A stretch of 64,000 bases of DNA from Chthonomonadaceae bacterium (GCA_035650735.1 DASRGZ010000173.1:1-64000), one strand, 5' to 3'; counted from the stretch's first letter, positions 1 through 64,000 are shown. The notes: generated by a model not told the origin, from the letters alone. Made by a program: numbers and translations.

Positions 1-51
1 GTGGGATGCACTTGGGTCCTCTTGAGGAGATAGGCCAGCCGCTCATTAGAG

Positions 52-83
52 GCTTGGTGCTCGCTTTTTAGCGAGCACCAAGC
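52..83. repeat. Perfect 14-bp hairpin (terminator/REP-like)
   Basis: GCTTGGTGCTCGCT-TTTT-AGCGAGCACCAAGC. Confidence 0.6.
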
Positions 84-163
84 GGTCATCAGCCTCCAAG
101 TCCTCTCTCGAAGCAGGCAAAAAAGGGCATAACACCCTCTAGAAAGCGAGGCAGAGTAGCGCT

Positions 164-297
164 ATGGGGACAGACATATACGGTTGGGTCGAGGTAGAAC
201 GCTATGCAGGCGCGAAGTGGCGCGCGGTTATTGACGTCGGTGCCTTGCTGGAATCCATGGAGACAAACAGGTGCGCCTGGTGGTCTGGTTTGGGTGA
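164..297 (+). pseudogene. Internally deleted remnant of a conserved hypothetical gene
   Basis: ATG164 reads MGTDIYGWVEVERYAGAKWRAVIDVGALLE; another frame from 256 reads HGDKQVRLVVWFG* (TGA 295-297). These resemble the N- and C-termini of a hypothetical family (MGxDIxGWxE...VRLVVWF), from memory. Confidence 0.5.
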
Positions 298-376
298 GTG
301 ATGGCTATGCAGTTTAATAAACTGAGCGGAGTGGACAGCACAGGTTGAGAAAAGTAAGACCCTCAAGGAGGGAGCG

Positions 377-625
377 ATGACGTTGCCGTTGCTGGAATTG
401 GAAGGAACCTGGGAGGAGATTGCCGCGCACGGACCGGAACTCGCAGGCCGTAAGGTGCGGTTGATTGTTTTGCCATCTGAGACGGAATCGCCGCCAGAGC
501 AGCCGCCTGCCTTCCGGCCCGCCTCCGGTCGCTCTTTGCTGCGTCATGTCGGAACCTGGGCAGGCGATGATTTGAAAGCGTGCCTACAAGAGGTCTATGC
601 CAATCGCACCAAAACCAGGTTCTGA
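377..625 (+). CDS. Putative type II antitoxin (82 aa)
   Basis: RBS AAGGAGGGAG; small protein ending [19 protein letters not shown]; stop overlaps the start of a PIN-domain ORF. Confidence 0.65.
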
Positions 626-714
626 AAAAGTACCTGCTTGATACGAACAGGGGATGCGGGCGACTCCGGCGCAGTGCATTCAAACCTCTGAAAAAGTACC
701 TGCTTGACACGAAC
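621..714 (+). repeat. 28-bp direct repeat with a 38-bp spacer
   Basis: TCTGAAAAAGTACCTGCTTGAYACGAAC at 621-648 and 687-714, one mismatch. Confidence 0.9.
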
Positions 715-880
715 TATTGCAGCCGTATCCTCGAAGCCGATGGGACTATCATTCGCCGTGTGGCGGAAGTAGGCGAAGAGAATGTAGCAACATCTGTTAT
801 CGTTCGGGGCGAACTGATTTTCATGGCGGAACATTCCGAACAGCAGGCGGCTAATCTGGTGCGTGCTCATGAGTTCCTTA
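622..880 (+). pseudogene. Truncated VapC/PIN toxin with a duplicated 5' end
   Basis: KYLLDTN occurs twice, then CSRILE...[15 protein letters not shown] (PIN motifs). Similarity ends at about HEFL where the convergent Rieske gene ends; the C-terminal DxxIAA/LVTxN motifs are missing. Confidence 0.7.
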
Positions 881-2009
881 TTTCGTCTTGGGTCAGACCC
901 AGGGATCGCAGGTACTCGCGGTCGAAGGCGGCGCAGAGGCTTTCGCGCGGTGAATAGGGGCCGGGCGTATAGGCGCGCGAGGAGACGCCAAGCTGGCTCA
1001 ATTCGCAGACATGCCAGTCCTCACGGTTGGTCTTGTCCCAGAAAAGCACGCCATCGTCGGGGTTGAAGTCGGGGTGCGCGGCGGCGTTAGGGTGGAAGAG
1101 CCACTCGCACTCGATGCGGGTGCGGTCGGGCGCTTCCGGCCAGAGGAGGTGGATCATCACGTAGTCGGGATGCAGGCTCAGCAGCATGTTGGGAAAGATC
1201 GAATAATAATACACGCGATGCTGATCCTCGGAGTCCAGGTCGCCGACCGACAGGCTGCAAGCGTTCCCGCTCACGGTCATGCTGGCAAAGTCGGGCTTGA
1301 CCTCCATATAGCCGCCCAGGAACGCCCCGGAGACCAGGTCATTGGCCCCGCTGTCGGCAGGCGAGAGCTTCACCAGTGCCGGATGCACCAGCGAACAATG
1401 GAAGCACTCCGAATAGTTCTCAAAGATCAGCTTCCAGTTGGCGCGCACATCGTAGACGATCCGCCGCGCCCTCCGCAAGGTCGGCAGGCGGTAGGGGCCG
1501 AACTTCTCAAGCAGCGGCGCGTGCGTGCTCTCAAACGGCTCCGGCTCCGTGGCCAGCGCAATAAAGAGGAACCCTTCCCAACTTGTGAGGGCGGCGGGAT
1601 GCAGCGGATAGTCGTCCTTCTGGAAGCCCGGCAGGGCGTCCATGGAGGGGGCGGCGAGGAGGCGACCGTCCAGCGCATAGGTCCAGGCATGGTACGGGCA
1701 GCGAATGGCGTTCTTGAGGTGGCCTTCGCTCTCCTCGCAAAGCCGCGTGCCGCGGTGCCGGCAGACGTTGTAAAACGCCCGCACGACTCCTTCACGACCG
1801 CGTACAATCACTATGCTCTCCATTCCAACCGTGCAGACGAAGTAATCGCCTGGCTGCGCTACCCGCTCTTCCCGTCCGACGCATATCCAGCGCTGTAGGA
1901 AGATGTTTTCCTGCTCCTGGCGAAAGATTTCGGGCGAGGTATAGAAAGGCCCCGGCAGCGTCCTGGCCCCCTGAGTGCCGATCTGCGCAGCCTTCAGAAA
2001 CTGCCCCAT
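867..2009 (-). CDS. Rieske non-heme iron oxygenase alpha subunit (glycine betaine/choline monooxygenase-like)
   Basis: Rieske motif CRHRG...[19 protein letters not shown] mononuclear iron motif. Confidence 0.9.
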
Positions 2010-2064
2010 TCCTTCCTCCCTTTCTTACACGCACGCTGTGGTGCTGCCCCTTCCCGCAGGCGCA

Positions 2065-2442
2065 TCAGCCTTTCGCGCGTTTGCGCCCGATCCAGAGGCC
2101 AAGCAGTACCCCGGCAATGAGCATACCCACCATCTGCCTGCGCTCGCCGAACGCGATGAACTGCGTCCGTTCCGGCGTTATCTCTACGACGCCGACGGGC
2201 ACGGCAACCACGCCGCCGCCTCCCCCGCCGCCACTGCCCGGCGCGTTTTCCGGCTGCGTCTGGCCTTCGCCCGCCTCGGCTTTCTCCTGTCCTTTGCCCG
2301 TGCCATAGCCGCCGCCGAAGCCGTAGGCGATGCGCGCCGCCGGGATGATGGTCTTGCCCTCCGCATGAATCGGCTGGCCGTAGACGGTCGTGACATGGGC
2401 GCTGCGCTGCAAATACTCGGCCAGAGATGTCATCAGTGTCAT
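2065..2442 (-). CDS. GerW/YtfJ family protein
   Basis: VYGQPI...IIPAARIAYGFGGGYG...GGGGGGGVVAVPVGVVEIT; C-terminal TM. Confidence 0.8.
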   Translation of the reverse strand: MTLMTSLAEYLQRSAHVTTVYGQPIHAEGKTIIPAARIAYGFGGGYGTGKGQEKAEAGEGQTQPENAPGSGGGGGGGVVAVPVGVVEITPERTQFIAFGERRQMVGMLIAGVLLGLWIGRKRAKG

Positions 2443-2557
2443 GGTTCACCTTCGTCCGATGGCGGGCCACAACCCCGCTCCTCCTTCTTTCAAAGCAAAT
2501 CTCAGGTATCCTCCTGATGTCTGATGCTCTTTACCAATCCAACCTGGTAATCGTTAG

Positions 2558-3220
2558 CTACGTCGTGGATAGCAACATGGCGACAGCGAAGTGATCGCCA
2601 AATAGGGAGCGCGGAGCGGTTCTCTGGGAGGGCGCTATAAACGCGGGCTTGAGAGCAACTATCTCCCGGGCGACTGCATAATGCTCTTGGCAATGCATCT
2701 CTTGCTCCTGTTCACTTGCTTGCTCCCAGAACGTGAGGTCTGTGGGGCATGATCCGGCGACCGTGCCGTAGAGACCCGCATCCTCCTCGGAGCAGTCCAG
2801 CGGTACAAGCGTATAGCCTTCTGTCGCTCCTCTATAGGCGATGTAAGATCCTGTCCGTCGGTGATGCTCGTCCACCTGCCGACGGATAGCTTCATATTCC
2901 GATGGGTCTGCGTTGGGATGATGTTCCTGCCAGATTTCTCGCAGCCATCGCTTGACATATTCATCAGGTGGTAAACCTAAGGCTACCGTCATTTCGGGGC
3001 CGCCTGGAACGGGATTGGAGACGGAGGGCACGCCCTCTCGGAGAGCAGCGAGCGTGTCTTGTGCAGCCCGTAGGGGCTGTGGATTCATATCTCTGGCGTG
3101 CAGCGCTTGTCGGCTATCTAGCCGGCCTGCTTGAATGATAATCTTAGTGACGATCATGATGTCTCTGCTCCGAGGCGTGATCAGGAGGGAGGCTTTATTA
3201 TACGGCCCAAATTGCTTCAA
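2558..3220 (-). CDS. Hypothetical protein
   Basis: 220-aa ORF filling the gap between genes; start uncertain; no motif recognised. Confidence 0.45.
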   Translation of the reverse strand: MKQFGPYNKASLLITPRSRDIMIVTKIIIQAGRLDSRQALHARDMNPQPLRAAQDTLAALREGVPSVSNPVPGGPEMTVALGLPPDEYVKRWLREIWQEHHPNADPSEYEAIRRQVDEHHRRTGSYIAYRGATEGYTLVPLDCSEEDAGLYGTVAGSCPTDLTFWEQASEQEQEMHCQEHYAVAREIVALKPAFIAPSQRTAPRSLFGDHFAVAMLLSTT

Positions 3221-3265
3221 TTCCTCTTGGAACCACGCCTAGAACCCGCCTGTGCGTACCTTGCC

Positions 3266-3295
3266 TTGACGCGCCGTTCCTTCTGCGCCTATACT
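3266..3295 (+). promoter_or_regulatory. Sigma70-type promoter
   Basis: TTGACG-18 bp-TATACT upstream of ATG3327. Confidence 0.6.
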
Positions 3296-3326
3296 ATATC
3301 AACTTAAATCCGGCTTGAGGAGTCTG

Positions 3327-4826
3327 ATGTCCCAAAAAGTGTGTGTGATCGGGCTGGACTGCGCCCCGCCCGAACTTGTATTTGACTTATGGCGCGACCA
3401 ATTGCCTCATCTGCGCCGGCTGATGGCCCAGGGCGTCTACGGCCCGCTGGAAAGCACCATCCCTCCCATCACCGTCCCGGCCTGGATGAGCATGATGACC
3501 GGCAAAGACCCCGGCACGCTCGGCATCTACGGCTTTCGCAACCGCCGTGACCACTCCTACGACGGGCTGGCCTTCGCCAGCAACAAAATGATCCAGGAGC
3601 CGACCCTCTGGGATGTGCTGGCCGAGCATGGCAAACGCACCATCGCCCTCGGCGTGCCGCTGACCTATCCGCCGCGCCCCATGCAGGGCCTGCTCATCAG
3701 CGACTTCCTCGCCCCGGATACCAACAGCGATTATACCTATCCGCCCGAACTCAAGGACGAAATTCGGCAGACCGTCGGCGAGTATATCCTGGACACGCGT
3801 GCGTTTCGCACCGACGACAAGAGCAGGCTGCTAGCCGACATCTATACCATGACGGAGCGGCGCTTCCAACTGGCTCGCCATCTGATCACCTCCCATCCCT
3901 GGGACTTCTTCATCATGGTCGAGATGGGGACCGACCGCATCCATCATGGCTTCTGGAGGTACTTCGACCGGCAGCACCCCAAATACGAGCCGGGCAACCC
4001 CTTTGAGAACGCCATCCGGGACTACTATGTCGCCCTGGATAAGCACGTCGGCGACCTCCTCAGCCTGCTGGAGCCGGAGACGCGCGTCCTGGTCGTCTCC
4101 GATCACGGCGCCAAGCGCATGGACGGCGGCCTCTGCTTCAACGAGTGGCTGATTCGCGAGGGCTACCTGACGCTCAAGGAGCCGCCGCAGGGCGTGACCA
4201 AGTTCGGGCCGCATCTGGTGGACTGGCAGCGCACGAAAGCCTGGGGCGACGGCGGCTACTACGGGCGGCTGTTTCTAAACGTGCGTGGGCGGGAGCCGCA
4301 GGGCGTGGTCGCGCCCAACGAGGTTGAGGCGCTGAAGGTGGAGCTAACGGCCAAGCTCGAAGCCCTGACCGACGAGAAGGGACGGCCCCTCGGCACCCGA
4401 GTCTTCCGCCCGGAGGCGGTCTACGCGCAGTGCCGCCAGGTGCCCCCCGATCTCATCGTCTATTTCGGGGACCTGCATTGGCGCTCGGTGGGCAGCGTGG
4501 GGCATCCTTCCGTCTGGACGCATGAGAACGATACCGGCCCGGATGATGCCAACCACGCCCAGTTCGGCCTCTTCCTGATGGCCGAGGCGCGCAGCCTGCA
4601 ATCGCCCGGATACGTTTCGCCGGAAGCCCTGGACGCGAACCGGCGCGAGGGCCTCTCGATCTACGATGTCGCGCCGACCGTGCTGGACGCTTTCGGCGTT
4701 ACGCCGCCGCCGGGCATGGGCCGCACGGCCATCGGCGCCCGCCCCGCGCCCCGCGCCGACTCAGTCTACACGGCAGAGGAAGAGGCGGAACTGGCCCGCC
4801 GCCTGGAAGACCTGGGCTACCTATGA
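3327..4826 (+). CDS. Alkaline phosphatase superfamily protein (type I phosphodiesterase/nucleotide pyrophosphatase-like)
   Basis: IGLDCA, STIPPITVPAW, DRIHH, VSDHG, NHA motifs; RLEDLGYL C-terminus; RBS GAGGAG. Confidence 0.85.
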   Translation: MSQKVCVIGLDCAPPELVFDLWRDQLPHLRRLMAQGVYGPLESTIPPITVPAWMSMMTGKDPGTLGIYGFRNRRDHSYDGLAFASNKMIQEPTLWDVLAEHGKRTIALGVPLTYPPRPMQGLLISDFLAPDTNSDYTYPPELKDEIRQTVGEYILDTRAFRTDDKSRLLADIYTMTERRFQLARHLITSHPWDFFIMVEMGTDRIHHGFWRYFDRQHPKYEPGNPFENAIRDYYVALDKHVGDLLSLLEPETRVLVVSDHGAKRMDGGLCFNEWLIREGYLTLKEPPQGVTKFGPHLVDWQRTKAWGDGGYYGRLFLNVRGREPQGVVAPNEVEALKVELTAKLEALTDEKGRPLGTRVFRPEAVYAQCRQVPPDLIVYFGDLHWRSVGSVGHPSVWTHENDTGPDDANHAQFGLFLMAEARSLQSPGYVSPEALDANRREGLSIYDVAPTVLDAFGVTPPPGMGRTAIGARPAPRADSVYTAEEEAELARRLEDLGYL

Positions 4827-4861
4827 TTCGGAATTTCCGGCTATAAGGAACTGCCTTACCT

Positions 4862-5731
4862 ATGTGGACTGAATCGCAACTTGTCGAAGACCTGCGCGAC
4901 CTGGGCCTGACCGAAGGGGCCAGCGTGCTGGTGCACTCCTCGCTGCGCGCCATCGGCAAGATGGAGCAGGGCGCGGAAACGCTCGTGCGCGCCTTCCGCC
5001 GCGTGCTGGGGCCGTCCGGCACGCTGATGGTTCCCACCTTCACGTTCGACCACAGCGACCCGGCGGGATGGCGCCACCCGCCCACGTCCCCGGCGGAACT
5101 GGAACGCCTGCGGGCCGAAGCCCCGGTCTTCGACCCGGAGACGTCGCCGACCGAGGTGCGCTGGATGGGCGTCTTCCCGGAGGTCGTGCGCAAGCAGCCG
5201 GACGCAAAGCGCAGCCATCACCCGGTCGTCTCCTTCGCGGCCATCGGCGCCAACGCCAATTTCCTGACTCAGAACGCGCCGTTTCACTATCCGCTCGGCT
5301 CTGAAAGCCCGCTGGCCCGCCTGCACCAATTGAATGGCTACGTGCTGTTGATCGGGGTAGGGCACACGGTCAACACGTCGCTGCACCTGGCCGAAGTCTG
5401 GGCCGACGCGCCCTATATTCACCGTTCGGCCACCATCAAGACCGCCCCGGATCAGTTTACAATCATGCGGGGCAGCCCGGAATGCAGCGAGGGCTTCTCC
5501 AAGATCGAGCGGGTGCTGCGGCAGGCGCGTCTGCTCAAAGGGGGCTACATCGGCAACGCGCCCAGCCAGCTCATGCGCCAGCGCCAACTGCTCTCGATGG
5601 CGATTGCCATGCTGCAGGGCGATGCCGCCGCACTGCTCTGCGACGATCCCGACTGTCCCTGGTGCAGCGTAGCGCGCAAACTCTCTGCAAAACAGCGTTT
5701 GTCATTTGACGACACACAAACGGCATGGTAG
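4862..5731 (+). CDS. AAC(3)/YokD family N-acetyltransferase
   Basis: VLVHSSL, GTLMVPTFT, RSHHPVVSFAAIG, NTSLHLAE motifs. Confidence 0.88.
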   Translation: MWTESQLVEDLRDLGLTEGASVLVHSSLRAIGKMEQGAETLVRAFRRVLGPSGTLMVPTFTFDHSDPAGWRHPPTSPAELERLRAEAPVFDPETSPTEVRWMGVFPEVVRKQPDAKRSHHPVVSFAAIGANANFLTQNAPFHYPLGSESPLARLHQLNGYVLLIGVGHTVNTSLHLAEVWADAPYIHRSATIKTAPDQFTIMRGSPECSEGFSKIERVLRQARLLKGGYIGNAPSQLMRQRQLLSMAIAMLQGDAAALLCDDPDCPWCSVARKLSAKQRLSFDDTQTAW

Positions 5732-5734
5732 AAT
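5706..5734 (+). promoter_or_regulatory. rnpB promoter
   Basis: TTGACG (5706-5711), 17 bp, extended -10 TGG-TAGAAT (5729-5734), 7 nt upstream of the RNA 5' end. Confidence 0.8.
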
Positions 5735-5741
5735 CTATTAT

Positions 5742-6178
5742 GCAGGAGGTCGGGTGGTCGCTGCGGCGCGCGCCGCGCAAGGGTTCGCCCATGTGCGGGG
5801 CCGCTGGAGAGGAAAGTCCGGGCTTCATAGGGCGCGATGCCGGATAACGTCCGGGCGGGGCAACCCGACGGAAAGTGCCACAGAAAGGACACAGCCCCAG
5901 ACATAGGAAGTGGGAATAGGGAGCAGGCAGGCGTGCTCCTGGCTTTTCTCGATTGCTTACTCCCGATGTCTGCGGCAACGGTGAAATGGTGCGGTAAGAG
6001 CGCACCGGCGGCGTGGAGACACGTCGGCCTGGTAAACCCCATCGGAAGCAAGGCCGAGTAAGGAGGGGCTGGAAGGTGGCCCGCCGACCCTCCGGGAAGG
6101 GCCGCTAGAGGGGTCGGGCAACCGGCCTCGTAGAGAGATGACCACACAAAGACAGAACCCGGCTTATAGACCTCCTGC
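5742..6178 (+). ncRNA. rnpB: RNase P RNA, bacterial type A
   Basis: GAGGAAAGTCCGGGC, GGAAAGTGCCACAGAAA, GGTAAGAGCGCACC, GGTAAACCCC, ACAGAACCCGGCTTA; P1 helix GCAGGAGGTC/GACCTCCTGC. Confidence 0.97.
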
Positions 6179-6428
6179 GCCTGAGCCGCTTACTCTTCCC
6201 CAAGCGTTCTGACCTGCTTATCTCCTCCAACTTCTCGCTTTCCCTCAATCAACTCGGATTCAGCCTGCCGCTGTGGGACCTGCGACCTACTAACTGCTAG
6301 GGTCGGGGGTGGGGGCCAGAAAGGAATGATCCCGGACCCCGAAAGGAGCACAGGAATTCCGGGGCCGCGCGTGGTAGTATAGCGCACGGCCAAACGGACG
6401 AAACCACCCTGGATGAGGAAGGCAAGCG

Positions 6429-7175
6429 ATGACTCCTGAAGAAAAGTTTCTGTTCGACCTGGAAGGATATCTGGTGGTCAAGAACGTGCTGACCCCGGAA
6501 GAGGTCGCCGAGATGAACGCCATCGCCGACGAGAAGTTCCCCTACGATGGCACGACTATCGGCAGGCGCAGCAGCCGGATCAGTACCTGGGGGCCACCAT
6601 TCCAGGCCCTTATGGACCATCCGAAAATCCTGCCCTACCTGGTGGAGCTGATCGACTCCAAGTTCCGCCTCGACCATGATTACTGTATCTTTATGCCCCA
6701 GGGGAGCGAGGGCGGTCAGCTTCATGGCGGCGAGGGCCATGAGGGCGACCACTGGTACAAGTATCGCGACGGCGTGATCCGCAACGGCCTGACCGTCGTG
6801 ACCTACTTCCTGACCCCGGCGGGGCCGGGCGACGGCGGCTTTGCCTGTATTCCCGGCTCGCACAAGACCAACTTTCTCCGTGCCATCCCGCCGGAGGTAA
6901 AGCGGTTTGAACGCCCGGCGCACTACGTCGTGCAGCCGGTAGTCGAGGCGGGCGACGCCCTGATCTTCACCGAAGCCCTGGTTCACGGCACGATGCCCTG
7001 GCGGGCCAGGCACGAGCGCCGCGCCCTGCTCTACAAATTCAGCCCCGGCCACTCCGCCTGGTCTCAAAAATATCCTAGTCCTGACGACTACGAGAACCTT
7101 ACTCCCCAGCAGCGCCGCATCCTCTCGCCGCCCTCCGTTGGCAAGCGTCCGGACGTGATCCAGCCTGGGGAATGA
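6429..7175 (+). CDS. Phytanoyl-CoA dioxygenase (PhyH) family protein
   Basis: FLFDLEGYLVVKNVL, GGFACIPGSHK, AGDALIFTEALVHG, RRALLYKF. Confidence 0.85.
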   Translation: MTPEEKFLFDLEGYLVVKNVLTPEEVAEMNAIADEKFPYDGTTIGRRSSRISTWGPPFQALMDHPKILPYLVELIDSKFRLDHDYCIFMPQGSEGGQLHGGEGHEGDHWYKYRDGVIRNGLTVVTYFLTPAGPGDGGFACIPGSHKTNFLRAIPPEVKRFERPAHYVVQPVVEAGDALIFTEALVHGTMPWRARHERRALLYKFSPGHSAWSQKYPSPDDYENLTPQQRRILSPPSVGKRPDVIQPGE

Positions 7176-7178
7176 TAA

Positions 7179-7383
7179 GAATCCACAGATTACACCGATT
7201 AACACCGATTAAAAACAAAGATTTCAGACAGGATTAACGGGATTTACAGGATTAGACAAAGATAGGGAAGCCTGTGTTACTGTGTGGTGGTGAGTGGAAA
7301 TCCGGTTCATCCTGTTAATCCTGTTTGAATCTGCTTTTGTCTTTGATTTTTAGTCGGTGTTAATCGGTGTAATCTGTGGATTC
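7179..7383. repeat. 205-bp nested palindromic element (MITE-like/intergenic hairpin)
   Basis: 37-bp terminal inverted repeats with one mismatch (GAATCCACAGATTACACCGATTAACACCGATTAAAAA); inner imperfect arms ACAGGATTAACGGGAT/ATCCTGTTAATCCTGT; AT-rich. Confidence 0.85.
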
Positions 7384-7455
7384 ATGGACAGGGCAGGAGA
7401 TAGCGCTTGCGAGGGCGAAGACTCCGGGTGAGGTTGTTTGGAGTTGGAGATTTAG

Positions 7456-10400
7456 ATGGATTTGCCGACCGGAACGGTCACATTTTGCTTTACGGATATA
7501 GAGGGCAGCACCCGCCTTTGGGAGCGCTACCCGGAGGCCATGAGTCGAGCGCTGGCCCGCCACGACTCCCTGGCAGAAGCCCTGATCGCGGAGCATGGCG
7601 GCACGCTGGTCAAGAGTCGCGGCGAGGGGGATAGCCTGTTTGCCGTCTTTGCGCGCGCCACTGACGCCCTTGCGGCCGCCTGCGACCTCCAGCGCGCCTT
7701 CCATGCCGAGCCCTGGTCGGAATATGTCCAGGAGGCGGGCGGCGGGAGGCCGGAGGAACAAGGTTTTGCCCTGCGGGTGCGTCTCGCGCTGCATTCGGGG
7801 GAGGCCGACCTGCGCGCCGGAGACTACTACGGCGCCGCCGTCAACCGCTGCGCCCGCCTGCGCGATAGCGCCCACGGCGGCCAAACGCTCCTGTCGCAGA
7901 CCACCTATGAGCTTGTGCGCGACGCCCTGCCGGAAGAAGTTCACCTGATCGATCTGGGCGAGCAGCATCTACGCGATCTCGCGCGCCCGGAGTACATCTT
8001 TCAGTTGGCCCATCCCGAACTGCCCGCCGACTTCCCGCCGCTGCGGTTGTTGGCCGCGCGTCCCAACAACCTGCCCCAGCAGGTGACCAGCTTCGTGGGC
8101 CGCGAGCGGGAGATGGCCGAGGTCAAGCGCCTCCTGACGACGACGCGCCTGCTCACGCTCACCGGGCCGGGCGGCGCCGGCAAGACCCGCCTGTCGCTGC
8201 AGGTTGCCGGCGAGCTGCTGGACGAGTACCCGGACGGCGTATGGCTGGCAGAGCTGGCCCCGCTCTCCGATCCCGCGCTCCTGCCCCAGGCCGTCGCGAC
8301 CGCGCTGGGCGTGCGGGAGGAGCCGGGGCGTCCGCTCACCGAGACGCTGTTATCAGCGCTCAAAGCCAAAAAGCTGCTGCTGGTGCTGGATAACTGCGAG
8401 CACCTGCTGGGCGCCTGCGCCACGCTGGCCGACCGCATCCTGCGCGCCTGCGCCGCCGTCCGCCTGCTCTGTAGCAGCCGCGCCGCCCTGGGCATCGCAG
8501 GCGAAACCCTCTATCGCGTCCCCATGCTGACTCTGCCTGACCTCAAGCATCTGCCTCCGGTCGAGCGATTGAGCCAGTACGAGGCCATCCATCTGTTCAT
8601 CGAGCGCGCCGTCGCTGCCGTGCCCGGCTTCACCGTTACCGCGCAGAACGCCCCCGCCATCGTCCAGATCTGCTGCCAGTTGGATGGCATCCCGCTGGCC
8701 ATCGAGCTGGCGGCGGCACGGAGCAAGGCCCTGCCGGTGGAGCAGATCGCCGCGCGCCTGGACGACCGCTTTCGCCTGCTGACGGGCGGCAGCCGGGCGG
8801 CCCTGCCCCGCCAGCAAACCCTGCGCGCGCTCTTTGATTGGAGCTACGACCTGCTCTCCGAGCCGGAGCGCGAGCTCTTCCGTCGCCTCTCGGTCTTCAT
8901 CGGCGGTTTTACCCTGGAAGCGGCGGAGGCCGTCTGCGCGGATAGTCCCTCCCCAACCCCCCCCCGAAACGGGGAAGAGCTCTTCACTCCTCCGCCCGCC
9001 CAGGAAGGGGGACAGGGGGTGGGAATCGAGGCCTGGGAAGTGCTCGACCTGCTCTCCCAACTCGTGGATAAATCGCTGGCAGTGGCCGAAGGGCAGAACG
9101 GGAACCTGCGCTATCATCTGCTGGAGACGCTGCGGCAGTATGGGCGCGAGAAACTGGCGGCCTCCGGGCGGCTGGAGGAGATGCAGCGGCGTCACCTGGC
9201 CTACTTCCTGCGGATCGCGGAGGAGGCAGAACGCAAGCTGCGCGGCTCTGAGCAGGCCTGGTGGCTGGAGCTACTGGAAACCGAGCACGATAACCTGCGG
9301 GCGGCGCTGCGCCGCTGCCTGGCAGCCGAGGGCGATGCGGAGGCGGGCCTGCGCCTGGCGGGCGCGCTCTGGTGGTTCTGGCACATACGCGGCTACTTCA
9401 CCGAGGGACGGGAATGGCTGGATGCCATGCTCGCGCGCGTCACCGAGCCGACGGCTGCCCGCGCCAAAGCGCTCAACGGCGCGGCGGTGCTGGCGCGCAA
9501 CCAGAGCGACTATGCGGCGGCGCGCGCCCTCGCGCAGGAGAGCCTGGCGATCAAGCGGGAGCTGGGCGATCTGCAGGGCATCGCTTCCTCCCTCAGCAAC
9601 CTGGGCACGCTGGCGCTTTCGCAGGGCGACTATGCGGCCGCGCGCCCCTTCTACCAGGAGAGCCTGGATATAGAGCGCAGCCTGGGCAATCGGCAGGGCA
9701 TTACGGCCTCGCTCATTGGCCTGGGCAACGTCGCGCTGGAACAGGGCGATTACACGGCGGCGCGCGCCCTCTTTCAGGAGAGCCTGGCGATCAAGCGGGA
9801 GCTGGGAGACAAGCGCGGCGTCGCCACGTCGCTAGTCGGGCTGGGCAGCGTCGCCTTCCTGCAAGGCGACTATGAGTCGGCCCGCGCGCTGTATGCGGAG
9901 AGCCTGGCGCTGCGGCGCAACCTGGGAGATAAGCGCGGCATCGCCACCTCACTCCAGCATCTGGGCAGCGTGGCGATTGCCAGTGGCGACCTGAATCAGG
10001 CGGCGCGTCTGCTGGAAGAGAGCCTGATCCTGCGCCGCGAGCTAGGCGATAAGTTGGGAATCGCCAATACCCTCTACGCCCAGGGAATGAGCGCCTGGAG
10101 GCGGGCTGACTACGCGGCGGCGCACGCCCTCTTTCAGGAGAGCCTGACGCTCTATCGCGAGCTGGAGAATAGGCGCGGCATTGCCTCTGCCTTGCAGGCA
10201 TGCGGCTTCCTGGCGGCCTCACGGCAATTGCCGGAGCGCGCGGCGCGGCTGCTCGGAGCGGCCCAGGCCCTCCGCGAAGCCATCCATGTCCCGTTAGCCC
10301 CTGTCGAGCAGGCCGATTATGAACCCTGCGTCGTCGACGTGAGTGCCATGTTAGGCGCGGAAGCGTTCGCGGCGATCTGGGCCGAGGGCCGCGCCCTGTC

Positions 10401-10500
10401 CCAGGAGCAGGCGGTCGCCTATGCACTGGAGACGCCGACCAGCCATGCGCTCGTCGTAGAGGAAATACGTCGGATAACATGGGAGGAGGAGGTCCGATGA
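7456..10500 (+). CDS. Class III adenylate/guanylate cyclase domain + STAND (NB-ARC-like) ATPase + TPR protein
   Basis: [24 protein letters not shown]; Walker [30 protein letters not shown]; 40-aa TPR repeats. Confidence 0.92.
8946..9024. repeat. Palindromic repeat inserted in frame in the STAND gene
   Basis: TCCCTCCCCAACCCCCCCCCGAAACGGGGAAGAG...GGGGGACAGGGGGTGGGA encodes [27 protein letters not shown] between EAVCA and [14 protein letters not shown]. Confidence 0.65.
9500..10200 (+). repeat. 120-bp coding tandem repeats (TPR units)
   Basis: AGCCTG recurs at 9541, 9661, 9781, 9901, 10021, 10141; AGCCTGGCGATCAAGCGGGAGCTGGG is identical at 9541 and 9781. Confidence 0.85.
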
Positions 10501-10850
10501 TCGATCTCACGCGGGAAAAGTGTGTCTCCTGCCGCAGGGATGCGCCGCGCGTCACGCCGGCGGAGATGGCCCAACTCCTGCCCCTGATCCCGGATTGGCA
10601 GGTCGAAAATCGGGACGGCGTCCCGCGCCTGGTGCGCACGTTCTCTTTTCCCGATTTTGCCCAGGCGCTCGCCTTCACGGTGCAGGTAGGGCAGCTTGCC
10701 GAGCAGGAGCAGCATCATCCTGCCATCCTGACCGAGTGGGGCAAGGTCACAGTATCCTGGTGGACGCATAAAATCCGAGGGCTGCATCGCAACGACTTCA
10801 TCATGGCCGCCAAGACCGACGCCCTCGCCCGCTCTGGCTCAGCCGCGTAA
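10497..10850 (+). CDS. phhB: Pterin-4-alpha-carbinolamine dehydratase
   Basis: [49 protein letters not shown] overlap with the upstream gene. Confidence 0.92.
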
Positions 10851-10931
10851 ACTCCGCTGCTGCAAAACCGGCCCGCTGAAACCGTCGTATATCTAGAAGA
10901 TAGGAAGAGAAACAGGGCAGGAGGTGCCGCC

Positions 10932-13586
10932 ATGTTCCATCCCGCAGAATACGAAAATACCCGCCCGGACGGTTTCAGCGTGCTGGAAGTCGTCCCCGAC
11001 CCCGAACGCAAGGACGGCCCGCGCCGCTTCGTGCCGCTCAAGCGCACGGAGCTGACCGGCGAGATTGCCGGACCGCTGGCCGACCTGCGCCTCATCCAGA
11101 CCTTCGGGTACTCCGCTGAGGAGTGCGATCAGACTCTGGAAGCCGTCTACCGCTTTCCGCTGCCCGGCGATGCCGCCGTACAGGGCGTGACCGTGCGCTT
11201 TGGCGAGGTCGAAATCCGCGCTGAGCTTAAAAAGCGGCAGCAGGCGGAGGCCGATTACGAGGAGGCAAAGCGGCAGGGACGGCAGGCGGCGCTGACTACC
11301 CGCGAGTCGCCCGACGTGTTCACCCTGCAAGTCGCCGGTATTCAGCCCGACCAGGAGGTTGTTGTCGAGACGCGCTACATGCAGCTTGCCCGCTACGAAG
11401 GGGCGGATTGGACGCTGCGTATTCCCCTGACGACCTCGCCGCGCTACGTCCGCAGCGATGAGCGCGGCTCCCGATATGCGCAGGGCCAGCCGCTGGCGCT
11501 GCTGCGCGATCCGGGCCACCGCTTCGCGCTCGACCTGCTGCTGCCGGAGGCGGGGGCGGTAACAAGCTCGACGCACGCGCTCGCCGTCACCGAGGAGGAG
11601 GGCGGATTGCGGGTGCGCTTGCAGGAGGGCGAAGTGCTGCCGGACCGCGATTGCGTGCTGGCCTGGCGGCCCAAACAGGAGACGCAGCATCCGGCCCTGC
11701 ACGTCCTTCTCCACGACGATAAGGCGTCCGGACAGGTCTATTTCCTGGCGCTGGTCGCCCCGCCCGCCGCGCCTGAGTCCGGTGAGACGATGCCGCGCGA
11801 GGTCGTGCTGCTAGTGGACCACTCCGGCTCGATGGAGGGCGCCAAGTGGGAAGCTGCCGACTGGGCCGTGAAACGCTTCCTCAGCGACCTGACGGAACGG
11901 GATACGTTTGCGCTGGGCCTGTTCCACGACACCACGCGCTGGTTCGTCCGCAGGCCGCAGCCCGCCGATCCGGGCACTATCGCGGCGGCGGAGAAATTCC
12001 TGACAGTGCATCGGGATAGCGGCGGGACGGAATTGGGCGTCGCGCTGGAACAGGCGCTTCACCTTCCGAAGACGCCTGGCGAATATGCGCGGCATGCGCT
12101 GATCGTCACCGATGCCGAAGTCACCGATAGCGGACGCATCCTGCGGCTGGCGGCGGAAGAGGCAAAGCGGGACGACCGACGGCGCATCAGCGTGCTCTGC
12201 ATTGACGCCGCGCCCAACGCGCTCCTGGCGAATGAATTGGCCGAGCAGGGAGGCGGCGTGGCGAAGTTCCTGACCAGCAGCCCGGAAGAGGACGACATCA
12301 CGACCGCGCTGGACGCCGTGCTGGAGGACTGGGCCGCGCCCCTGCTGATCGGCCTGCGCCTGGAGGTCAATCGCTCCGGCGCGCAGACGGTCGGGCGCGG
12401 GGTGCTTGGCGGCAAGCCGGGAGGCAGCGCCATTGACCTGGGCGATCTACCTGCCGGGCGGGCCGTCTGGGTGGCGGGCCGCGTCCCACACGGCGACGGC
12501 CCCGACCTCTCCTTCCAGGTCACGACCGCCGACGGCAAGAAGGTCGCCGCCTGTCGCCGCGACCTGAACGCCCCGGATGCGCTACGTCCCGCGCTGAAAG
12601 CCCTGTTTGGCGCGCGGCGCGTGCGCGGCTTGGAATACCTGATCGCCTCCGGCTATACCGGCAAGCAACTGGAAGCGGAGCTGCGCCGGCTGGGCTACGA
12701 CCCACAGGCCGTCCTGGAAGGCAAGGCGGAAACGTCGCTGAAGGTCTACGCGGAGAACACGCGCGAGGACGCCAACCATCTGCTGCGCCAATTGCTGGTG
12801 CAGGAGTCGCTGGATTACGGCCTGGTAAGCTCGGAGACGGCGTTCCTGGCGGTACGCACGGAGGCGGGCAAGCCGGTAGAAGGCACGGTGGCCGTCGCCA
12901 ACGCCCTGCCCGCAGGCTGGTCAGACCGCTTTACCGGCTTCTATTCCGGCAGCCCGCACGTCCTGCTGTGCGCCGCTCCTATGGCCGGACCTTCCGCCGG
13001 GCAGCAGCCCCTGTTCGGGAAGATGGCCGCGCCGATGAGTGCTGCTTACGATATGGCCGCTGGGGCTAGCCCCGACGTGCAGGCTGAGAGCGCGGACGCC
13101 GGTATTTTCGAGAGCCTGAGTGGGGCTCCGCCGCAAGCGGCCCCCGCACGTGGATTGGGCCGGTTCTTCGCGCGGCGGGCTGCCTCCGCGTCGGCAGCGC
13201 CTTCGACATCGGCAGCGATGCCTGCGGTGCAGCCGCTCTATTCCGGCGTCCCGACTTTTACCGGGAGCAAAGCCATTCTGTTTGACAGCGCGCAGGAGGC
13301 GGGCAAGCTGCCGGAAGAGACGATCTTGACGCGCCTGGAAGTGCGGTTCCCCGGTGGAATGCCCGATCAGGCCCGGCTTGATCCCGGCCTGGCCCTCCTC
13401 ATCTTCGTAGATGATCTAACCTCGCCGCGCGCACGGGTGCGGCTGGCTGACTTGGTGCGGCAGGGCGGCGTGCGACCGCTGAACCTGCGGAGGCAGCAAG
13501 GCCAGGTCGTGCGGATTGTGCTGGCCGACCCGGCGGGAGCCTGGGCGCAGAACGCGCCGCCGCTAGAGGTTGCGCTGGCGTGGTGA
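10932..13586 (+). CDS. VIT + von Willebrand factor A domain protein
   Basis: LEAVYRFPLPGDAAV (VIT); MIDAS DHSGSM, GGTEL, IVTDAE; RBS AGGAGG. Confidence 0.88.
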   Translation: MFHPAEYENTRPDGFSVLEVVPDPERKDGPRRFVPLKRTELTGEIAGPLADLRLIQTFGYSAEECDQTLEAVYRFPLPGDAAVQGVTVRFGEVEIRAELKKRQQAEADYEEAKRQGRQAALTTRESPDVFTLQVAGIQPDQEVVVETRYMQLARYEGADWTLRIPLTTSPRYVRSDERGSRYAQGQPLALLRDPGHRFALDLLLPEAGAVTSSTHALAVTEEEGGLRVRLQEGEVLPDRDCVLAWRPKQETQHPALHVLLHDDKASGQVYFLALVAPPAAPESGETMPREVVLLVDHSGSMEGAKWEAADWAVKRFLSDLTERDTFALGLFHDTTRWFVRRPQPADPGTIAAAEKFLTVHRDSGGTELGVALEQALHLPKTPGEYARHALIVTDAEVTDSGRILRLAAEEAKRDDRRRISVLCIDAAPNALLANELAEQGGGVAKFLTSSPEEDDITTALDAVLEDWAAPLLIGLRLEVNRSGAQTVGRGVLGGKPGGSAIDLGDLPAGRAVWVAGRVPHGDGPDLSFQVTTADGKKVAACRRDLNAPDALRPALKALFGARRVRGLEYLIASGYTGKQLEAELRRLGYDPQAVLEGKAETSLKVYAENTREDANHLLRQLLVQESLDYGLVSSETAFLAVRTEAGKPVEGTVAVANALPAGWSDRFTGFYSGSPHVLLCAAPMAGPSAGQQPLFGKMAAPMSAAYDMAAGASPDVQAESADAGIFESLSGAPPQAAPARGLGRFFARRAASASAAPSTSAAMPAVQPLYSGVPTFTGSKAILFDSAQEAGKLPEETILTRLEVRFPGGMPDQARLDPGLALLIFVDDLTSPRARVRLADLVRQGGVRPLNLRRQQGQVVRIVLADPAGAWAQNAPPLEVALAW

Positions 13587-13593
13587 CTAGAAC

Positions 13594-13626
13594 AGGGGGC
13601 CGGGTACGTTCTGTGCCCGGCCCTCT
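13594..13626. terminator. Hairpin between convergent genes
   Basis: GGGCCGGGTAC-GTTCT-GTGCCCGGCCC. Confidence 0.6.
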
Positions 13627-14210
13627 TATTTGAAGAAATCGGCGACGGCGACCGTCAAATCGGGAAAGGTAAGGGATTGAAGGGTTTGCGTTTGGTCGTA
13701 AGTAGCGGCGGAAACCGGGCCGTTGGGCGTCAGGCGGAGAACTTCGACGGTGCGCGTTTCCGGACGTACCAGCCAGGCTTCTTTGACACCGATGGAGATA
13801 TAATCAGTCAGCTTATCCCCAACCCGCCGCTCCGTTTCGCTGTCGGATAGAATTTCAACGACGAGTTCCGGCGCAACCTGCAAAACGCCCTTCTCCGGTA
13901 TGCCGCCGCCTCGGGTTAGCGTCTGGTGCGTGATGAAGAAGACATCCGGTTGGCGGGTCTGTAATTTCGGCACACGGCGAATGAGTATGTCGAATGGGGC
14001 AGAAAAGGCCATGCCCACGCCGCTCTTCTCTTCATAGGCAAGCAGTGAACGTGTAATTTTATCCGCAATACGTTGGTGCTTCCATGTTGGGCCGGGCATG
14101 AAAATGCGCACTCCGTCTATAATATCGTAACGCCGGTTGATCTCTCCTTCCGCCATGTACTGCTCAAAAGTCAGCACTTCCGGCGGGGAGGATGGTTTTA
14201 CGATTGCCAT
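13626..14210 (-). CDS. Uma2 family endonuclease
   Basis: RYDIIDG, H, RQPDVFF, APELVVEILS, K..Y...GVKEAWLV; RBS AGGAGG before ATG14210. Confidence 0.9.
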   Translation of the reverse strand: MAIVKPSSPPEVLTFEQYMAEGEINRRYDIIDGVRIFMPGPTWKHQRIADKITRSLLAYEEKSGVGMAFSAPFDILIRRVPKLQTRQPDVFFITHQTLTRGGGIPEKGVLQVAPELVVEILSDSETERRVGDKLTDYISIGVKEAWLVRPETRTVEVLRLTPNGPVSAATYDQTQTLQSLTFPDLTVAVADFFK

Positions 14211-14307
14211 CGCTATCCTCCTGCACTGGGCCGAGGGTTTATTTCCCACACTTCTCTTCTTCCAGTATACAACGTATCCGTATGAGTGCGTTATCCTCTC
14301 CCTGCGC

Positions 14308-15261
14308 TCACATTTTCGTCCTCCTGGGTCTGCGCCTGAGGGAAGAGCGGCGGCGGAGTGCAAGCTTGAGACATACAAAGCCGCCAAGCATCGTCCCTGC
14401 TCCCCATAGGAACGGAACGATGGGCTTCCTCGCCGACAGACTGCCCTCTTGCCGCGTCTGAGTATGGCTCTGACGCGCCGTTCCTTCTTTCTGCCTGGCG
14501 CGAACCTCATCCATGAACGCCAGCAGTGGGGTCTTTATTGAAGACGGCAGATCATGCCCAACGCCGGCGGGATAGGCCGTTCTCAACTCAAAGCCATACT
14601 GCCGAAGCTTGCGTGCGGTCTCCCGGAACATCGGGCCGGCAAAGGCGTCTGCCTGGCCAGCCGCATAGAAGTGGGGAACGTGACGGGCCGCACGTCGAAG
14701 CGCCTCCGCACGGACAGGCGGTTTGCCGTGCTTGAAACCGTTGGCGACGCCGCCAAAGAAGTAGAAGGTCTCCGGGCGGGCTGCCAGCATACGCCATCCC
14801 ATCTGACAGCCCGCCGAAAACCCCAGCAGCGCAATGCGCTTCCGGTCAATGGAATACTTCGCCAGCACCTCGTCGAGCACCGTCAGAATATGCTCTCGAT
14901 CCTGCCGCTTGTTCCAGAAGCGGTATCGGTCTTTCTTGCCGTCCGGCCTGACGTACTCTAATCCTGCCCAACCGGTCGCTTGTGGGGCCAGCAGAAAGAC
15001 CTGACGCTGCTGTGCCGCCTCCCGATACTGGAAGATCGCGTGGCTGGCGCAGCCGGGATTGCCATGCAGGTTGAGCCAGAGCTCGTATTTCTGGCGCGGA
15101 TCATACTGCGGAGGAAAAAGCAGCAGGTAACGCAGATGCCCTTTGCGCGTATAGAACTCCTGCGCGCCCCAGAACGATTCGACGTTGGCCCTGGCCGCCA
15201 TTGCCAGTAGAGTCATCAACACCAACAGATTTACCAACTGTAGGCCGCTTTTCTTCCGCAT
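14308..15261 (-). CDS. Exported alpha/beta hydrolase (esterase-like) with a C-terminal TM anchor
   Basis: Signal peptide; LHG, GFSAG nucleophile, D and GH triad residues; hydrophobic then Arg-rich tail. Confidence 0.75.
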   Translation of the reverse strand: MRKKSGLQLVNLLVLMTLLAMAARANVESFWGAQEFYTRKGHLRYLLLFPPQYDPRQKYELWLNLHGNPGCASHAIFQYREAAQQRQVFLLAPQATGWAGLEYVRPDGKKDRYRFWNKRQDREHILTVLDEVLAKYSIDRKRIALLGFSAGCQMGWRMLAARPETFYFFGGVANGFKHGKPPVRAEALRRAARHVPHFYAAGQADAFAGPMFRETARKLRQYGFELRTAYPAGVGHDLPSSIKTPLLAFMDEVRARQKEGTARQSHTQTRQEGSLSARKPIVPFLWGAGTMLGGFVCLKLALRRRSSLRRRPRRTKM

Positions 15262-15462
15262 TCTTGACTTACCGTTTGATTTACCCAGGCGCAGAGAGCC
15301 GATACCGAGTTGACCCGCGTTACTGAGATTAAAAGTGCCGCCTCGTAAAAGCGCAGGATTTGGCTGCTCTCTTCACGAACCTCTCCTCCGGTCGGCTTGC
15401 AAGATCTTATTGCGGCCTCGCCGTTTCTCTTAACTCTGCACTTCCATTTTAAGGAGGAAAGG

Positions 15463-17217
15463 ATGCGCTTTCGCTGTGGCGCTCTGCTCACTATAGTTCT
15501 GCTGCTCGCCGGGATTATCCTCGCACAGCCCGGTCGCTGCGCCGAGGACTACCCGCTTGGACCGGATTCGCAGCCGCAGCCCGGCGTGCCGCACGGCGAC
15601 GTGACTCACTTTACCTGGACGAGCAAGATATTCCCCGGCACCGTGCGCGATTACTGGGTCTATGTGCCGAAGCAATACGATCCGGCGAAACCAGCCTGCG
15701 TGATGATCTTTCAGGATGGCGGCGGCTTTCAGGACGTACACGGGCAGTTCCGCGTGCCGGTCGTCTTTGATAATCTCATCTATAAGAAAGAGATGCCGAT
15801 CACCATTGCCATCATGATCAATCCCGGCGTGGTTCCGGCGGACTCGCCCAACGCGCTGCCCCGTTTCAACCGTAGTTATGAGTACGATGCGCCAACAGAT
15901 CAGTACGCCCGCTTTCTGTTGGAGGAGATTTTACCGGAAGTCGGCAAGAAGTACAACCTGACCAAAGACCCTGCCGGTCGCGCCCTCTGCGGGGCCAGTT
16001 CCGGCGGCATCTGCGCGTTCACGGCGGCCTGGGAGCGGCCCGACCAGTTCAGCAAGGTCATCAGTTTCATCGGCAGCTTTACCAACCTGCGCGGCGGCCA
16101 CGCCTATCCCTCGCTCATTCGCAAATACGAGCCCAGGCCGATCCGCGTCTTTATGCAGGACGGCACCGCCGACCTGAACATCTACGCGGGCAACTGGTAC
16201 GTCGGCAACATGGACGTAGCCTCGGCGTTGCAGTTCGCTGGGTACGATATCAAGTTCGTCGTCGGCAGCGGCGGACACAGCGGCCAGCACGGCGGCGCGA
16301 TCCTGCCCGACGCGCTCCGCTGGCTCTGGCGCGACTATCCGGCTCCTATCCGCACCCTGGCCTCCACGCCGCAGCCGGTCATGGAGGTTATTCTGCCGGG
16401 AGAAGACTGGCAGCAGGTCGGGGGAGAGTACGGAACGCTCGGCGGCCTCACGGCGGACGCCGAGGGGAACGTCTATTTTGCGGATACCGAAAAGAGCCGT
16501 ATCTATAAGATCGGCGCGGACGGCGGCGTGACGCTCTTTCGAGAGGGAACCGGAGGCGCGAGCGGGCTGGCTTTAGGCCCGGACGGCAGGCTCTATGCCT
16601 GCCAGAGCGCCCGCAAGCGCATTGTCGCCTACGACGGCACGGGCAAAGAGAGGGTGATTGCTGGCGGAGTGAATACAAACCACCTTGCCATTAACCATCG
16701 AGGAGAGATCTACTACACAGAACCGCGCACCGGCAAGATCTGGTTCCTCGGCACGAACGTGCGCAAGCGCGTCGTGGAGGCGGACTTGCCGGGCGCAAGC
16801 GGGTTGGTGCTGACACCCGATCAGAGTCTCCTGCTCGTGACCCTGGGCGGGCCGGGCAATCTGGCCTACTCCTTTCACATTCAGCCGGATGGCTCCCTCA
16901 CGGACCGACAGCCCTATTTTGATCTGCATATTCCCTACGGCCAGGGTGTCAGCGGCGCGGAGGGGATGGCGGTGGACACGCAGGGCCGTCTCTATGTGGC
17001 CTCGCGCGCGGGCGTGCAGGTATGCGACCAGGCGGGGCGCGTCAATGGCATCCTCTCTAACCCGCAGCGCACGCCGACCACACAGATCGTTTTTGGCGGG
17101 CCGAACCGGGATACGCTCTACGCCATCACGGGCGGCAGAATCTTCCGGCGCAAAACGAAAGCAAAAGGCGTCCTCTCCTTTGAGGAGCCGATCAAGCCGC
17201 CCGCGCCCCGGCTTTAG
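15463..17217 (+). CDS. Exported Fes-like esterase fused to an SMP-30/gluconolactonase beta-propeller
   Basis: Signal peptide; RDYWVYVP, FQDG, GASSGG; C-terminal EGMAVDTQGRLYVA, FGGPNRDTLY; RBS AAGGAGG. Confidence 0.88.
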   Translation: MRFRCGALLTIVLLLAGIILAQPGRCAEDYPLGPDSQPQPGVPHGDVTHFTWTSKIFPGTVRDYWVYVPKQYDPAKPACVMIFQDGGGFQDVHGQFRVPVVFDNLIYKKEMPITIAIMINPGVVPADSPNALPRFNRSYEYDAPTDQYARFLLEEILPEVGKKYNLTKDPAGRALCGASSGGICAFTAAWERPDQFSKVISFIGSFTNLRGGHAYPSLIRKYEPRPIRVFMQDGTADLNIYAGNWYVGNMDVASALQFAGYDIKFVVGSGGHSGQHGGAILPDALRWLWRDYPAPIRTLASTPQPVMEVILPGEDWQQVGGEYGTLGGLTADAEGNVYFADTEKSRIYKIGADGGVTLFREGTGGASGLALGPDGRLYACQSARKRIVAYDGTGKERVIAGGVNTNHLAINHRGEIYYTEPRTGKIWFLGTNVRKRVVEADLPGASGLVLTPDQSLLLVTLGGPGNLAYSFHIQPDGSLTDRQPYFDLHIPYGQGVSGAEGMAVDTQGRLYVASRAGVQVCDQAGRVNGILSNPQRTPTTQIVFGGPNRDTLYAITGGRIFRRKTKAKGVLSFEEPIKPPAPRL

Positions 17218-17237
17218 TATAGCAAAGGAGAAAGCTG

Positions 17238-17696
17238 TTGCCGCTTATGGTGAGAAGGGCTTGCCTGGAAGAGGCGGAGCAAGTGGCGGACGTGTTCCTT
17301 CACGCCAGAGCCACGATGACCTATCTGCCTCGCCTCCATACCGAGGCAGAGACGCGCGCCTGGATGGCCGGTCATGTCCTTATCAACGATGAGGTATGGG
17401 TCGCCGAGGGAGAAGGCGAAATCGTGGGCTTTCTGGCCTTGCACGGCGATTGGGTAGACCATCTTTATATCCTTCCTGAGTACCAACGTCAAGGAATAGG
17501 CCGTCTCCTGATAACAAAGGCCAAAGAGCGCCTGCCGCAAGGGATGCAGCTCTGGGCCTTTCAGAAGAACACGCAGGCACGCCGCTTCTATGAAGCACAG
17601 GGCTTTGTTCTGAGCAAACTCACCGATGGCGCGGACAACGAGGAAAGGGAGCCGGACGCTCTCTATGTCTGGAAGCCGTTTGCCTCCGAAGCCTGA
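17238..17696 (+). CDS. GNAT family acetyltransferase
   Basis: LYILPEYQRQGIG, NTQARRFYEAQGF, TDGADNEEREPD. Confidence 0.88.
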   Translation: MPLMVRRACLEEAEQVADVFLHARATMTYLPRLHTEAETRAWMAGHVLINDEVWVAEGEGEIVGFLALHGDWVDHLYILPEYQRQGIGRLLITKAKERLPQGMQLWAFQKNTQARRFYEAQGFVLSKLTDGADNEEREPDALYVWKPFASEA

Positions 17697-17794
17697 AGCC
17701 TCGCCTGGAAGCCCGTCCACCGTCTGGCGCGCATCCAGGCGAGGTTCCTGTAACAACCGCTCTGCTGCCAGCCGAAGAGCAGACAGCGTTTCCT

Positions 17795-18049
17795 GTGCCG
17801 GTCGCTCTCACCATCGTGGGGATGGCCGCGCACATGGTTTACATCGCCTTCTGGGGTTTTGCTATTTGGGATGTCTCCGCTCAGACCGTGCAGCAAATGG
17901 CACAGGCGGCAGACCGTCACCTCTGGCCCGGTGGCTGGTGGCGCCTGCATCTGATAGGCGGCCTCCTCTGGATGGCGCTGATGACGGGTTGGGCGCTCTG
18001 GCGATTAGGACAGAGCCTGTTCGGGTCAGGCTCCGGGACAACACCATGA
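17795..18049 (+). CDS. Small two-TM hypothetical protein or gene fragment
   Basis: Two hydrophobic segments; no clear RBS. Confidence 0.35.
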   Translation: MPVALTIVGMAAHMVYIAFWGFAIWDVSAQTVQQMAQAADRHLWPGGWWRLHLIGGLLWMALMTGWALWRLGQSLFGSGSGTTP

Positions 18050-18290
18050 CTCTCTGACACATTTTTGCACTCCATATTATACTTGGGATATAAGGCTGAG
18101 CGATATGCCGGTCAAGCGATGGTTATGTTCTGCGCTGTGAGCTTCTCTGTCTGCGAGGGAAGAAGGGCACGCCTTTGTCCGGTTGTATCCAGAAAAGCGT
18201 GTACCGTCGGCCTGCATGGAGTCATGAACCGAGCAAAGGCGACACCCACCTTCTGACCCGATCCCTTGTCCAGAAAGGAGAGAATTGAGT

Positions 18291-19139
18291 ATGCTTCCCA
18301 AGTCCCGTCTCCTGTTCATGCTCCTGCTCACCTCCTCCTGAGTACCATCGGAGTAGGCAAGAAGGCTGCCGCACAGGACCTGTTCCTCACCAGCGAATTG
18401 GACAACACCGTGCGCCGCTATGACGGCCAGACCGGAGCCTTCCTGAGCAATTTTGCGTCCGGGGGCGGCCTGAACGTCCCTACCGGCCTCGCCTTCGGCC
18501 CCGACGGAAACCTCCTGGTCGGCAGCTTTGGGACCAACGACGTCAAGCGCTACAACGGCACGACCGGCGCGTTTCTAGATACCTTTGCTTCCAGCGGCCT
18601 CAACGGCCCGATTGACCTGACGTTTGGGCCGGACGGCAATCTGTATGTCGCCAATTTCCTCGGCAGCGATATCCGCCCGGTTTGATGGAAGCACCGGAGC
18701 GTTCCTGGGCAGCTTTGCTTCCGGAGGCGGCCTCAACCAGGCCGGCGGATTGACTTTCGGCCCGGACGGCAACCTCTACGTCAGCAGCAGTGGAACGGGC
18801 GAGGTCAAACGCTACGATGGCATGACGGGGACCTTCCTGGATAACTTCGTCCCGGAAGTCCCGCTATTTACGCCAGGCCGCCTCTTTCAGCCGATTGGAT
18901 TGGCCTTCGGCCCGGACGGCAACCTTTATGTTGTCAGCCAGGGAGCCGATCAGGTGGAGCGTTAGAGCAGTTCCGGCGCGTTTGTGGACGACTTTATCTT
19001 TGAGAGCGACTTCGGTCTGCATGGGCTGATCTATCTGCGCTTTGCTCCGGCGGCGGTCCCGGAGCCGAGTACGCTCTGCTTACTCCTGAGCGCAGGGGCG
19101 GGTGGAGCAGGTCTGGCCTTCCGGCGTCGGCGTGGCTAA
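18291..19139 (+). pseudogene. Disrupted NHL/beta-propeller protein with PEP-CTERM sorting signal
   Basis: RBS AGAAAGGAG, ATG18291 signal peptide; frameshifts near 18335 and 18677; in-frame TAG at 18963; GL[AT]FGPDGNL repeats; ends VPEPSTLCLLLSAGAGGAGLAFRRRRG*. Confidence 0.85.
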
Positions 19140-19160
19140 GCGCGCCTCTCTGTAAGGCAA

Positions 19161-19196
19161 GAAGCCTCCGGTTCGTCAAGCAACCGGAGGCTTTTC
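19161..19196 (+). terminator. Rho-independent terminator
   Basis: AAGCCTCCGGTT-CGTCAAGC-AACCGGAGGCTT followed by TTCTGTT. Confidence 0.75.
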
Positions 19197-19353
19197 TGTT
19201 GCCTGAACGCCCAATAAGTTACGGCAGCAAGCACGTGCGTGGGGCTAATCTGTCGAGCATACCATTCAAGAAGTTCAACCGCAAGACATAGCGATGCTTC
19301 CCAATGAGCAGGCGTGATTTTGTACTATCAACGCCCCATGCCAGGCGAAAAGA

Positions 19354-21393
19354 TCAGGGCCAGGGGAAGAAGGGAGTGGGCGTGAAGCGGTTGTAGAGGG
19401 CGGGCAGCGTGAAGAGTACCGCCGTCGTGAACTCGCCCAGCACCATGCCCAGGAAGAAAGGACGCGCCTTCGCATAGAGCTGCATGCCGCCGTAGCGCAG
19501 GAGGAAGACCTTGCAGAGCCAGGCGACAAAGCAGGGGAACCAGAAGACCATCATCGTCCAGCAGCCGGAGAGGGCGTAGCCGAGCGGGTGGAAGGGGAAC
19601 CAGAGCAGGCGGGTGCGCAGCGTCGCCAACAGCACCGTCACCAGCGCCCCGATGAAGAAGTTGAGCGTCGCAAAAAAGGGTAGGGGCGGCTGTGCGCCGT
19701 TGAGGGTCGAGGCCGCGTTGTCGAAGGCCATCACCGGGTTGCCCTGATAGACGTAGCTGTACATCTGCACCGCGCCGAGGCGGTAGGGCAGGGAGATGTG
19801 CAGATACCCGGAGACGCCGACAGCTACCAGCAGCGCAATCACGAAGACCCCCAGCAGCGAGCGCCGCCGCACCCGCACGCCGTCGGCAAACTTCATCGAG
19901 TCGAGAAAGCCCGTCAGCAGCAGCCCGCGCTGGTCGCGCAGCCACAGGCCGTCCAGGAACGCCATGCCCGTCAGGTTCGCCCCGCCCAACTGCCGCACGT
20001 CGCCGACCATGCGGTAGATGTCAATCGGGCGGAACGAGGTCTCGGTCATCAGCATTCCCGACTCGCAGGTGCTGCGCGCCATCACCAGCGCCACCACAAA
20101 CAGCATCACCCCCAGCTCAAACAGCGCCAGCCAGTAGGCCGTGCCCAGCAGCGTCATCCAGCCCGCCGCCAGCAGCAGGCTGACAATCAGTCCCCAGAAG
20201 GCAAATGGATAGGAGAGGACTTCGTCGGCATCCTCGTCGCCTGATCTCGCCCGCAGCCGCAGCGCCGCCCGCGCCACGCGCGCCAGATGGGGCCGCGCCG
20301 ACCAGACCATGTAGCCCACCAGCACGATATAGCAGCCGATGATCTGGTAGCCGATGAAGGTCTTGCAGCCATACATCGGCATCACTTCTGTCTGGTAGCC
20401 CAGCGCCGTCGCCTGCACCTCCTCGTACTTGGTCAGCAGGAAGAAGAACCACAGCGAGAACAGCAGATCCGTGGGCAGCAGGTAGAAGAAGCCAACCGCC
20501 GCGAACGAGAGGAACATATGGAAGTAGGTCATATCGTTCCAGGGCGGCTGGTTAAAGTAGGCGTTGAGGTCAATGTCGGTCTGGATGTCGGGGATGCTCG
20601 GATACCACTGATGCAGGCCGTTGAAGCCGAAGAGGAGGGCCGGCAGCGCAAAGCCGATCCAGGTGAGGGGGTTCTTGAGAAAACTGCCGCCCGGCGCTCC
20701 GCCGACGCCCGGCGTCTCGCCGCGCACCATCTCCAGCGGCAACTGCACCAGCGGGAAGGCCAGCTTCTCGTTATCTACCCACTGCCGGCGCAGGAGGACC
20801 GCCAGGCACAGCATCGCCGTAAACACCAGCGCGACAAACACGGCCCAGCAGCAGAGCGGCACGATCCAGAGCTGCCAGGGAATGTGTTCGCCGGGCCGCA
20901 GCGCCTCATAGAAGCGCGCCGCCACAAACTGCTTGGGATCGCCGTTGGGGTCGAAGGGCACGACCCAGCGGGGAATGAAGGCAAAGAACTTGGACTTCCA
21001 GCCGTTTTCTGGGGTGGCGTAGTAGTCGGGGACGATGAGCAGGGGAATGAGCTTTTGCAGCAGGCCGCGCGAGGAGACCATCGAGGCCAGCAGCATCATC
21101 ACATAGATGGTAAACATCTCGTGCGGCCGCAGGCGCAGGCGGGCCGAAAAGCGCGTCAGCACCGCCTGCACTCCCAGGATCAGCACCAGCATCCCGATGA
21201 CCACCGGCGGCAGTTGCAGAAATCCGATCTGTATCTTGCCGACGACCAGCTCGGCGTAACAGACCACAAAGCAGGTGATGACCACGCAGACCAGCCCGAC
21301 CATCAGCGCGCGCGGCGAGAGCGCGTTGATGCGCTCCTCACGGGCGCGTTCCGGGACCGGTCGTTCTCTTTCTTGCGATTGCGGATGGATCAT
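19354..21393 (-). CDS. DUF6785/DUF6784-type polytopic membrane protein (putative transporter), paralog 1
   Basis: Many TMs; LRRQWVDNEKLAFPLVQLP, LPTDLLFSLWFF, WFPFHPLGY, LRYGG..LY...RPFFLG...GE; start overlaps the galK stop. Confidence 0.75.
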   Translation of the reverse strand: MIHPQSQERERPVPERAREERINALSPRALMVGLVCVVITCFVVCYAELVVGKIQIGFLQLPPVVIGMLVLILGVQAVLTRFSARLRLRPHEMFTIYVMMLLASMVSSRGLLQKLIPLLIVPDYYATPENGWKSKFFAFIPRWVVPFDPNGDPKQFVAARFYEALRPGEHIPWQLWIVPLCCWAVFVALVFTAMLCLAVLLRRQWVDNEKLAFPLVQLPLEMVRGETPGVGGAPGGSFLKNPLTWIGFALPALLFGFNGLHQWYPSIPDIQTDIDLNAYFNQPPWNDMTYFHMFLSFAAVGFFYLLPTDLLFSLWFFFLLTKYEEVQATALGYQTEVMPMYGCKTFIGYQIIGCYIVLVGYMVWSARPHLARVARAALRLRARSGDEDADEVLSYPFAFWGLIVSLLLAAGWMTLLGTAYWLALFELGVMLFVVALVMARSTCESGMLMTETSFRPIDIYRMVGDVRQLGGANLTGMAFLDGLWLRDQRGLLLTGFLDSMKFADGVRVRRRSLLGVFVIALLVAVGVSGYLHISLPYRLGAVQMYSYVYQGNPVMAFDNAASTLNGAQPPLPFFATLNFFIGALVTVLLATLRTRLLWFPFHPLGYALSGCWTMMVFWFPCFVAWLCKVFLLRYGGMQLYAKARPFFLGMVLGEFTTAVLFTLPALYNRFTPTPFFPWP

Positions 21394-22568
21394 CGTATGC
21401 GCTGTGCGCCCTGAGCGGCGGTCGTGACGTAGATGGTGGTGTTCAAGCCCGTCGCCTGCTTATAGCGTGGCGGCACCGCGCGCTTAAACGCCTCCACCGC
21501 CGCATCGGCCACCAGGCTGACCGTGCAGCCGCCGAAGCCCGCGCCCGTCATGCGGGAACCGTAGACACCTTCGATGGCCCGTGCCGCCTCGACCAGCGCG
21601 TCCAACTCCTTGCAGCTAACCTGGTAGTCGTTTTTCAGGCTCTCATGGGAGGCGTTCATTAGTTCGCCGAAGCGGGCAATATCCCCTGCTTTAAGCGCCT
21701 CCACGCTCTCTAAGGTGCGCGCGTCTTCGGTGATGACGTGCCGGGCGCGCTTGCGGATTGTCTCCGGCAAGCGGTCGGCGTAGCGCTCGAAGTCTTCCAC
21801 GCTCACATCCCGCAGCGCCTTGATGTCGGGCAGCCACTGCTTCAGGATTTCCACCGCCTTTTCGCACTCCGCCCGGCGCGTGTTGTACTCCGAGTCGACC
21901 AGGCCGCGCCGCTTGTTCGTGTCCGCGATCACGATGGAGACGCCCGATTGCGGCAGCGGCACGGCCTCATACGTTAAGTTGCGGGTATCAATCAGCAGGG
22001 CGTGGTTCTTCTGGCCCAGCGCCGAGATGAACTGATCCATGATGCCGACGTTGACCCCGACAAATTCGCGCTCCCCTCGCTGCGCCAGCAGCGCCAGGCG
22101 CACCGGTTCGATCTCGATCCCGGCAGCCGTCGCGTAGGCCAGGCCGCTCGCCACCAGCATCGCCGCCGACGATGATAGCCCCGACCCCAGCGGCACATCC
22201 CCCTGCACCACGCAGTTCATGCCGACCGTCTCCAGACCCTCCTGCGCGAACACCCAGGCCATCGCGCGCACGTAGTTGCTCCACCGCTCGCGCCCCTCGG
22301 TCGCCGGCTGGACGCCATCTAATGTGAATGTTGACGACTGGTTGAAGTTGAGCGCATAAGCGCGCACCTGCCGGTCGTTGCGGCGCGTGCCCGCGATCAG
22401 CACGTCCCGGTCAATGGCAGCGGGGAAAACAAAGCCGTCGTTATAGTCCGTATGCTCGCCGATGAGATTGACCCGTCCCGGGGCGCGTACAAGGAACTCC
22501 GGTATCCCACCGAAGAGCTCGGTATATTTCTCGGTAATCTCTTGAATGCGCTGTGCTTCCTGCGTCAT
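21390..22568 (-). CDS. galK: Galactokinase
   Basis: APGRVNLIGEHTDYNDG, PLGSGLSSSAA, GIMDQF, GSRMTGAGFGGC. Confidence 0.96.
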   Translation of the reverse strand: MTQEAQRIQEITEKYTELFGGIPEFLVRAPGRVNLIGEHTDYNDGFVFPAAIDRDVLIAGTRRNDRQVRAYALNFNQSSTFTLDGVQPATEGRERWSNYVRAMAWVFAQEGLETVGMNCVVQGDVPLGSGLSSSAAMLVASGLAYATAAGIEIEPVRLALLAQRGEREFVGVNVGIMDQFISALGQKNHALLIDTRNLTYEAVPLPQSGVSIVIADTNKRRGLVDSEYNTRRAECEKAVEILKQWLPDIKALRDVSVEDFERYADRLPETIRKRARHVITEDARTLESVEALKAGDIARFGELMNASHESLKNDYQVSCKELDALVEAARAIEGVYGSRMTGAGFGGCTVSLVADAAVEAFKRAVPPRYKQATGLNTTIYVTTAAQGAQRIR

Positions 22569-22849
22569 GTGCCTCTACCTCTCGCGTTGGCTCCTGGCTT
22601 TGATACGTTGCACGCCCGGCTTTGTTTGCGGAGTATCGCATTCCTATCTCCGGCGTAAGGGAGGGCTGTGCCTTTATACCCTGGTCTGGCGAAAAAGTTA
22701 CCCCTTGTTCCCGGCGCAGGGCGAAGGCTCTGTATCGCCCCAATCGGCAGCGCAGAGCCTGCAGATACAGAAAGAGAACGTATTCTTTGTGCGTCGGTGA
22801 CGAAGATCCGTATAGGGTTCGGATTGTGCTGGGCCTACTGCTTGTGCCT

Positions 22850-23458
22850 TTAGATGGGCAGGCGGGAAGCGTGCCAGGCGTTGGGAGGCAGGACCTGCGG
22901 ACCGGGATAAAGGGTGAACCGGACGATATTGGCCGGGTTTAAGATCGCTACTCCTCCGCCGCGCCGCCGCGCATGCAGACCTGCCGCCGAGAATATCTGC
23001 TGCAGAAGGACGCCCACATCCATCGGCGTGCGCTCCTGTGCCTGCACCTGCAACTCCATAAAGACGCGCTCGCCGCTGGTCAACTCCGCTTCCGCGAAGG
23101 CGACAAGGGGTGTGCCGGGCGCAGGCGCTCCCTGGCGGAACAGGTTCGCATAATGCTCCGGGTCGTAACGCTGGAAGAACTCGTCGTCTGAAATTTCCTT
23201 GACATCCAGCACTCCGTGATGGAAGGGCCATTGGGGGAGATTGTCGGCGACGAGATCTACTCGGACGATGTGAGAGCACTGGATGGCGGTCATGGTCTGG
23301 TCCCCGCCAAGCACCAGATGGTGCTGGGCGAAGAGCCGATTGGGTTGGATGTGCTCGACAATCTTCTGGATCGCCGTCGCGTCGTTCTGCGCAAACTTGG
23401 CAACGCGGCCATCCTGCAAGTAGACATGGATTTCCAGAGGGGTGGAAGGGACACTCAT
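22850..23458 (-). CDS. Hypothetical protein
   Basis: RBS AAAGGAG; globular 202-aa ORF. Confidence 0.65.
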   Translation of the reverse strand: MSVPSTPLEIHVYLQDGRVAKFAQNDATAIQKIVEHIQPNRLFAQHHLVLGGDQTMTAIQCSHIVRVDLVADNLPQWPFHHGVLDVKEISDDEFFQRYDPEHYANLFRQGAPAPGTPLVAFAEAELTSGERVFMELQVQAQERTPMDVGVLLQQIFSAAGLHARRRGGGVAILNPANIVRFTLYPGPQVLPPNAWHASRLPI

Positions 23459-23716
23459 GGCTGGCGGCTCCTTTCCGGGACATCCGAGCGCACCGTGCGT
23501 CCGGCCTGCCTACAGATTACGCGCATTGGCAGCCTGTGTCAAGAGGCAGTTTCTCCGGCGGCTCTGAGGTTAGCCTTGTGCTGAGTTGCAGTGACAATCA
23601 GCCATCTAAGCAGGAAAGGCGGGCAGGCGCTTGCTGCGCACGGTGGAGGCCGCAGAGACGGAGTTCCACCGGGCATGGACAAAGGAGACCCAGCTTGTCT
23701 GGCGGCTTAACGCAGG

Positions 23717-23953
23717 TTAGTCTCTGTCTGGCTTGATCTGGCTTGCATCGGCCTCAGGCTCTTCGGGAGCGCCGCTTCCGTATTTGCCGATAGGAAGGAT
23801 CTCGGCTGTGTCTGGGACCTGAGGCTCGGCTCTGGGCAGATCCAATCCTGCATCCTGGGCAACCTCAGATTGGGCGCGTTTGCGGTTGGCCTGGTTGCCG
23901 GTTGAGACGGCTTCGACCGCGCTGCCTTGGGTCTTGTTATCTTTCTCTCCCAT
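23717..23953 (-). CDS. Small hydrophilic hypothetical protein (78 aa)
   Basis: [13 protein letters not shown] before ATG; MGEKDNKTQGS... Confidence 0.45.
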   Translation of the reverse strand: MGEKDNKTQGSAVEAVSTGNQANRKRAQSEVAQDAGLDLPRAEPQVPDTAEILPIGKYGSGAPEEPEADASQIKPDRD

Positions 23954-24219
23954 TCCTCTCCTCCCCGGAATCCATAGGCTTGGCGGCGGGTGGATGGCTG
24001 CAATTCGGATAGCCAATAGACGCGGGTGAGGAGAGATAGAGTTCCGAAATGTCGTTCCCTTCCTGGAAAGAGAGGGCCGGGTTGCAACCCTCTTTCCAAT
24101 TCGCGCCCGTGGGCAATGGCAGCAATTGGGTTTGTATCCGTGAGGCAGAGCAGGAATTGATGGGCCGTACGTCGAAGAAGCGAGCATTCTAAACCTCTTC
24201 CGATAAGGAGAAGCGGCCC

Positions 24220-25845
24220 ATGCTCGCCCATGTCCAATCCAGCGCTGTGCTTGGCATTGATGCCTATCAGGTGCATGTGGAGGTAGATGTCAGCAACGGC
24301 CTGCCGTCCATGTCTATCGTAGGGCTGCCCGATGCGGCGGTCAACGAGAGCCGGGAGCGGGTGCGGGCGGCCATAAAGAACTCTGGGCTCTTCTTTCCCT
24401 ACGACAAGCGTGTGGTCATCAACCTGGCTCCGGCGGACGTGCGCAAGGCCGGACCGAGTTTCGATCTACCTATTGCCATCGGACTGCTGGTGGCGACGGG
24501 ACAGTTGCCCGGCGAGCATCTGGAGGGCGCGCTGCTGGCAGGCGAACTCTCTCTAGATGGCGGCGTGCGGCCCATCGCGGGGGCGCTGCCCATTGCCATC
24601 GGCGCGCGGGAACGCAGCCAGAAGCGCCTGTATGTCCCCGCCGCCAACGCCCGCGAGTGCGCCATTGTTGCCGGCGTGGATGTCTATCCGGTGACGACAC
24701 TGGCGGACGTGGCCCGCGCCCTGGCCCTGCCGGAAACGCTCGATCCCTTGCCCTACGACGCCTCGCTGCTGGTCCCCCATGCTCCCCACTATGCCTATGA
24801 TTTCGCGGACGTCAAGGGGCATGGCCACGTCAAACGCGCCCTGGAGGTGGCGGCTGCCGGAGGGCATAATGTTTTGCTGCTTGGCCCTCCCGGCTCGGGT
24901 AAGACGATGCTGGCCCGCCGCCTGCCCTCTATCCTGCCGCCCATGACCCCGGACGAGGCGCTGGAGACGACCAAGCTCTATAGCGTCTCGGGTCTGCTCT
25001 CTTCGGAGGCCGCCCTGGTCAACACCCGCCCCTTCCGCTCGCCCCACCACACGGTTTCCACCGCCGCGCTGGTTGGGGGCGGCTCGGTGCCCCGTCCGGG
25101 CGAGGTTAGCCTGGCCCATCACGGCGTGCTCTTCCTCGACGAGCTGCCCGAATTTGCTCGCGACGCCCTGGAGGTGCTGCGCCAGCCCTTGGAAGATGGA
25201 GTGGTCAGCCTCTCTCGCGTCCATGCCTCCTACACCTATCCCGCTGACTTCTGCCTGATCGCTGCCATGAACCCCTGTCCCTGTGGCTATTTTGGCGATG
25301 TCTACCGAGCGTGTACCTGCTCGCCGACCCAGGTGCACAAGTACCAGAAGAAAATCTCCGGGCCGCTGCTGGACCGGATTGACCTGCATGTGGAGGTGCC
25401 TCGCCTCTCAGAGGAAGAGCTGCTCCAGTACGCCCCCGGCGAGAGCTCTGAGGCCATCCGAGCGCGGGTGGTGCGGGCGCGGGCGGCCCAGGCCAAGCGT
25501 TTCTCGGCTCCGCCGTGCCAACCGGAGGCGCTGGAGGTCGAGGACGCGTCGCCCCATCCGGCCGAGAGCGCCGCCGGCTCCCGCTCTGGGGGGGCGCGTC
25601 GGCTCTTCTGTAATGCGCAGATGGGCCCCAGGGAATTGCGGGCTTATTGCGCGCCTTCGGAGGCGGTCAAGACGCTGTTGCGGGGAGCCATTCAGCAGTT
25701 GGGGCTGTCGGCGCGGGCGTATGACCGTTTGCTGAAGGTGGCGCGCACGATAGCCGACCTGGCCGGGGAGCCAGACATTCAGGTAGCCCATATCGCCGAG
25801 GCCATCCAGTACCGCAGCCTGGATAGGAAGTTCCTGGGAGGGTAA
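24220..25845 (+). CDS. comM: ComM/YifB Mg-chelatase-like AAA ATPase
   Basis: [60 protein letters not shown]. Confidence 0.93.
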
Positions 25846-25891
25846 TGCGCTCGCAAAGCGCTGTGTTATAATAGGGCAGGAGCAAACGACA

Positions 25892-26137
25892 GTGGCTGTG
25901 TTAAGTATAGAAGAGCTCTATGAGCGATACATCAAGCCCTTGACGCCGGCAGAACGCCTGCGCCTGCTGGCGATGACTGCGCACGATCTGGCGCAAACTT
26001 CCCTTCTGCCGGAGAATTCCGGCGCGGGGCTGGCAGCCGGCCTGGCTCGTTTCATCGGGGCAGCGCAAGGAAGCTTCGCCACACCCGCTGAAGCAGACGC
26101 ATTCATTCTTCGGGAACGTGAGGCATGGCACTCTTAA
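25892..26137 (+). CDS. Putative type II antitoxin
   Basis: LTPAERLRLL...EADAFILREREAW; overlaps the start of a PIN remnant. Confidence 0.6.
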   Translation: MAVLSIEELYERYIKPLTPAERLRLLAMTAHDLAQTSLLPENSGAGLAAGLARFIGAAQGSFATPAEADAFILREREAWHS

Positions 26138-26226
26138 GCGCTGTCCGTGGCCCCTTTATTTACCTTGACGCCAACATCGTTGAGAGGCCAAATGTCGTAC
26201 AATATCATGCTTACTGTGGAGGATAG
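26125..26226 (+). pseudogene. N-terminal remnant of a VapC/PIN toxin
   Basis: MALLSAVRGPFIYLDANIVE then loss of similarity and a stop after 33 aa. Confidence 0.6.
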
Positions 26227-26647
26227 CCACTTGTTGTCTATCCTGCGAGAGCAACTAACGGCGGCGGGGTACGCGCCCCGCGAGGTGCGGTACGAGGACG
26301 TGTTTGCTATATCCCCTGTCTTCGGACACAACGAGGAGGCGGTGTTCTTTGTGTATGCCGGGCCAGACCGCCAGCGGATGCACGCCTTGGCGCAACATCT
26401 ATACCACGAGTGGTCTCTGCGGGGCGGCGTTCTCTATATTGTGTATCACCTTGGCGAAGCGCAAGAAGAGGACGTATTCAAGCTGTGGGCGCTGGATGCG
26501 CTGTGGAAGTACAACGCCGAGCACGCCTTCATCGTACTCAACCAATCCCTTGCGTGCGACCTGGAAGAGAACGTCCGCCAAATAGTCAGGGTGCTACCCC
26601 GCCTGATCGGTGAAGGACGCGAACCCGAAGCCGGTCTTCCTCGCTGA
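26192..26647 (+). CDS. Hypothetical protein, possibly a degenerate receiver-like fold
   Basis: IMLTVEDSHLLSILREQLTAAGY resembles a receiver N-terminus; other catalytic residues not evident. Confidence 0.5.
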   Translation: MSYNIMLTVEDSHLLSILREQLTAAGYAPREVRYEDVFAISPVFGHNEEAVFFVYAGPDRQRMHALAQHLYHEWSLRGGVLYIVYHLGEAQEEDVFKLWALDALWKYNAEHAFIVLNQSLACDLEENVRQIVRVLPRLIGEGREPEAGLPR

Positions 26648-26768
26648 GCCGGCCTGGAAGCATTAGGGTGCATAGGGCGCAGAGGGGCTGACAGTGCGAA
26701 GCGAATGGCGTCGGCTACAGATGACGTCAGCGCGCTCCACAACGGCGGCTGACCGGGGAGCAGGAGGC

Positions 26769-27263
26769 ATGACACCGAGCGACAATATTCGGTACCGAGA
26801 AGCTACAAGCGCCGACGTCGAGGCGATGGCCCGATGTCGGCTGACGGACCCTGCCGCTGGCGCCGCCGACCCGCGCATGGCCGCGTACTTCGAGGGCGAG
26901 CATCACCCGCAGCAGGCGCTGCGCCCGCGCATCGGTTACGTGGCGCTGGCCGGGGAGACGGTCATCGGCTACATCGCGGGACACCGGACACGCCGCTACG
27001 CTTGCGACGGCGAGGTGCAGTATCTCTTTGTCGCGGCAGAGTATCGAAGGCGGGCAGTTGCCACCGCCTTGCTGCGATTGTTGGCCGGGTGGTTTCGAGA
27101 GCAGGGCGCAACGAAGGTCTGCGTGAATGCTGACCTCGATAGTCCGGCGGCTCAGCCCTTCTATACCAGCCAGGGCGCGTCTGCGCTCAATAAGCACTGG
27201 TATCTGTGGGAGGACATTGGGACCGTCCTTAGAGATGATGTGCCTAGTCAGGTTCGGGGGTGA
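26769..27263 (+). CDS. GNAT family acetyltransferase
   Basis: RBS AGGAGG; EVQYLFVAAEYRRRAVA, AQPFYTSQGA. Confidence 0.82.
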   Translation: MTPSDNIRYREATSADVEAMARCRLTDPAAGAADPRMAAYFEGEHHPQQALRPRIGYVALAGETVIGYIAGHRTRRYACDGEVQYLFVAAEYRRRAVATALLRLLAGWFREQGATKVCVNADLDSPAAQPFYTSQGASALNKHWYLWEDIGTVLRDDVPSQVRG

Positions 27264-27355
27264 GGTCGCATCGCTATTGGGGAACTTTTCCTCCCCCGCT
27301 GCGTTTTTAGAACAACGAAATCCATGCCCTCGGACTTGGGAAGGAGGCACCCACG

Positions 27356-27847
27356 ATGCAAGCTCCCCACGAGCGCCTGTTGCGCTATCTGGATGAGGCC
27401 CATGCGGCGGAGGTCGGGATTGTCGAAATGCTGCAAGACATGATGCAGCAGACCCAGCAGGAACAAATCCGCGCTGCCTTTGAAGCCCATATGCTGCAAA
27501 CCAAGGAGCAAGCGCTTCGGGTGGAGACGCGACTGCGCGCGCTGGGCGGGACGCCTTCGGGCGGGAAGAGCTTCTTCAACAGCATGTTGAGCAGAGTGGC
27601 CGATCTGCTGCACGGCAGGCAGGATGCCTATGATAAGACCACCCAGGACGTGATCAAAGCCTACAGCGTGGAGCATCTGGAGATTGGGATGTACGCGGCA
27701 CTGGCCACCTTTGCGCGTCTGTATGGGGACCGCGACACGGAAGCGCTGGCCCTTCAGATCATGGCCGAAGAGCAAGCCGCAGCCGATCAACTGCGGCCTT
27801 TGATCGATAGCGCCTCGGCCAAAGCGTTTGAGGCTTCCAGCAAGTGA
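27356..27847 (+). CDS. Ferritin-like DUF892 (YciE/YciF) protein
   Basis: YLDEAHAAE, H..QT..Q..R, EHLEIGMY, IMAEE. Confidence 0.85.
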   Translation: MQAPHERLLRYLDEAHAAEVGIVEMLQDMMQQTQQEQIRAAFEAHMLQTKEQALRVETRLRALGGTPSGGKSFFNSMLSRVADLLHGRQDAYDKTTQDVIKAYSVEHLEIGMYAALATFARLYGDRDTEALALQIMAEEQAAADQLRPLIDSASAKAFEASSK

Positions 27848-27995
27848 GCGCTCTCAGGTTCTACGGAGCAGGATTTCCAGGCAGATTGCCAACTCCCAGC
27901 CCAACCCAACTTCGACTCATCGCCTGATCAGAAGGCTCCCGGTAGGCTGGGGCAGGTGATGTCAGACCATGCGTGTGCCACGGGAGAAAGAGAGC

Positions 27996-28217
27996 ATGAC
28001 AGACAAGCCCTTCCTCGCGATCAAGATGAACCGTTATGAGCATCCGATGCCTTGTGCCTTGTGCGACCGGCCCACGATCCCGGCCGAGGGGCCGGAACTG
28101 TTCCTGGTGGAGCGTTGGGAACTGGTCTGCTGGGACTGCGGGCAGAAGATTGCTCCTGAATTGGTAGAACTATTGACCACGCGCCGCGCACTGCGGACCC
28201 CACCGCCTCCAGAATAG
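27996..28217 (+). CDS. Small putative zinc-binding protein
   Basis: CALC...GPELF...VCWDC. Confidence 0.6.
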   Translation: MTDKPFLAIKMNRYEHPMPCALCDRPTIPAEGPELFLVERWELVCWDCGQKIAPELVELLTTRRALRTPPPPE

Positions 28218-28341
28218 GCATGTGCTCTGCCTATCCTGCCCTCCACTCATTTCCAGGCGCTGCATAGAGGCGCCAGCGCCTGGTATCGCTCCCTGGTCTG
28301 TACCGTTGGGCGTGACTGCACACGCTGCATAGAGGTTGCCA

Positions 28342-30768
28342 ATGTTCTCTTTCCGCATGTTGATCATGGGCCTCTTCGTTGTCCTGGGGCCGTTAGCGGC
28401 GCAGGGCGCGCCTCTCCGAGACGCAGGGAGGCTGCTTCTGGTCAAGCAGGGCCGTCCTGCCGCCGCCATCGTCCTTGCCGCTGCGCCGACCGAGAACGCC
28501 CGGATCGCAGCCGGCGAACTCCAGCATTATCTAGAGAAGATGACCGGTGCGCGCCTGCCCATCCTGGCGGATAATCAAGCTCCGTCCGGGCCGCTGGTCC
28601 TGGTCGGGCGCAGCCGCCTTACCGACGCCATTTCCCAACTCCAAATCCCCAACGGGCGTACCAAGGATCTGAAGGAAGAAGGCTTCCTCCTGCGAACGGT
28701 GGGGGAGCGGCTGGTGTTGGCAGGCAACGACACCGAGCCCTATCTGGGGACGCGGTACGCCGTGATCGCGCTGCTGCACCGCCTGGGTGTGCGGTGGTTC
28801 CTGCCTGGAGAGTTCGGAGAGGTCGTTCCAAAGCGGGGTACCGTGGCCGTCGGGCCTGTCAGCGTTATCGAGCGCCCGAGCTTCCCCTTCCGCACCTTCT
28901 GGGAGCATGGCCGGGGCACGATGAACCAGGAGCGGGAAGAGTGGCAGGTCCATAACCTGATGAACCCACGCATGGCGTCCTGGGTCGGCGTGCCCGGCGA
29001 TGGCTCGCTCTTCAACTTCTTGCCGCACGAAGAGTTCAAAGCGCACCCGGACTGGTTCGCCCTGCGCCGAGATGGCAGCCGCGACGACCACATGGTCTGC
29101 ATGACCAGCCCCGGCATGATCGCCTGGTTCATCGAGCGGCTGAAGCAGGAGGCGAAAGCCGGAAAGCGCTTCGTGGCGTTTGCGCCGGAGGACGGCGCGC
29201 CGCGCTGCTACTGCGAGCGGTGTATGAGACTCGCCTCCGCCTTCGACGGCTACGGCTCCAACGACCGCGACCCCTGGCCGGAGTCCTCTACCAGCCAGGA
29301 GTGGTTCTACTTTATCAACAAGGTGCTGGACGGGGTGAACCAGAAGTATCCGGACTTTCGTATCGCCACCAACGGCTACTCCAACCGGGAACTCGCGCCG
29401 AACCTGCCGGGATTCAATGCCCACAGGAACCTGGTGATCATGTTCGCCAACATCTGCGCCTGCACGCTCCACGCCTACGACGACCCGCACTGCTGGCAGA
29501 TGCGCCGTCAGGGCCAGATGATCCGTCAGTGGACGCGCCTATGCGACAAGACCTGGATATACAACTACAATTACACCATGCTCGTCAACAAGGGCACGCT
29601 CACACCGATGGTCCATCGGGTGCGGCGCAATCTGCCGCTGCTGAAGCAGTGGGGCGTTTACGGCTTCGACGATCAGGACGAGTGTGACTGGTCCATGAGC
29701 GGCCTGGCTACGCGGCTGGTGCGGGCGCGGCTGGAGTGGGACGTCCATGCGGATGTAGAGGCGATACTAACGGACTTCTACGCCCGCTGGTTCGGCCAGG
29801 CGGCCCGGCCGATGCGCGCCTACTACGACGCGCTGGAGCGCGCCTTTGAGGAGACCGAGGCGCACGGGCATGAGGATGTCGTCCTGCCCCACATCTACAC
29901 GCCGCGCCTGATGGCGTCCTTGAGGGCGCGGATGCATGAGGCGGAACTGGCTGCGCGCACCAACACCGAGAAACTTCACGTGCGGCTGGAGCGGCTGATC
30001 TACGACCACCTGCGAGAGTACGTGGCGCTGGAGCAGGCCAAACAAGCGTGCCGATATCGGGAAGCCGTCGCCCATACTAAGCGCATGATGGCGCTCAAAG
30101 ACGAGATGAACAAGATCACTCCGTTCATGGGCTGGCATCCCTACCCGGTCTACTATACGGACTGGGAGCAGGAGCGCATGGAGGGTCTGCTGGCGCGAAC
30201 GGAGGGGCCGCAGGGCGCGCTCGTGGCCGTCTTGCCGGCGGAGGCGCGCTTCCGGCTGGACCCGGAGGACGACGGACGGTACGCGGGCTGGCAGGCCCCG
30301 GACCTGGACGACTCCAAATGGGCGACAATTCGCACCACCACCGGCTGGGAGCAGCAGGGCTTTCAAGACCAGGAAGGCCATCCACGCCGGGGAGTCGCAT
30401 GGTACCGGCTGAATGTGGAGGTTCCGGCCTCTACGAAGGGCAAGAGGGTCCGGCTCTGCGGCCCGGCGGCGGTCAGCGAGGTCTGGGTCTGGGTCAACGG
30501 GCGCTATATCGGCCACCGGCCCTATATGATCCCCTGGACGCGCCCGCAGGCGTTCGACTTTGAGGTCACCCCGGCCCTGCGGCCCGGCGCGCGCAACCAG
30601 ATCACGATCCGCGTACTTTCCAACTTCGAGGTCTTCGGCGCCAGCGGCCTCTACGAGCGCATGTTCCTCTACGCGGCCCCTCCGGCCCCGTCGGTATCGT
30701 CCAGGATGCAGGCATTATTTGCCGTATTGGGGACGATCCCCGTGACGCGCCTTCTGGGGAAGTGGTGA
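28342..30768 (+). CDS. Exported DUF4838-type glycoside-hydrolase-like protein with a C-terminal galactose-binding-like domain
   Basis: Signal peptide; AAGELQHYLEKMTGA, LGVRWFLPG, HPDWFAL, C-x-C-x2-C; GVAWYR...VWVNGRYIG. Confidence 0.75.
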   Translation: MFSFRMLIMGLFVVLGPLAAQGAPLRDAGRLLLVKQGRPAAAIVLAAAPTENARIAAGELQHYLEKMTGARLPILADNQAPSGPLVLVGRSRLTDAISQLQIPNGRTKDLKEEGFLLRTVGERLVLAGNDTEPYLGTRYAVIALLHRLGVRWFLPGEFGEVVPKRGTVAVGPVSVIERPSFPFRTFWEHGRGTMNQEREEWQVHNLMNPRMASWVGVPGDGSLFNFLPHEEFKAHPDWFALRRDGSRDDHMVCMTSPGMIAWFIERLKQEAKAGKRFVAFAPEDGAPRCYCERCMRLASAFDGYGSNDRDPWPESSTSQEWFYFINKVLDGVNQKYPDFRIATNGYSNRELAPNLPGFNAHRNLVIMFANICACTLHAYDDPHCWQMRRQGQMIRQWTRLCDKTWIYNYNYTMLVNKGTLTPMVHRVRRNLPLLKQWGVYGFDDQDECDWSMSGLATRLVRARLEWDVHADVEAILTDFYARWFGQAARPMRAYYDALERAFEETEAHGHEDVVLPHIYTPRLMASLRARMHEAELAARTNTEKLHVRLERLIYDHLREYVALEQAKQACRYREAVAHTKRMMALKDEMNKITPFMGWHPYPVYYTDWEQERMEGLLARTEGPQGALVAVLPAEARFRLDPEDDGRYAGWQAPDLDDSKWATIRTTTGWEQQGFQDQEGHPRRGVAWYRLNVEVPASTKGKRVRLCGPAAVSEVWVWVNGRYIGHRPYMIPWTRPQAFDFEVTPALRPGARNQITIRVLSNFEVFGASGLYERMFLYAAPPAPSVSSRMQALFAVLGTIPVTRLLGKW

Positions 30769-31692
30769 CTTGCCCGCACGGACCTGTTTGTAGGCGCTGC
30801 GGTGGCGGTCATGGTAAGTCGCCGTCGTCTCGAAGCCGAACTCCTCCTGAAGCTGGGCGCAGGTGAGGGCCGGGTCTCTTGGTTCCACCACGAAGTGGGC
30901 GCTGCCGGGGTCCCACTGCCTGATCTCCACACGGTCGCCATACTTGGCCCGGATGCGATCCGGGATGCCCATGTTCCAGTCCCAGTGGGCGACCGCGTAA
31001 TCCAGGTTCATGTCGCGGGCGATCACGGGAGCCGAGTCGCTGGTTTCGGCCAGGACCTCTCCACAGGGGTCTATGATGCGCGAGCGGCCGGTGCGCGTGG
31101 AGGACATGACGTAGTAGTGGTGCTGGTAAGCGTAGACCCGCAAGGGGAACCCGCCGTCATACGCCGAGGGCCAGAGCACCAGCCGCGCGCCCTGGTCGGC
31201 GAGCGCCTGCCAGTTCTCCGGAAAGCCGATATCGAAGCAGATCTGGATGCCGATGCGGCCAAAGTCCAGGTCCAGGATTGGCAGCGAGTCGCCGGGGGTG
31301 ATGCCCTGCTCCAGCACTGTGTAGTCGGCAGAACTGGTGACGGGGCAGACCTTGTGGTAGATGCCCGCCACCTCGCCGTTGCGGTCGAGGACGACGGCGG
31401 AGTTATACACGCGGCCATCCTCAAGGGTGTGGATGGGACAGACGATGTAACATCCCGCCTGGCGCGCCTTGCGGGCACAGGCGGTGATGGTCGGCCCGGA
31501 GAGGGGTTCCGCCGTCTCCTGCAGCGGCTTCCGGACGCCCACGTCGTGAAAGGCTTCCGGGAGACAGACAAGGTCCGGTTTCTCTCGAAGGGCCATATCC
31601 ACCAGCCCCAGGATATACTCCAGGTTCTCCTCCACGGTGGGCTTGAACTGTCCACCCTGGCATACCGTAGCGATTCGCGCCTTCGTTCCCAT
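30715..31692 (-). CDS. Carbon-nitrogen hydrolase (nitrilase/amidase family)
   Basis: LPE, YHK, ICFD catalytic triad. Confidence 0.88.
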   Translation of the reverse strand: MGTKARIATVCQGGQFKPTVEENLEYILGLVDMALREKPDLVCLPEAFHDVGVRKPLQETAEPLSGPTITACARKARQAGCYIVCPIHTLEDGRVYNSAVVLDRNGEVAGIYHKVCPVTSSADYTVLEQGITPGDSLPILDLDFGRIGIQICFDIGFPENWQALADQGARLVLWPSAYDGGFPLRVYAYQHHYYVMSSTRTGRSRIIDPCGEVLAETSDSAPVIARDMNLDYAVAHWDWNMGIPDRIRAKYGDRVEIRQWDPGSAHFVVEPRDPALTCAQLQEEFGFETTATYHDRHRSAYKQVRAGKSPLPQKARHGDRPQYGK

Positions 31693-31861
31693 TCTCTCCC
31701 TCCTTCGTTTCTCCTCGCTTAATCAGCCTAGTGGCCGCTTCGTTCACACAGTTACTCATCGGGAAGGCGTAACCTTATGACACCGTTTCAATCGACGGTA
31801 GTGTCCCTCTACAGAGTTGATAAGGTCATTGGCGACGAAGTATCAACTCTCTATGGGTACA

Positions 31862-32962
31862 CTACCCAATCGACAACGGCAGGGAAACCGGTTCGCCTGT
31901 CTTGAGCGAGCGGTGCGCCGCCTCGCTCAGTTCCAGCGCCCGGTATCCGTCCCAGCCGGTAACGAGCGGCGGTTCCGCGCCGCGAATGGATTGCAGAAAG
32001 TTCTCGATCTGTCCCATGAAACCGCCAAACTCCTCGTCGAACAGCAGTGTGTTCGGCACGACGGGACGCCAGGATTTCGTCGGCCCTTCTTCGCTGTCGT
32101 AGAGCAGAAGCTCGTATTGGTCCTCGACGGCAAGCCACGCCTTGTCGGCATAGATCTCCACGCGCTCCCAGGGCTTGAGGCTCAGGGCCGTCGAGCTCGT
32201 CAGCAGCGTGCCGACGGCTCCCGAAGCGAAGCGGCAGGTGATAATCGCGTTGTCCACAGGATAGGCGTTCCGGTTACGGTGGTAACGGTTTTGTCCGATG
32301 GCGGTTACGGTCTGGACATCGCCCATGAAGTAGCGTGTCAGGTCGAAAAGATGAATGGTTCCCGCCTCGAACAGATCCACATAGTCATAGCCCAGGTTGA
32401 ACTTGCCGCAGAACATGGCCGGATCGCGTACCGGTCCTTCAGTCACGAAGCGCTTGGCGCGACGGTACGGTGGGCTATAGCGCTTGTTGGAGACGGTCAT
32501 CAGCAGCACGCCGCGCTCGTCCGCCAGGCGGCATAACTGCGCCGCATCGGCCAGCGAACGGGAGATCGGCTTTTCGACCAGAACGGGCAGTCCCTTCTGG
32601 ATACAAGCGAGGCTGTGCTCGACGTGCAGCTCATCCGGTCCGCAGACCAGCACGCCGTCCAGCGCTTCGTTTTCCAGCATCTCTGCGTGGTTTTCATACC
32701 AGCGGCAGCCGTACATCTGCTGGATTTTCTGTCCCCACTCCTCGCCTTTACGCACGACCGCGACCAGCTCGACCGGCTCCCAGATCGTTTTCAGACGCAG
32801 GAGCGCGGGAATGTGTTTAGAGAGGGCCACCCCGCCCGTGCCGATGATACCAAGCCGCAGCGGCTTGCGGGAGGCCCGCTCCTCATCATAGCCGACTCCA
32901 TAGACGTCGCCCTGGTCGAACATCTTCCTGGGAGGCGTGTGCCCATAGGTATCGTCCAGCAT
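31862..32962 (-). CDS. Gfo/Idh/MocA oxidoreductase
   Basis: GIIGTGG, VLVEKP, IHLFD. Confidence 0.88.
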   Translation of the reverse strand: MLDDTYGHTPPRKMFDQGDVYGVGYDEERASRKPLRLGIIGTGGVALSKHIPALLRLKTIWEPVELVAVVRKGEEWGQKIQQMYGCRWYENHAEMLENEALDGVLVCGPDELHVEHSLACIQKGLPVLVEKPISRSLADAAQLCRLADERGVLLMTVSNKRYSPPYRRAKRFVTEGPVRDPAMFCGKFNLGYDYVDLFEAGTIHLFDLTRYFMGDVQTVTAIGQNRYHRNRNAYPVDNAIITCRFASGAVGTLLTSSTALSLKPWERVEIYADKAWLAVEDQYELLLYDSEEGPTKSWRPVVPNTLLFDEEFGGFMGQIENFLQSIRGAEPPLVTGWDGYRALELSEAAHRSLKTGEPVSLPLSIG

Positions 32963-32984
32963 CGTGACCATCTCCCCGAAAGAG

Positions 32985-33653
32985 CTATCCAAGAATGCCC
33001 ACGATGGAGCAAGGCCCGCTGTCCATGCCCTGCACGATCCAGGGATTCATCCGCACTTCGCGCAGCCGGCTCAGGTCCTGCTCCAGATTCATGTCCTCGA
33101 TAATCAAAAACCGCCGTCCCTCCCCGCCGAGCAGTTCGTTATGACACGCCATCGTCTCCTCCAGGTAGGGGATACAGGCTACCGAGGGCACATCCATGCC
33201 GATGGCCCGGAGGGTAGGGCAGCGTTCCCGCAGCCAGCGTCCCCCCGGCACGCCGAAACCGGGGCAGCGCGTGCTGTACCGCTCCGGCTCGTTCCGCCGG
33301 ACGGGACCATAGCCAAAACGAAATAGGACAAGGTCCGCGCTATCCAGCTTAGCCGTGTGCGGTTCCAGATGTTCCGGTCCCACTACAACGGCATCCGGAA
33401 GCGACAGATCGATCACGCTTGGGCGGGTGAAGATAAACTCCTCCGGCGCGAAATCGGTCAACTGCAAGCCCGTATCAATCACGTGGCGGGGCGCGTCCAC
33501 GTGCGTTCCGGTGTGGCTGGCGACGCGCAGAATCTGCACGTTCGCGCCGTCGGCGGCGACCGTGTAGAGGGGCGTCAGTTCGGGCGCGGGAATGGCGGGA
33601 GGGCGCGGGTCCTGGACGTTGAGGGGATAGGACAGCCAGATCATCTGTGTCAT
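32985..33653 (-). CDS. Cyclase (kynurenine formamidase-like) family metal hydrolase
   Basis: HTGTHVDAP, IGMD, H..LL, IIEDM. Confidence 0.85.
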   Translation of the reverse strand: MTQMIWLSYPLNVQDPRPPAIPAPELTPLYTVAADGANVQILRVASHTGTHVDAPRHVIDTGLQLTDFAPEEFIFTRPSVIDLSLPDAVVVGPEHLEPHTAKLDSADLVLFRFGYGPVRRNEPERYSTRCPGFGVPGGRWLRERCPTLRAIGMDVPSVACIPYLEETMACHNELLGGEGRRFLIIEDMNLEQDLSRLREVRMNPWIVQGMDSGPCSIVGILG

Positions 33654-33658
33654 GGCGC

Positions 33659-34819
33659 TCACCTCGTTTCGTTCTGCGTGAAGTCTTGCAGCCAGCGCCC
33701 GTCCCAGAGGGACGGAAAGCTGTTCTTGACGTAGGGATGGGCCGCACAGACGGCGGTATCGAGCTCGATGCCCAGTCCAGGCTTCTCCGGCAGCAGGAAC
33801 TCGCCGTTTAGCACCGGGTTCCAGCCGCGCACCAGCGCATCGCGCCAGGGCACGTCGAACTCGGCGAAGTTCTCCTGAATGCGCGCGTTGGGCGTAGACC
33901 AGTCCACATGGAGGGCCGCACAAAGCGCGACCGGGCCGATGGAGACATGCGGCGAAATCTGCATGTCCTGCGCCTCGGCCAGCGCCGCGATCTTCTTGGT
34001 CATCCGCAGGCCGCCGCAGTGCGAGGGGTCCATCTGCACGACATCGGCGGCGCGCAAGGCTGTCAACTGCTGGAACTCGTGCAGCATATAGAGCCGCTCG
34101 CCCGCCGCGATGGGAAACGGCAGGGCCTCCTTGACCTCTTTGAGCAGCGGCAGGCTGTGCGGCGTGACGGGTTCTTCATACCAGGCAGGCCGATAGGGGG
34201 CCAGACGCCGCCCCATCTCAATCGCGCAGGCCACGGAGAGCCGCCCATGCGCTTCGATCATGAGGTCTACGCGCTCCCCGACCGCTTCCCGCACGGCGCT
34301 TACAATCGCCTCGACCTCCTGCATCTCGGCCTCGCTCATCTCTTTCCAGGCTGTGCCGAAGGGATCGAACTTGAGCGCCGTATAGCCGCGTTTCACGGCA
34401 GTGGAAGCGTATTCGGCGTACTGCATCGGGGTTTTTGCGCCGCCGTACCAGCCATTGGCATAGGAGCGAAGGCGCTCATGGCAGCGTCCACCGAGCAGCT
34501 TATAGACGGGCTGGCCGCATTCCTTCCCTAGGATGTCCCACAGCGCGACTTCAACGCCGCTGATGGCGGTCATGATGGTCGCGCCGCCCTGGTACTGGTC
34601 GCGGATCATGCCGCCGATGACCGCCTCAATGTCGAAGGGATCGGCGCCAAGTATGCGATCTTCCACCCACTCGTGAATCAGGGTTTCGACGGTCTTCTCC
34701 TGCCACTCCAGCGAGGCTTCCCCGATGCCGGTCAGTCCGGTATCAGTCGTCAGGCGGACAAAGAGGTAGTTGCGCAAGCCTGCATTGGTCAGAAAGGTTT
34801 CCAGCTTGGTAATCTTCAT
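33659..34819 (-). CDS. Mandelate racemase/enolase superfamily acid-sugar dehydratase (DgoD-like)
   Basis: SGVEVALWDILGK, YANGWY, KFDPFG, EAHGR, EEP, GER. Confidence 0.88.
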   Translation of the reverse strand: MKITKLETFLTNAGLRNYLFVRLTTDTGLTGIGEASLEWQEKTVETLIHEWVEDRILGADPFDIEAVIGGMIRDQYQGGATIMTAISGVEVALWDILGKECGQPVYKLLGGRCHERLRSYANGWYGGAKTPMQYAEYASTAVKRGYTALKFDPFGTAWKEMSEAEMQEVEAIVSAVREAVGERVDLMIEAHGRLSVACAIEMGRRLAPYRPAWYEEPVTPHSLPLLKEVKEALPFPIAAGERLYMLHEFQQLTALRAADVVQMDPSHCGGLRMTKKIAALAEAQDMQISPHVSIGPVALCAALHVDWSTPNARIQENFAEFDVPWRDALVRGWNPVLNGEFLLPEKPGLGIELDTAVCAAHPYVKNSFPSLWDGRWLQDFTQNETR

Positions 34820-34846
34820 CGTTCGCCTTCCACTTCTTCATTGCCC

Positions 34847-35848
34847 CTATTCCAGCAACTCCCACGCTGCCGCCGCAATGTCTTCGGCCTGCATGTGATA
34901 CCGCTCGGCCAGGTAGGGAAGGGAACCGCTCTCGCAGAAACAGTCGGGAATGCCTATTCGCTTGAGACGGATGGGCACGCTCGCGTCGGTCACTGCGTCG
35001 GCGACAGCGCTGGCAAGCCCCCCGGTGATGACGTGGTTTTCCGCCGTGACGACCTTCGGCACGCGGCCCACCAGCGACAGGACAGCCTCGCGGTCGAATG
35101 GCTTGAGCGTGCTGACGTGCAGCACGGATGCCTGAATACCCTGCATTTCCAGAAGGGCCGCTGCCTCCAATGCCCGCCCGGTCATCAGGCCGGTGCTGAT
35201 GAGGGCGACATCCGCACCCTCGCGCAGCCGTTTTGCCCTGCCAAGCTCAAACTGATAGCGCGCCGGGTCCAGCACGACCGGAACCTGCCCGCGCAGCAGC
35301 CGCATGTAGACCGGTCCGTCGTAGTCGGCAATGGCAGCGACGGCTTGCGCAATCTCGGTCGCGTCGCAGGGGTCCAGCACGACAAGGTTAGGAATAGAGC
35401 GCATGAGAGCCAGGTCTTCGATGCCCTGGTGCGTGCCGCCGTAGCCGGTTGTCAGGCCGGGCAGTCCCGCGATGATCTTGACATTGGCCTTGCCGAGCGC
35501 CGCGCCGATGGCGATGAAATCATAGGCACGGCGCGCGGCGAACACGCAGTAGGTTGTGGCGAAGGGAATAAAGCCGGTACGGGCCAGTCCTGCCGCCACG
35601 CCGATCAGGTTCTGTTCCGCCATGCCGATTTGGAAGAAGCGCTCCGGGAAACGCTCGGCAAAGACGTGTATATCGGTGTACTTGCCCAGATCTGCCGTCA
35701 GGCCGACGATACGCGGATTTCGCTCCGCCGCCGCGACGAGCGCGTGGCCGAAGGGCGCGGCTGTCACGGCGCTGGCTCTGGTCGTATCGGAGGAGAGGAG
35801 AGTTCCGGTTACGCCTTTGGGCGGACTGGTCTGCCGGCATGTCGTCAT
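34847..35848 (-). CDS. Split transketolase, C-terminal (pyrimidine-binding) subunit
   Basis: GMAEQN, GGTHQGIED, AENH. Confidence 0.9.
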   Translation of the reverse strand: MTTCRQTSPPKGVTGTLLSSDTTRASAVTAAPFGHALVAAAERNPRIVGLTADLGKYTDIHVFAERFPERFFQIGMAEQNLIGVAAGLARTGFIPFATTYCVFAARRAYDFIAIGAALGKANVKIIAGLPGLTTGYGGTHQGIEDLALMRSIPNLVVLDPCDATEIAQAVAAIADYDGPVYMRLLRGQVPVVLDPARYQFELGRAKRLREGADVALISTGLMTGRALEAAALLEMQGIQASVLHVSTLKPFDREAVLSLVGRVPKVVTAENHVITGGLASAVADAVTDASVPIRLKRIGIPDCFCESGSLPYLAERYHMQAEDIAAAAWELLE

Positions 35849-35855
35849 CGTCGTC

Positions 35856-36695
35856 TCACTCTCCCGCTTCCAGTTGCGCCCGCGCGATGGCCCACTCCCC
35901 GGCGTCCACGCGAATAAAGTGATTCTTCTCACGCTGCTCGAAGAGCGGTACACCTTTGCCCATCACGGTGTCCAGCACAATCGCGTGGGGACGGCCTTTC
36001 GCGGCCTTCGCGGTGTCTATCGCCGCCAGAATCGCCGTGATGTCGTTGCCATTGATGCGCTGAGCTTGCCAGCCGAACGCTTTCCACTTCGCCTGCACCG
36101 GCTCGATGCCCATGATCTGCTGTGGGGGGCCATCCGCCTGCTGGCTGTTGCAGTCTATGAAACAGAACAGGTTGTCCAGCCTATAGTGCGCTCCCGCCAT
36201 CGCCGCCTCCCAGGTCGCGCCTTCTTGAAGCTCGCCATCGGAGAGCAGGTTGAAGATGCGTGCCTGCCGTCCATCCAGGCGCAGGCCCAGCGCCATACCG
36301 ACCGCCTGCGACAGCCCATGACCGAGGGAACCGCCGGTGATCTCGAACCCTGGCGTGGCTTCGCTGCCCGACATCTCCAGACGCGAGCCATCCTTGCCAT
36401 AGGTATCCAGTTCGTCGAGCGGGAACACGCCCGCCTCTGCCAGCGCGGCATAGAGGCCGATGGAGTAGTGGCCGATGGAGAGGACGAAACGGTCGCGGTC
36501 GGGCCAGTCCAGGCGGTTAGGGTCATAGCGCATCTCGTGGAAATAGAGGACGGCCAGCAGGTCGGCGATGTCCAGCCCTTGCCCCACATAGCCCTGCCCG
36601 GCCACTTCCGCCATGCGCAGCACATGCCGCCGCAGGTTCTTGGCGCGGGCCTTCAGCGCCGCCACCGGCATCACGTCCAGACGTTCTTCAACCAT
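35856..36695 (-). CDS. Split transketolase, N-terminal (TPP-binding) subunit
   Basis: RDRFVLSIGH, GGSLGHGL, SDGELQEG..WEA; GQGY replaces the usual GH. Confidence 0.9.
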   Translation of the reverse strand: MVEERLDVMPVAALKARAKNLRRHVLRMAEVAGQGYVGQGLDIADLLAVLYFHEMRYDPNRLDWPDRDRFVLSIGHYSIGLYAALAEAGVFPLDELDTYGKDGSRLEMSGSEATPGFEITGGSLGHGLSQAVGMALGLRLDGRQARIFNLLSDGELQEGATWEAAMAGAHYRLDNLFCFIDCNSQQADGPPQQIMGIEPVQAKWKAFGWQAQRINGNDITAILAAIDTAKAAKGRPHAIVLDTVMGKGVPLFEQREKNHFIRVDAGEWAIARAQLEAGE

Positions 36696-36807
36696 GCTCC
36701 TCTGCAAGCCTCCTCGCCACGTACGGAAGTTTCAAGGCAGACGTTATGCCCTTGCGGGGCGCTATCCGGGATCAAATCAGGCCGCGATGGACGATAGCAC
36801 CGCCTGC

Positions 36808-38778
36808 CTATCTTTTCGCCGTGACGTGCCAATATCCCTTGATGTGGTTGTGCGCCAATGCCGGGGTGAGCGACCGTAACGCATAGTCCTGATACATGGG
36901 AATAGCGGCAAGGTCGGCTTTGAACCGAGCCAGAGTGTCTGCGAAGGTCTTCTCGTCCTCAGCTTGGGCCAGTTGGAGGTAATAGCGCTGCGCTTTGATA
37001 TATCCCTTGAGCCAGTCACGGTCGCCAACGAAATGCGGACTCCTCTCCAACTGCGCCGAGGCATCCTCCGCGTGTCTCACCGCGTTTTCCATGTCGTCGA
37101 AGCGCGTTGCGCGGACAAGATCCTCCATCGCCGTCAGCAGGTCTAAGAACGGCTTTCGCGCGTCGCCCTTTGCGAGCGTGGAGGCCAGACGCTGCGCGGT
37201 GCTCTCCCAGACGGCGCCGTCCTCGTAGAGCGTATCCGCGAAGGCGAACACGCCGGGGTAATTGGTGGCGGCGTACTGAATGAAGAGCACTCCTTCCTCA
37301 AGGCCGCGATCTCTTGCCTTGCCCATCTGTTCAGAGAGATACTGGAGCTTGAACGGGGCGAACGGGTAGGCTTGCTCGCTGGCCATGCCGAGAACGGTAT
37401 ACATGAAGGCGTTCCGCTGGAACTCCTCCGGCTTGACGAAACCGTTGTAGATATTCGTATTATCCGCCTCGCAGCTATCCATGATGGTCAGCCCACGCGG
37501 GCCGAATTGCGCCAGGCACTTTGAGAGGAAGTCTCCGACGAAAGCCTTCACATCGTCCGGCGTGTATCCCTTGCCGGGGAAACCGATGTCTTTCGTGTGA
37601 GACGGGAAATCCCAGGTGGGCCACAGCACAGCCTCGAATTTTGCGTTGGGGCTGATGGTCTTGGCTAGGTTGACGACGGTCATCAACTGATCGAATAAGC
37701 GGTCGGCCTGGTGCGCGGCGCAGTCCGGGCAGAAGCACCCTCCCGGATCGTAGAACCAGACAATGTAGCCATCCACGGGGCCGTAGTACTCCATCTCGGT
37801 CTGCGCCATCTTGCGCGCCAACTCGCGCGCTTCCGGCTGGCTCCAGCAGACCGAAGTCCGGCCATAGTAGCCCGTCGCCACGAACTTCGGATCGTTGGGC
37901 AGCAACTCCACATTGGCGTGGGCCGGGGTGAGCTGATGGTATACCTCCAGCCCACGACGCCTCGCGCGGTCGAACACCTTGCGCATCGCCTGGTGGATTC
38001 TCTGGTTATCGGCTCTCCGGTCCTCGGCGTTGCCCGGATAGAGGTAGAGCGTGCTCCACTGCCAGAAGGAGATACGGGAGTAGCGCGCGTCCACCAGGCG
38101 ATCCACGTAGTCCGCTAACTGCTCGTCGCTGAAGTATTCCAGAGACAGCCCCGGATTGCAGTTGTGGCTATTCATCAGATAGAGGGTGCGATTCGGCATT
38201 CGAGGGCTGGCGAGGATCGGCTGCATGGGCAGCGCGAATCCCCACTGCCCGTTGCGAATGTCGAGGCGGCGCAGGAGCTCACCCAGGGCATAGCTCATTC
38301 CGAGATAGGCCCGCGCCGTGCGCTTCGGACCAAAGCCGGCAGCCAGGAGGATCGGGCGCGTTGCATCGTTGGGCGCAGGGACGTCCACGACGTAAGACTG
38401 GTTGGCTACGTCCTCCGTTTCCCCGCTTCGGGGCAGGCGGTATCCGCCTTTGACGAAATAGCTCTCCAGGGTGGCCCGGTTGCCGACGACGATGCTAGCA
38501 TGATCGCCTGCCGAAACGCCGCACATCGTCGGGAGCGACCTGCCGGTTATCCGCTGGAATTCCCGGTTAAAGTGGCCGATGGCGAGGTTTTCGGCCTCGG
38601 TCGGCGAGGAATCGCCGATAACAACCATATCCTGAACAGGGATAAAACGCTCGCTCATGCCTTGTCCTCTTCTCCGATACGCATTCGGGTCGGGCTGAGC
38701 CGCTGCCGGCACGGCGGCGATCAACGCTGAGTGTAGCGCCATCGCTGCCAGGATAAGGACGATCCTGTTAGAAGCCAT
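36808..38778 (-). CDS. Exported hypothetical glycoside-hydrolase-like protein
   Basis: Signal peptide AAA; GH20/GH67-like N-domain; YDPGGCFCPDC. Confidence 0.65.
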   Translation of the reverse strand: MASNRIVLILAAMALHSALIAAVPAAAQPDPNAYRRRGQGMSERFIPVQDMVVIGDSSPTEAENLAIGHFNREFQRITGRSLPTMCGVSAGDHASIVVGNRATLESYFVKGGYRLPRSGETEDVANQSYVVDVPAPNDATRPILLAAGFGPKRTARAYLGMSYALGELLRRLDIRNGQWGFALPMQPILASPRMPNRTLYLMNSHNCNPGLSLEYFSDEQLADYVDRLVDARYSRISFWQWSTLYLYPGNAEDRRADNQRIHQAMRKVFDRARRRGLEVYHQLTPAHANVELLPNDPKFVATGYYGRTSVCWSQPEARELARKMAQTEMEYYGPVDGYIVWFYDPGGCFCPDCAAHQADRLFDQLMTVVNLAKTISPNAKFEAVLWPTWDFPSHTKDIGFPGKGYTPDDVKAFVGDFLSKCLAQFGPRGLTIMDSCEADNTNIYNGFVKPEEFQRNAFMYTVLGMASEQAYPFAPFKLQYLSEQMGKARDRGLEEGVLFIQYAATNYPGVFAFADTLYEDGAVWESTAQRLASTLAKGDARKPFLDLLTAMEDLVRATRFDDMENAVRHAEDASAQLERSPHFVGDRDWLKGYIKAQRYYLQLAQAEDEKTFADTLARFKADLAAIPMYQDYALRSLTPALAHNHIKGYWHVTAKR

Positions 38779-38805
38779 GCATTCTCCCCTTTCCCTCAGC
38801 GGGGC

Positions 38806-40302
38806 CTATTGGGCTGCCTTGCGCAGGGCAGACAGAAGGCGCGGCGTAAAGCTCTCCGCCAGCCGCAAGGCGTTGGCGACGATCTCGAAGGGCGTCCCCG
38901 GCGTTTCGGGTGCCGGAGGCACAAAGGGGTTGAACTGGCTGTCCAGCACCGCATTCACGTCCGGCGAGCCGATCTTGCGGAGCGTGGTATCCAGGTCGGG
39001 CCACCACCACGAGTTCTCATAGCCGTGCTGGGCCTGCCATGCTGAGGCCGTATCCGAGAAGGCGCGCACCAGCTCCTTCGGCGGCGTCCCTTCCACCGCT
39101 TTTAGATTGCCATAGGCCGCGCGCATTTGAAGCTGCATGGCCAGGTCGGACAGGAAGCGGCGGGGACTGCCGAACAGCAGCCCCTGAAGGCGCCCCGGAC
39201 GGAGGGACGATTCCGGTACGGCATTGAGCGCATCAGCCGCCGTCCGCATCGCGGCGGGATCGTTCCCCTGAAGCGTCTTCCAGCCCTCGACGATCTGCTT
39301 GCCCAGCCCTGGAAGCAGGTCTTCGGCGAAAGCCACGTAATCGGCCTCGGTCACCGGCACTCCGCGCGCACCGCGCGCAAAGGCGAAGGTGTTGGGAAGC
39401 TGCACGCAATGGGTCTGCGCGTTGCCCATCACGCCGCGCGGGCCGGGAGCGCTGCCGCCCTCCCAGGCGCTGTCGCCGCCGAAGTTGGTCAGCGGGAAGG
39501 AAGGCTCGCCCTCGATCCGACCGTAGTTGAAGCTGATCACCCGATCCGCGATGCCCAGTTTCTCGGCCAGCGGGAGACCATTGGCGATGCCCCAGGGTTC
39601 CGGGTTGGCCTGCATGAGCCGTGAGAGCGCGTCGGTGTTCTCCTCATCGGTGGAGAACGAAAGGACGGCGGTCTCATAGAAGCGGTTATAGCCAAGCCAA
39701 CCGGCGTGCATCCAGTAGATAAGCTCGATGCCAGGACGCAGACGGTCGAACAATCGCCGATGCTCCACCAGCAGGTCCACGAACTCCTGGTTTGTCGATC
39801 CGGGGTATCCGCCGGGGTCGCTGTCAATGATGCATACGCCATCGGCCTGGCGCAGCGGCCCCAGCACCTTTTCGCGGCGGGCCATCAGGCGGGCCATAGC
39901 ATCGCGGTCGCCGGGATCCACCCGCCGGTCGCAATAGAAGAAGTGCCGCTTCTCAAACGGGGCACTCGCGGCGGCCTCGTCGTCCGGGGCCACGTTTGGG
40001 CAGAGCACAAGCCAGACGCGTATCCCGTAGTCGGCATGGAGCATATCAATCACATCGTGTATCTTTTGCAGGTTGGCGATGTCGCTTGGGGTCGGCGGGT
40101 CGGGAATGGTTTCCAGCATCGGCCAGATGAGAACAGTGTTAAAGCCTAGCTGCGTCAGCCCACCGGCATACCCGCGCCAGTCCTCGCGTGTCCAGGTGCG
40201 CGCGCAATAGGGACGATTGTAGGGCCAGTGCTGATGCACATACATTCCGACTATCTTCTCGGAGCTTGCGGTTGGTGCGGCCACGAAGGGTTCTCCTTTC
40301 AC
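38806..40302 (-). CDS. Hypothetical TIM-barrel/glycoside-hydrolase-like protein
   Basis: GMYVHQHWPY, W..Y...L..LGFN, DSDPGG; 4-bp overlap with the upstream gene. Confidence 0.65.
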   Translation of the reverse strand: MKGEPFVAAPTASSEKIVGMYVHQHWPYNRPYCARTWTREDWRGYAGGLTQLGFNTVLIWPMLETIPDPPTPSDIANLQKIHDVIDMLHADYGIRVWLVLCPNVAPDDEAAASAPFEKRHFFYCDRRVDPGDRDAMARLMARREKVLGPLRQADGVCIIDSDPGGYPGSTNQEFVDLLVEHRRLFDRLRPGIELIYWMHAGWLGYNRFYETAVLSFSTDEENTDALSRLMQANPEPWGIANGLPLAEKLGIADRVISFNYGRIEGEPSFPLTNFGGDSAWEGGSAPGPRGVMGNAQTHCVQLPNTFAFARGARGVPVTEADYVAFAEDLLPGLGKQIVEGWKTLQGNDPAAMRTAADALNAVPESSLRPGRLQGLLFGSPRRFLSDLAMQLQMRAAYGNLKAVEGTPPKELVRAFSDTASAWQAQHGYENSWWWPDLDTTLRKIGSPDVNAVLDSQFNPFVPPAPETPGTPFEIVANALRLAESFTPRLLSALRKAAQ

Positions 40303-41462
40303 GATGGGGTAGGGGAAGAGGGCGCGTTGCCCACCAGGCTCGGCGGGATAGGCGCTTTCCAGAGTCCGACGGCACGCCGCCCGAATCCGTGATTCCAGTA
40401 GAGCAGGAGCGCGCCCTTGAAAGGCACCAGCGACCAGGCTTCATAGAGGGGAGCGTGCCAGAAGACGCGCGGCAGCCGTTCCAGCGTCTCGTCGCCTCCT
40501 TTGAAGGGAGTCTCGCTGCGCGCCAGCAGGCGGGTTGGGTCCTCTCTGTCAAATAGCGCCTGCGCCGGATAGTGCGCGTAACGCATCAGGCGCGGGTCGC
40601 CATCTTCGGTTGGGTCGGCGTTGATGCCGTTGTAGATGAGCAGGATGCCGTCGTTGCGCATCACGGCGGCGGCGGTATCTATGTACTGGCTGTCAAAGCG
40701 CCCGGGGCGCAGCGGCATCGGATGGACGAGCGCGCCCGCAGCGTCGCGCGCGATCGCCCAGTCCAGCAGGTTCTCCGACGTGGCGGCGCACAGGCATTCG
40801 CGTCCTTGCGTGGAGAGGCAGTTCAGGTACATCCAGTATTTGCCATTGATTCGCGCGGCGACGAACCGGTCGCCCTCCAGCCGCGTGACGACAGCCGGAT
40901 GCGGGAAGCGCCAGGGCGCTTTCTCCGGGATGACGTCCCTATCCCGCGCGGCCACGCGCGCGAAGATGCGCCCGTGAACGGTCCAGTTCGCCATGTCTCT
41001 CGTTGAGGCGACGGCGAGCTCCTGCTGGGGAGGCATATCGCCGTGCCGGAAGTAGTTGAAGAGCAGATAGTAGGTTCCGCTTGAATCGGCGAAGAGCCGG
41101 GAGTCGCCGTAGGATACGCTTGCCGTGCCGGAATCGCGCAATGGCCCCAGAAAGGCGTCCTTCGGCTTGGCGTGGAACACCGGCTTATCCGCCCGCGTAA
41201 AATGCAGTCCATCATCGCTCCAGGCCAGCCCCATGCGCCACTGCTCATCGTCGCCGTAGGCCCGGTAGACGCAGTAGACGCGCCCGTTGTAGATCGAGCC
41301 TGTCGGGCAGTACACGTCCTGCTCCCACTTCACCTCACGGCGAATCAGAGGATCGTAGAACGTCTTGTCCGATTCACCGGGCATGACGGACAGAACACTG
41401 CTGCTGACATCGGCGAACTTTATCTCCCAATCGGGTCTGTTTGGATCGACAAAAGAGGCCAT
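40299..41462 (-). CDS. Five-bladed beta-propeller glycosidase (GH130-like)
   Basis: YRA...GLAWSDDGLHF, DSRL, ATSENLLDW, RPGRFDS, GILLIYNG, ALFD..DP. Confidence 0.75.
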   Translation of the reverse strand: MASFVDPNRPDWEIKFADVSSSVLSVMPGESDKTFYDPLIRREVKWEQDVYCPTGSIYNGRVYCVYRAYGDDEQWRMGLAWSDDGLHFTRADKPVFHAKPKDAFLGPLRDSGTASVSYGDSRLFADSSGTYYLLFNYFRHGDMPPQQELAVASTRDMANWTVHGRIFARVAARDRDVIPEKAPWRFPHPAVVTRLEGDRFVAARINGKYWMYLNCLSTQGRECLCAATSENLLDWAIARDAAGALVHPMPLRPGRFDSQYIDTAAAVMRNDGILLIYNGINADPTEDGDPRLMRYAHYPAQALFDREDPTRLLARSETPFKGGDETLERLPRVFWHAPLYEAWSLVPFKGALLLYWNHGFGRRAVGLWKAPIPPSLVGNAPSSPTPS

Positions 41463-41480
41463 GTGTTTTCCTCTCCTTTT

Positions 41481-41766
41481 GACCTAACCCCCCGGCCTCT
41501 TCCGGCAGGCTAAACCCTGCCACTGTGGGGCGCTGCAAGGGGCGGCGCTGCAATGGTTTGCGCCTCCGCCTAGCGAGGCCCGCTGACTGCAAGGGTCGGG
41601 GCTGCAATGGTTGGGCCCTCCGCCTAGCGACACCTACGCGGGCAGTGGCAAGTCCTGGCTTCTCCTCTCCCCTCTCCCGCAGCGCCGGGAGAGGGGCTAG
41701 GGTGAGGGCACCCCTACACCCTATCCCCTACACCCTGCACGAGGGGTTGGGGGTGAGGGCTAGGTT
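41481..41766. repeat. Composite intergenic repeat cluster
   Basis: 44-bp direct repeat (41533-41576 and 41587-41630, 39/44 identical) enclosed by TGCCACTG/CAGTGGCA; CCCCTCTCCCG..CGGGAGAGGGG hairpin; CCCCTACACCCT twice. Confidence 0.75.
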
Positions 41767-41770
41767 CACA

Positions 41771-43786
41771 TCAATACGGGGAGGTGCCTCTGGCTCCCGC
41801 CAGGCTCAAGCCCACGCCCCACAGGAATTGGGTCACCGCGTCTCCAAGCGCCAGGCCCAGGAAAAAGGGCACGGACGCCCGGTAGAGGCGCAGCCCGCCA
41901 TAGCGCAGCACCAGCGCCTTGATAAGCCAGGTCGCCAGGATGATGTTCCACATGCCCCATTCCAGCCCGAAGCTGCTGGCGAAGAGATATCCGATGGGGT
42001 GCAGTGGAAAGCCGATCCAGCAGCTGCGGGCATACGATAAGAGCAGGACGACCGACGCGGAAGCCGCCGTTCGGCAAAGCGTCATGACCTGTACCGGCTT
42101 CGGGTTGCCCACCCAGTCCACGTACCGGGACCACGCCGTACCGGCCAGCCACACCGCATCATTCTGTACTCGCGCCGAGGCCGCGCCCCGGTCGTAGAAG
42201 ATTTGCAGCAGCGTGAGGATGCCGACCACGATGCCCACGACAATGGACAGGAGAAGCACCCGGAACATGGCCCGTCGGCTCTGCTTAAGCCGGTCGGCGA
42301 ACACCAGCGCCTCCAGATGGTGGGCCATAGGTAACTGCTCATAGGTGCGGTCGAACCAGTAGAAGGTGGTCAGCGTCGAAGCCTCGGTTCGGGTGATGCC
42401 CAGGGTGCCCGTGAAGGTCGTCGTCCAGGAAGTGAAGCTGAAGAAGGCCATGCAGAAGAGCGGTAGCGATACCTGCGCGTACATGCGCGTCATCACGACG
42501 ATAGCGATAAAGTAGAGGACGAAAGCGAGCAGGGCCACTTGCAGGCGCATTCCCATTGCCGTCCCGATGGCGACGAGCAGCGCAAAGCCCACGACCGCCC
42601 CGCAGAGAGCCGCCCGGTACGAAATCGCCTCAGTATCGTCTCCCGGTATCTTCTCCCCGCGCCGGATCGCCCCGAAGAGCCGACGGAAGAACCCGCGCGC
42701 ATTCCACATGACCACCGCGAACATTCCCAGCCAGGCCCCCTCCGCCGCGTTGCCGAAGTAGGGGAACTGGTTCAGATCGTAGGCCGATCCGGGGTCGCGC
42801 CAGCCCAGCGCCGTCGCCCCGACGACCAGCAGCCGGATAAAGAGAAAGAAGAACCAGCAGCTAAACGAGACGTCGAGGGGGATCAAATAGCAGAGGCCGA
42901 TGGCGTAGGGCCACCAGACCGTCAACAGCGGGGTCACGCTGCTCCAGGGCGGCGACACGAAATACGGCGTGCCGATATCGCGCTCGGATAGCTTTATGCC
43001 GGGAACCGAGGGATACATGGAAGACAGATAGTTTACGGAGAGCAAGACCGAGCTGATCGCAAAGCCCAGCGCCAGCAGGCGATTGGAGAAGAGCGCACCG
43101 GCATTGTTCTCCCGTACCATCATCACCGGAAGCTCAATGATGGGAAACGCAACCCGCTCCTGATCGACCCAGGGGCGCCGGACAATGACGCTCAGGCAGA
43201 GCATCGTCCACAGCAGCAGGAAGAGGAAGAGGCCCCAGAAGGCCATCGGCAGCAGCCAGGGCTTCAGGATGTCGGGACGAAAGAACGACCAGAAGCCCTG
43301 CGTGCCGACAAAGAAACGCTCCACCAGGCGGGGATCGTGGGGCGCGCAAAAAGCCGGCAGGCTGGCGAACGCCGCCTCTCCGCCGACCAGTTCGGGCTTG
43401 TAGCCAGGCCAGAGTAGCGTCGGGAACAGGTAGTGCAGCAGCTTGCTCGCCGTGATGATCGCGCCCAGCGTGGTCATGGTGAAGATCACCATCAACTCAG
43501 GAGGCGAAAGGACCCAGCGCGGCAGGAACCGCCTGAAGACGGAGTTGGCGAGCATCAGCACGAAGAGCAGGCCGATCACGGTCTGTACGAGGGTGAAGAA
43601 GGTGGGCGTGCCGATATGCTGCAAGGCCAGCTCTTCGTAAATGACCCAGCAGGTGTGGACTACGGTGAGCGCCAGCCCGATAACGATGGATCGGGGTGTG
43701 ATGCCTGGGGAGGCGGCGAGTCTGGACCGGCTTGCGGTTGAGTTGGACGGCGCCTCGGTGGAAGGCGGAATAGGGAGGGCTTTCAC
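41771..43786 (-). CDS. DUF6785/DUF6784-type polytopic membrane protein, paralog 2
   Basis: RRPWVDQERVAFP, IPLDVSFSCWFF, FPLHPIGY, LRYGGLRLY...PFFLGL..GD. Confidence 0.75.
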   Translation of the reverse strand: MKALPIPPSTEAPSNSTASRSRLAASPGITPRSIVIGLALTVVHTCWVIYEELALQHIGTPTFFTLVQTVIGLLFVLMLANSVFRRFLPRWVLSPPELMVIFTMTTLGAIITASKLLHYLFPTLLWPGYKPELVGGEAAFASLPAFCAPHDPRLVERFFVGTQGFWSFFRPDILKPWLLPMAFWGLFLFLLLWTMLCLSVIVRRPWVDQERVAFPIIELPVMMVRENNAGALFSNRLLALGFAISSVLLSVNYLSSMYPSVPGIKLSERDIGTPYFVSPPWSSVTPLLTVWWPYAIGLCYLIPLDVSFSCWFFFLFIRLLVVGATALGWRDPGSAYDLNQFPYFGNAAEGAWLGMFAVVMWNARGFFRRLFGAIRRGEKIPGDDTEAISYRAALCGAVVGFALLVAIGTAMGMRLQVALLAFVLYFIAIVVMTRMYAQVSLPLFCMAFFSFTSWTTTFTGTLGITRTEASTLTTFYWFDRTYEQLPMAHHLEALVFADRLKQSRRAMFRVLLLSIVVGIVVGILTLLQIFYDRGAASARVQNDAVWLAGTAWSRYVDWVGNPKPVQVMTLCRTAASASVVLLLSYARSCWIGFPLHPIGYLFASSFGLEWGMWNIILATWLIKALVLRYGGLRLYRASVPFFLGLALGDAVTQFLWGVGLSLAGARGTSPY

Positions 43787-43810
43787 GCAGATACTCCTGA
43801 GAGGCAGCGG

Positions 43811-44788
43811 TCAGGCCGTCTGCGCGCAGACCTGGCTGCGCAGAGCGCGCATGTAGCCGATGGTATACGCCGTATGGATGCCCTCCAGCCCATCGCCGGG
43901 CACGTGGTCGGGAAGCAGAACGCCATCGAAACCGACACGGTGCAGCGCCTTCATAACCTCATACATATCTACGTAGCCGTCATCCACCAGCGTCTCGCGG
44001 AACTTAGGCAGCGGGGCATCCACGTTGCGGAAATGGATTTTGAACAGCTTGCCCTGTTGGCCGAAGTAATCAATCATGCCGAGGACATCTTTTCCCACCG
44101 CCGCGCCGCCCTCGGCCCAGCTTCCCACGCAGAGACAGAGGCCGAAATTGGGACTGCTGGCGATCTCCGTCGCCCGCCGATACCCCTCGAAATGCGAGAA
44201 GATGCGGGCCACCCCGCCCAGCGACGGCACGGGAGGATCGTCGGGATGCAGGCCGATCCGAACGCCCGCCTCCTCCGCGACAGGTATCACCTCGCGGATG
44301 AACGCGGTGAACGTCTCCCAGATCTCGTCCTCCGTATAGACGCGATCATGCGAAAGGGGCTGGTTCTTGGCGATCTCCAGGTCGAACTCGCGGGTCGGAA
44401 TCCCGCCGCGCGTCGTGCCGACTGCGGTCTGATAGTAGGGGAGCATCTTGATGTTCGCCATGTGGGCGTAGGTTGTGTAGCCGATCCCCGCCCGGCCCAG
44501 GTTTCGGAGATAGGCTTTATATTGCGCCACTTTCTGCTCAAAGCCCGGCAGGCCCAGCACCATTGTCGGGTCACAATGGAGATCAATGATGCCGATGTTC
44601 CAGAGCAAAATGCCGTGCGACTCCAGAGTGCGGCGCGTTTCTACCATGTACTCGTAGTTGGCGTCTTCCATGGTCGTCCAGATCGTGGCGGCTTCGATGC
44701 CCATCTGCTGGAAAAAGGCCAACTCCTTCGCCGACGGTCGGGAACTCATGCGGTGCGCGATCTTGATTTGGGGCATTGTCGTCTTCAT
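43811..44788 (-). CDS. uxuA: Mannonate dehydratase family protein
   Basis: IPVAEEAGVRIGLHPDDPP, IHFRNV, F.E...DDG.VDM, PDHVP, YTIGYMRAL. Confidence 0.85.
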   Translation of the reverse strand: MKTTMPQIKIAHRMSSRPSAKELAFFQQMGIEAATIWTTMEDANYEYMVETRRTLESHGILLWNIGIIDLHCDPTMVLGLPGFEQKVAQYKAYLRNLGRAGIGYTTYAHMANIKMLPYYQTAVGTTRGGIPTREFDLEIAKNQPLSHDRVYTEDEIWETFTAFIREVIPVAEEAGVRIGLHPDDPPVPSLGGVARIFSHFEGYRRATEIASSPNFGLCLCVGSWAEGGAAVGKDVLGMIDYFGQQGKLFKIHFRNVDAPLPKFRETLVDDGYVDMYEVMKALHRVGFDGVLLPDHVPGDGLEGIHTAYTIGYMRALRSQVCAQTA

Positions 44789-44801
44789 GGGCGTGTCTGA
44801 T

Positions 44802-46328
44802 TTACTGGGTGGGTTTCGATTTCACGATGGGCGCGACGCCGCCAATCTTGCCTTCCGCAATCGCTTCCAGCCGTCTCTGTAGACGCTTGAGGTAGGCGGC
44901 AGGCGGTTCCGGCAGCGGGATCGGCGGCTTTTCGCGGGGCGTGACCTTCGCCAGCCAGGCCATCGCGACCTGTGCCGAGGTCACCTCGCCGCTGTCGAGC
45001 GGTTTCAGGCGGTACTGCGGCGGCAGGCTGTTCTCCCAGTTGCTATGGTTCTCGATGAACCTGAGCACTTGCGCCAGAGGCCGTTTTGTCGCGTCGTCGG
45101 CGATTATGCCGGCATACTCATCGAGAAACGCCTCCGGAGTCAGATGCGGGTCATGGCACATTCTGCCGAAGGCATAGATGTTGAGCGGCTCGGCAAGAAC
45201 ATAAAAGGCATTCGCGACCAGGCCGTCCAGGCCGAGCGTGCGCCCCCGGTCAATGATGGCGCGGATATAGCGGGTTTCGGCCTGCGACTGCCCGCCGGAG
45301 GCCACGTTGTTGGGTGTGATAAAGCCGTCGTCTATCTCATCCACCAGGAAATAGGGCCATCCATAGATCGGTTTCACGCCGCGCTCGTGCAGCTTCTTGA
45401 TATCCGAGGCGAGCGGGTAGAGATCGGGCTTGAGGCCGGCGTCGGCATAGCACGCCAGGGCCAGCGAGCGGTAGTAGTTGTCCAGGGAGAACACGATGCC
45501 GCAATCCGGGCCGAGAAGGTCTTTCTCCTCGGCGACGGCCTTCGACAGAAGAACCTGCTTCTGCCAGAACTCCAGCGAGAAGGGCGAGGGGAAACCGGCC
45601 CATTCCGCGACGGCCCACAGGTTCACCACAAACTTTGCCTTCGGTGCTTCCTCCCGGACAATCTCCCGGACCTTGCGGGCGAAGGCGATGCAGTCCTGCA
45701 CGGTGCTGCGTCCCTCCGGGTCGCCGCCGGGGTCGCCCGCGAAGAACTCGAACCCATCGGCGTTGCGCAGGTTCTGCACGGCCTGCCGGAGATAGTCCAG
45801 CCGCTCCCGGAGCAGGTCTGCGTTCAGGGCGCTGAACGTGCCTGCGCTTCCAGCTTCCGCCGGGCCTTTCCACTGCTTCATCCCGGCCAGCAGCAGAATC
45901 CAGACACGGAACCCCTTCCGGTGGGCGGCGTCTATGGCCTCCGCCATCTCCGCATAATAGGCGGGCAGGCGGTCGGGCCTGTGGCCGAACCCTCCCTCGC
46001 AAAACTCCAGGTGGTTGTAGCCGCAGGCTTTGTAGAAGTCGTAAAGGTGGGACTCCTGGCTTGTGGGCGGCGCAATATAGATGCCGACGGCCTGGAAACC
46101 GCCCTCGCCGGGCGCTGTCGGCTGCAAGTCGGCGGATTCGACGGACGAGGTCATAGCTTCTTCCTCCTTCAGAGCGCTTCTGACGCCGCTCCGCACTGGC
46201 GACGCCGAAACCATGTTTTTTACGGGCCTGGGCGCGCGCTCCGGCGTGAGCTTCTTCGTGTCGCTGCGCACTGGCGCCGCCGCGAAAAGAACGCCTGCGG
46301 CCATGGCGATCCCACGCAGCCCTCTCAT
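44802..46328 (-). CDS. Exported hypothetical glycoside-hydrolase-like protein
   Basis: Signal peptide; FYKACGYNHLEF, AGDPGG; start uncertain. Confidence 0.62.
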   Translation of the reverse strand: MRGLRGIAMAAGVLFAAAPVRSDTKKLTPERAPRPVKNMVSASPVRSGVRSALKEEEAMTSSVESADLQPTAPGEGGFQAVGIYIAPPTSQESHLYDFYKACGYNHLEFCEGGFGHRPDRLPAYYAEMAEAIDAAHRKGFRVWILLLAGMKQWKGPAEAGSAGTFSALNADLLRERLDYLRQAVQNLRNADGFEFFAGDPGGDPEGRSTVQDCIAFARKVREIVREEAPKAKFVVNLWAVAEWAGFPSPFSLEFWQKQVLLSKAVAEEKDLLGPDCGIVFSLDNYYRSLALACYADAGLKPDLYPLASDIKKLHERGVKPIYGWPYFLVDEIDDGFITPNNVASGGQSQAETRYIRAIIDRGRTLGLDGLVANAFYVLAEPLNIYAFGRMCHDPHLTPEAFLDEYAGIIADDATKRPLAQVLRFIENHSNWENSLPPQYRLKPLDSGEVTSAQVAMAWLAKVTPREKPPIPLPEPPAAYLKRLQRRLEAIAEGKIGGVAPIVKSKPTQ

Positions 46329-46359
46329 TCTCCATGTAGCGGCCACTGTGAACGCTCCT

Positions 46360-47151
46360 CTATCGGCCTGGCCTGTGATGCCAGTAATCCTCGACGAACG
46401 CGGCAACCTGTTTCACGCACGCCTCGATGAGCGTCCGCCCGGTCTCTGCCGAGGCCGGAGTTGGGTCGCCAAGCAGCCCGGTCTTGCTGGGATGGTAGTT
46501 CCAGGTGGACCAGAAGACCCGCGTGGAGCCGATGAAGTTGTCGCCGGCGACGAAATCGGTATGATAGGTGACGTGATCCACGTCGGTATACCTGGCGGTA
46601 TCCACCGGGTAACCGTAATGGAGCATTACCGAGGTCTCGTCCTCGCCCCCGTGAATGCTGCCGCCCGGCGCACCCTGGCGGACGGCGTTGTATTCCTTTG
46701 CGCCGAGATAGAGAAAATTCGCCACGGCAGGGTAGACGTTATGGTCATCGGCGACCTCCCGCGCCGCGACCCGTAGCAATTCGGTGTGATGCCCGTGCCC
46801 GTTGAGGATGAGAATCTTATCGAACCCCATCTCGCAGAGGGAGCCGACGATCTCGCGCATCATGTTCATGACCGTGCGGGTGCGCATACGGATCGTGCCG
46901 GGCCAACGCTGCATCTCCACGGCGGAGTAGCCCGTCCAGATGGCCGGAAGAGTGAGGAAAGGAACCTGGCTGTGATCCTTCAGGTAGGCGCAGAGGTCGT
47001 CCATGAACCGCTGCGTGATGAAGAGGTCCGTGCCGGTGGGCAGGTGCGCCCCATGCTCCTCAATGGTGCCGATGCCCATGAGGATCAGGGCTTTCTGCTC
47101 GATGAAGGGCTTCAGTTGCTCGGAGGTGAGGTACTCAAAACGATGTTCCAT
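46360..47151 (-). CDS. Creatininase family amidohydrolase
   Basis: GTIEEHGAHLPTGTD, NGHGH, HGGEDETS. Confidence 0.9.
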   Translation of the reverse strand: MEHRFEYLTSEQLKPFIEQKALILMGIGTIEEHGAHLPTGTDLFITQRFMDDLCAYLKDHSQVPFLTLPAIWTGYSAVEMQRWPGTIRMRTRTVMNMMREIVGSLCEMGFDKILILNGHGHHTELLRVAAREVADDHNVYPAVANFLYLGAKEYNAVRQGAPGGSIHGGEDETSVMLHYGYPVDTARYTDVDHVTYHTDFVAGDNFIGSTRVFWSTWNYHPSKTGLLGDPTPASAETGRTLIEACVKQVAAFVEDYWHHRPGR

Positions 47152-47160
47152 TCAGTTGCC

Positions 47161-47889
47161 TCAGGGTGTCGGTAGGTACGTATTCAGGTCCTCCCGCCGT
47201 CTTCCGCGCAGGTGAAAGACGCCTTTCCAGTCCGGATTGGTGACTCTGGTGTGCGCGGAGATGACGCGAATGACGAGATTAATTCGCCACTGATCGCGGG
47301 AGGTGTTCGCATTGGAACCATGAATGATGTTGGGATGGTGGATGGAGACGTCACCGGGCTGAAGCTCCATATCCACTGCCCGCGACTCGTCTACCAGGCT
47401 GTTATCGATTCCCGAATTGAGGAGGTTGCGAACGTCTGTTCGGGTCTGAACTTCATGCAAACACATATGCTGCGTTCCGGGAATGACGCGCATACAACCG
47501 TTCGCGGGCGTCGAGGGCGTTAAAGCTACCCAGATCGTGCAGACCTCCATCGGATCGAGCGGCCAGTAGCTGCCGTCCTGATGCCAGAGAATCGCCATCT
47601 GTTGCGCCTGTGCCGCAGGCGGTTTAATGATATATCCGGTTGCGAACAACGCCAGGTCCGACCCCAGGATCGCCTCGGCCAGGTCGATGAGTTGCGGCTG
47701 ATTCACAAAGCGGTGATAGAACGGGTCCTCGAACCATAAGGGACGTGCATGAACCTGTTCCGGGGTTTCGTCGGGAAACCGTGTCAGCGTGTCCAGCGCG
47801 TGCTGCTTCGCTTCGGCAACGCGCGCGGCATCCACTACATTGCGAACGATCACATAGCCATCCCGGTTGTACTGGTCGCCTAAACTCAT
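47161..47889 (-). CDS. Phytanoyl-CoA dioxygenase (PhyH) family protein
   Basis: WHQD, NGCMRVIPGT, HGSNAN, R. Confidence 0.9.
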   Translation of the reverse strand: MSLGDQYNRDGYVIVRNVVDAARVAEAKQHALDTLTRFPDETPEQVHARPLWFEDPFYHRFVNQPQLIDLAEAILGSDLALFATGYIIKPPAAQAQQMAILWHQDGSYWPLDPMEVCTIWVALTPSTPANGCMRVIPGTQHMCLHEVQTRTDVRNLLNSGIDNSLVDESRAVDMELQPGDVSIHHPNIIHGSNANTSRDQWRINLVIRVISAHTRVTNPDWKGVFHLRGRRREDLNTYLPTP

Positions 47890-47934
47890 ACTGCCCTCAA
47901 TTGTCTCCGCGGCGGGAAGATGACGAAGCGCCTT

Positions 47935-49236
47935 TCAGCCCCGGCGATTGGCAATGATCTTCGCGACGCCGACCAGGCCCGGATGCTCTCCGGCGGTCGG
48001 TTGCAGAGTCAGGTGGTGCCGTTTGCCCAGGAGTTCCAGCCAGTGCGCGCTGCGCGAGAGGCCGCCCCCGGCAAAGAGACGGCGCGGCGGCTTCCCGGCG
48101 GCGGTGACGCCGGCCAGCAGCGCACCGAATTGCGCCGCGTAGTACTCCAGCAGCGCGCGGGCCAATTCCTCCCGACGGCAGCCGAGGCTCAGGTCGTGAA
48201 TGTCCAGCCGCCCGCCGCCGTGCAGAGCAAACTGCGGCAGTGCGGTGGGAACCTCTTCCGCCTTGAGCGCGGCCTCGATCATCGTGTCCACGCCCTTGCG
48301 CGGGTAGAGCAGCCGCGCCAGCCACTCCACGACGTTGCCGCACTCCGATTCCAGGCCCAGCAGGAACCACCGTCCAGGCAGCGGGCTTATCCCCGCGATC
48401 TGGTCTTCGGAGGATGGTTCCATCGGTCGGGACTTGAGCGCATAGACAACCAGCGCCGTGCCGAAGTTGCAAAAGAGATCGCCCTCTTCCTCGATGCCCG
48501 CCCCGACAGCCGCGCAGCTCTGGTCGTTGCCGCAGGAGTAGACCGGCACGGCGGGCAGGTCGAGCGCGCCGCAGACTAGCCGCGTCAGGCACGCGCCCCG
48601 CGCCGCCGCCGGAGCGACCGCCGCAAGGTTGTCTGCCGTGATGCCTGCCAGCGCCAGCGCGCGCTCGTTCCAGGCCTGCTTCGTGATGTCATAAAAGCCG
48701 CCCATGCCCTGGTTGGTCGAGTCGCCGTAGAGTTCTCCGGTCAGGCGATAGGTGACCCATTCATTCAGCAGCACGAACCAGCGCGCCTGGCCGCCTTCCC
48801 GACGAAAGCGCATGACCTTCGGAAGAAACTGCATCGGGTTGGGCCGAACGAAGCCGCACGTCCGGGCGAAGTCCGGCAGGGCACGCGCCGCCTCCTCCGC
48901 CTCCGGCACGGCCTGCGTATCCGTCCAGACGACGGCAGGCTGCACCGGCTGGCCGCGCTCATCCAGCGCGACGTAGGTTTGCGCCTGGGAAGAAAGCCCG
49001 ACCGCGCGGACGGTAAGGCCCTGTTCGCGGGCGGTGCGCGCGGCCCCGCGCAGGGCTTTCCACGCGCACGAAACATACCGCTCCGGGTTGCAGGTGACGC
49101 GGCCCTCCGCGTAGTCCAGGTAGTCCAGTTCGTAGGGTGTGACGGTCACGCGCCCCCGAACGCCGGTCTCATCCACCGGTGCGGCCTTGAACGCGGTCGT
49201 CCCCAGGTCCAGCGCGAGGATGCAGCTAGAGGTCAT
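47935..49236 (-). CDS. FGGY family carbohydrate kinase
   Basis: LDLGTT, WTD, GNDQ, NFGT, GGGLSRS. Confidence 0.85.
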   Translation of the reverse strand: MTSSCILALDLGTTAFKAAPVDETGVRGRVTVTPYELDYLDYAEGRVTCNPERYVSCAWKALRGAARTAREQGLTVRAVGLSSQAQTYVALDERGQPVQPAVVWTDTQAVPEAEEAARALPDFARTCGFVRPNPMQFLPKVMRFRREGGQARWFVLLNEWVTYRLTGELYGDSTNQGMGGFYDITKQAWNERALALAGITADNLAAVAPAAARGACLTRLVCGALDLPAVPVYSCGNDQSCAAVGAGIEEEGDLFCNFGTALVVYALKSRPMEPSSEDQIAGISPLPGRWFLLGLESECGNVVEWLARLLYPRKGVDTMIEAALKAEEVPTALPQFALHGGGRLDIHDLSLGCRREELARALLEYYAAQFGALLAGVTAAGKPPRRLFAGGGLSRSAHWLELLGKRHHLTLQPTAGEHPGLVGVAKIIANRRG

Positions 49237-49277
49237 TCAGCGCGTCCCTTTCTCGCCAGATTGGGCAGAGCGCGCGA

Positions 49278-49769
49278 TCACAGCACTCCGTCCCTGCCGA
49301 TGCGCCTGTCCTCGAAAATGTTGTCGCCCGGAATCGAAGGGAGCGAAACTTCCAGCACGAGGGCAGGCCCGCCAACCGCGGCGAAGGTGTGCACGACGCC
49401 GGGAGCCATCTGGTAGGTGTCGCCCTCCTGCATCAGAAACTCCCTGTCATCCGCCTCCATCGCGACCGTTCCCTTGACAATGAAGAACGTTTCGTCCTTC
49501 ATTCGGTGCTGGTGGCGCGGGCAGCGCTGATTCTCAAAGAGGAGGAGAAACTTGCCGCAGTAGTTTCGGTCGCGGTCGTTGACGATCCAGTACTCGATCT
49601 CGCCGATGCGGCGAAAATTGCGCAGGCCGAAGTCAATGGTGAGCGGGTCCACGGGAGGCATGGTCAGGCCCCAGTCTTTCAGGATTCGCGCGGCCTCGGC
49701 TAGCGCCTGCGTCCGTTCCTCGCCTTTAATCTCGAAATCCAGCGTCCATTGCGCGTCCGCGTTTCTCAT
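49278..49769 (-). CDS. D-lyxose ketol-isomerase family cupin
   Basis: YCGKFL, QRCPRHQH..KDETF, HTF, EVS; 4-bp overlap with the aminotransferase gene. Confidence 0.85.
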   Translation of the reverse strand: MRNADAQWTLDFEIKGEERTQALAEAARILKDWGLTMPPVDPLTIDFGLRNFRRIGEIEYWIVNDRDRNYCGKFLLLFENQRCPRHQHRMKDETFFIVKGTVAMEADDREFLMQEGDTYQMAPGVVHTFAAVGGPALVLEVSLPSIPGDNIFEDRRIGRDGVL

Positions 49770-51139
49770 GCGTATCCCAATTCCTTTTCCGTCTCGAAGA
49801 TCGCTTCGTCTATGATGTCCATGCCTTTGGCGGCGATCTCTTCGTCCATGATGATAGGCGGAGAGAGGCGCAGGATGTGGCCCGCCGGAATCCAGGCCAG
49901 CCCCTTCTGGAACGCCTTCTGGTAGACCCGCTTCCCGGCCTCGTCGAACGGCTCCTTGGTGGCGCGGTCTTTTACCAACTCGATTCCCAGCAGGCAGCCC
50001 TTCCCGCGCACGTCGCCGATGATCGGGTGCGCCGCCTTCATCTGCTCCATGCGCCGCAGAAAGAACGTCTCCAGTCGCCGCGCGTTCTCCAGCAGCCCTT
50101 CCGCTTCGATAACCTCGATGGAGGCCAGAGCCGCCGCGCAAGCCATGGGATTGCCGCCGTAGCTGGTTGAGGCGGAGATCGCCTCGAACGCAGCCTTGAC
50201 GTTCTCGCGCGCCACCATCGCCGTGACCGGAAAACCGTTGCCGAAGCCCTTGCCGAGCGTGCTGATGTCCGCCACCGTGTCCCAGTGCTCCATAGCAAGC
50301 CAAGTACCCGTGCGGCCCATGCAGGTCAGCACCTCGTCGGCGATGAGCAGCATCTCGTGCCGGTCGCAGAAGGCGCGCAGCTTCGGGAAGAAGTCATCGG
50401 GGGGAAGGATCGAACCGGCCCAGCCCTGTATCGGCTCGACCACGAACGCCGCAAGCTGCCCGGTGGTCACGTTCGCGACGAACTCCTCATAAAAGGCGAG
50501 GTAGGCGTCGGTGTCAATCGTCCCGTCGGCCTTGCGGAAGAGGGCGCGGTAGGGATGGGGGCGGGGAACCAGGTAGAACCCTTCGGCGCGGGCCGGGCCG
50601 TTCACCCGGCTCATCTTCGCCAGGCTGACCGCGTGGCCGGTCTTGCCGTGGAAGTCCATGTAACAACTGAGAAATTCGTGTTTGCCGGTGTAGGCGCGGG
50701 CGGCGCGCAGGGCGGCCTCGACGGCGGTTGTGCCGGAGTCGTAGAGTTGCACCCCGTTGACGCCCGGTGGCAGGACTCCCACCAGCCTTTCCAGCAGCTC
50801 TGCCTTCACCGGTGTGGTGAAGTCGTGGCAGTTCATCAGCGTGCGGGCTGCCCGCGCGATCGCCTCGGAGACTTTGGGATGGCAGTGGCCGAGCGTCGTC
50901 ACGTAGATGCCCGAAGAGAAATCCAGATAGGTGTTGCCGTCCACGTCCTTGAGGACGACGCCGAAGCCCTCCTGGAAACAGACGGGGTGCAGCTTCACCT
51001 GCGAGGAAAGCCCCTGGATGATATGGGAGGCGCGGGCGTGTATCGCCTGCGACTTCGGGCCGGGGCTTTCCGTCACCATATGCGGCACGCAGGCGAAATC
51101 AATCCCCTGCCGCCACCAGGCAGCGCCGTAGGTTGTCAT
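49766..51139 (-). CDS. Class III PLP aminotransferase
   Basis: DVDGNTYLDF, SGT.AVE, FHG, EPIQG, DEV, LGKG, STSYGGNP. Confidence 0.92.
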   Translation of the reverse strand: MTTYGAAWWRQGIDFACVPHMVTESPGPKSQAIHARASHIIQGLSSQVKLHPVCFQEGFGVVLKDVDGNTYLDFSSGIYVTTLGHCHPKVSEAIARAARTLMNCHDFTTPVKAELLERLVGVLPPGVNGVQLYDSGTTAVEAALRAARAYTGKHEFLSCYMDFHGKTGHAVSLAKMSRVNGPARAEGFYLVPRPHPYRALFRKADGTIDTDAYLAFYEEFVANVTTGQLAAFVVEPIQGWAGSILPPDDFFPKLRAFCDRHEMLLIADEVLTCMGRTGTWLAMEHWDTVADISTLGKGFGNGFPVTAMVARENVKAAFEAISASTSYGGNPMACAAALASIEVIEAEGLLENARRLETFFLRRMEQMKAAHPIIGDVRGKGCLLGIELVKDRATKEPFDEAGKRVYQKAFQKGLAWIPAGHILRLSPPIIMDEEIAAKGMDIIDEAIFETEKELGYA

Positions 51140-51265
51140 AAATAGCTCCTCACGTTGCTTGGATAGGTCTGTGATCCAGGCAAAGGCGTTCCTCTAAACG
51201 CATCCTCGCCGTAACTTCGCAGATTTCCAATCGCGGAGAACTGCGGAGTTGCTCTGCGTGGGTGT

Positions 51266-51496
51266 TCAGCGATCCGGAAAAGAGATGCCGGGAACGCCCG
51301 CCGGTTTTGTCGCGCCTGCCGGAGGGGTAGGGGCCGCGTGCGCCCTTCCCCCTCCGAATGCCTTGCGCAGCATCCGCTCCGTTTTCTCGGCATTGGCCCC
51401 GCCAGGGGACGTGCCCTGCCAGAACACGTACCCCAGCACCAGCACAACGACGGTGATGATCAGCGCCACAACCGGCGTCGGAATGTTCACACGCAT
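51266..51496 (-). CDS. Small single-TM protein, partner of DUF1559 gene B
   Basis: RBS GGAGG; IPTPVVALIITVVVLVLGYVFW; Pro/Gly-rich tail. Confidence 0.7.
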   Translation of the reverse strand: MRVNIPTPVVALIITVVVLVLGYVFWQGTSPGGANAEKTERMLRKAFGGGRAHAAPTPPAGATKPAGVPGISFPDR

Positions 51497-51542
51497 TACG
51501 ATCTTACCTCCACACGCTCTCTTGCGCCCTCTCCAACGACCA

Positions 51543-52313
51543 CTAGGGATCGGTATCCCTGAAGTTGGACGTGACCGGCCATCCCAGCCTGGGCCAGATC
51601 GGATCGTAGCACGGCTTTGGCAGCCAGGAGAAGCGCCAGAGCAGCTTATCTACCGGATGGGCCTTAGCATGGCCGTCGAAGAAGACGACGTTCATCTTGG
51701 CATCCGTCTGCCAGCAGGCGTACCAATCGTCCCCACCCACGTAGTCGTTGGGAATGTGCCGGTTGTCATGCCAGGGGACCAGCTCGCTGAACAACTTGAA
51801 CTGGGAGGGATACGCGGTGGTGCTGTCGGTCCAGGGCGAGGGGAGACTGAGTCCCCAGGTGCTGGCCCAGCCGCTTGCCGAGGCAAAGAACTGGTAATAG
51901 TAGGATGAGTATCGCTTGTCCAGCACTATCGTCGGGTCGGCCCCGATATCGCTCGGGCACTTCCAGATCCCATCGTTCTTTATGTAGGGCTGAAGCTGCG
52001 TCTTGAGGCTATACTTCCTTTCGTAGTCGAGCGTCGTGGCATCCGGCGGAGCGCCCACCCCACGATAGTAATCCGTAAAAAGATCAATCGTCTGGAAGGT
52101 AGCCCAGTCTACCGTCGGGAAGGCGCCATCCCAGTCCTGCGTGTACATGAGCGTGGCCAGGCCGAGCTGCTTCATGTTGGAAAGGCAGCTCGTGGCACGG
52201 GCCTGCTCCCGCGCTCTCGCGAAGACGGGGAAGAGGATGGCGGCGAGTATGGCAATAATGGCGATAACGACGAGCAGTTCAATGAGTGTAAAACCACTCT
52301 GCGTTCGTTTCAC
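51543..52313 (-). CDS. Prepilin-type N-methylation/DUF1559 protein B
   Basis: [55 protein letters not shown]. Confidence 0.92.
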
Positions 52314-52399
52314 AGCTTTCTCCTTAACTTGCGGCGCCCGGAAAACGGCACATCCGACACGGGAGCGCCCCGACTCCGGCGCATCCCGTGCCGGGTCGG

Positions 52400-52639
52400 T
52401 TACTTCGGTTGCGGTGCGGAGGGTCCGCCTGCCGCTGCTCCCGGGGCGCCGGGAGAGCCGGGGTCGAGCAGGGGACCCGCCGCTTTGGACCCGGGCTTGG
52501 CGATGGTGGCGTTGATCGCCGCCTCCATATCCTTAGCCTGCCGTCCGGGGCCGGTGCCGAAGTAGAGGTAAGCCACCATGATCAAAACCACGACGATGAC
52601 GATGGCTGCTGCGACCCACGGAGGAATCTCTGTTTTCAT
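52400..52639 (-). CDS. Small single-TM protein, partner of DUF1559 gene A
   Basis: [32 protein letters not shown]; Pro/Gly-rich tail. Confidence 0.7.
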
Positions 52640-52659
52640 TGTTTACTCCTGCAACCGGC

Positions 52660-53484
52660 CTAGTCCACATCCCAGAAGTTACCGAAGCTATCCGGGCAGG
52701 GTTCGGCCGCGCCCCCGTGCGGCGGAATGCAGCGGGGCCAATGGACGTCGAAGACATGGGCGGACCCGCTGAGCCATCCGAAGTAGGGGAACAGCGATGC
52801 CTGAGAGGTGTAGGTCTTCACGTGGCCGTCCATGAACGTCAGGTTCATCTTGCAATCGGGGAGCCAGGCGTAGGCATCCCAGAAGGTGCCCGCGGCGGCC
52901 GGGTCCTTGCGGAAGTCATGGAAGGGGATGATCTCGGAGAGGATGAACGCCTGCGCCACCTTTTCGGTTGCGGCCAGTTTCACGGCGGTCTTGGCCCACG
53001 ACGGTTGGATCTGGTCCACGTAGCCGGGGGAGAAGGGTATGGATATCGGGTAGAACTTCCAGTGGTACGACGTGAAGCGCTTGCCGACTACGATCCGCGT
53101 ATCTACCCCCGGGTCGCTCGGACAGCCGAAGAGGCCGGCATTCTTGATGTAGGGCATGAACTGAGCCATGTAGGAGGAGGTCCGTACATACTGGGCGGTG
53201 GCGTCATCGGCAATGGGCGCGTGCCCGTTGTAGACCTCGCTGTAGATGTCGTCCGGGATCTGGCGCGCGGCCTCCAGATACATGCAGGGCCAGGTTTCGT
53301 CGTAGTCCTGCACATACATCAACGCGGCCAGGCCGATCTGCTTCATGTTGGAGAGGCAACTCGTTTTGCGCGCCTGCTCTCGTGCCCTGGCAAAGACGGG
53401 GAAGAGGATGGCGGCGAGTATGGCGATAATGGCGATAACGACGAGCAGTTCGATAAGTGTAAAGCCACTCTGTGTTCGTTTCAC
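52660..53484 (-). CDS. Prepilin-type N-methylation/DUF1559 protein A
   Basis: Same N-terminus as [22 protein letters not shown]. Confidence 0.92.
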
Positions 53485-53539
53485 AGCTTTCTCCTTTTAC
53501 AGCACCCAGAAAAGGGCGCATCAGCGACAGAACAAACCA

Positions 53540-54400
53540 TCATTCTATTTCCTCGTTCTGTCTTTCCACCTCCCTTTGCAGCGCTTCCGTGCCGGCAAGG
53601 ACGACCTCCACGCCGGTATCACGGATAGCCTGCACATCCTCCGGCGACGCACCGATGTCGGTCACTATCGTATCCAACAGACTCAGCGGGCCGACACGGG
53701 CGTAGGAGCATCGACCGAGCTTGGAGGAGTCGCACAGGGCGATCACCCTCGTCGCCCGGTCAATGAACTTGCGTTGCCGGACCGCCTCAGGCGCATCCCG
53801 CTCCGTAATGCCATAGGACACATCCAGCGCGGCGGCCCCGACGAAGGCGATGTCCCAGAACAGCATATCGAGCGCCTCTATCGCGAGGCTGCAATCGGTG
53901 GCGAGCAGTTCCGGCCGAACTCTCCCACCGAGCAGTTCCACCGTGCAGGCCGTCTCCGTTGTCAAGCGGGCTGCTATCTGAACCGAGTTGGTGACGACGT
54001 GTATCGAGGCGTTCGGAGGAATCCGCATGGCGAACGCCTGGACGGTCGTTCCGTCTGCCAGAAACACGGAGCCGGTCTCCGGAAGGAACTCCAGGGCGGC
54101 CTCTGCGATCCACTCCTTTTGCTCCGCGTGCTCATGGCGCACCTGAACATAGGGCAGCCGCGTGAAGGCCGGATCGTTGGCGACGGCGCCGCCGTGCGAA
54201 CGGATTAGCTTGCCTTCTTTGGCGAGCATGGCAAGGTCGCGGCGGATCGTATTGGGACCAACATCCAGCGTCTGAGCCAGTTGAGCCACGTTGGCCGCGC
54301 CGTGACGCTGTACCCAGGCCAATACCCGCCGACGTCTCTCGACGGCGAGGAGCGCCCCGCGCTTCGTATCGCCCTGTGTGTTTGTTTCCCGGATCGCCAT
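53540..54400 (-). CDS. DeoR/GlpR family transcriptional regulator
   Basis: TIRRDL HTH, RSHGGA, VVTNS, LLGG, DSSK, TD. Confidence 0.92.
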   Translation of the reverse strand: MAIRETNTQGDTKRGALLAVERRRRVLAWVQRHGAANVAQLAQTLDVGPNTIRRDLAMLAKEGKLIRSHGGAVANDPAFTRLPYVQVRHEHAEQKEWIAEAALEFLPETGSVFLADGTTVQAFAMRIPPNASIHVVTNSVQIAARLTTETACTVELLGGRVRPELLATDCSLAIEALDMLFWDIAFVGAAALDVSYGITERDAPEAVRQRKFIDRATRVIALCDSSKLGRCSYARVGPLSLLDTIVTDIGASPEDVQAIRDTGVEVVLAGTEALQREVERQNEEIE

Positions 54401-54451
54401 TGCGCCTCCCCGCCAGATGGCATATGCCATTGCCTGCATCAGAATTACCGG

Positions 54452-54480
54452 AATCTAACATATATCATCACGAATGTCAA
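54452..54480 (-). promoter_or_regulatory. Sigma70 promoter of the DeoR-led locus
   Basis: Minus strand TTGACA-17 bp-TAGATT in an AT-rich region. Confidence 0.75.
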
Positions 54481-54722
54481 TAGAATATGGTGAAATTTTT
54501 TAACATCTGGTGAATTATGCGCGATTATGGCCCCAAACCTCGGCGGTGACAGGCTATCCCAGGCGTGAGCGAGTCCGCTTTGGACTCCGAGGGCTCACTT
54601 TTTTCTTGATTCATGGGATCCCATTTACATTTAGAGGAATCCGAAGCGAAAGAGATTAAGACACGAGAACATCCAACCTGGGAGACAGACATGACATTAT
54701 CAGCCCCGAAGAGGTCACGCTA

Positions 54723-55073
54723 ATGGAAGTGCTGGAGCGGACCCGACCTTATGAGGAATTTGTTGCCGTCGTGGAGGCGGTCGTCCGACGGTTGCAGGCC
54801 GAAGGGATCGCCGCCCTCGTGCGAATCCAGTTCTATGCCCACTCCAACTCGACCGAGGTCGGCGCCCTTCTCACCTTTTCAGACCGCAACCAGATCATGC
54901 AGCACATCCAAATGATCACGGACTGGGAAGAGTTCCGGCAGTTCTTCCAGACGGTCAAGCCCCTGGATGTGCGGACCTACGGCAAATTGAGTGAGGAAGC
55001 AGAGGCCTGGATACGTCAATTCGATGTGGTGAGCAAAACCTTTGAGGAGCACGTAGCCGGGTTCGTGCGCTGA
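54723..55073 (+). CDS. Hypothetical protein
   Basis: 116-aa ORF; the RBS-preceded ATG at 54691 is out of frame, so the 5' end may be frameshifted. Confidence 0.6.
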   Translation: MEVLERTRPYEEFVAVVEAVVRRLQAEGIAALVRIQFYAHSNSTEVGALLTFSDRNQIMQHIQMITDWEEFRQFFQTVKPLDVRTYGKLSEEAEAWIRQFDVVSKTFEEHVAGFVR

Positions 55074-55130
55074 AGCCGCAAGGAAGAACGTGATACATTT
55101 AACGAGGCTCAGCGAAGGAGAGAAAAGGGG

Positions 55131-56168
55131 ATGCGCCAAAAACCGGACTTTCCCGAGGAGAAGATAACCGCCTGTCTTCGCACCCAGTATGGCCTCGACG
55201 TCATTTCCGCTCGCTTTCTGCCCATCGGCCATGACCTGAATGCCTTTCTCTACGAGGCGATCACGGCGGAAGGCGTCTCCTACTTCGTCAAAATTCGGGC
55301 CGGAGCCATCCACCCGCCCAGCCTGCTTGTCCCGCGCGCTCTCATTGAGCATGGCATTCCGAACATCCTCGCGCCGCTAACCACCCGGACGCAGGCGCTC
55401 TGGTGCTCCCTGGATAGTTACTCGGTGATTGTCTACCCCTTCATCCGAGGCGAGAACGCGATGGTTGTCGGCCTGACCGACAGCCAGTGGCGGGAATTCG
55501 GCGCCACTCTGAAAGCCATTCACTCTGGCGGCTTTGCTTCGCTGCTGCGTGGGCAAGTGCCTACGGAAACGTTCTCCATTCCGTCGGCCCGGCTAGTCCA
55601 GCGCTTGTCGGCCTGGATACAGGACGCCCGTTTCGATAGTCCGGTGGCTTCGGATCTGGCCTCATTTTGGGCCGAGAAGATGCCTGTAATAGAGCACATC
55701 ATCGCACGCGCGCAGGCTTTAGGAAAACAGCTTCAATCCCGGCCGTTTGAGAATGTCCTGTGTCATGCCGATATTCATCGCGCGAACGTTCTGGTCAGCC
55801 AAGAGGGGCAGATCTACCTCATAGACTGGGACGGTCCTCTCCTGGCTCCCAGAGAGCGGGATCTGCTCTTTATAATTGGTTCCACCATTGCGGGTCGCGT
55901 GGAACCAGGAGAAGAAGAATTGTTCTTTCAAGGGTACGGCGCGGTGGATGTGGATCTCGCCGCGCTGGCGTATTACCGCTACGAGCGGGCCATCGAAGAC
56001 ATCGGTGAGTTTGGACGAAGCGTGTTCCTGGATACAGGTCTGGGGGAAGAGGCAAAGGCAGGTGAGGCGAGGCTTCTCCGCAGTCAATTTGATCCGGGCG
56101 ATATCATAGAGGCGGCTATGGAGGCCGACCAAAAACAGGGCGGGCCTACCTTCTGTGCTCAGGGATAA
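55131..56168 (+). CDS. Aminoglycoside phosphotransferase family protein, APH(9)/spectinomycin phosphotransferase-like
   Basis: FLPIG.D, YFVK, VLCHADIHRAN, IDWD..LLAPRERDLLF, YYRYERAIEDI. Confidence 0.8.
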   Translation: MRQKPDFPEEKITACLRTQYGLDVISARFLPIGHDLNAFLYEAITAEGVSYFVKIRAGAIHPPSLLVPRALIEHGIPNILAPLTTRTQALWCSLDSYSVIVYPFIRGENAMVVGLTDSQWREFGATLKAIHSGGFASLLRGQVPTETFSIPSARLVQRLSAWIQDARFDSPVASDLASFWAEKMPVIEHIIARAQALGKQLQSRPFENVLCHADIHRANVLVSQEGQIYLIDWDGPLLAPRERDLLFIIGSTIAGRVEPGEEELFFQGYGAVDVDLAALAYYRYERAIEDIGEFGRSVFLDTGLGEEAKAGEARLLRSQFDPGDIIEAAMEADQKQGGPTFCAQG

Positions 56169-56266
56169 GAAGGCTCACACTGCGCTGGCATATCCGTTAT
56201 GGTATTATGGTACTGGTATGCTTCTCAACCATATATTCACGGTATGTCCGGTAGCGCTATTCTATT

Positions 56267-56737
56267 ATGGCGACTCTCTTTCTGATATGCGGTTTGCCGG
56301 GGGCAGGCAAAACAACGCTTGCCAGGCAACTGGAGCAGGAACGGCCCGCACTGCGATTATGCCCCGACGAATGGATCACGCAAATCATCGCCGATCCGAC
56401 GGATCAAGCCGAGCTAGACAGGCTGCGCTCGCCGGTGGAAGCCGTACAGTGGGAGGTTGCCACAAGGGCTCTTGTTTTAGGAATCGATGTCGTCCTGGAA
56501 TGGGGATTCTGGTCTCGGGAGGAGCGCCGACATTATCGGGCGCAGGCGGAAGCGTTAGGGGCCTGTGTCGAGCTGCGCTACCTTGAGGTTGGCCGGGAGG
56601 AATTGTGGGCCAGATTGTCGAAGCGCAATGCAAATCTCCCGCCAGGAACCTTTGTCGTCACCGAGGAACAGCTTAATCTCTGGTGGTCGTGGTTTGAGCC
56701 TCCCACCCAGGAGGAGCTTGAATTGAACGCAACATAG
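56267..56737 (+). CDS. AAA_33-type P-loop kinase
   Basis: GLPGAGKT, DEW, VVLEWGFWSREER, FEPP. Confidence 0.82.
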   Translation: MATLFLICGLPGAGKTTLARQLEQERPALRLCPDEWITQIIADPTDQAELDRLRSPVEAVQWEVATRALVLGIDVVLEWGFWSREERRHYRAQAEALGACVELRYLEVGREELWARLSKRNANLPPGTFVVTEEQLNLWWSWFEPPTQEELELNAT

Positions 56738-56773
56738 CATCAAATTGCCAGAATGTGTAAGGAAACAGCCATT

Positions 56774-57763
56774 ATGTCCCAACCGTGCACTGTTCTCCGC
56801 CGCCTGACATTCACTGCGACCTGCGCCGCCCTCCTCGGCGTTGCCGTTGCCGCCGGATGGACGCGCGCCGGCGCGCGCCCGAACCAGGCATCTCTGCCCA
56901 AATCAAAGCCAGCCACTCCTTCTGCCAGTGCCGGAAGTGCTGGCAAAAAGTCGGAGTGGGCGCAGATAAGCGCGGAACGCTGGACGCACGACGACGTAAC
57001 CAGTGTGGGCAGCGGGCGCAACTTCCGCTATGTCGAAGGGGAGACGACCGTTACCGGCGATGCCTTCCGCTATAACAGCAAACAAAAGCAGTTGGATGCG
57101 GAGGGGCATCTGGTTCTGGACGACCTGAAACACCATGTCACGGGCGATAAGGCGACGGTGGATAACAGCCGCAAGAAGCTGGCTATCATCACAGGCCATG
57201 TGGTTCTGGTACTCAAGCCGGAGTCGGAAGCGCAGGGCAGTCCTCCGCCGGGGGCAGTAAAGGGAGCGGTCGGGCTGGCGCCGATAGAGGTGCCGGGCAA
57301 GACGCCTCCGCCCACTGAGGAGAAAGAGGATGCCGGCGCGATTCGGCGGCACGGCGTCACCGCGACCTGCGACCGCCTGGAGGACTACTACCGGAGGAAG
57401 TTCGCCATCCTGCGCGGCAACGTCGTGTTTACACAAAAATATACCGACAAGGACGGTAAGCAGATCGAGCGCACGGCGACCGCCGAGCACGCCGAATACA
57501 ACGGCAAAACGGAAGTTCTCGTGCTCTTCGCGCCGGTTGAGATGCACGATAATCAGGGGCAGGAATTTCACTTCGACCAGAACCTGACCATCCACACGAA
57601 AAAGGGCGAAGAACAAATCTCCAGCCAGGGGAAACTTCAGGGAAAGATCCACGTTGACGAGGAGGATGAGGGGGGCGAGGAAGAGGGCGAGGCGCCCTCC
57701 GCGCCTGCCACCCCCACGCCCTCCCAGCCTGCTCCGCCTTCTCCCACGGGGAAGGGCGGATAA
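56774..57763 (+). CDS. LptA/OstA-like exported beta-jellyroll protein
   Basis: Signal peptide; ISAE, VTGD.., GHVVL, ATCDRL, LRGNVVF, ATAEHAEY. Confidence 0.65.
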   Translation: MSQPCTVLRRLTFTATCAALLGVAVAAGWTRAGARPNQASLPKSKPATPSASAGSAGKKSEWAQISAERWTHDDVTSVGSGRNFRYVEGETTVTGDAFRYNSKQKQLDAEGHLVLDDLKHHVTGDKATVDNSRKKLAIITGHVVLVLKPESEAQGSPPPGAVKGAVGLAPIEVPGKTPPPTEEKEDAGAIRRHGVTATCDRLEDYYRRKFAILRGNVVFTQKYTDKDGKQIERTATAEHAEYNGKTEVLVLFAPVEMHDNQGQEFHFDQNLTIHTKKGEEQISSQGKLQGKIHVDEEDEGGEEEGEAPSAPATPTPSQPAPPSPTGKGG

Positions 57764-57767
57764 GCCC

Positions 57768-57923
57768 AGGCGCCCGGCCCTAAAGGACCGGGCTGTAGGC
57801 GGCAAGCCCGCTAAAGCGGGCTAAGAGAGGTGGGTGAGCCCCTTTCAGGGGTTACAAGAAGGAAGGTTAGCCCCCTTCAGGGGGCTTGCCGTCCGCAGCC
57901 CATCCCTTTAGGGGTGGGCTGCC
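57768..57923. repeat. REP/BIME-like inverted pair between convergent genes
   Basis: Left GCCCGGCCCTAAAGGACCGGGCTG..GGCAAGCCCGCTAAAGCGGGCTAA; reverse complement of right GCCCACCCCTAAAGGGATGGGCTG..GGCAAGCCCCCTGAAGGGGGCTAA. Confidence 0.8.
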
Positions 57924-58943
57924 TTACTGCCAGGGCTTGAGCAGGATTTTGGCGCAGTTGTGCGAGGCGGAAACCTCCATCGCCTGCTGGATCTCGCTCA
58001 TGGGTATCTCGTGGCTAATCAGCTTGTCCAGCAGCGGCGATTTCTGAATGACCTGCATGATCTGCGGGAAGAGCGCCAGGTTGTAGTGCCAGGAGCCGAT
58101 GAGCTTAAGCCCCTTGCGGATCATATCCGGGCTAATGCGCAGACGCAGCTCGTCGTCGTAGCACTCGCCGACAAAGGCCAGGCTACCCTTGCGTCGTAAA
58201 GCGTCAATGCAGACTCGCTGCGCCTGGGGCACGCCGGAGCAGTCCAGCGCCTTATCTACTCCACGCCCCTGCGTCAGATCCCGGATCTGGCTCACCACGT
58301 TCTCGCTCTTCGGATCGATCACGGCCTCTGCGCCAAGCTGTTTCGCGCGCTCCACGCGCCAGGGATGGCCCTCCACCACGATAGGCCGCGCGCCCCGGTA
58401 GACGGCGTTGACAATCGCGCCCAGCCCGACCGGCCCGGCCCCCGTAATTAGCACCGTATCGAACGCATCCACACCCATCAGGTCAAACGCGCCAAACGAC
58501 GGCCCCAGTGCGCAGCAGGCCAGCGAGGCGTGCTCGTAGGAGACGCCCTCCGGGATTTTGGGCAGCAGCCAGGAGGGCTTGAGGATATACTGGCCCATCG
58601 TGGCGCTACCCTCCAGCGAGCCGTGCAGCCGGGCGTAATCGGCGGCTTGCTCGCAATGGATATAGTCGCCGCCCACGCAGAGCGAGCACGTGCCGCATCC
58701 GGCCAGCGGCATGGCGACCACGCGATCCCCGACCTTGACGCGCCCCGGCTGGGCGACCGCGACCACTTCGCCCGCCGCCTCATGCCCCAGATGCTCGGCG
58801 CGATTTCCGGCCAGGAACGCTTTGTACTCCGTACACATGGGCGCGACATGCACCTTCACCAGAACCCAGTCCTCTTTCGGGCGCGGGTCCGGCACTTCCA
58901 CGATCTCGGCCCGACGTGGGCCGCTCACGACCACTTTTTGCAT
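57924..58943 (-). CDS. Zn-dependent alcohol/polyol dehydrogenase (MDR family)
   Basis: C, GHE, CGTCSLC...C, GAGPVG. Confidence 0.9.
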   Translation of the reverse strand: MQKVVVSGPRRAEIVEVPDPRPKEDWVLVKVHVAPMCTEYKAFLAGNRAEHLGHEAAGEVVAVAQPGRVKVGDRVVAMPLAGCGTCSLCVGGDYIHCEQAADYARLHGSLEGSATMGQYILKPSWLLPKIPEGVSYEHASLACCALGPSFGAFDLMGVDAFDTVLITGAGPVGLGAIVNAVYRGARPIVVEGHPWRVERAKQLGAEAVIDPKSENVVSQIRDLTQGRGVDKALDCSGVPQAQRVCIDALRRKGSLAFVGECYDDELRLRISPDMIRKGLKLIGSWHYNLALFPQIMQVIQKSPLLDKLISHEIPMSEIQQAMEVSASHNCAKILLKPWQ

Positions 58944-58954
58944 CTATCTCTCCC

Positions 58955-60976
58955 TTAAATTGGAATCACTTTGTAAGTCTGCACGCCGGTAAGGGTGCCG
59001 AAGAGCGCCCAGAGACCGCCGGAGACGTAATCGCCCAGGATCAGGCCGATAAAGAACGGCAGCAACTGACGGTAGAGCTTCATCCCGCCATAGCGCAGAA
59101 TCAATGCCTTGATCAGCCAGCCGACAAACGTCGCGCACCAGAGCCAGGGCATCGTAAACGTCCCGGCCAGCGCGTAGCCGACCGGGTGAAACGGCCACCA
59201 GAGAAAACGCGCCCGGCCCGCCATTAGCAGCCCCATGACCAGCATCCCGATGCCCATGCCTTGCAGGCGCAGCACATCAAACCGATTGGGCGTATCTATC
59301 CAGCCGGAGAGAATGTTCCAGGGCGTGCGGCCCATCGAGGTGCGCCAGCTATCTACGTGCGCCGATCCCGCGCCGTAGCGGTAATAGCAGGCCAGGATGG
59401 CGGCCCAGGCAACCAGCGTGCCCAGGACGGTTGCCAGCAGGATCGCCCCAAAAACCTGCCGCTGCCGCATGCGCGCTTCGCCCGCGATCTTGAACGCCTC
59501 CAACTGGTAGGGCATCAAGGTTGGGCGGTAATCCAGGTCCATCCACTGAAACTGGGTCAGCCCGACCAGGTTCTGCATCCCGTAGACCTGCGGGTTGGCG
59601 GCGGAGGTAAGCATCTGATGCGGGGTCATGTCCGGCCCAAACGCCCAGGGCAGGCCCGCCTCCGCCCGCAGGCGCGTGTAGGTAACCACCACCAGCAGAT
59701 AGAGCAGGAAGAAGAGCGCCGCCAGCCAGGCCGACATGCCAAGCGCCACCGCAAACGCCGTCATCCCCACAAAGCCGAGTACCGTGCCCGCCAGCGCCCA
59801 GCGATAGGGAAGCGGCTCCTTGCTGTCGTCCCCGGCGGCCCCGTCCGACCGGAAGGCCGTGCGGAATACCTCCCGCAGATAGCCGCGCATGTTCCACAGC
59901 GAGAACAGCGCCAGCCCGATAAACGCGCCAAACGCCTGCTCCCCGATATAAGGAATGCGCGCCAGGGCCGGGCGCGCCCCCGGATCGCGAAAGCCCAGCG
60001 CCGTCGTGATCACGTCCTCCGCCTTGCGCACAAAAAAGAAGAACCAGCAGGAGAAGGAGACATCCGTGGGCAGGAAGTAGACTACGCCGATAACTACCGG
60101 GTAGAACGACATCTCCAGCGTGCCAACGGCGTTCCAGGGCGAGGTGGTGAAGAGGGACGTCAGGCTCAGGCGCGGATCGCTAGGCTTGAGGGGCACGAAG
60201 GGAATGGATGGATAGAGATAGGCGATGCCGGCGAGGTTCTCCAGCGCAAAGGCGGCCAGAAACCCGGCCCACAGGAACTTATTGGCAAACAGGGCGCGAT
60301 TGCCGCCGTCGCGGGTCATCTCCAGCGGCAGCAGGACGATGGGGAAAGTCAGCCGCTCCTGCTCGACCCAGCGCCGCCGCAGGATCGCGCTCAGGCAGAG
60401 TGTCGTAAAGAGCATGACCACGATAAAGGCCGACCAGGCCAGGATCGGGCCGAGCCAGGCGGAAACGTGCGCCCACGTAAAGAACGAGGACTGGCCGTGA
60501 TAGAACCCGCGCAGCGCGTCCGGGCGGGGAAACGCCCAGGCGCGCAGGTACGGGTGAAACTTCTCCGCCCACTGGTTTTCGGGCGTCGCCTCGTGCAGAC
60601 CGCTCGCCTGCATCATAATGAGAAACTGCATCATGCCGACGCTGCTGATGCTGATGGATACCGTCTGCAAGATATAGATGAAGAGCAGCTCCGCCTGCGT
60701 CAGCGCCAGGCGCGGCAGCCATCGTTTCAGGGCAGCGTTGACGGCCAGCAGCACCAGCAGCGCGAAGGTCACTCCGACGCCAAGCGCCGTGACGGCCAGT
60801 TCGGTGGACTGGGCCACGATGTCGCTGTAGACGTTCCAGAAGCAGAGCGCCGGAATGAGTAGCGTGCCGATGAGAAGCGCACGCGGAGTGATGCCGTAGG
60901 CGCTCAGGCGGCGTGCCCGGACGCCGCCCTGCGGCTGCGATGGCGTTTGTCGTTGGGACGGCGCGGGTCGCATCAT
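58955..60976 (-). CDS. DUF6785/DUF6784-type polytopic membrane protein, paralog 3
   Basis: RRRWVEQERLTFP, LPTDVSFSCWFF, RLRAEAG, WWPFHPVGY, LRYGG..LY...PFFIGLILGD. Confidence 0.75.
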   Translation of the reverse strand: MMRPAPSQRQTPSQPQGGVRARRLSAYGITPRALLIGTLLIPALCFWNVYSDIVAQSTELAVTALGVGVTFALLVLLAVNAALKRWLPRLALTQAELLFIYILQTVSISISSVGMMQFLIMMQASGLHEATPENQWAEKFHPYLRAWAFPRPDALRGFYHGQSSFFTWAHVSAWLGPILAWSAFIVVMLFTTLCLSAILRRRWVEQERLTFPIVLLPLEMTRDGGNRALFANKFLWAGFLAAFALENLAGIAYLYPSIPFVPLKPSDPRLSLTSLFTTSPWNAVGTLEMSFYPVVIGVVYFLPTDVSFSCWFFFFVRKAEDVITTALGFRDPGARPALARIPYIGEQAFGAFIGLALFSLWNMRGYLREVFRTAFRSDGAAGDDSKEPLPYRWALAGTVLGFVGMTAFAVALGMSAWLAALFFLLYLLVVVTYTRLRAEAGLPWAFGPDMTPHQMLTSAANPQVYGMQNLVGLTQFQWMDLDYRPTLMPYQLEAFKIAGEARMRQRQVFGAILLATVLGTLVAWAAILACYYRYGAGSAHVDSWRTSMGRTPWNILSGWIDTPNRFDVLRLQGMGIGMLVMGLLMAGRARFLWWPFHPVGYALAGTFTMPWLWCATFVGWLIKALILRYGGMKLYRQLLPFFIGLILGDYVSGGLWALFGTLTGVQTYKVIPI

Positions 60977-60984
60977 CGCCCGGC

Positions 60985-62037
60985 TCAATCGGCGATGGGG
61001 GCCGGGTTGTGCTCCCAATCGAGAATGACGCCCAGGTAACTCTCCTTCTCGTGCAGTAGTCCCTGGTAAGCGTTATTCAGCTCGGCGGGCGGCAGGACAT
61101 GGGAGATGAGCGGCGTCACCTGGAGGCTGCCGTCGCCGATCATGCGCAGGATCAGCTCGGCGTTGGCCTCGGTGGTTACGCCCGGGCTCTGGCGCTTCAG
61201 CAGCGGGATCGTCCACTCCAGCGCACCGATGATCTCGACGCCGTGGAAGTGCGCCCGCTTGAGCGCAACGGTGACGTCGCCCTGATAGGGCGCGCGCGGC
61301 GTGCCGAGCATGATGACCTGCCCATTGTTGGCTACGTGGTGTACCGCCTGCTCGACGATGCGCGAGTCGCCGACGGCGTCCACGACGATAGGCGGGTTAA
61401 CGCCGCCGTTCAGGGCGTTCACTCGCGCCCAGAGCTCGTCTTCCGAAAGCTCGGACGGATCGAGGGTCGCGTAGAAGCCGACTCTCTCGGCCAGGGCCCG
61501 CCGCTTGGCCGCGAGGTCTATGCCGATGACGCGCTGCCCATCCCGCTGGAAGAACTGCCCGGCCAGGTTCCCGACCAGCCCCAGGCCGATCATGACGACC
61601 GTATCGCCCAGCGCGGCCCGCGCCCGGCGAATGCCGGTGATCGCTACGCCCGCCATGCGCGCCATGACCGCCGTCGTCGAGTCCAATCCCTCCGGCACGG
61701 GCACGCAGAGCCGCTTGGCCGTGTCCTCCAGCGCATAGGAAGCGTGGTTGTAGATGCCGTAGACCCGCTGCCCCGGCGCGATGCCCTGCACGTCCGGTCC
61801 GATCGCCTGCACGCGCCCGATGCCGCCGTAGCCGGGCCGCCAGGGATAGGCGCACCATCGGCCCGGCACGCGCGTATCCGGGTCCAGGCCGGTGTAGTTG
61901 GCCAACTCTGTGCCGGCGCTGACGATGGTGCGCTCTATCTTCACCAGCACCTGCGTTCCCTGCGGCTCGTCCGGCAGGTCAAACTCCTCAAACCGCACCG
62001 TCTGTTCGGCAACGATGCTCGCGCGAACGGCTTTCAT
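60985..62037 (-). CDS. MDR family alcohol dehydrogenase (no structural Zn)
   Basis: SAGTE, YPWRPGY, GLGLVG; RBS AGGAG. Confidence 0.85.
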   Translation of the reverse strand: MKAVRASIVAEQTVRFEEFDLPDEPQGTQVLVKIERTIVSAGTELANYTGLDPDTRVPGRWCAYPWRPGYGGIGRVQAIGPDVQGIAPGQRVYGIYNHASYALEDTAKRLCVPVPEGLDSTTAVMARMAGVAITGIRRARAALGDTVVMIGLGLVGNLAGQFFQRDGQRVIGIDLAAKRRALAERVGFYATLDPSELSEDELWARVNALNGGVNPPIVVDAVGDSRIVEQAVHHVANNGQVIMLGTPRAPYQGDVTVALKRAHFHGVEIIGALEWTIPLLKRQSPGVTTEANAELILRMIGDGSLQVTPLISHVLPPAELNNAYQGLLHEKESYLGVILDWEHNPAPIAD

Positions 62038-62068
62038 GCTTCTTTCTCCTATGTAAGGGGTTCCATTG

Positions 62069-63370
62069 TTATGGGGAGAGGCTAGCGGTAAGGGCGTTAG
62101 CCTCGTCTTGGCGTCCGGCGTCGTGGAGCGCCTGCGCCAACTGGCGGCGTGCCTGCTGATCATCAGGCTGCATCTCCAGGATACGCTTGTACTCCACGAT
62201 AGCCCGCTTCAGGCTGCCCACCCGATAGTATTCGCGGGCCAGAGCCCGGTGAGCGTTTATGTCGTTGGGCTTGAGGGTCACCCCCAGGGTCAGACGCGCC
62301 AGGGTATCGCTGAGCGTATGGTCTTGTTTGTGCTGCTTGAGAAGCTCCGCTCCCTTTTGCGTCTCTCCCTTTTGAATGTAAAGCTGTCCCAGGTGCAAAA
62401 GCACTTGCTCCGTATGGCTATCGGCGGCGCGCACCTGCTCCAGGTCGCGCAGGGCGGCGTCGGTCTGGCCGAGCATCTTCTCGGCGACGCCCCGGATATA
62501 GAGGGCGCGTATATTTCCGGGATGCAGCTGAAGCGCCTGGTTGGCAGCGTCAATTGCGGCGGGCGCGTTGCGCATCTGGATATAGATCTGCGCGCGCTCC
62601 AGCAGCAGCAGGCCCTTATCCGGCAGAATTTTGAGCGCCTCGTCTATGGTTTTGAGCGCATCGGGGTAGCGCTGGGCGTGCCGATAAACTTCGATCAGGG
62701 GGCCGATGCTGGAGGCGTCCTGAGGATCGAGCCGCCGCGCGGTCAGCAGTTCCCGCTCCGAAGCTCGAAAGTCGTTATTCTGGAAGTAGACCATGCCGAG
62801 CGTCACGTGCAGGCGCGGATCGTTGGGCAATTGCTTCAGGGCGCGGATGAGCAGTTGTTCCGCCTCGCGATTCCAGCCGAAAGCGATATATTTATAAGCC
62901 AGCAAGGAGAGCGCCTGGCCGTTATTAGGGTCAAGCTCCAGCGCGCGGCGGAACTCCTCCGCCGCCAGGTCGGGTAATCCGCTTACGTCGTAGATCTGGC
63001 CCAGGGCGACGTGCGGCTCGGCGCTTTGCGGGTTGAGCTGCGCGGCGATACGCGCCTCCTGCGCGGCCTGCGGGTACTTGAGCGCCCGGCCCAGCACAGC
63101 GGCCAGCGCCAGATGCGCCTGGAAATTCTGCGGATCGGCGGCGACGCGCTTGCGGGCCGCCGCTTCCTCGGCTTTTTGCCGCTCCAGCGCGCGGAGGGCC
63201 TGGGCCTTTTGGGCGGTATCCTGCTCAATCCGGGCGGTTTCGCGGCTTAAGCGGGCGCGCAGCGGCCAGGTAGCCAGCCAGGCGACCGCCAGGATACCCA
63301 GGACGATCAGCAGAATGCGGTCACGCCTGGAAAGACGGCCTGCGGTGGGTGAGAGCGAGAACGGCTTCAA
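62069..63370 (-). CDS. Membrane-anchored TPR protein
   Basis: N-terminal TM, coiled segment, many TPR units (AL.L.P...A). Confidence 0.8.
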   Translation of the reverse strand: MKPFSLSPTAGRLSRRDRILLIVLGILAVAWLATWPLRARLSRETARIEQDTAQKAQALRALERQKAEEAAARKRVAADPQNFQAHLALAAVLGRALKYPQAAQEARIAAQLNPQSAEPHVALGQIYDVSGLPDLAAEEFRRALELDPNNGQALSLLAYKYIAFGWNREAEQLLIRALKQLPNDPRLHVTLGMVYFQNNDFRASERELLTARRLDPQDASSIGPLIEVYRHAQRYPDALKTIDEALKILPDKGLLLLERAQIYIQMRNAPAAIDAANQALQLHPGNIRALYIRGVAEKMLGQTDAALRDLEQVRAADSHTEQVLLHLGQLYIQKGETQKGAELLKQHKQDHTLSDTLARLTLGVTLKPNDINAHRALAREYYRVGSLKRAIVEYKRILEMQPDDQQARRQLAQALHDAGRQDEANALTASLSP

Positions 63371-63371
63371 T

Positions 63372-64000
63372 TCAGGGACTTGCTTCCTTACTCAGAGCGC
63401 GGGCTGAGAGCGCTGCGCTCGTTTGCGCGACGGCTTGCGCTTCGCTCTGTCTGCCCATAGATTTCAAGGCCGAAACCAGCAAGCGGCGCGCCTGGCCATC
63501 GGTTGGGCGCAGCTGGAGCGTGCGGCGCAGCTCCACGACTGCCTGCGGGGCGCGGTCCGATTTCAAGTACCAGAGGGCGACGCTGCGATGGGCGCTTGCA
63601 TCGTTGGGATGGGCGCTTACGGCGGCGCGCGCCTCGGCAAAATGGCGGGCATTAGCTTCCGCCGTCGTATAGAGCGAGATCAGGCGCTCGCCTTCGGCGC
63701 GTCTGGCCGGCTCTGACGCGCGCCGATAGATCCGACCCAATTGGAGTGCGACGGATTCAAACTGGATATCCTGGCGCGCGGCAAGCGCATAGTGACTTTC
63801 CGCTTCCGCCATCTTGCCCTGTAGCTCCAGCGCCCGACCCAGCCAGTAGTGGGCTTCCAGGTCGTCGGGACTCTGGCGCAGGGCCATGCGCGCCATCTGC
63901 TCCGCCTCCGCATAGCGCAGGGGCTTCCAGCTCGGCTCCAGCAGCAGGTGAGCCAGGCGCGTATAATCACGCGCCTGGACGGAGGGATCCGCGGAGAGCC
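63372..64000 (-). CDS. TPR protein, 5' end outside the window
   Basis: ALRQSPDDLEAHYWLG, LQLRPTDGQA. Confidence 0.7.
   Translation of the reverse strand, partial: LSADPSVQARDYTRLAHLLLEPSWKPLRYAEAEQMARMALRQSPDDLEAHYWLGRALELQGKMAEAESHYALAARQDIQFESVALQLGRIYRRASEPARRAEGERLISLYTTAEANARHFAEARAAVSAHPNDASAHRSVALWYLKSDRAPQAVVELRRTLQLRPTDGQARRLLVSALKSMGRQSEAQAVAQTSAALSARALSKEASP

Follow-up and report, generated by a model that had tools for sequence, protein, structure and literature searches.

PulG/GspG pseudopilins and ComP share with the DUF1559 proteins a class III leader (G-1, F+1, E+5) and a long N-terminal helix followed by a beta-sheet head. Barley Yellow Stripe 1 (HvYS1, PDB 7wst/7wsr) is a polytopic protein of secondary-transporter architecture from the OPT family (TC 2.A.67); the substrates known for this family are peptides and metal chelates rather than sugars or glycosides. 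The SusC/SusD-based PULs of Bacteroidota bring together regulator, surface or exported glycan proteins, importer and cytoplasmic enzymes in one substrate-specific locus. In the archaeal bindosome (Sulfolobus Bas), sugar-binding proteins with class III, pilin-type signal peptides are reported to need a pilus-type ATPase and platform protein for glucose uptake (PMC3047682); its subunits are true ABC binding proteins that feed ABC transporters. Finally, pili-like fibres of the planctomycete crateriform structure bind dextran, which is then internalised (Boedeker et al. 2017, PMC5394234); these fibres belong to another phylum, and in the portion of that report considered here their subunits are not identified and no link to DUF1559 is made.

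The locus analysed here lies in the genome of a Chthonomonadaceae bacterium, a soil-dwelling member of the Armatimonadota, within a window of 64,000 nucleotides (GCA_035650735.1 DASRGZ010000173.1:1-64000). It has the PUL arrangement of regulator, exported glycan proteins, importer and cytoplasmic enzymes, but Pfam scans found no SusC or SusD among its 22 products and the genome holds a single TonB_dep_Rec fragment as its only TonB-dependent receptor. As in the bindosome, pilin-type leaders are found on proteins wired to sugar regulators, with assembly genes present in the genome, whereas the locus has no ABC transporter and the host is a diderm with secretins. The genes, running from 54439 to 30715 on the minus strand, and the promoter-like site ahead of them are as follows.

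54452..54480, minus strand: sigma-70-like promoter match TTGACA-17-TAGATT with upstream TG, matching 10/12 consensus positions, 13 nt ahead of the start codon of DeoR
53540..54439, minus strand: DeoR-family regulator, HTH_DeoR (59.5 bits) plus DeoRC sensor domain (129.5 bits)
52660..53484, minus strand: DUF1559a, pilin-like, 274 aa, class III signal peptide (Pfam match)
52400..52639, minus strand: small partner a, 79 aa, N-terminal TM helix and Pro/Ala/Gly-rich tail
51543..52313, minus strand: DUF1559b, pilin-like, 256 aa, of a conserved locus-specific lineage (Pfam match)
51266..51496, minus strand: small partner b, 76 aa, single TM
49766..51139, minus strand: class-III aminotransferase (Pfam 327 bits)
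49278..49769, minus strand: cupin, sugar-isomerase-like, its start overlapping the aminotransferase stop (ATGA)
47935..49236, minus strand: FGGY-family sugar kinase (XylB-like, 126 bits, under cut-off)
47161..47889, minus strand: PhyH-family Fe/2-oxoglutarate dioxygenase, outside the conserved core
46360..47151, minus strand: creatininase-family amidohydrolase (Pfam 172 bits)
44802..46328, minus strand: unk534, exported, GH-like, of no named family, with a signal peptide if the long ORF 44802-46406 is read from Met27
43811..44788, minus strand: UxuA/xylose-isomerase-like TIM-barrel enzyme, outside the conserved core
41771..43786, minus strand: DUF6785+DUF6784 polytopic membrane protein, predicted importer (OPT/Yellow-Stripe fold in the model)
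40299..41462, minus strand: GH130-family enzyme (beta-mannoside hydrolase/phosphorylase type), cytoplasmic (Pfam match)
38806..40302, minus strand: unk498, GH-like, without signal peptide
36808..38778, minus strand: unk656, exported, GH20/GH67N/GH89/DUF4838-like architecture (a lead only, membership putative)
34847..36707, minus strand: split transketolase (N half 35856-36707, C half 34847-35848)
30715..34819, minus strand: distal enzymes, namely MR/MLE sugar-acid dehydratase, cyclase-family hydrolase, GFO/IDH/MocA oxidoreductase and CN hydrolase

The initial annotation had described about 23 consecutive minus-strand genes joined by short gaps or 4-bp overlaps. The consecutive run stands, with a count of 22, and most junctions fit that description, since distances range from -8 to 169 nt with three 4-bp overlaps (aminotransferase/cupin, GH130/unk498 and MR_MLE/cyclase); one overlap is of 8 bp, however, and a gap of 308 nt between DUF6785 and GH130, the sole exception to the range, may divide the cluster into two transcripts. 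Its gene order was borne out (regulator, two DUF1559/small-TM pairs, enzymes, GH-like proteins and one polytopic protein), as was the absence of ABC, MFS, PTS, TRAP and TonB genes, none of these families appearing in the Pfam scans of the 22 products. The DUF6785+DUF6784 protein is indeed the only polytopic product, and the description of exported hydrolase-like proteins suits unk656 and unk534 (from an internal Met), which have a signal peptide, but not unk498 and GH130, which have none. Concerning the near-consensus promoter, the match to the consensus is as claimed; promoter-like sites in the region are however no more frequent than in shuffles (4 found vs 3.0 +/- 1.6 expected), hence the site is a consensus match and no evidence of function. 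A longer ORF in another frame, 51136-51447, was rejected as the second small gene in favour of 51266-51496.

The DeoR regulator is closest to the GlpR/AgaR profiles, yet falls under their cut-offs. GH130 is assigned by Pfam (29.6 bits, cut-off 26), and reaches 155 bits, under a cut-off of 550, with the NCBIfam beta-1,2-mannosidase (BT3780-like) model. The GH-like unk656, unk498 and unk534, which belong to no named family, are candidates for new glycoside hydrolase families.

A core of 12 genes (DeoR, DUF1559, small partner, aminotransferase, cupin, FGGY kinase, creatininase-like hydrolase, unk534, DUF6785, GH130, unk498 and unk656) is syntenic in two other Chthonomonadales-type genomes, G099 and L042. 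In G099:C18 the identities are 76% for DeoR, 61% for DUF1559, 84% for the aminotransferase, 59% for the cupin, 53% for the FGGY kinase, 85% for the creatininase, 62% for unk534, 64% for DUF6785, 63% for GH130, 70% for unk498 and 58% for unk656, with the small partner syntenic too, and L042 keeps the same order. Orthologs of unk534 in these two genomes are 62-68% identical; those of unk656 (58-59%) occur in 2 of 150 other genomes of the phylum. DUF6785 orthologs, 64-66% identical, are present in G099, L040, L041 and L042, and a 77% identical copy of the UxuA/xylose-isomerase-like enzyme adjoins DUF6785 in L040. Small partner b has orthologs after the DUF1559 gene in G099 (L026:8120-8374) and L042 (1344-1592), while the distal enzymes (30715-34819) are missing from the syntenic loci. 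The DUF1559b orthologs that head these loci score 277 bits (G099) and 287 bits (L042), as against about 100 bits for the best paralog outside the locus; this lineage has been inherited together with the locus, DUF1559a being a lineage-specific duplicate of DUF1559b. The core synteny in G099 and L042 supports a conserved unit.

Both DUF1559 proteins match PF07596 (DUF1559/SBP_bac_10; 38.3 and 34.7 bits, cut-off 23.3) and the N_methyl motif (38.9 and 38.8 bits), with a TIGR02532 match at 34.6 bits (cut-off 16.3), and both carry a class III signal peptide with a short basic leader, G-1, F+1, E+5 and a hydrophobic helix. The family is among the most expanded in Planctomycetota and Armatimonadota, and this genome has 78 copies. 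In Planctopirus it forms, with 68 copies, the largest paralog family, which a 2023 paper still describes as of unknown function (PMC10632474), and none of the papers in the literature searched gives it one. The AF2 model of DUF1559a (pLDDT 93.2) bears a weak likeness (Z 3-5) to type IV pilins and pseudopilins over its whole length: among the 20 best VIA rows, 18 belong to pilins, pseudopilins (EpsG and PulG among them) or ComP, at Z only 2.5-5.0, and the Foldseek alignment is limited to the N-terminal helix. The head, a swollen pilin-like domain of about 215 residues, is about twice the size of those of PulG, GspG and ComP and meets no binding-protein fold among the structural matches listed, beyond which other folds may still match. 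Across 54 paralogs, identity is 74% over the first 55 aligned residues vs 27% over the rest; by this alignment, the paralogs consist of a constant stem and a variable head. They are spread over catabolic loci and not gathered in one operon, again a difference from PulG/GspG/ComP.

A small TM partner is encoded downstream of 29 of the 78 DUF1559 genes, compared with 22 among 600 controls (odds ratio 15.5, p 8e-17), an enrichment by which we take the partner to be real; the small TM and TPR partners have no known counterpart in T2SS/ComP systems. Complex prediction for DUF1559a with small partner a gave a score of 0.45 vs 0.01 for the best control, which lends weak support, with runs sharing at least 60% of contacts and a small-partner pLDDT of at least 66. 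Of 157 solved complexes, 116 reached the mark used for such predictions, as did 2 of 215 mismatched pairs; with scores up to 0.60, those that passed were just 18 of the solved complexes and the two mismatched pairs.

Concerning the polytopic protein, Pfam assigns DUF6785 (376.6 bits) and DUF6784 (81.2 bits), the OPT profile (PF03169) gives no match at E up to 0.01, and neither phmmer nor an 11-paralog profile finds a match in the PDB. The AF2 model (pLDDT 79.6, pTM 0.84) superposes as a whole on barley Yellow Stripe 1 and on nothing else of comparable quality, both with Foldseek (7wst_A, E 7.1e-8, TM 0.62/0.69; next E 0.055) and with VIA (Z 25.1, rmsd 3.9 A, 548/601 residues; next Z 4.7), although identity is only 10-13%. 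This predicted fold supports the proposal that DUF6785 is the inner-membrane permease, and it weakens the statement that the locus has no canonical transporter: the families named above are lacking, but a protein with a known, predicted secondary-transporter fold is present, so a transporter is not missing. DUF6785, a name found in no paper of the literature searched, departs from the OPT family in its expansion here, at about 20 copies per genome. Several of this genome's copies adjoin FtsW, acetyl-CoA carboxylase or Lnt genes; an overlap with a galactokinase seen in the window is kept near just 1 of 29 related DUF6785 loci, and the flanks of that lineage are heterogeneous, about 6 of 32 being sugar-related. 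Judging from these neighbourhoods, a sugar role for DUF6785 does not extend to the family generally.

The DUF1559 genes are wired to regulators of nutrient use. In this genome, 10 of 11 LacI regulators have a DUF1559 gene no more than 633 bp away, as do 1 of 3 DeoR and 2 of 6 AraC regulators, against a background of 172 in 5063 genes (3.4%) within 1 kb (binomial for LacI, 2e-14). In three other Armatimonadota (G022, G099 and G105), 23 of 32 LacI genes have a DUF1559 gene directly behind them in the same orientation, and this wiring to LacI regulators across four genomes is new here. It also supports the initial annotation's remark that pilin-like genes sit where binding-protein genes usually do: DUF1559 genes occupy that place beside sugar regulators, and the OPT-fold protein that of the sugar permease. 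The sole TPP riboswitch found in this genome (G000, C21:3469-3572, 68.1 bits) is directly upstream of a DUF1559 gene, as is a TPP riboswitch in G022, and further DUF1559 genes lie within two ABC operons devoid of enzyme genes (C64 and C42).

Against the initial reading, DUF1559 and DUF6785 are not a dedicated or obligate pair. Here, 10 of 21 DUF6785 copies have a DUF1559 gene at 10 kb or less (p 0.002 over a background of 18.5%), yet only 7 of 79 related DUF6785 loci elsewhere do, with none in the 44 titled Poribacteria, and five genomes have DUF1559 matches without DUF6785. The genome also encodes 27 ABC permease loci, hence an unlinked system may also serve uptake. Weighing against the capture and import roles proposed below are these ABC loci, the independence of the two families, the DUF1559 head's lack of a binding-protein match among those listed and its weak pilin likeness (Z 5.0 at best), the neighbourhoods of the other DUF6785 copies, the non-sugar substrates known for OPT members and the 308-nt gap.

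We propose, at a probability of roughly one half, that the cluster is a DeoR-headed catabolic locus in which DUF6785 is the predicted importer and DUF1559 proteins with their small partners would serve substrate acquisition on the envelope side; the DUF1559 proteins of the locus likely form a nutrient-capture device not described before. The exported unk656 and unk534 would act on a glycan outside the cell and trim it; this glycan may bear beta-mannoside or amino sugar. The DUF1559 subunits would be processed by the single prepilin peptidase of the genome and assembled by a pilus/T2SS-type machine; the genome has 6 secretins, 17 T2SSE matches and one prepilin peptidase (A24), whose operon also encodes two ATPases, a platform protein (T2SSF) and two DUF1559-like pilins. 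Bound to these subunits, the glycan product could be brought in via a secretin or across the periplasm, imported over the inner membrane by DUF6785 and cleaved in the cytoplasm by GH130 and unk498. Conversion of the monomer to a sugar phosphate, which DeoR may sense, would then fall to the aminotransferase, the cupin isomerase, the FGGY kinase and the amidohydrolase. The dextran-binding fibres of planctomycetes and the recovery of Tuwongella DUF1559 proteins in membrane fractions also speak for this reading.

The alternative that survives best, which we still hold to be rather unlikely, is that DUF1559 supplies locus-specific pseudopilins to a T2SS-like machine, adapting its piston to export the enzymes of the locus (unk656 and unk534; elsewhere FG-GAP/ASPIC proteins) through a secretin, and so serves no capture. 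The DUF1559 model is as like PulG/EpsG as it is like pilins (Z 3.8), the six secretins come with many GspE-type ATPases, the locus itself encodes two signal-peptide proteins, and many LacI-DUF1559 modules are followed by a lipoprotein or secreted FG-GAP/ASPIC proteins. A piston of this kind, however, would have no cargo beside the TPP riboswitch-linked gene, which neighbours no exported enzyme, or in the enzyme-free ABC importer operons, and 78 paralogs with 27% head identity go far beyond the needs of any known T2SS.

More doubtful is that the DUF1559 proteins do not polymerise but, once the leader is cleaved, stay tied to the inner membrane through their hydrophobic N-terminal helix and act as periplasmic binding proteins that serve the importer of each locus (DUF6785, ABC or other), like the archaeal bindosome. 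The Sulfolobus precedent, the association with differing importers and the small single-pass and TM-anchored TPR partners, suited to a membrane complex, would fit, and so would the family's names, SBP_bac_10 in Pfam and "DUF1559 family PulG-like putative transporter" for its NCBI members. DUF1559/SBP_bac_10 proteins of Tuwongella, moreover, are reported from membrane fractions (PMC8567305). But the head matches no solute-binding fold among the structural matches listed, nothing accounts for passage over the outer membrane in a genome whose only TonB receptor is a fragment, and ABC loci show no excess around DUF1559 genes (5 of 27 at 5 kb or less vs 12.2% background).

A last reading has the modules, as adhesins induced by sugar or pilins that remodel the envelope, attach the cell to a polymeric substrate and take no part in transport, which would be left to DUF6785 alone. 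It would suit adhesion as a common role of type IV pili, a regulator wiring compatible with any substrate-induced surface function and a DUF6785 widespread without DUF1559, but it is improbable, as adhesion explains neither thiamine riboswitch control nor placement in small-solute ABC operons.

The nutrient-capture reading can be taken beyond this locus, in a more tentative form that we would sooner expect to fail than to hold: DUF1559 proteins may be interchangeable, substrate-specific subunits of a pilus machine, each under its own sensor (LacI, DeoR, AraC or a thiamine riboswitch), fetching nutrients via secretins for OPT-fold, ABC or other importers in Armatimonadota almost devoid of TonB receptors. 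If true, this would add a third general way of capturing nutrients at the outer membrane to porins and SusCD/TonB systems, and would give a first function to a family that ranks among the largest uncharacterised ones in PVC-type bacteria. If capture holds, it would account for glycan and vitamin uptake in diderm bacteria without TonB receptors and widen the range of uses for type IV filament machines, and the genome gives the DUF1559 and DUF6785 families a concrete, testable setting.

The locus is a run of 22 consecutive minus-strand genes, with intergenic distances of -8 to 169 nt, save for the 308 nt separating DUF6785 from GH130, and with three overlaps of 4 bp and one of 8 bp. None of the 22 products matches the ABC, MFS, PTS, TRAP or TonB-dependent families, which confirms the initial annotation in describing a minus-strand run that lacks a canonical transporter. 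Upstream of DeoR, the first gene, lies a TTGACA-17-TAGATT sequence with a TG; promoter-like sites number four in the region vs 3.0 in shuffles, i.e. not above chance. An Rfam scan of the window yielded no riboswitch within the locus, RNase P being the sole match. The genes, from DeoR onwards, are as follows.

Genes and elements of the locus
54480-54452: promoter-like sequence
54439-30715 (-): the whole 22-gene run
gene 1 (-): DeoR regulator
52660-53484 (-): gene 2, DUF1559a
gene 3 (-): single-pass protein of 79 aa, small partner a
51543-52313 (-): gene 4, DUF1559b
51266-51496 (-): gene 5, single-pass protein of 76 aa, small partner b
next (-): class-III aminotransferase, then cupin
next (-): FGGY kinase
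47161-47889 (-): PhyH dioxygenase
next (-): creatininase-family hydrolase
44802-46328 (-): unk534, GH-like protein of no named family
next (-): UxuA/xylose-isomerase-like TIM barrel
41771-43786 (-): DUF6785+DUF6784 polytopic membrane protein
next (-): GH130
38806-40302 (-): unk498, GH-like protein of no named family
36808-38778 (-): unk656, GH-like protein of no named family
next (-): split transketolase
distal end (-): MR/MLE dehydratase, cyclase-family hydrolase, GFO/IDH/MocA oxidoreductase, CN hydrolase

A longer ORF, 51136-51447, was rejected as the gene of the 76-aa protein, being in the wrong frame. The GTG start of each DUF1559 gene is held in a near-identical hairpin (52299-52315 and 53470-53486; 5-bp stem, CTGTG-N7-CGCAG / CACAG), detected as terminator-like sites on opposite strands, possibly a translational element common to both genes, or simply conserved leader coding sequence. 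The host genome comprises 6.52 Mb in 224 contigs and is 97.6% complete; gene calls outside the window come from a crude caller. Close homologs of the window proteins carry Armatimonadota in their titles, and the most closely related loci are from records titled Chthonomonadales or Chthonomonadaceae.

The locus is a real, conserved catabolic unit. Of 150 other genomes sampled in the phylum, only two carry an ortholog of unk656 (58-59%), with the same gene order in both. On contig C18 of G099, another Armatimonadota genome, the order is kept through DeoR (76%), a single DUF1559 (61% to DUF1559b) with an orthologous small partner, the aminotransferase (84%), cupin (59%), FGGY kinase (53%), creatininase (85%), unk534 (62%), DUF6785 (64%), GH130 (63%), unk498 (70%) and unk656 (58%), while in L042, a Chthonomonadales record, it is identical up to the end of the contig. 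The syntenic loci lack PhyH, the UxuA-like gene, transketolase and all four distal enzymes, which leaves a conserved core of 12 genes. A DUF1559b ortholog heads both syntenic loci (277 and 287 bits, the best paralog outside the locus reaching ~100 bits), and DUF1559a is a later duplicate.

Concerning the substrate, the nearest match of GH130 is a beta-1,2-mannosidase, far under its cut-off; together with the aminotransferase, cupin, kinase and amidohydrolase it suggests, most simply, a glycan bearing a beta-mannoside or an amino sugar. The exported unk656 is placed by the ESM Atlas near GH20/GH67N/GH89/DUF4838-like proteins (feature score 0.97, TM ~0.7), an assignment to be taken as a lead. 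unk498, with no signal peptide, and the exported unk534 resemble each other weakly (24% over 163 residues, E 3e-4) and both fall in clusters without families, the leads being GH84, GHL6 and GH67M. PDB sequence and profile searches returned nothing for unk656 or unk534, and chance rows only for unk498. Convergent with the cluster end, an 810-aa DUF4838 + GH2_N-like protein is encoded at 28336-30768 (+), whose N-terminal part is weakly similar to unk656 (24% over about 155 residues, E 1e-6). Elsewhere the window carries an Antibiotic_NAT (aminoglycoside 3-N-acetyltransferase) family gene at 4862-5731 (+; 235 bits), the bacterial RNase P RNA class A at 5742-6182 (+; Rfam, 271 bits) and two overlapping NHL-repeat ORFs in different frames, 18266-18685 and 18645-18965 (+), possibly one frameshifted gene.

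The polytopic DUF6785/DUF6784 protein had been proposed as the permease of the locus. Its AlphaFold2 (AF2) model, for which 11 paralogs were used (pLDDT 79.6, pTM 0.84), matches barley Yellow Stripe 1 alone, with a Foldseek E of 7.1e-8 (next E 0.055) and, by VIA-align, a Z of 25.1 and an rmsd of 3.9 A over 548 of 601 residues (next Z 4.7). The predicted fold thus backs the proposal, pointing to a putative OPT-type secondary transporter, or importer, of OPT/Yellow-Stripe architecture, although sequence comparison lends it no support: Pfam OPT does not match the protein at E 0.01, and PDB searches by phmmer or profile gave no match. Despite the fold, DUF6785 is not assigned to PF03169.

The family is widespread: of 151 genomes sampled in the phylum 127 contain it, and members occur in Candidatus Poribacteria too. 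The host genome has about 21 copies, three of them within the window (23 matches minus two 51-residue fragments on contigs C211 and C212). Neighbours of the host copies include sugar-related genes (GH38, AXE1-like esterase, FG-GAP/ASPIC, xylose-isomerase-like barrels, MR/MLE, Zn-dehydrogenases, galactokinase) as well as FtsW, acetyl-CoA carboxylase, Lnt and FKBP, which are not. The second copy in the window, 19354-21393 (-), overlaps by 4 bp a galactokinase gene at 21390-22568 (-). This overlap was dropped as family-level evidence for a sugar role, since GalK within 1.5 kb is kept in only 1 of 29 related loci of other genomes (G087, partial). The flanks of this DUF6785 lineage, a widely kept one, are heterogeneous, and because of both observations glycoside import is proposed for the copy of the locus and not for the family; it is suggested by the conserved place of that copy between unk534 and GH130. 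The third copy belongs to a minus-strand locus running from 57924-64000 of the window on to position 67601 of contig C173 (L025), with LacI, DUF1559, an 80-aa TM protein, two TPR proteins, a Zn-dehydrogenase, DUF6785 and a second Zn-dehydrogenase. The DUF6785/DUF1559 loci of the host repeatedly encode PhyH dioxygenases, frequently alongside xylose-isomerase-like TIM barrels (window 47161-47889 and 6429-7175; loci L012, L016, L018, L023, L033, L036 and L037).

The initial annotation suggested that DUF1559 proteins may be capture subunits on a pilus or pseudopilus, with DUF6785 as the permease. In the host genome 10 of 21 DUF6785 copies have a DUF1559 gene within 10 kb vs 18.5% background (p 0.002); only 7 of 79 related loci in other species do (0 of 44 titled Poribacteria, 7 of the remaining 35), a count made with our own HMM that might miss divergent members. 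Furthermore, five genomes lacking DUF6785 have strong DUF1559 matches, these being the only usable results of a phylum-wide search at a strict E of 1e-12, whose negatives are uninformative. A dedicated DUF1559-DUF6785 pair is therefore rejected. It should be noted that the host is not short of canonical importers, since it has 27 ABC permease loci; TonB receptors are represented by one fragment only.

DUF1559 proteins are pilin-like. DUF1559a and DUF1559b share the N-terminus [16 protein letters not shown]..., a class III leader with G-1, F+1 and E+5. For DUF1559a, AF2 (50-sequence alignment, pLDDT 93.2) predicts an N-terminal helix of 50 residues and a head of ~215 residues. Foldseek gave no match to this model at E 0.001 or better, the helix alone aligning, and in PDB sequence and profile searches the N-terminal pilin helix was the sole matching part. 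The top rows of an exhaustive VIA search were almost only pilins, ComP, EpsG and PulG, with weak scores (Z 2.5-5.0). In the host genome at least 66 Pfam matches were found, and 78 with an HMM built from those, leaving out matches under 60 bits. Across 54 paralogs, identity is 74% over the first 55 aligned residues vs 27% over the rest.

Of the 78 DUF1559 genes, 29 are followed by a small ORF that starts with a TM helix or, in 5 cases, with a lipobox; among 600 control genes the number is 22 (odds ratio 15.5, p 8e-17). Both G099 and L042 carry orthologs of the small partners of the locus. Complex prediction tentatively suggests that DUF1559a binds its partner: the score is 0.45 (best control 0.01), contact agreement between runs is 60% or more and partner pLDDT is at least 66. 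Of 157 solved complexes 116 reach the mark applied to this score, as do 2 of 215 mismatches; among those passing with a score of 0.60 or under are only 18 of the solved complexes but both mismatches. Within three genes downstream, 11 of 21 DUF1559 genes have a TM-anchored TPR protein, often with an FG-GAP/ASPIC lipoprotein, in a biased sample of genes with annotated downstream genes chosen near DUF6785 or regulators; the locus holds no TPR gene of that type. As for assembly, the host has 6 secretins and 17 T2SSE matches, and its single prepilin peptidase lies in an operon (C56:80666-91137, L117) that also encodes two ATPases (one PilB-like, the second T2SSE), a T2SSF platform protein, a pair of DUF1559-like pilins and an N_methyl protein of 703 aa, likely the core machine for the 78 paralogs.

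Passages of earlier work describe 68 DUF1559 paralogs of unknown function in Planctopirus, two of them essential (PMC10632474), or name DUF1559 in passing with no function given there (PMC5352709). In Tuwongella, 25 of 91 N_methyl+SBP_bac_10 proteins are reported as detected, mostly in membrane fractions, their genes being often flanked by signal-peptide genes (PMC8567305). Pili-like fibres of planctomycetes are described as binding dextran (PMC5394234), and a bindosome is described in Sulfolobus (PMC3047682). The literature searched, judged by title and abstract, assigns no role to DUF1559, SBP_bac_10 or PF07596, and DUF6785 is not named in the literature searched. NCBI calls some members 'DUF1559 family PulG-like putative transporter', hence a transport role was already suspected by annotators.

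New here is the placement of DUF1559 beside nutrient regulators. In the host genome 10 of 11 LacI regulators have a DUF1559 gene no more than 633 bp away, against a background of 3.4% of all genes with one inside 1 kb (binomial 2e-14); for DeoR and AraC regulators adjacency is 1 of 3 and 2 of 6. Three other genomes, one of the same family, one of the same order and one of another family in the phylum, have 32 LacI genes between them. At least 23 of these precede a DUF1559 gene on their own strand, whose start lies 1.1-1.5 kb from the LacI HTH; 9 weak DUF1559 matches are not among the matches listed, which makes the count a minimum. The only TPP riboswitch found in the host (C21:3469-3572, 68.1 bits) lies directly 5' of a DUF1559 gene, as does 1 of the 2 found in G022, another genome of the phylum; the next gene in the host (C21:3469-4527, L118) encodes an FAD monooxygenase. 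DUF1559 also occurs inside two ABC operons, one with an HTH+PBP_like regulator, DUF1559, SBP_bac_11 and permease (C64, L012:5075-8877), the other with an NMT1-like binding protein, permease and DUF1559 (C42, L119:5436-9104); near ABC importers overall it is not enriched (5 of 27 loci within 5 kb vs 12.2% background). The regulator-coupled pilin-like module is a likely candidate for a role in substrate acquisition.
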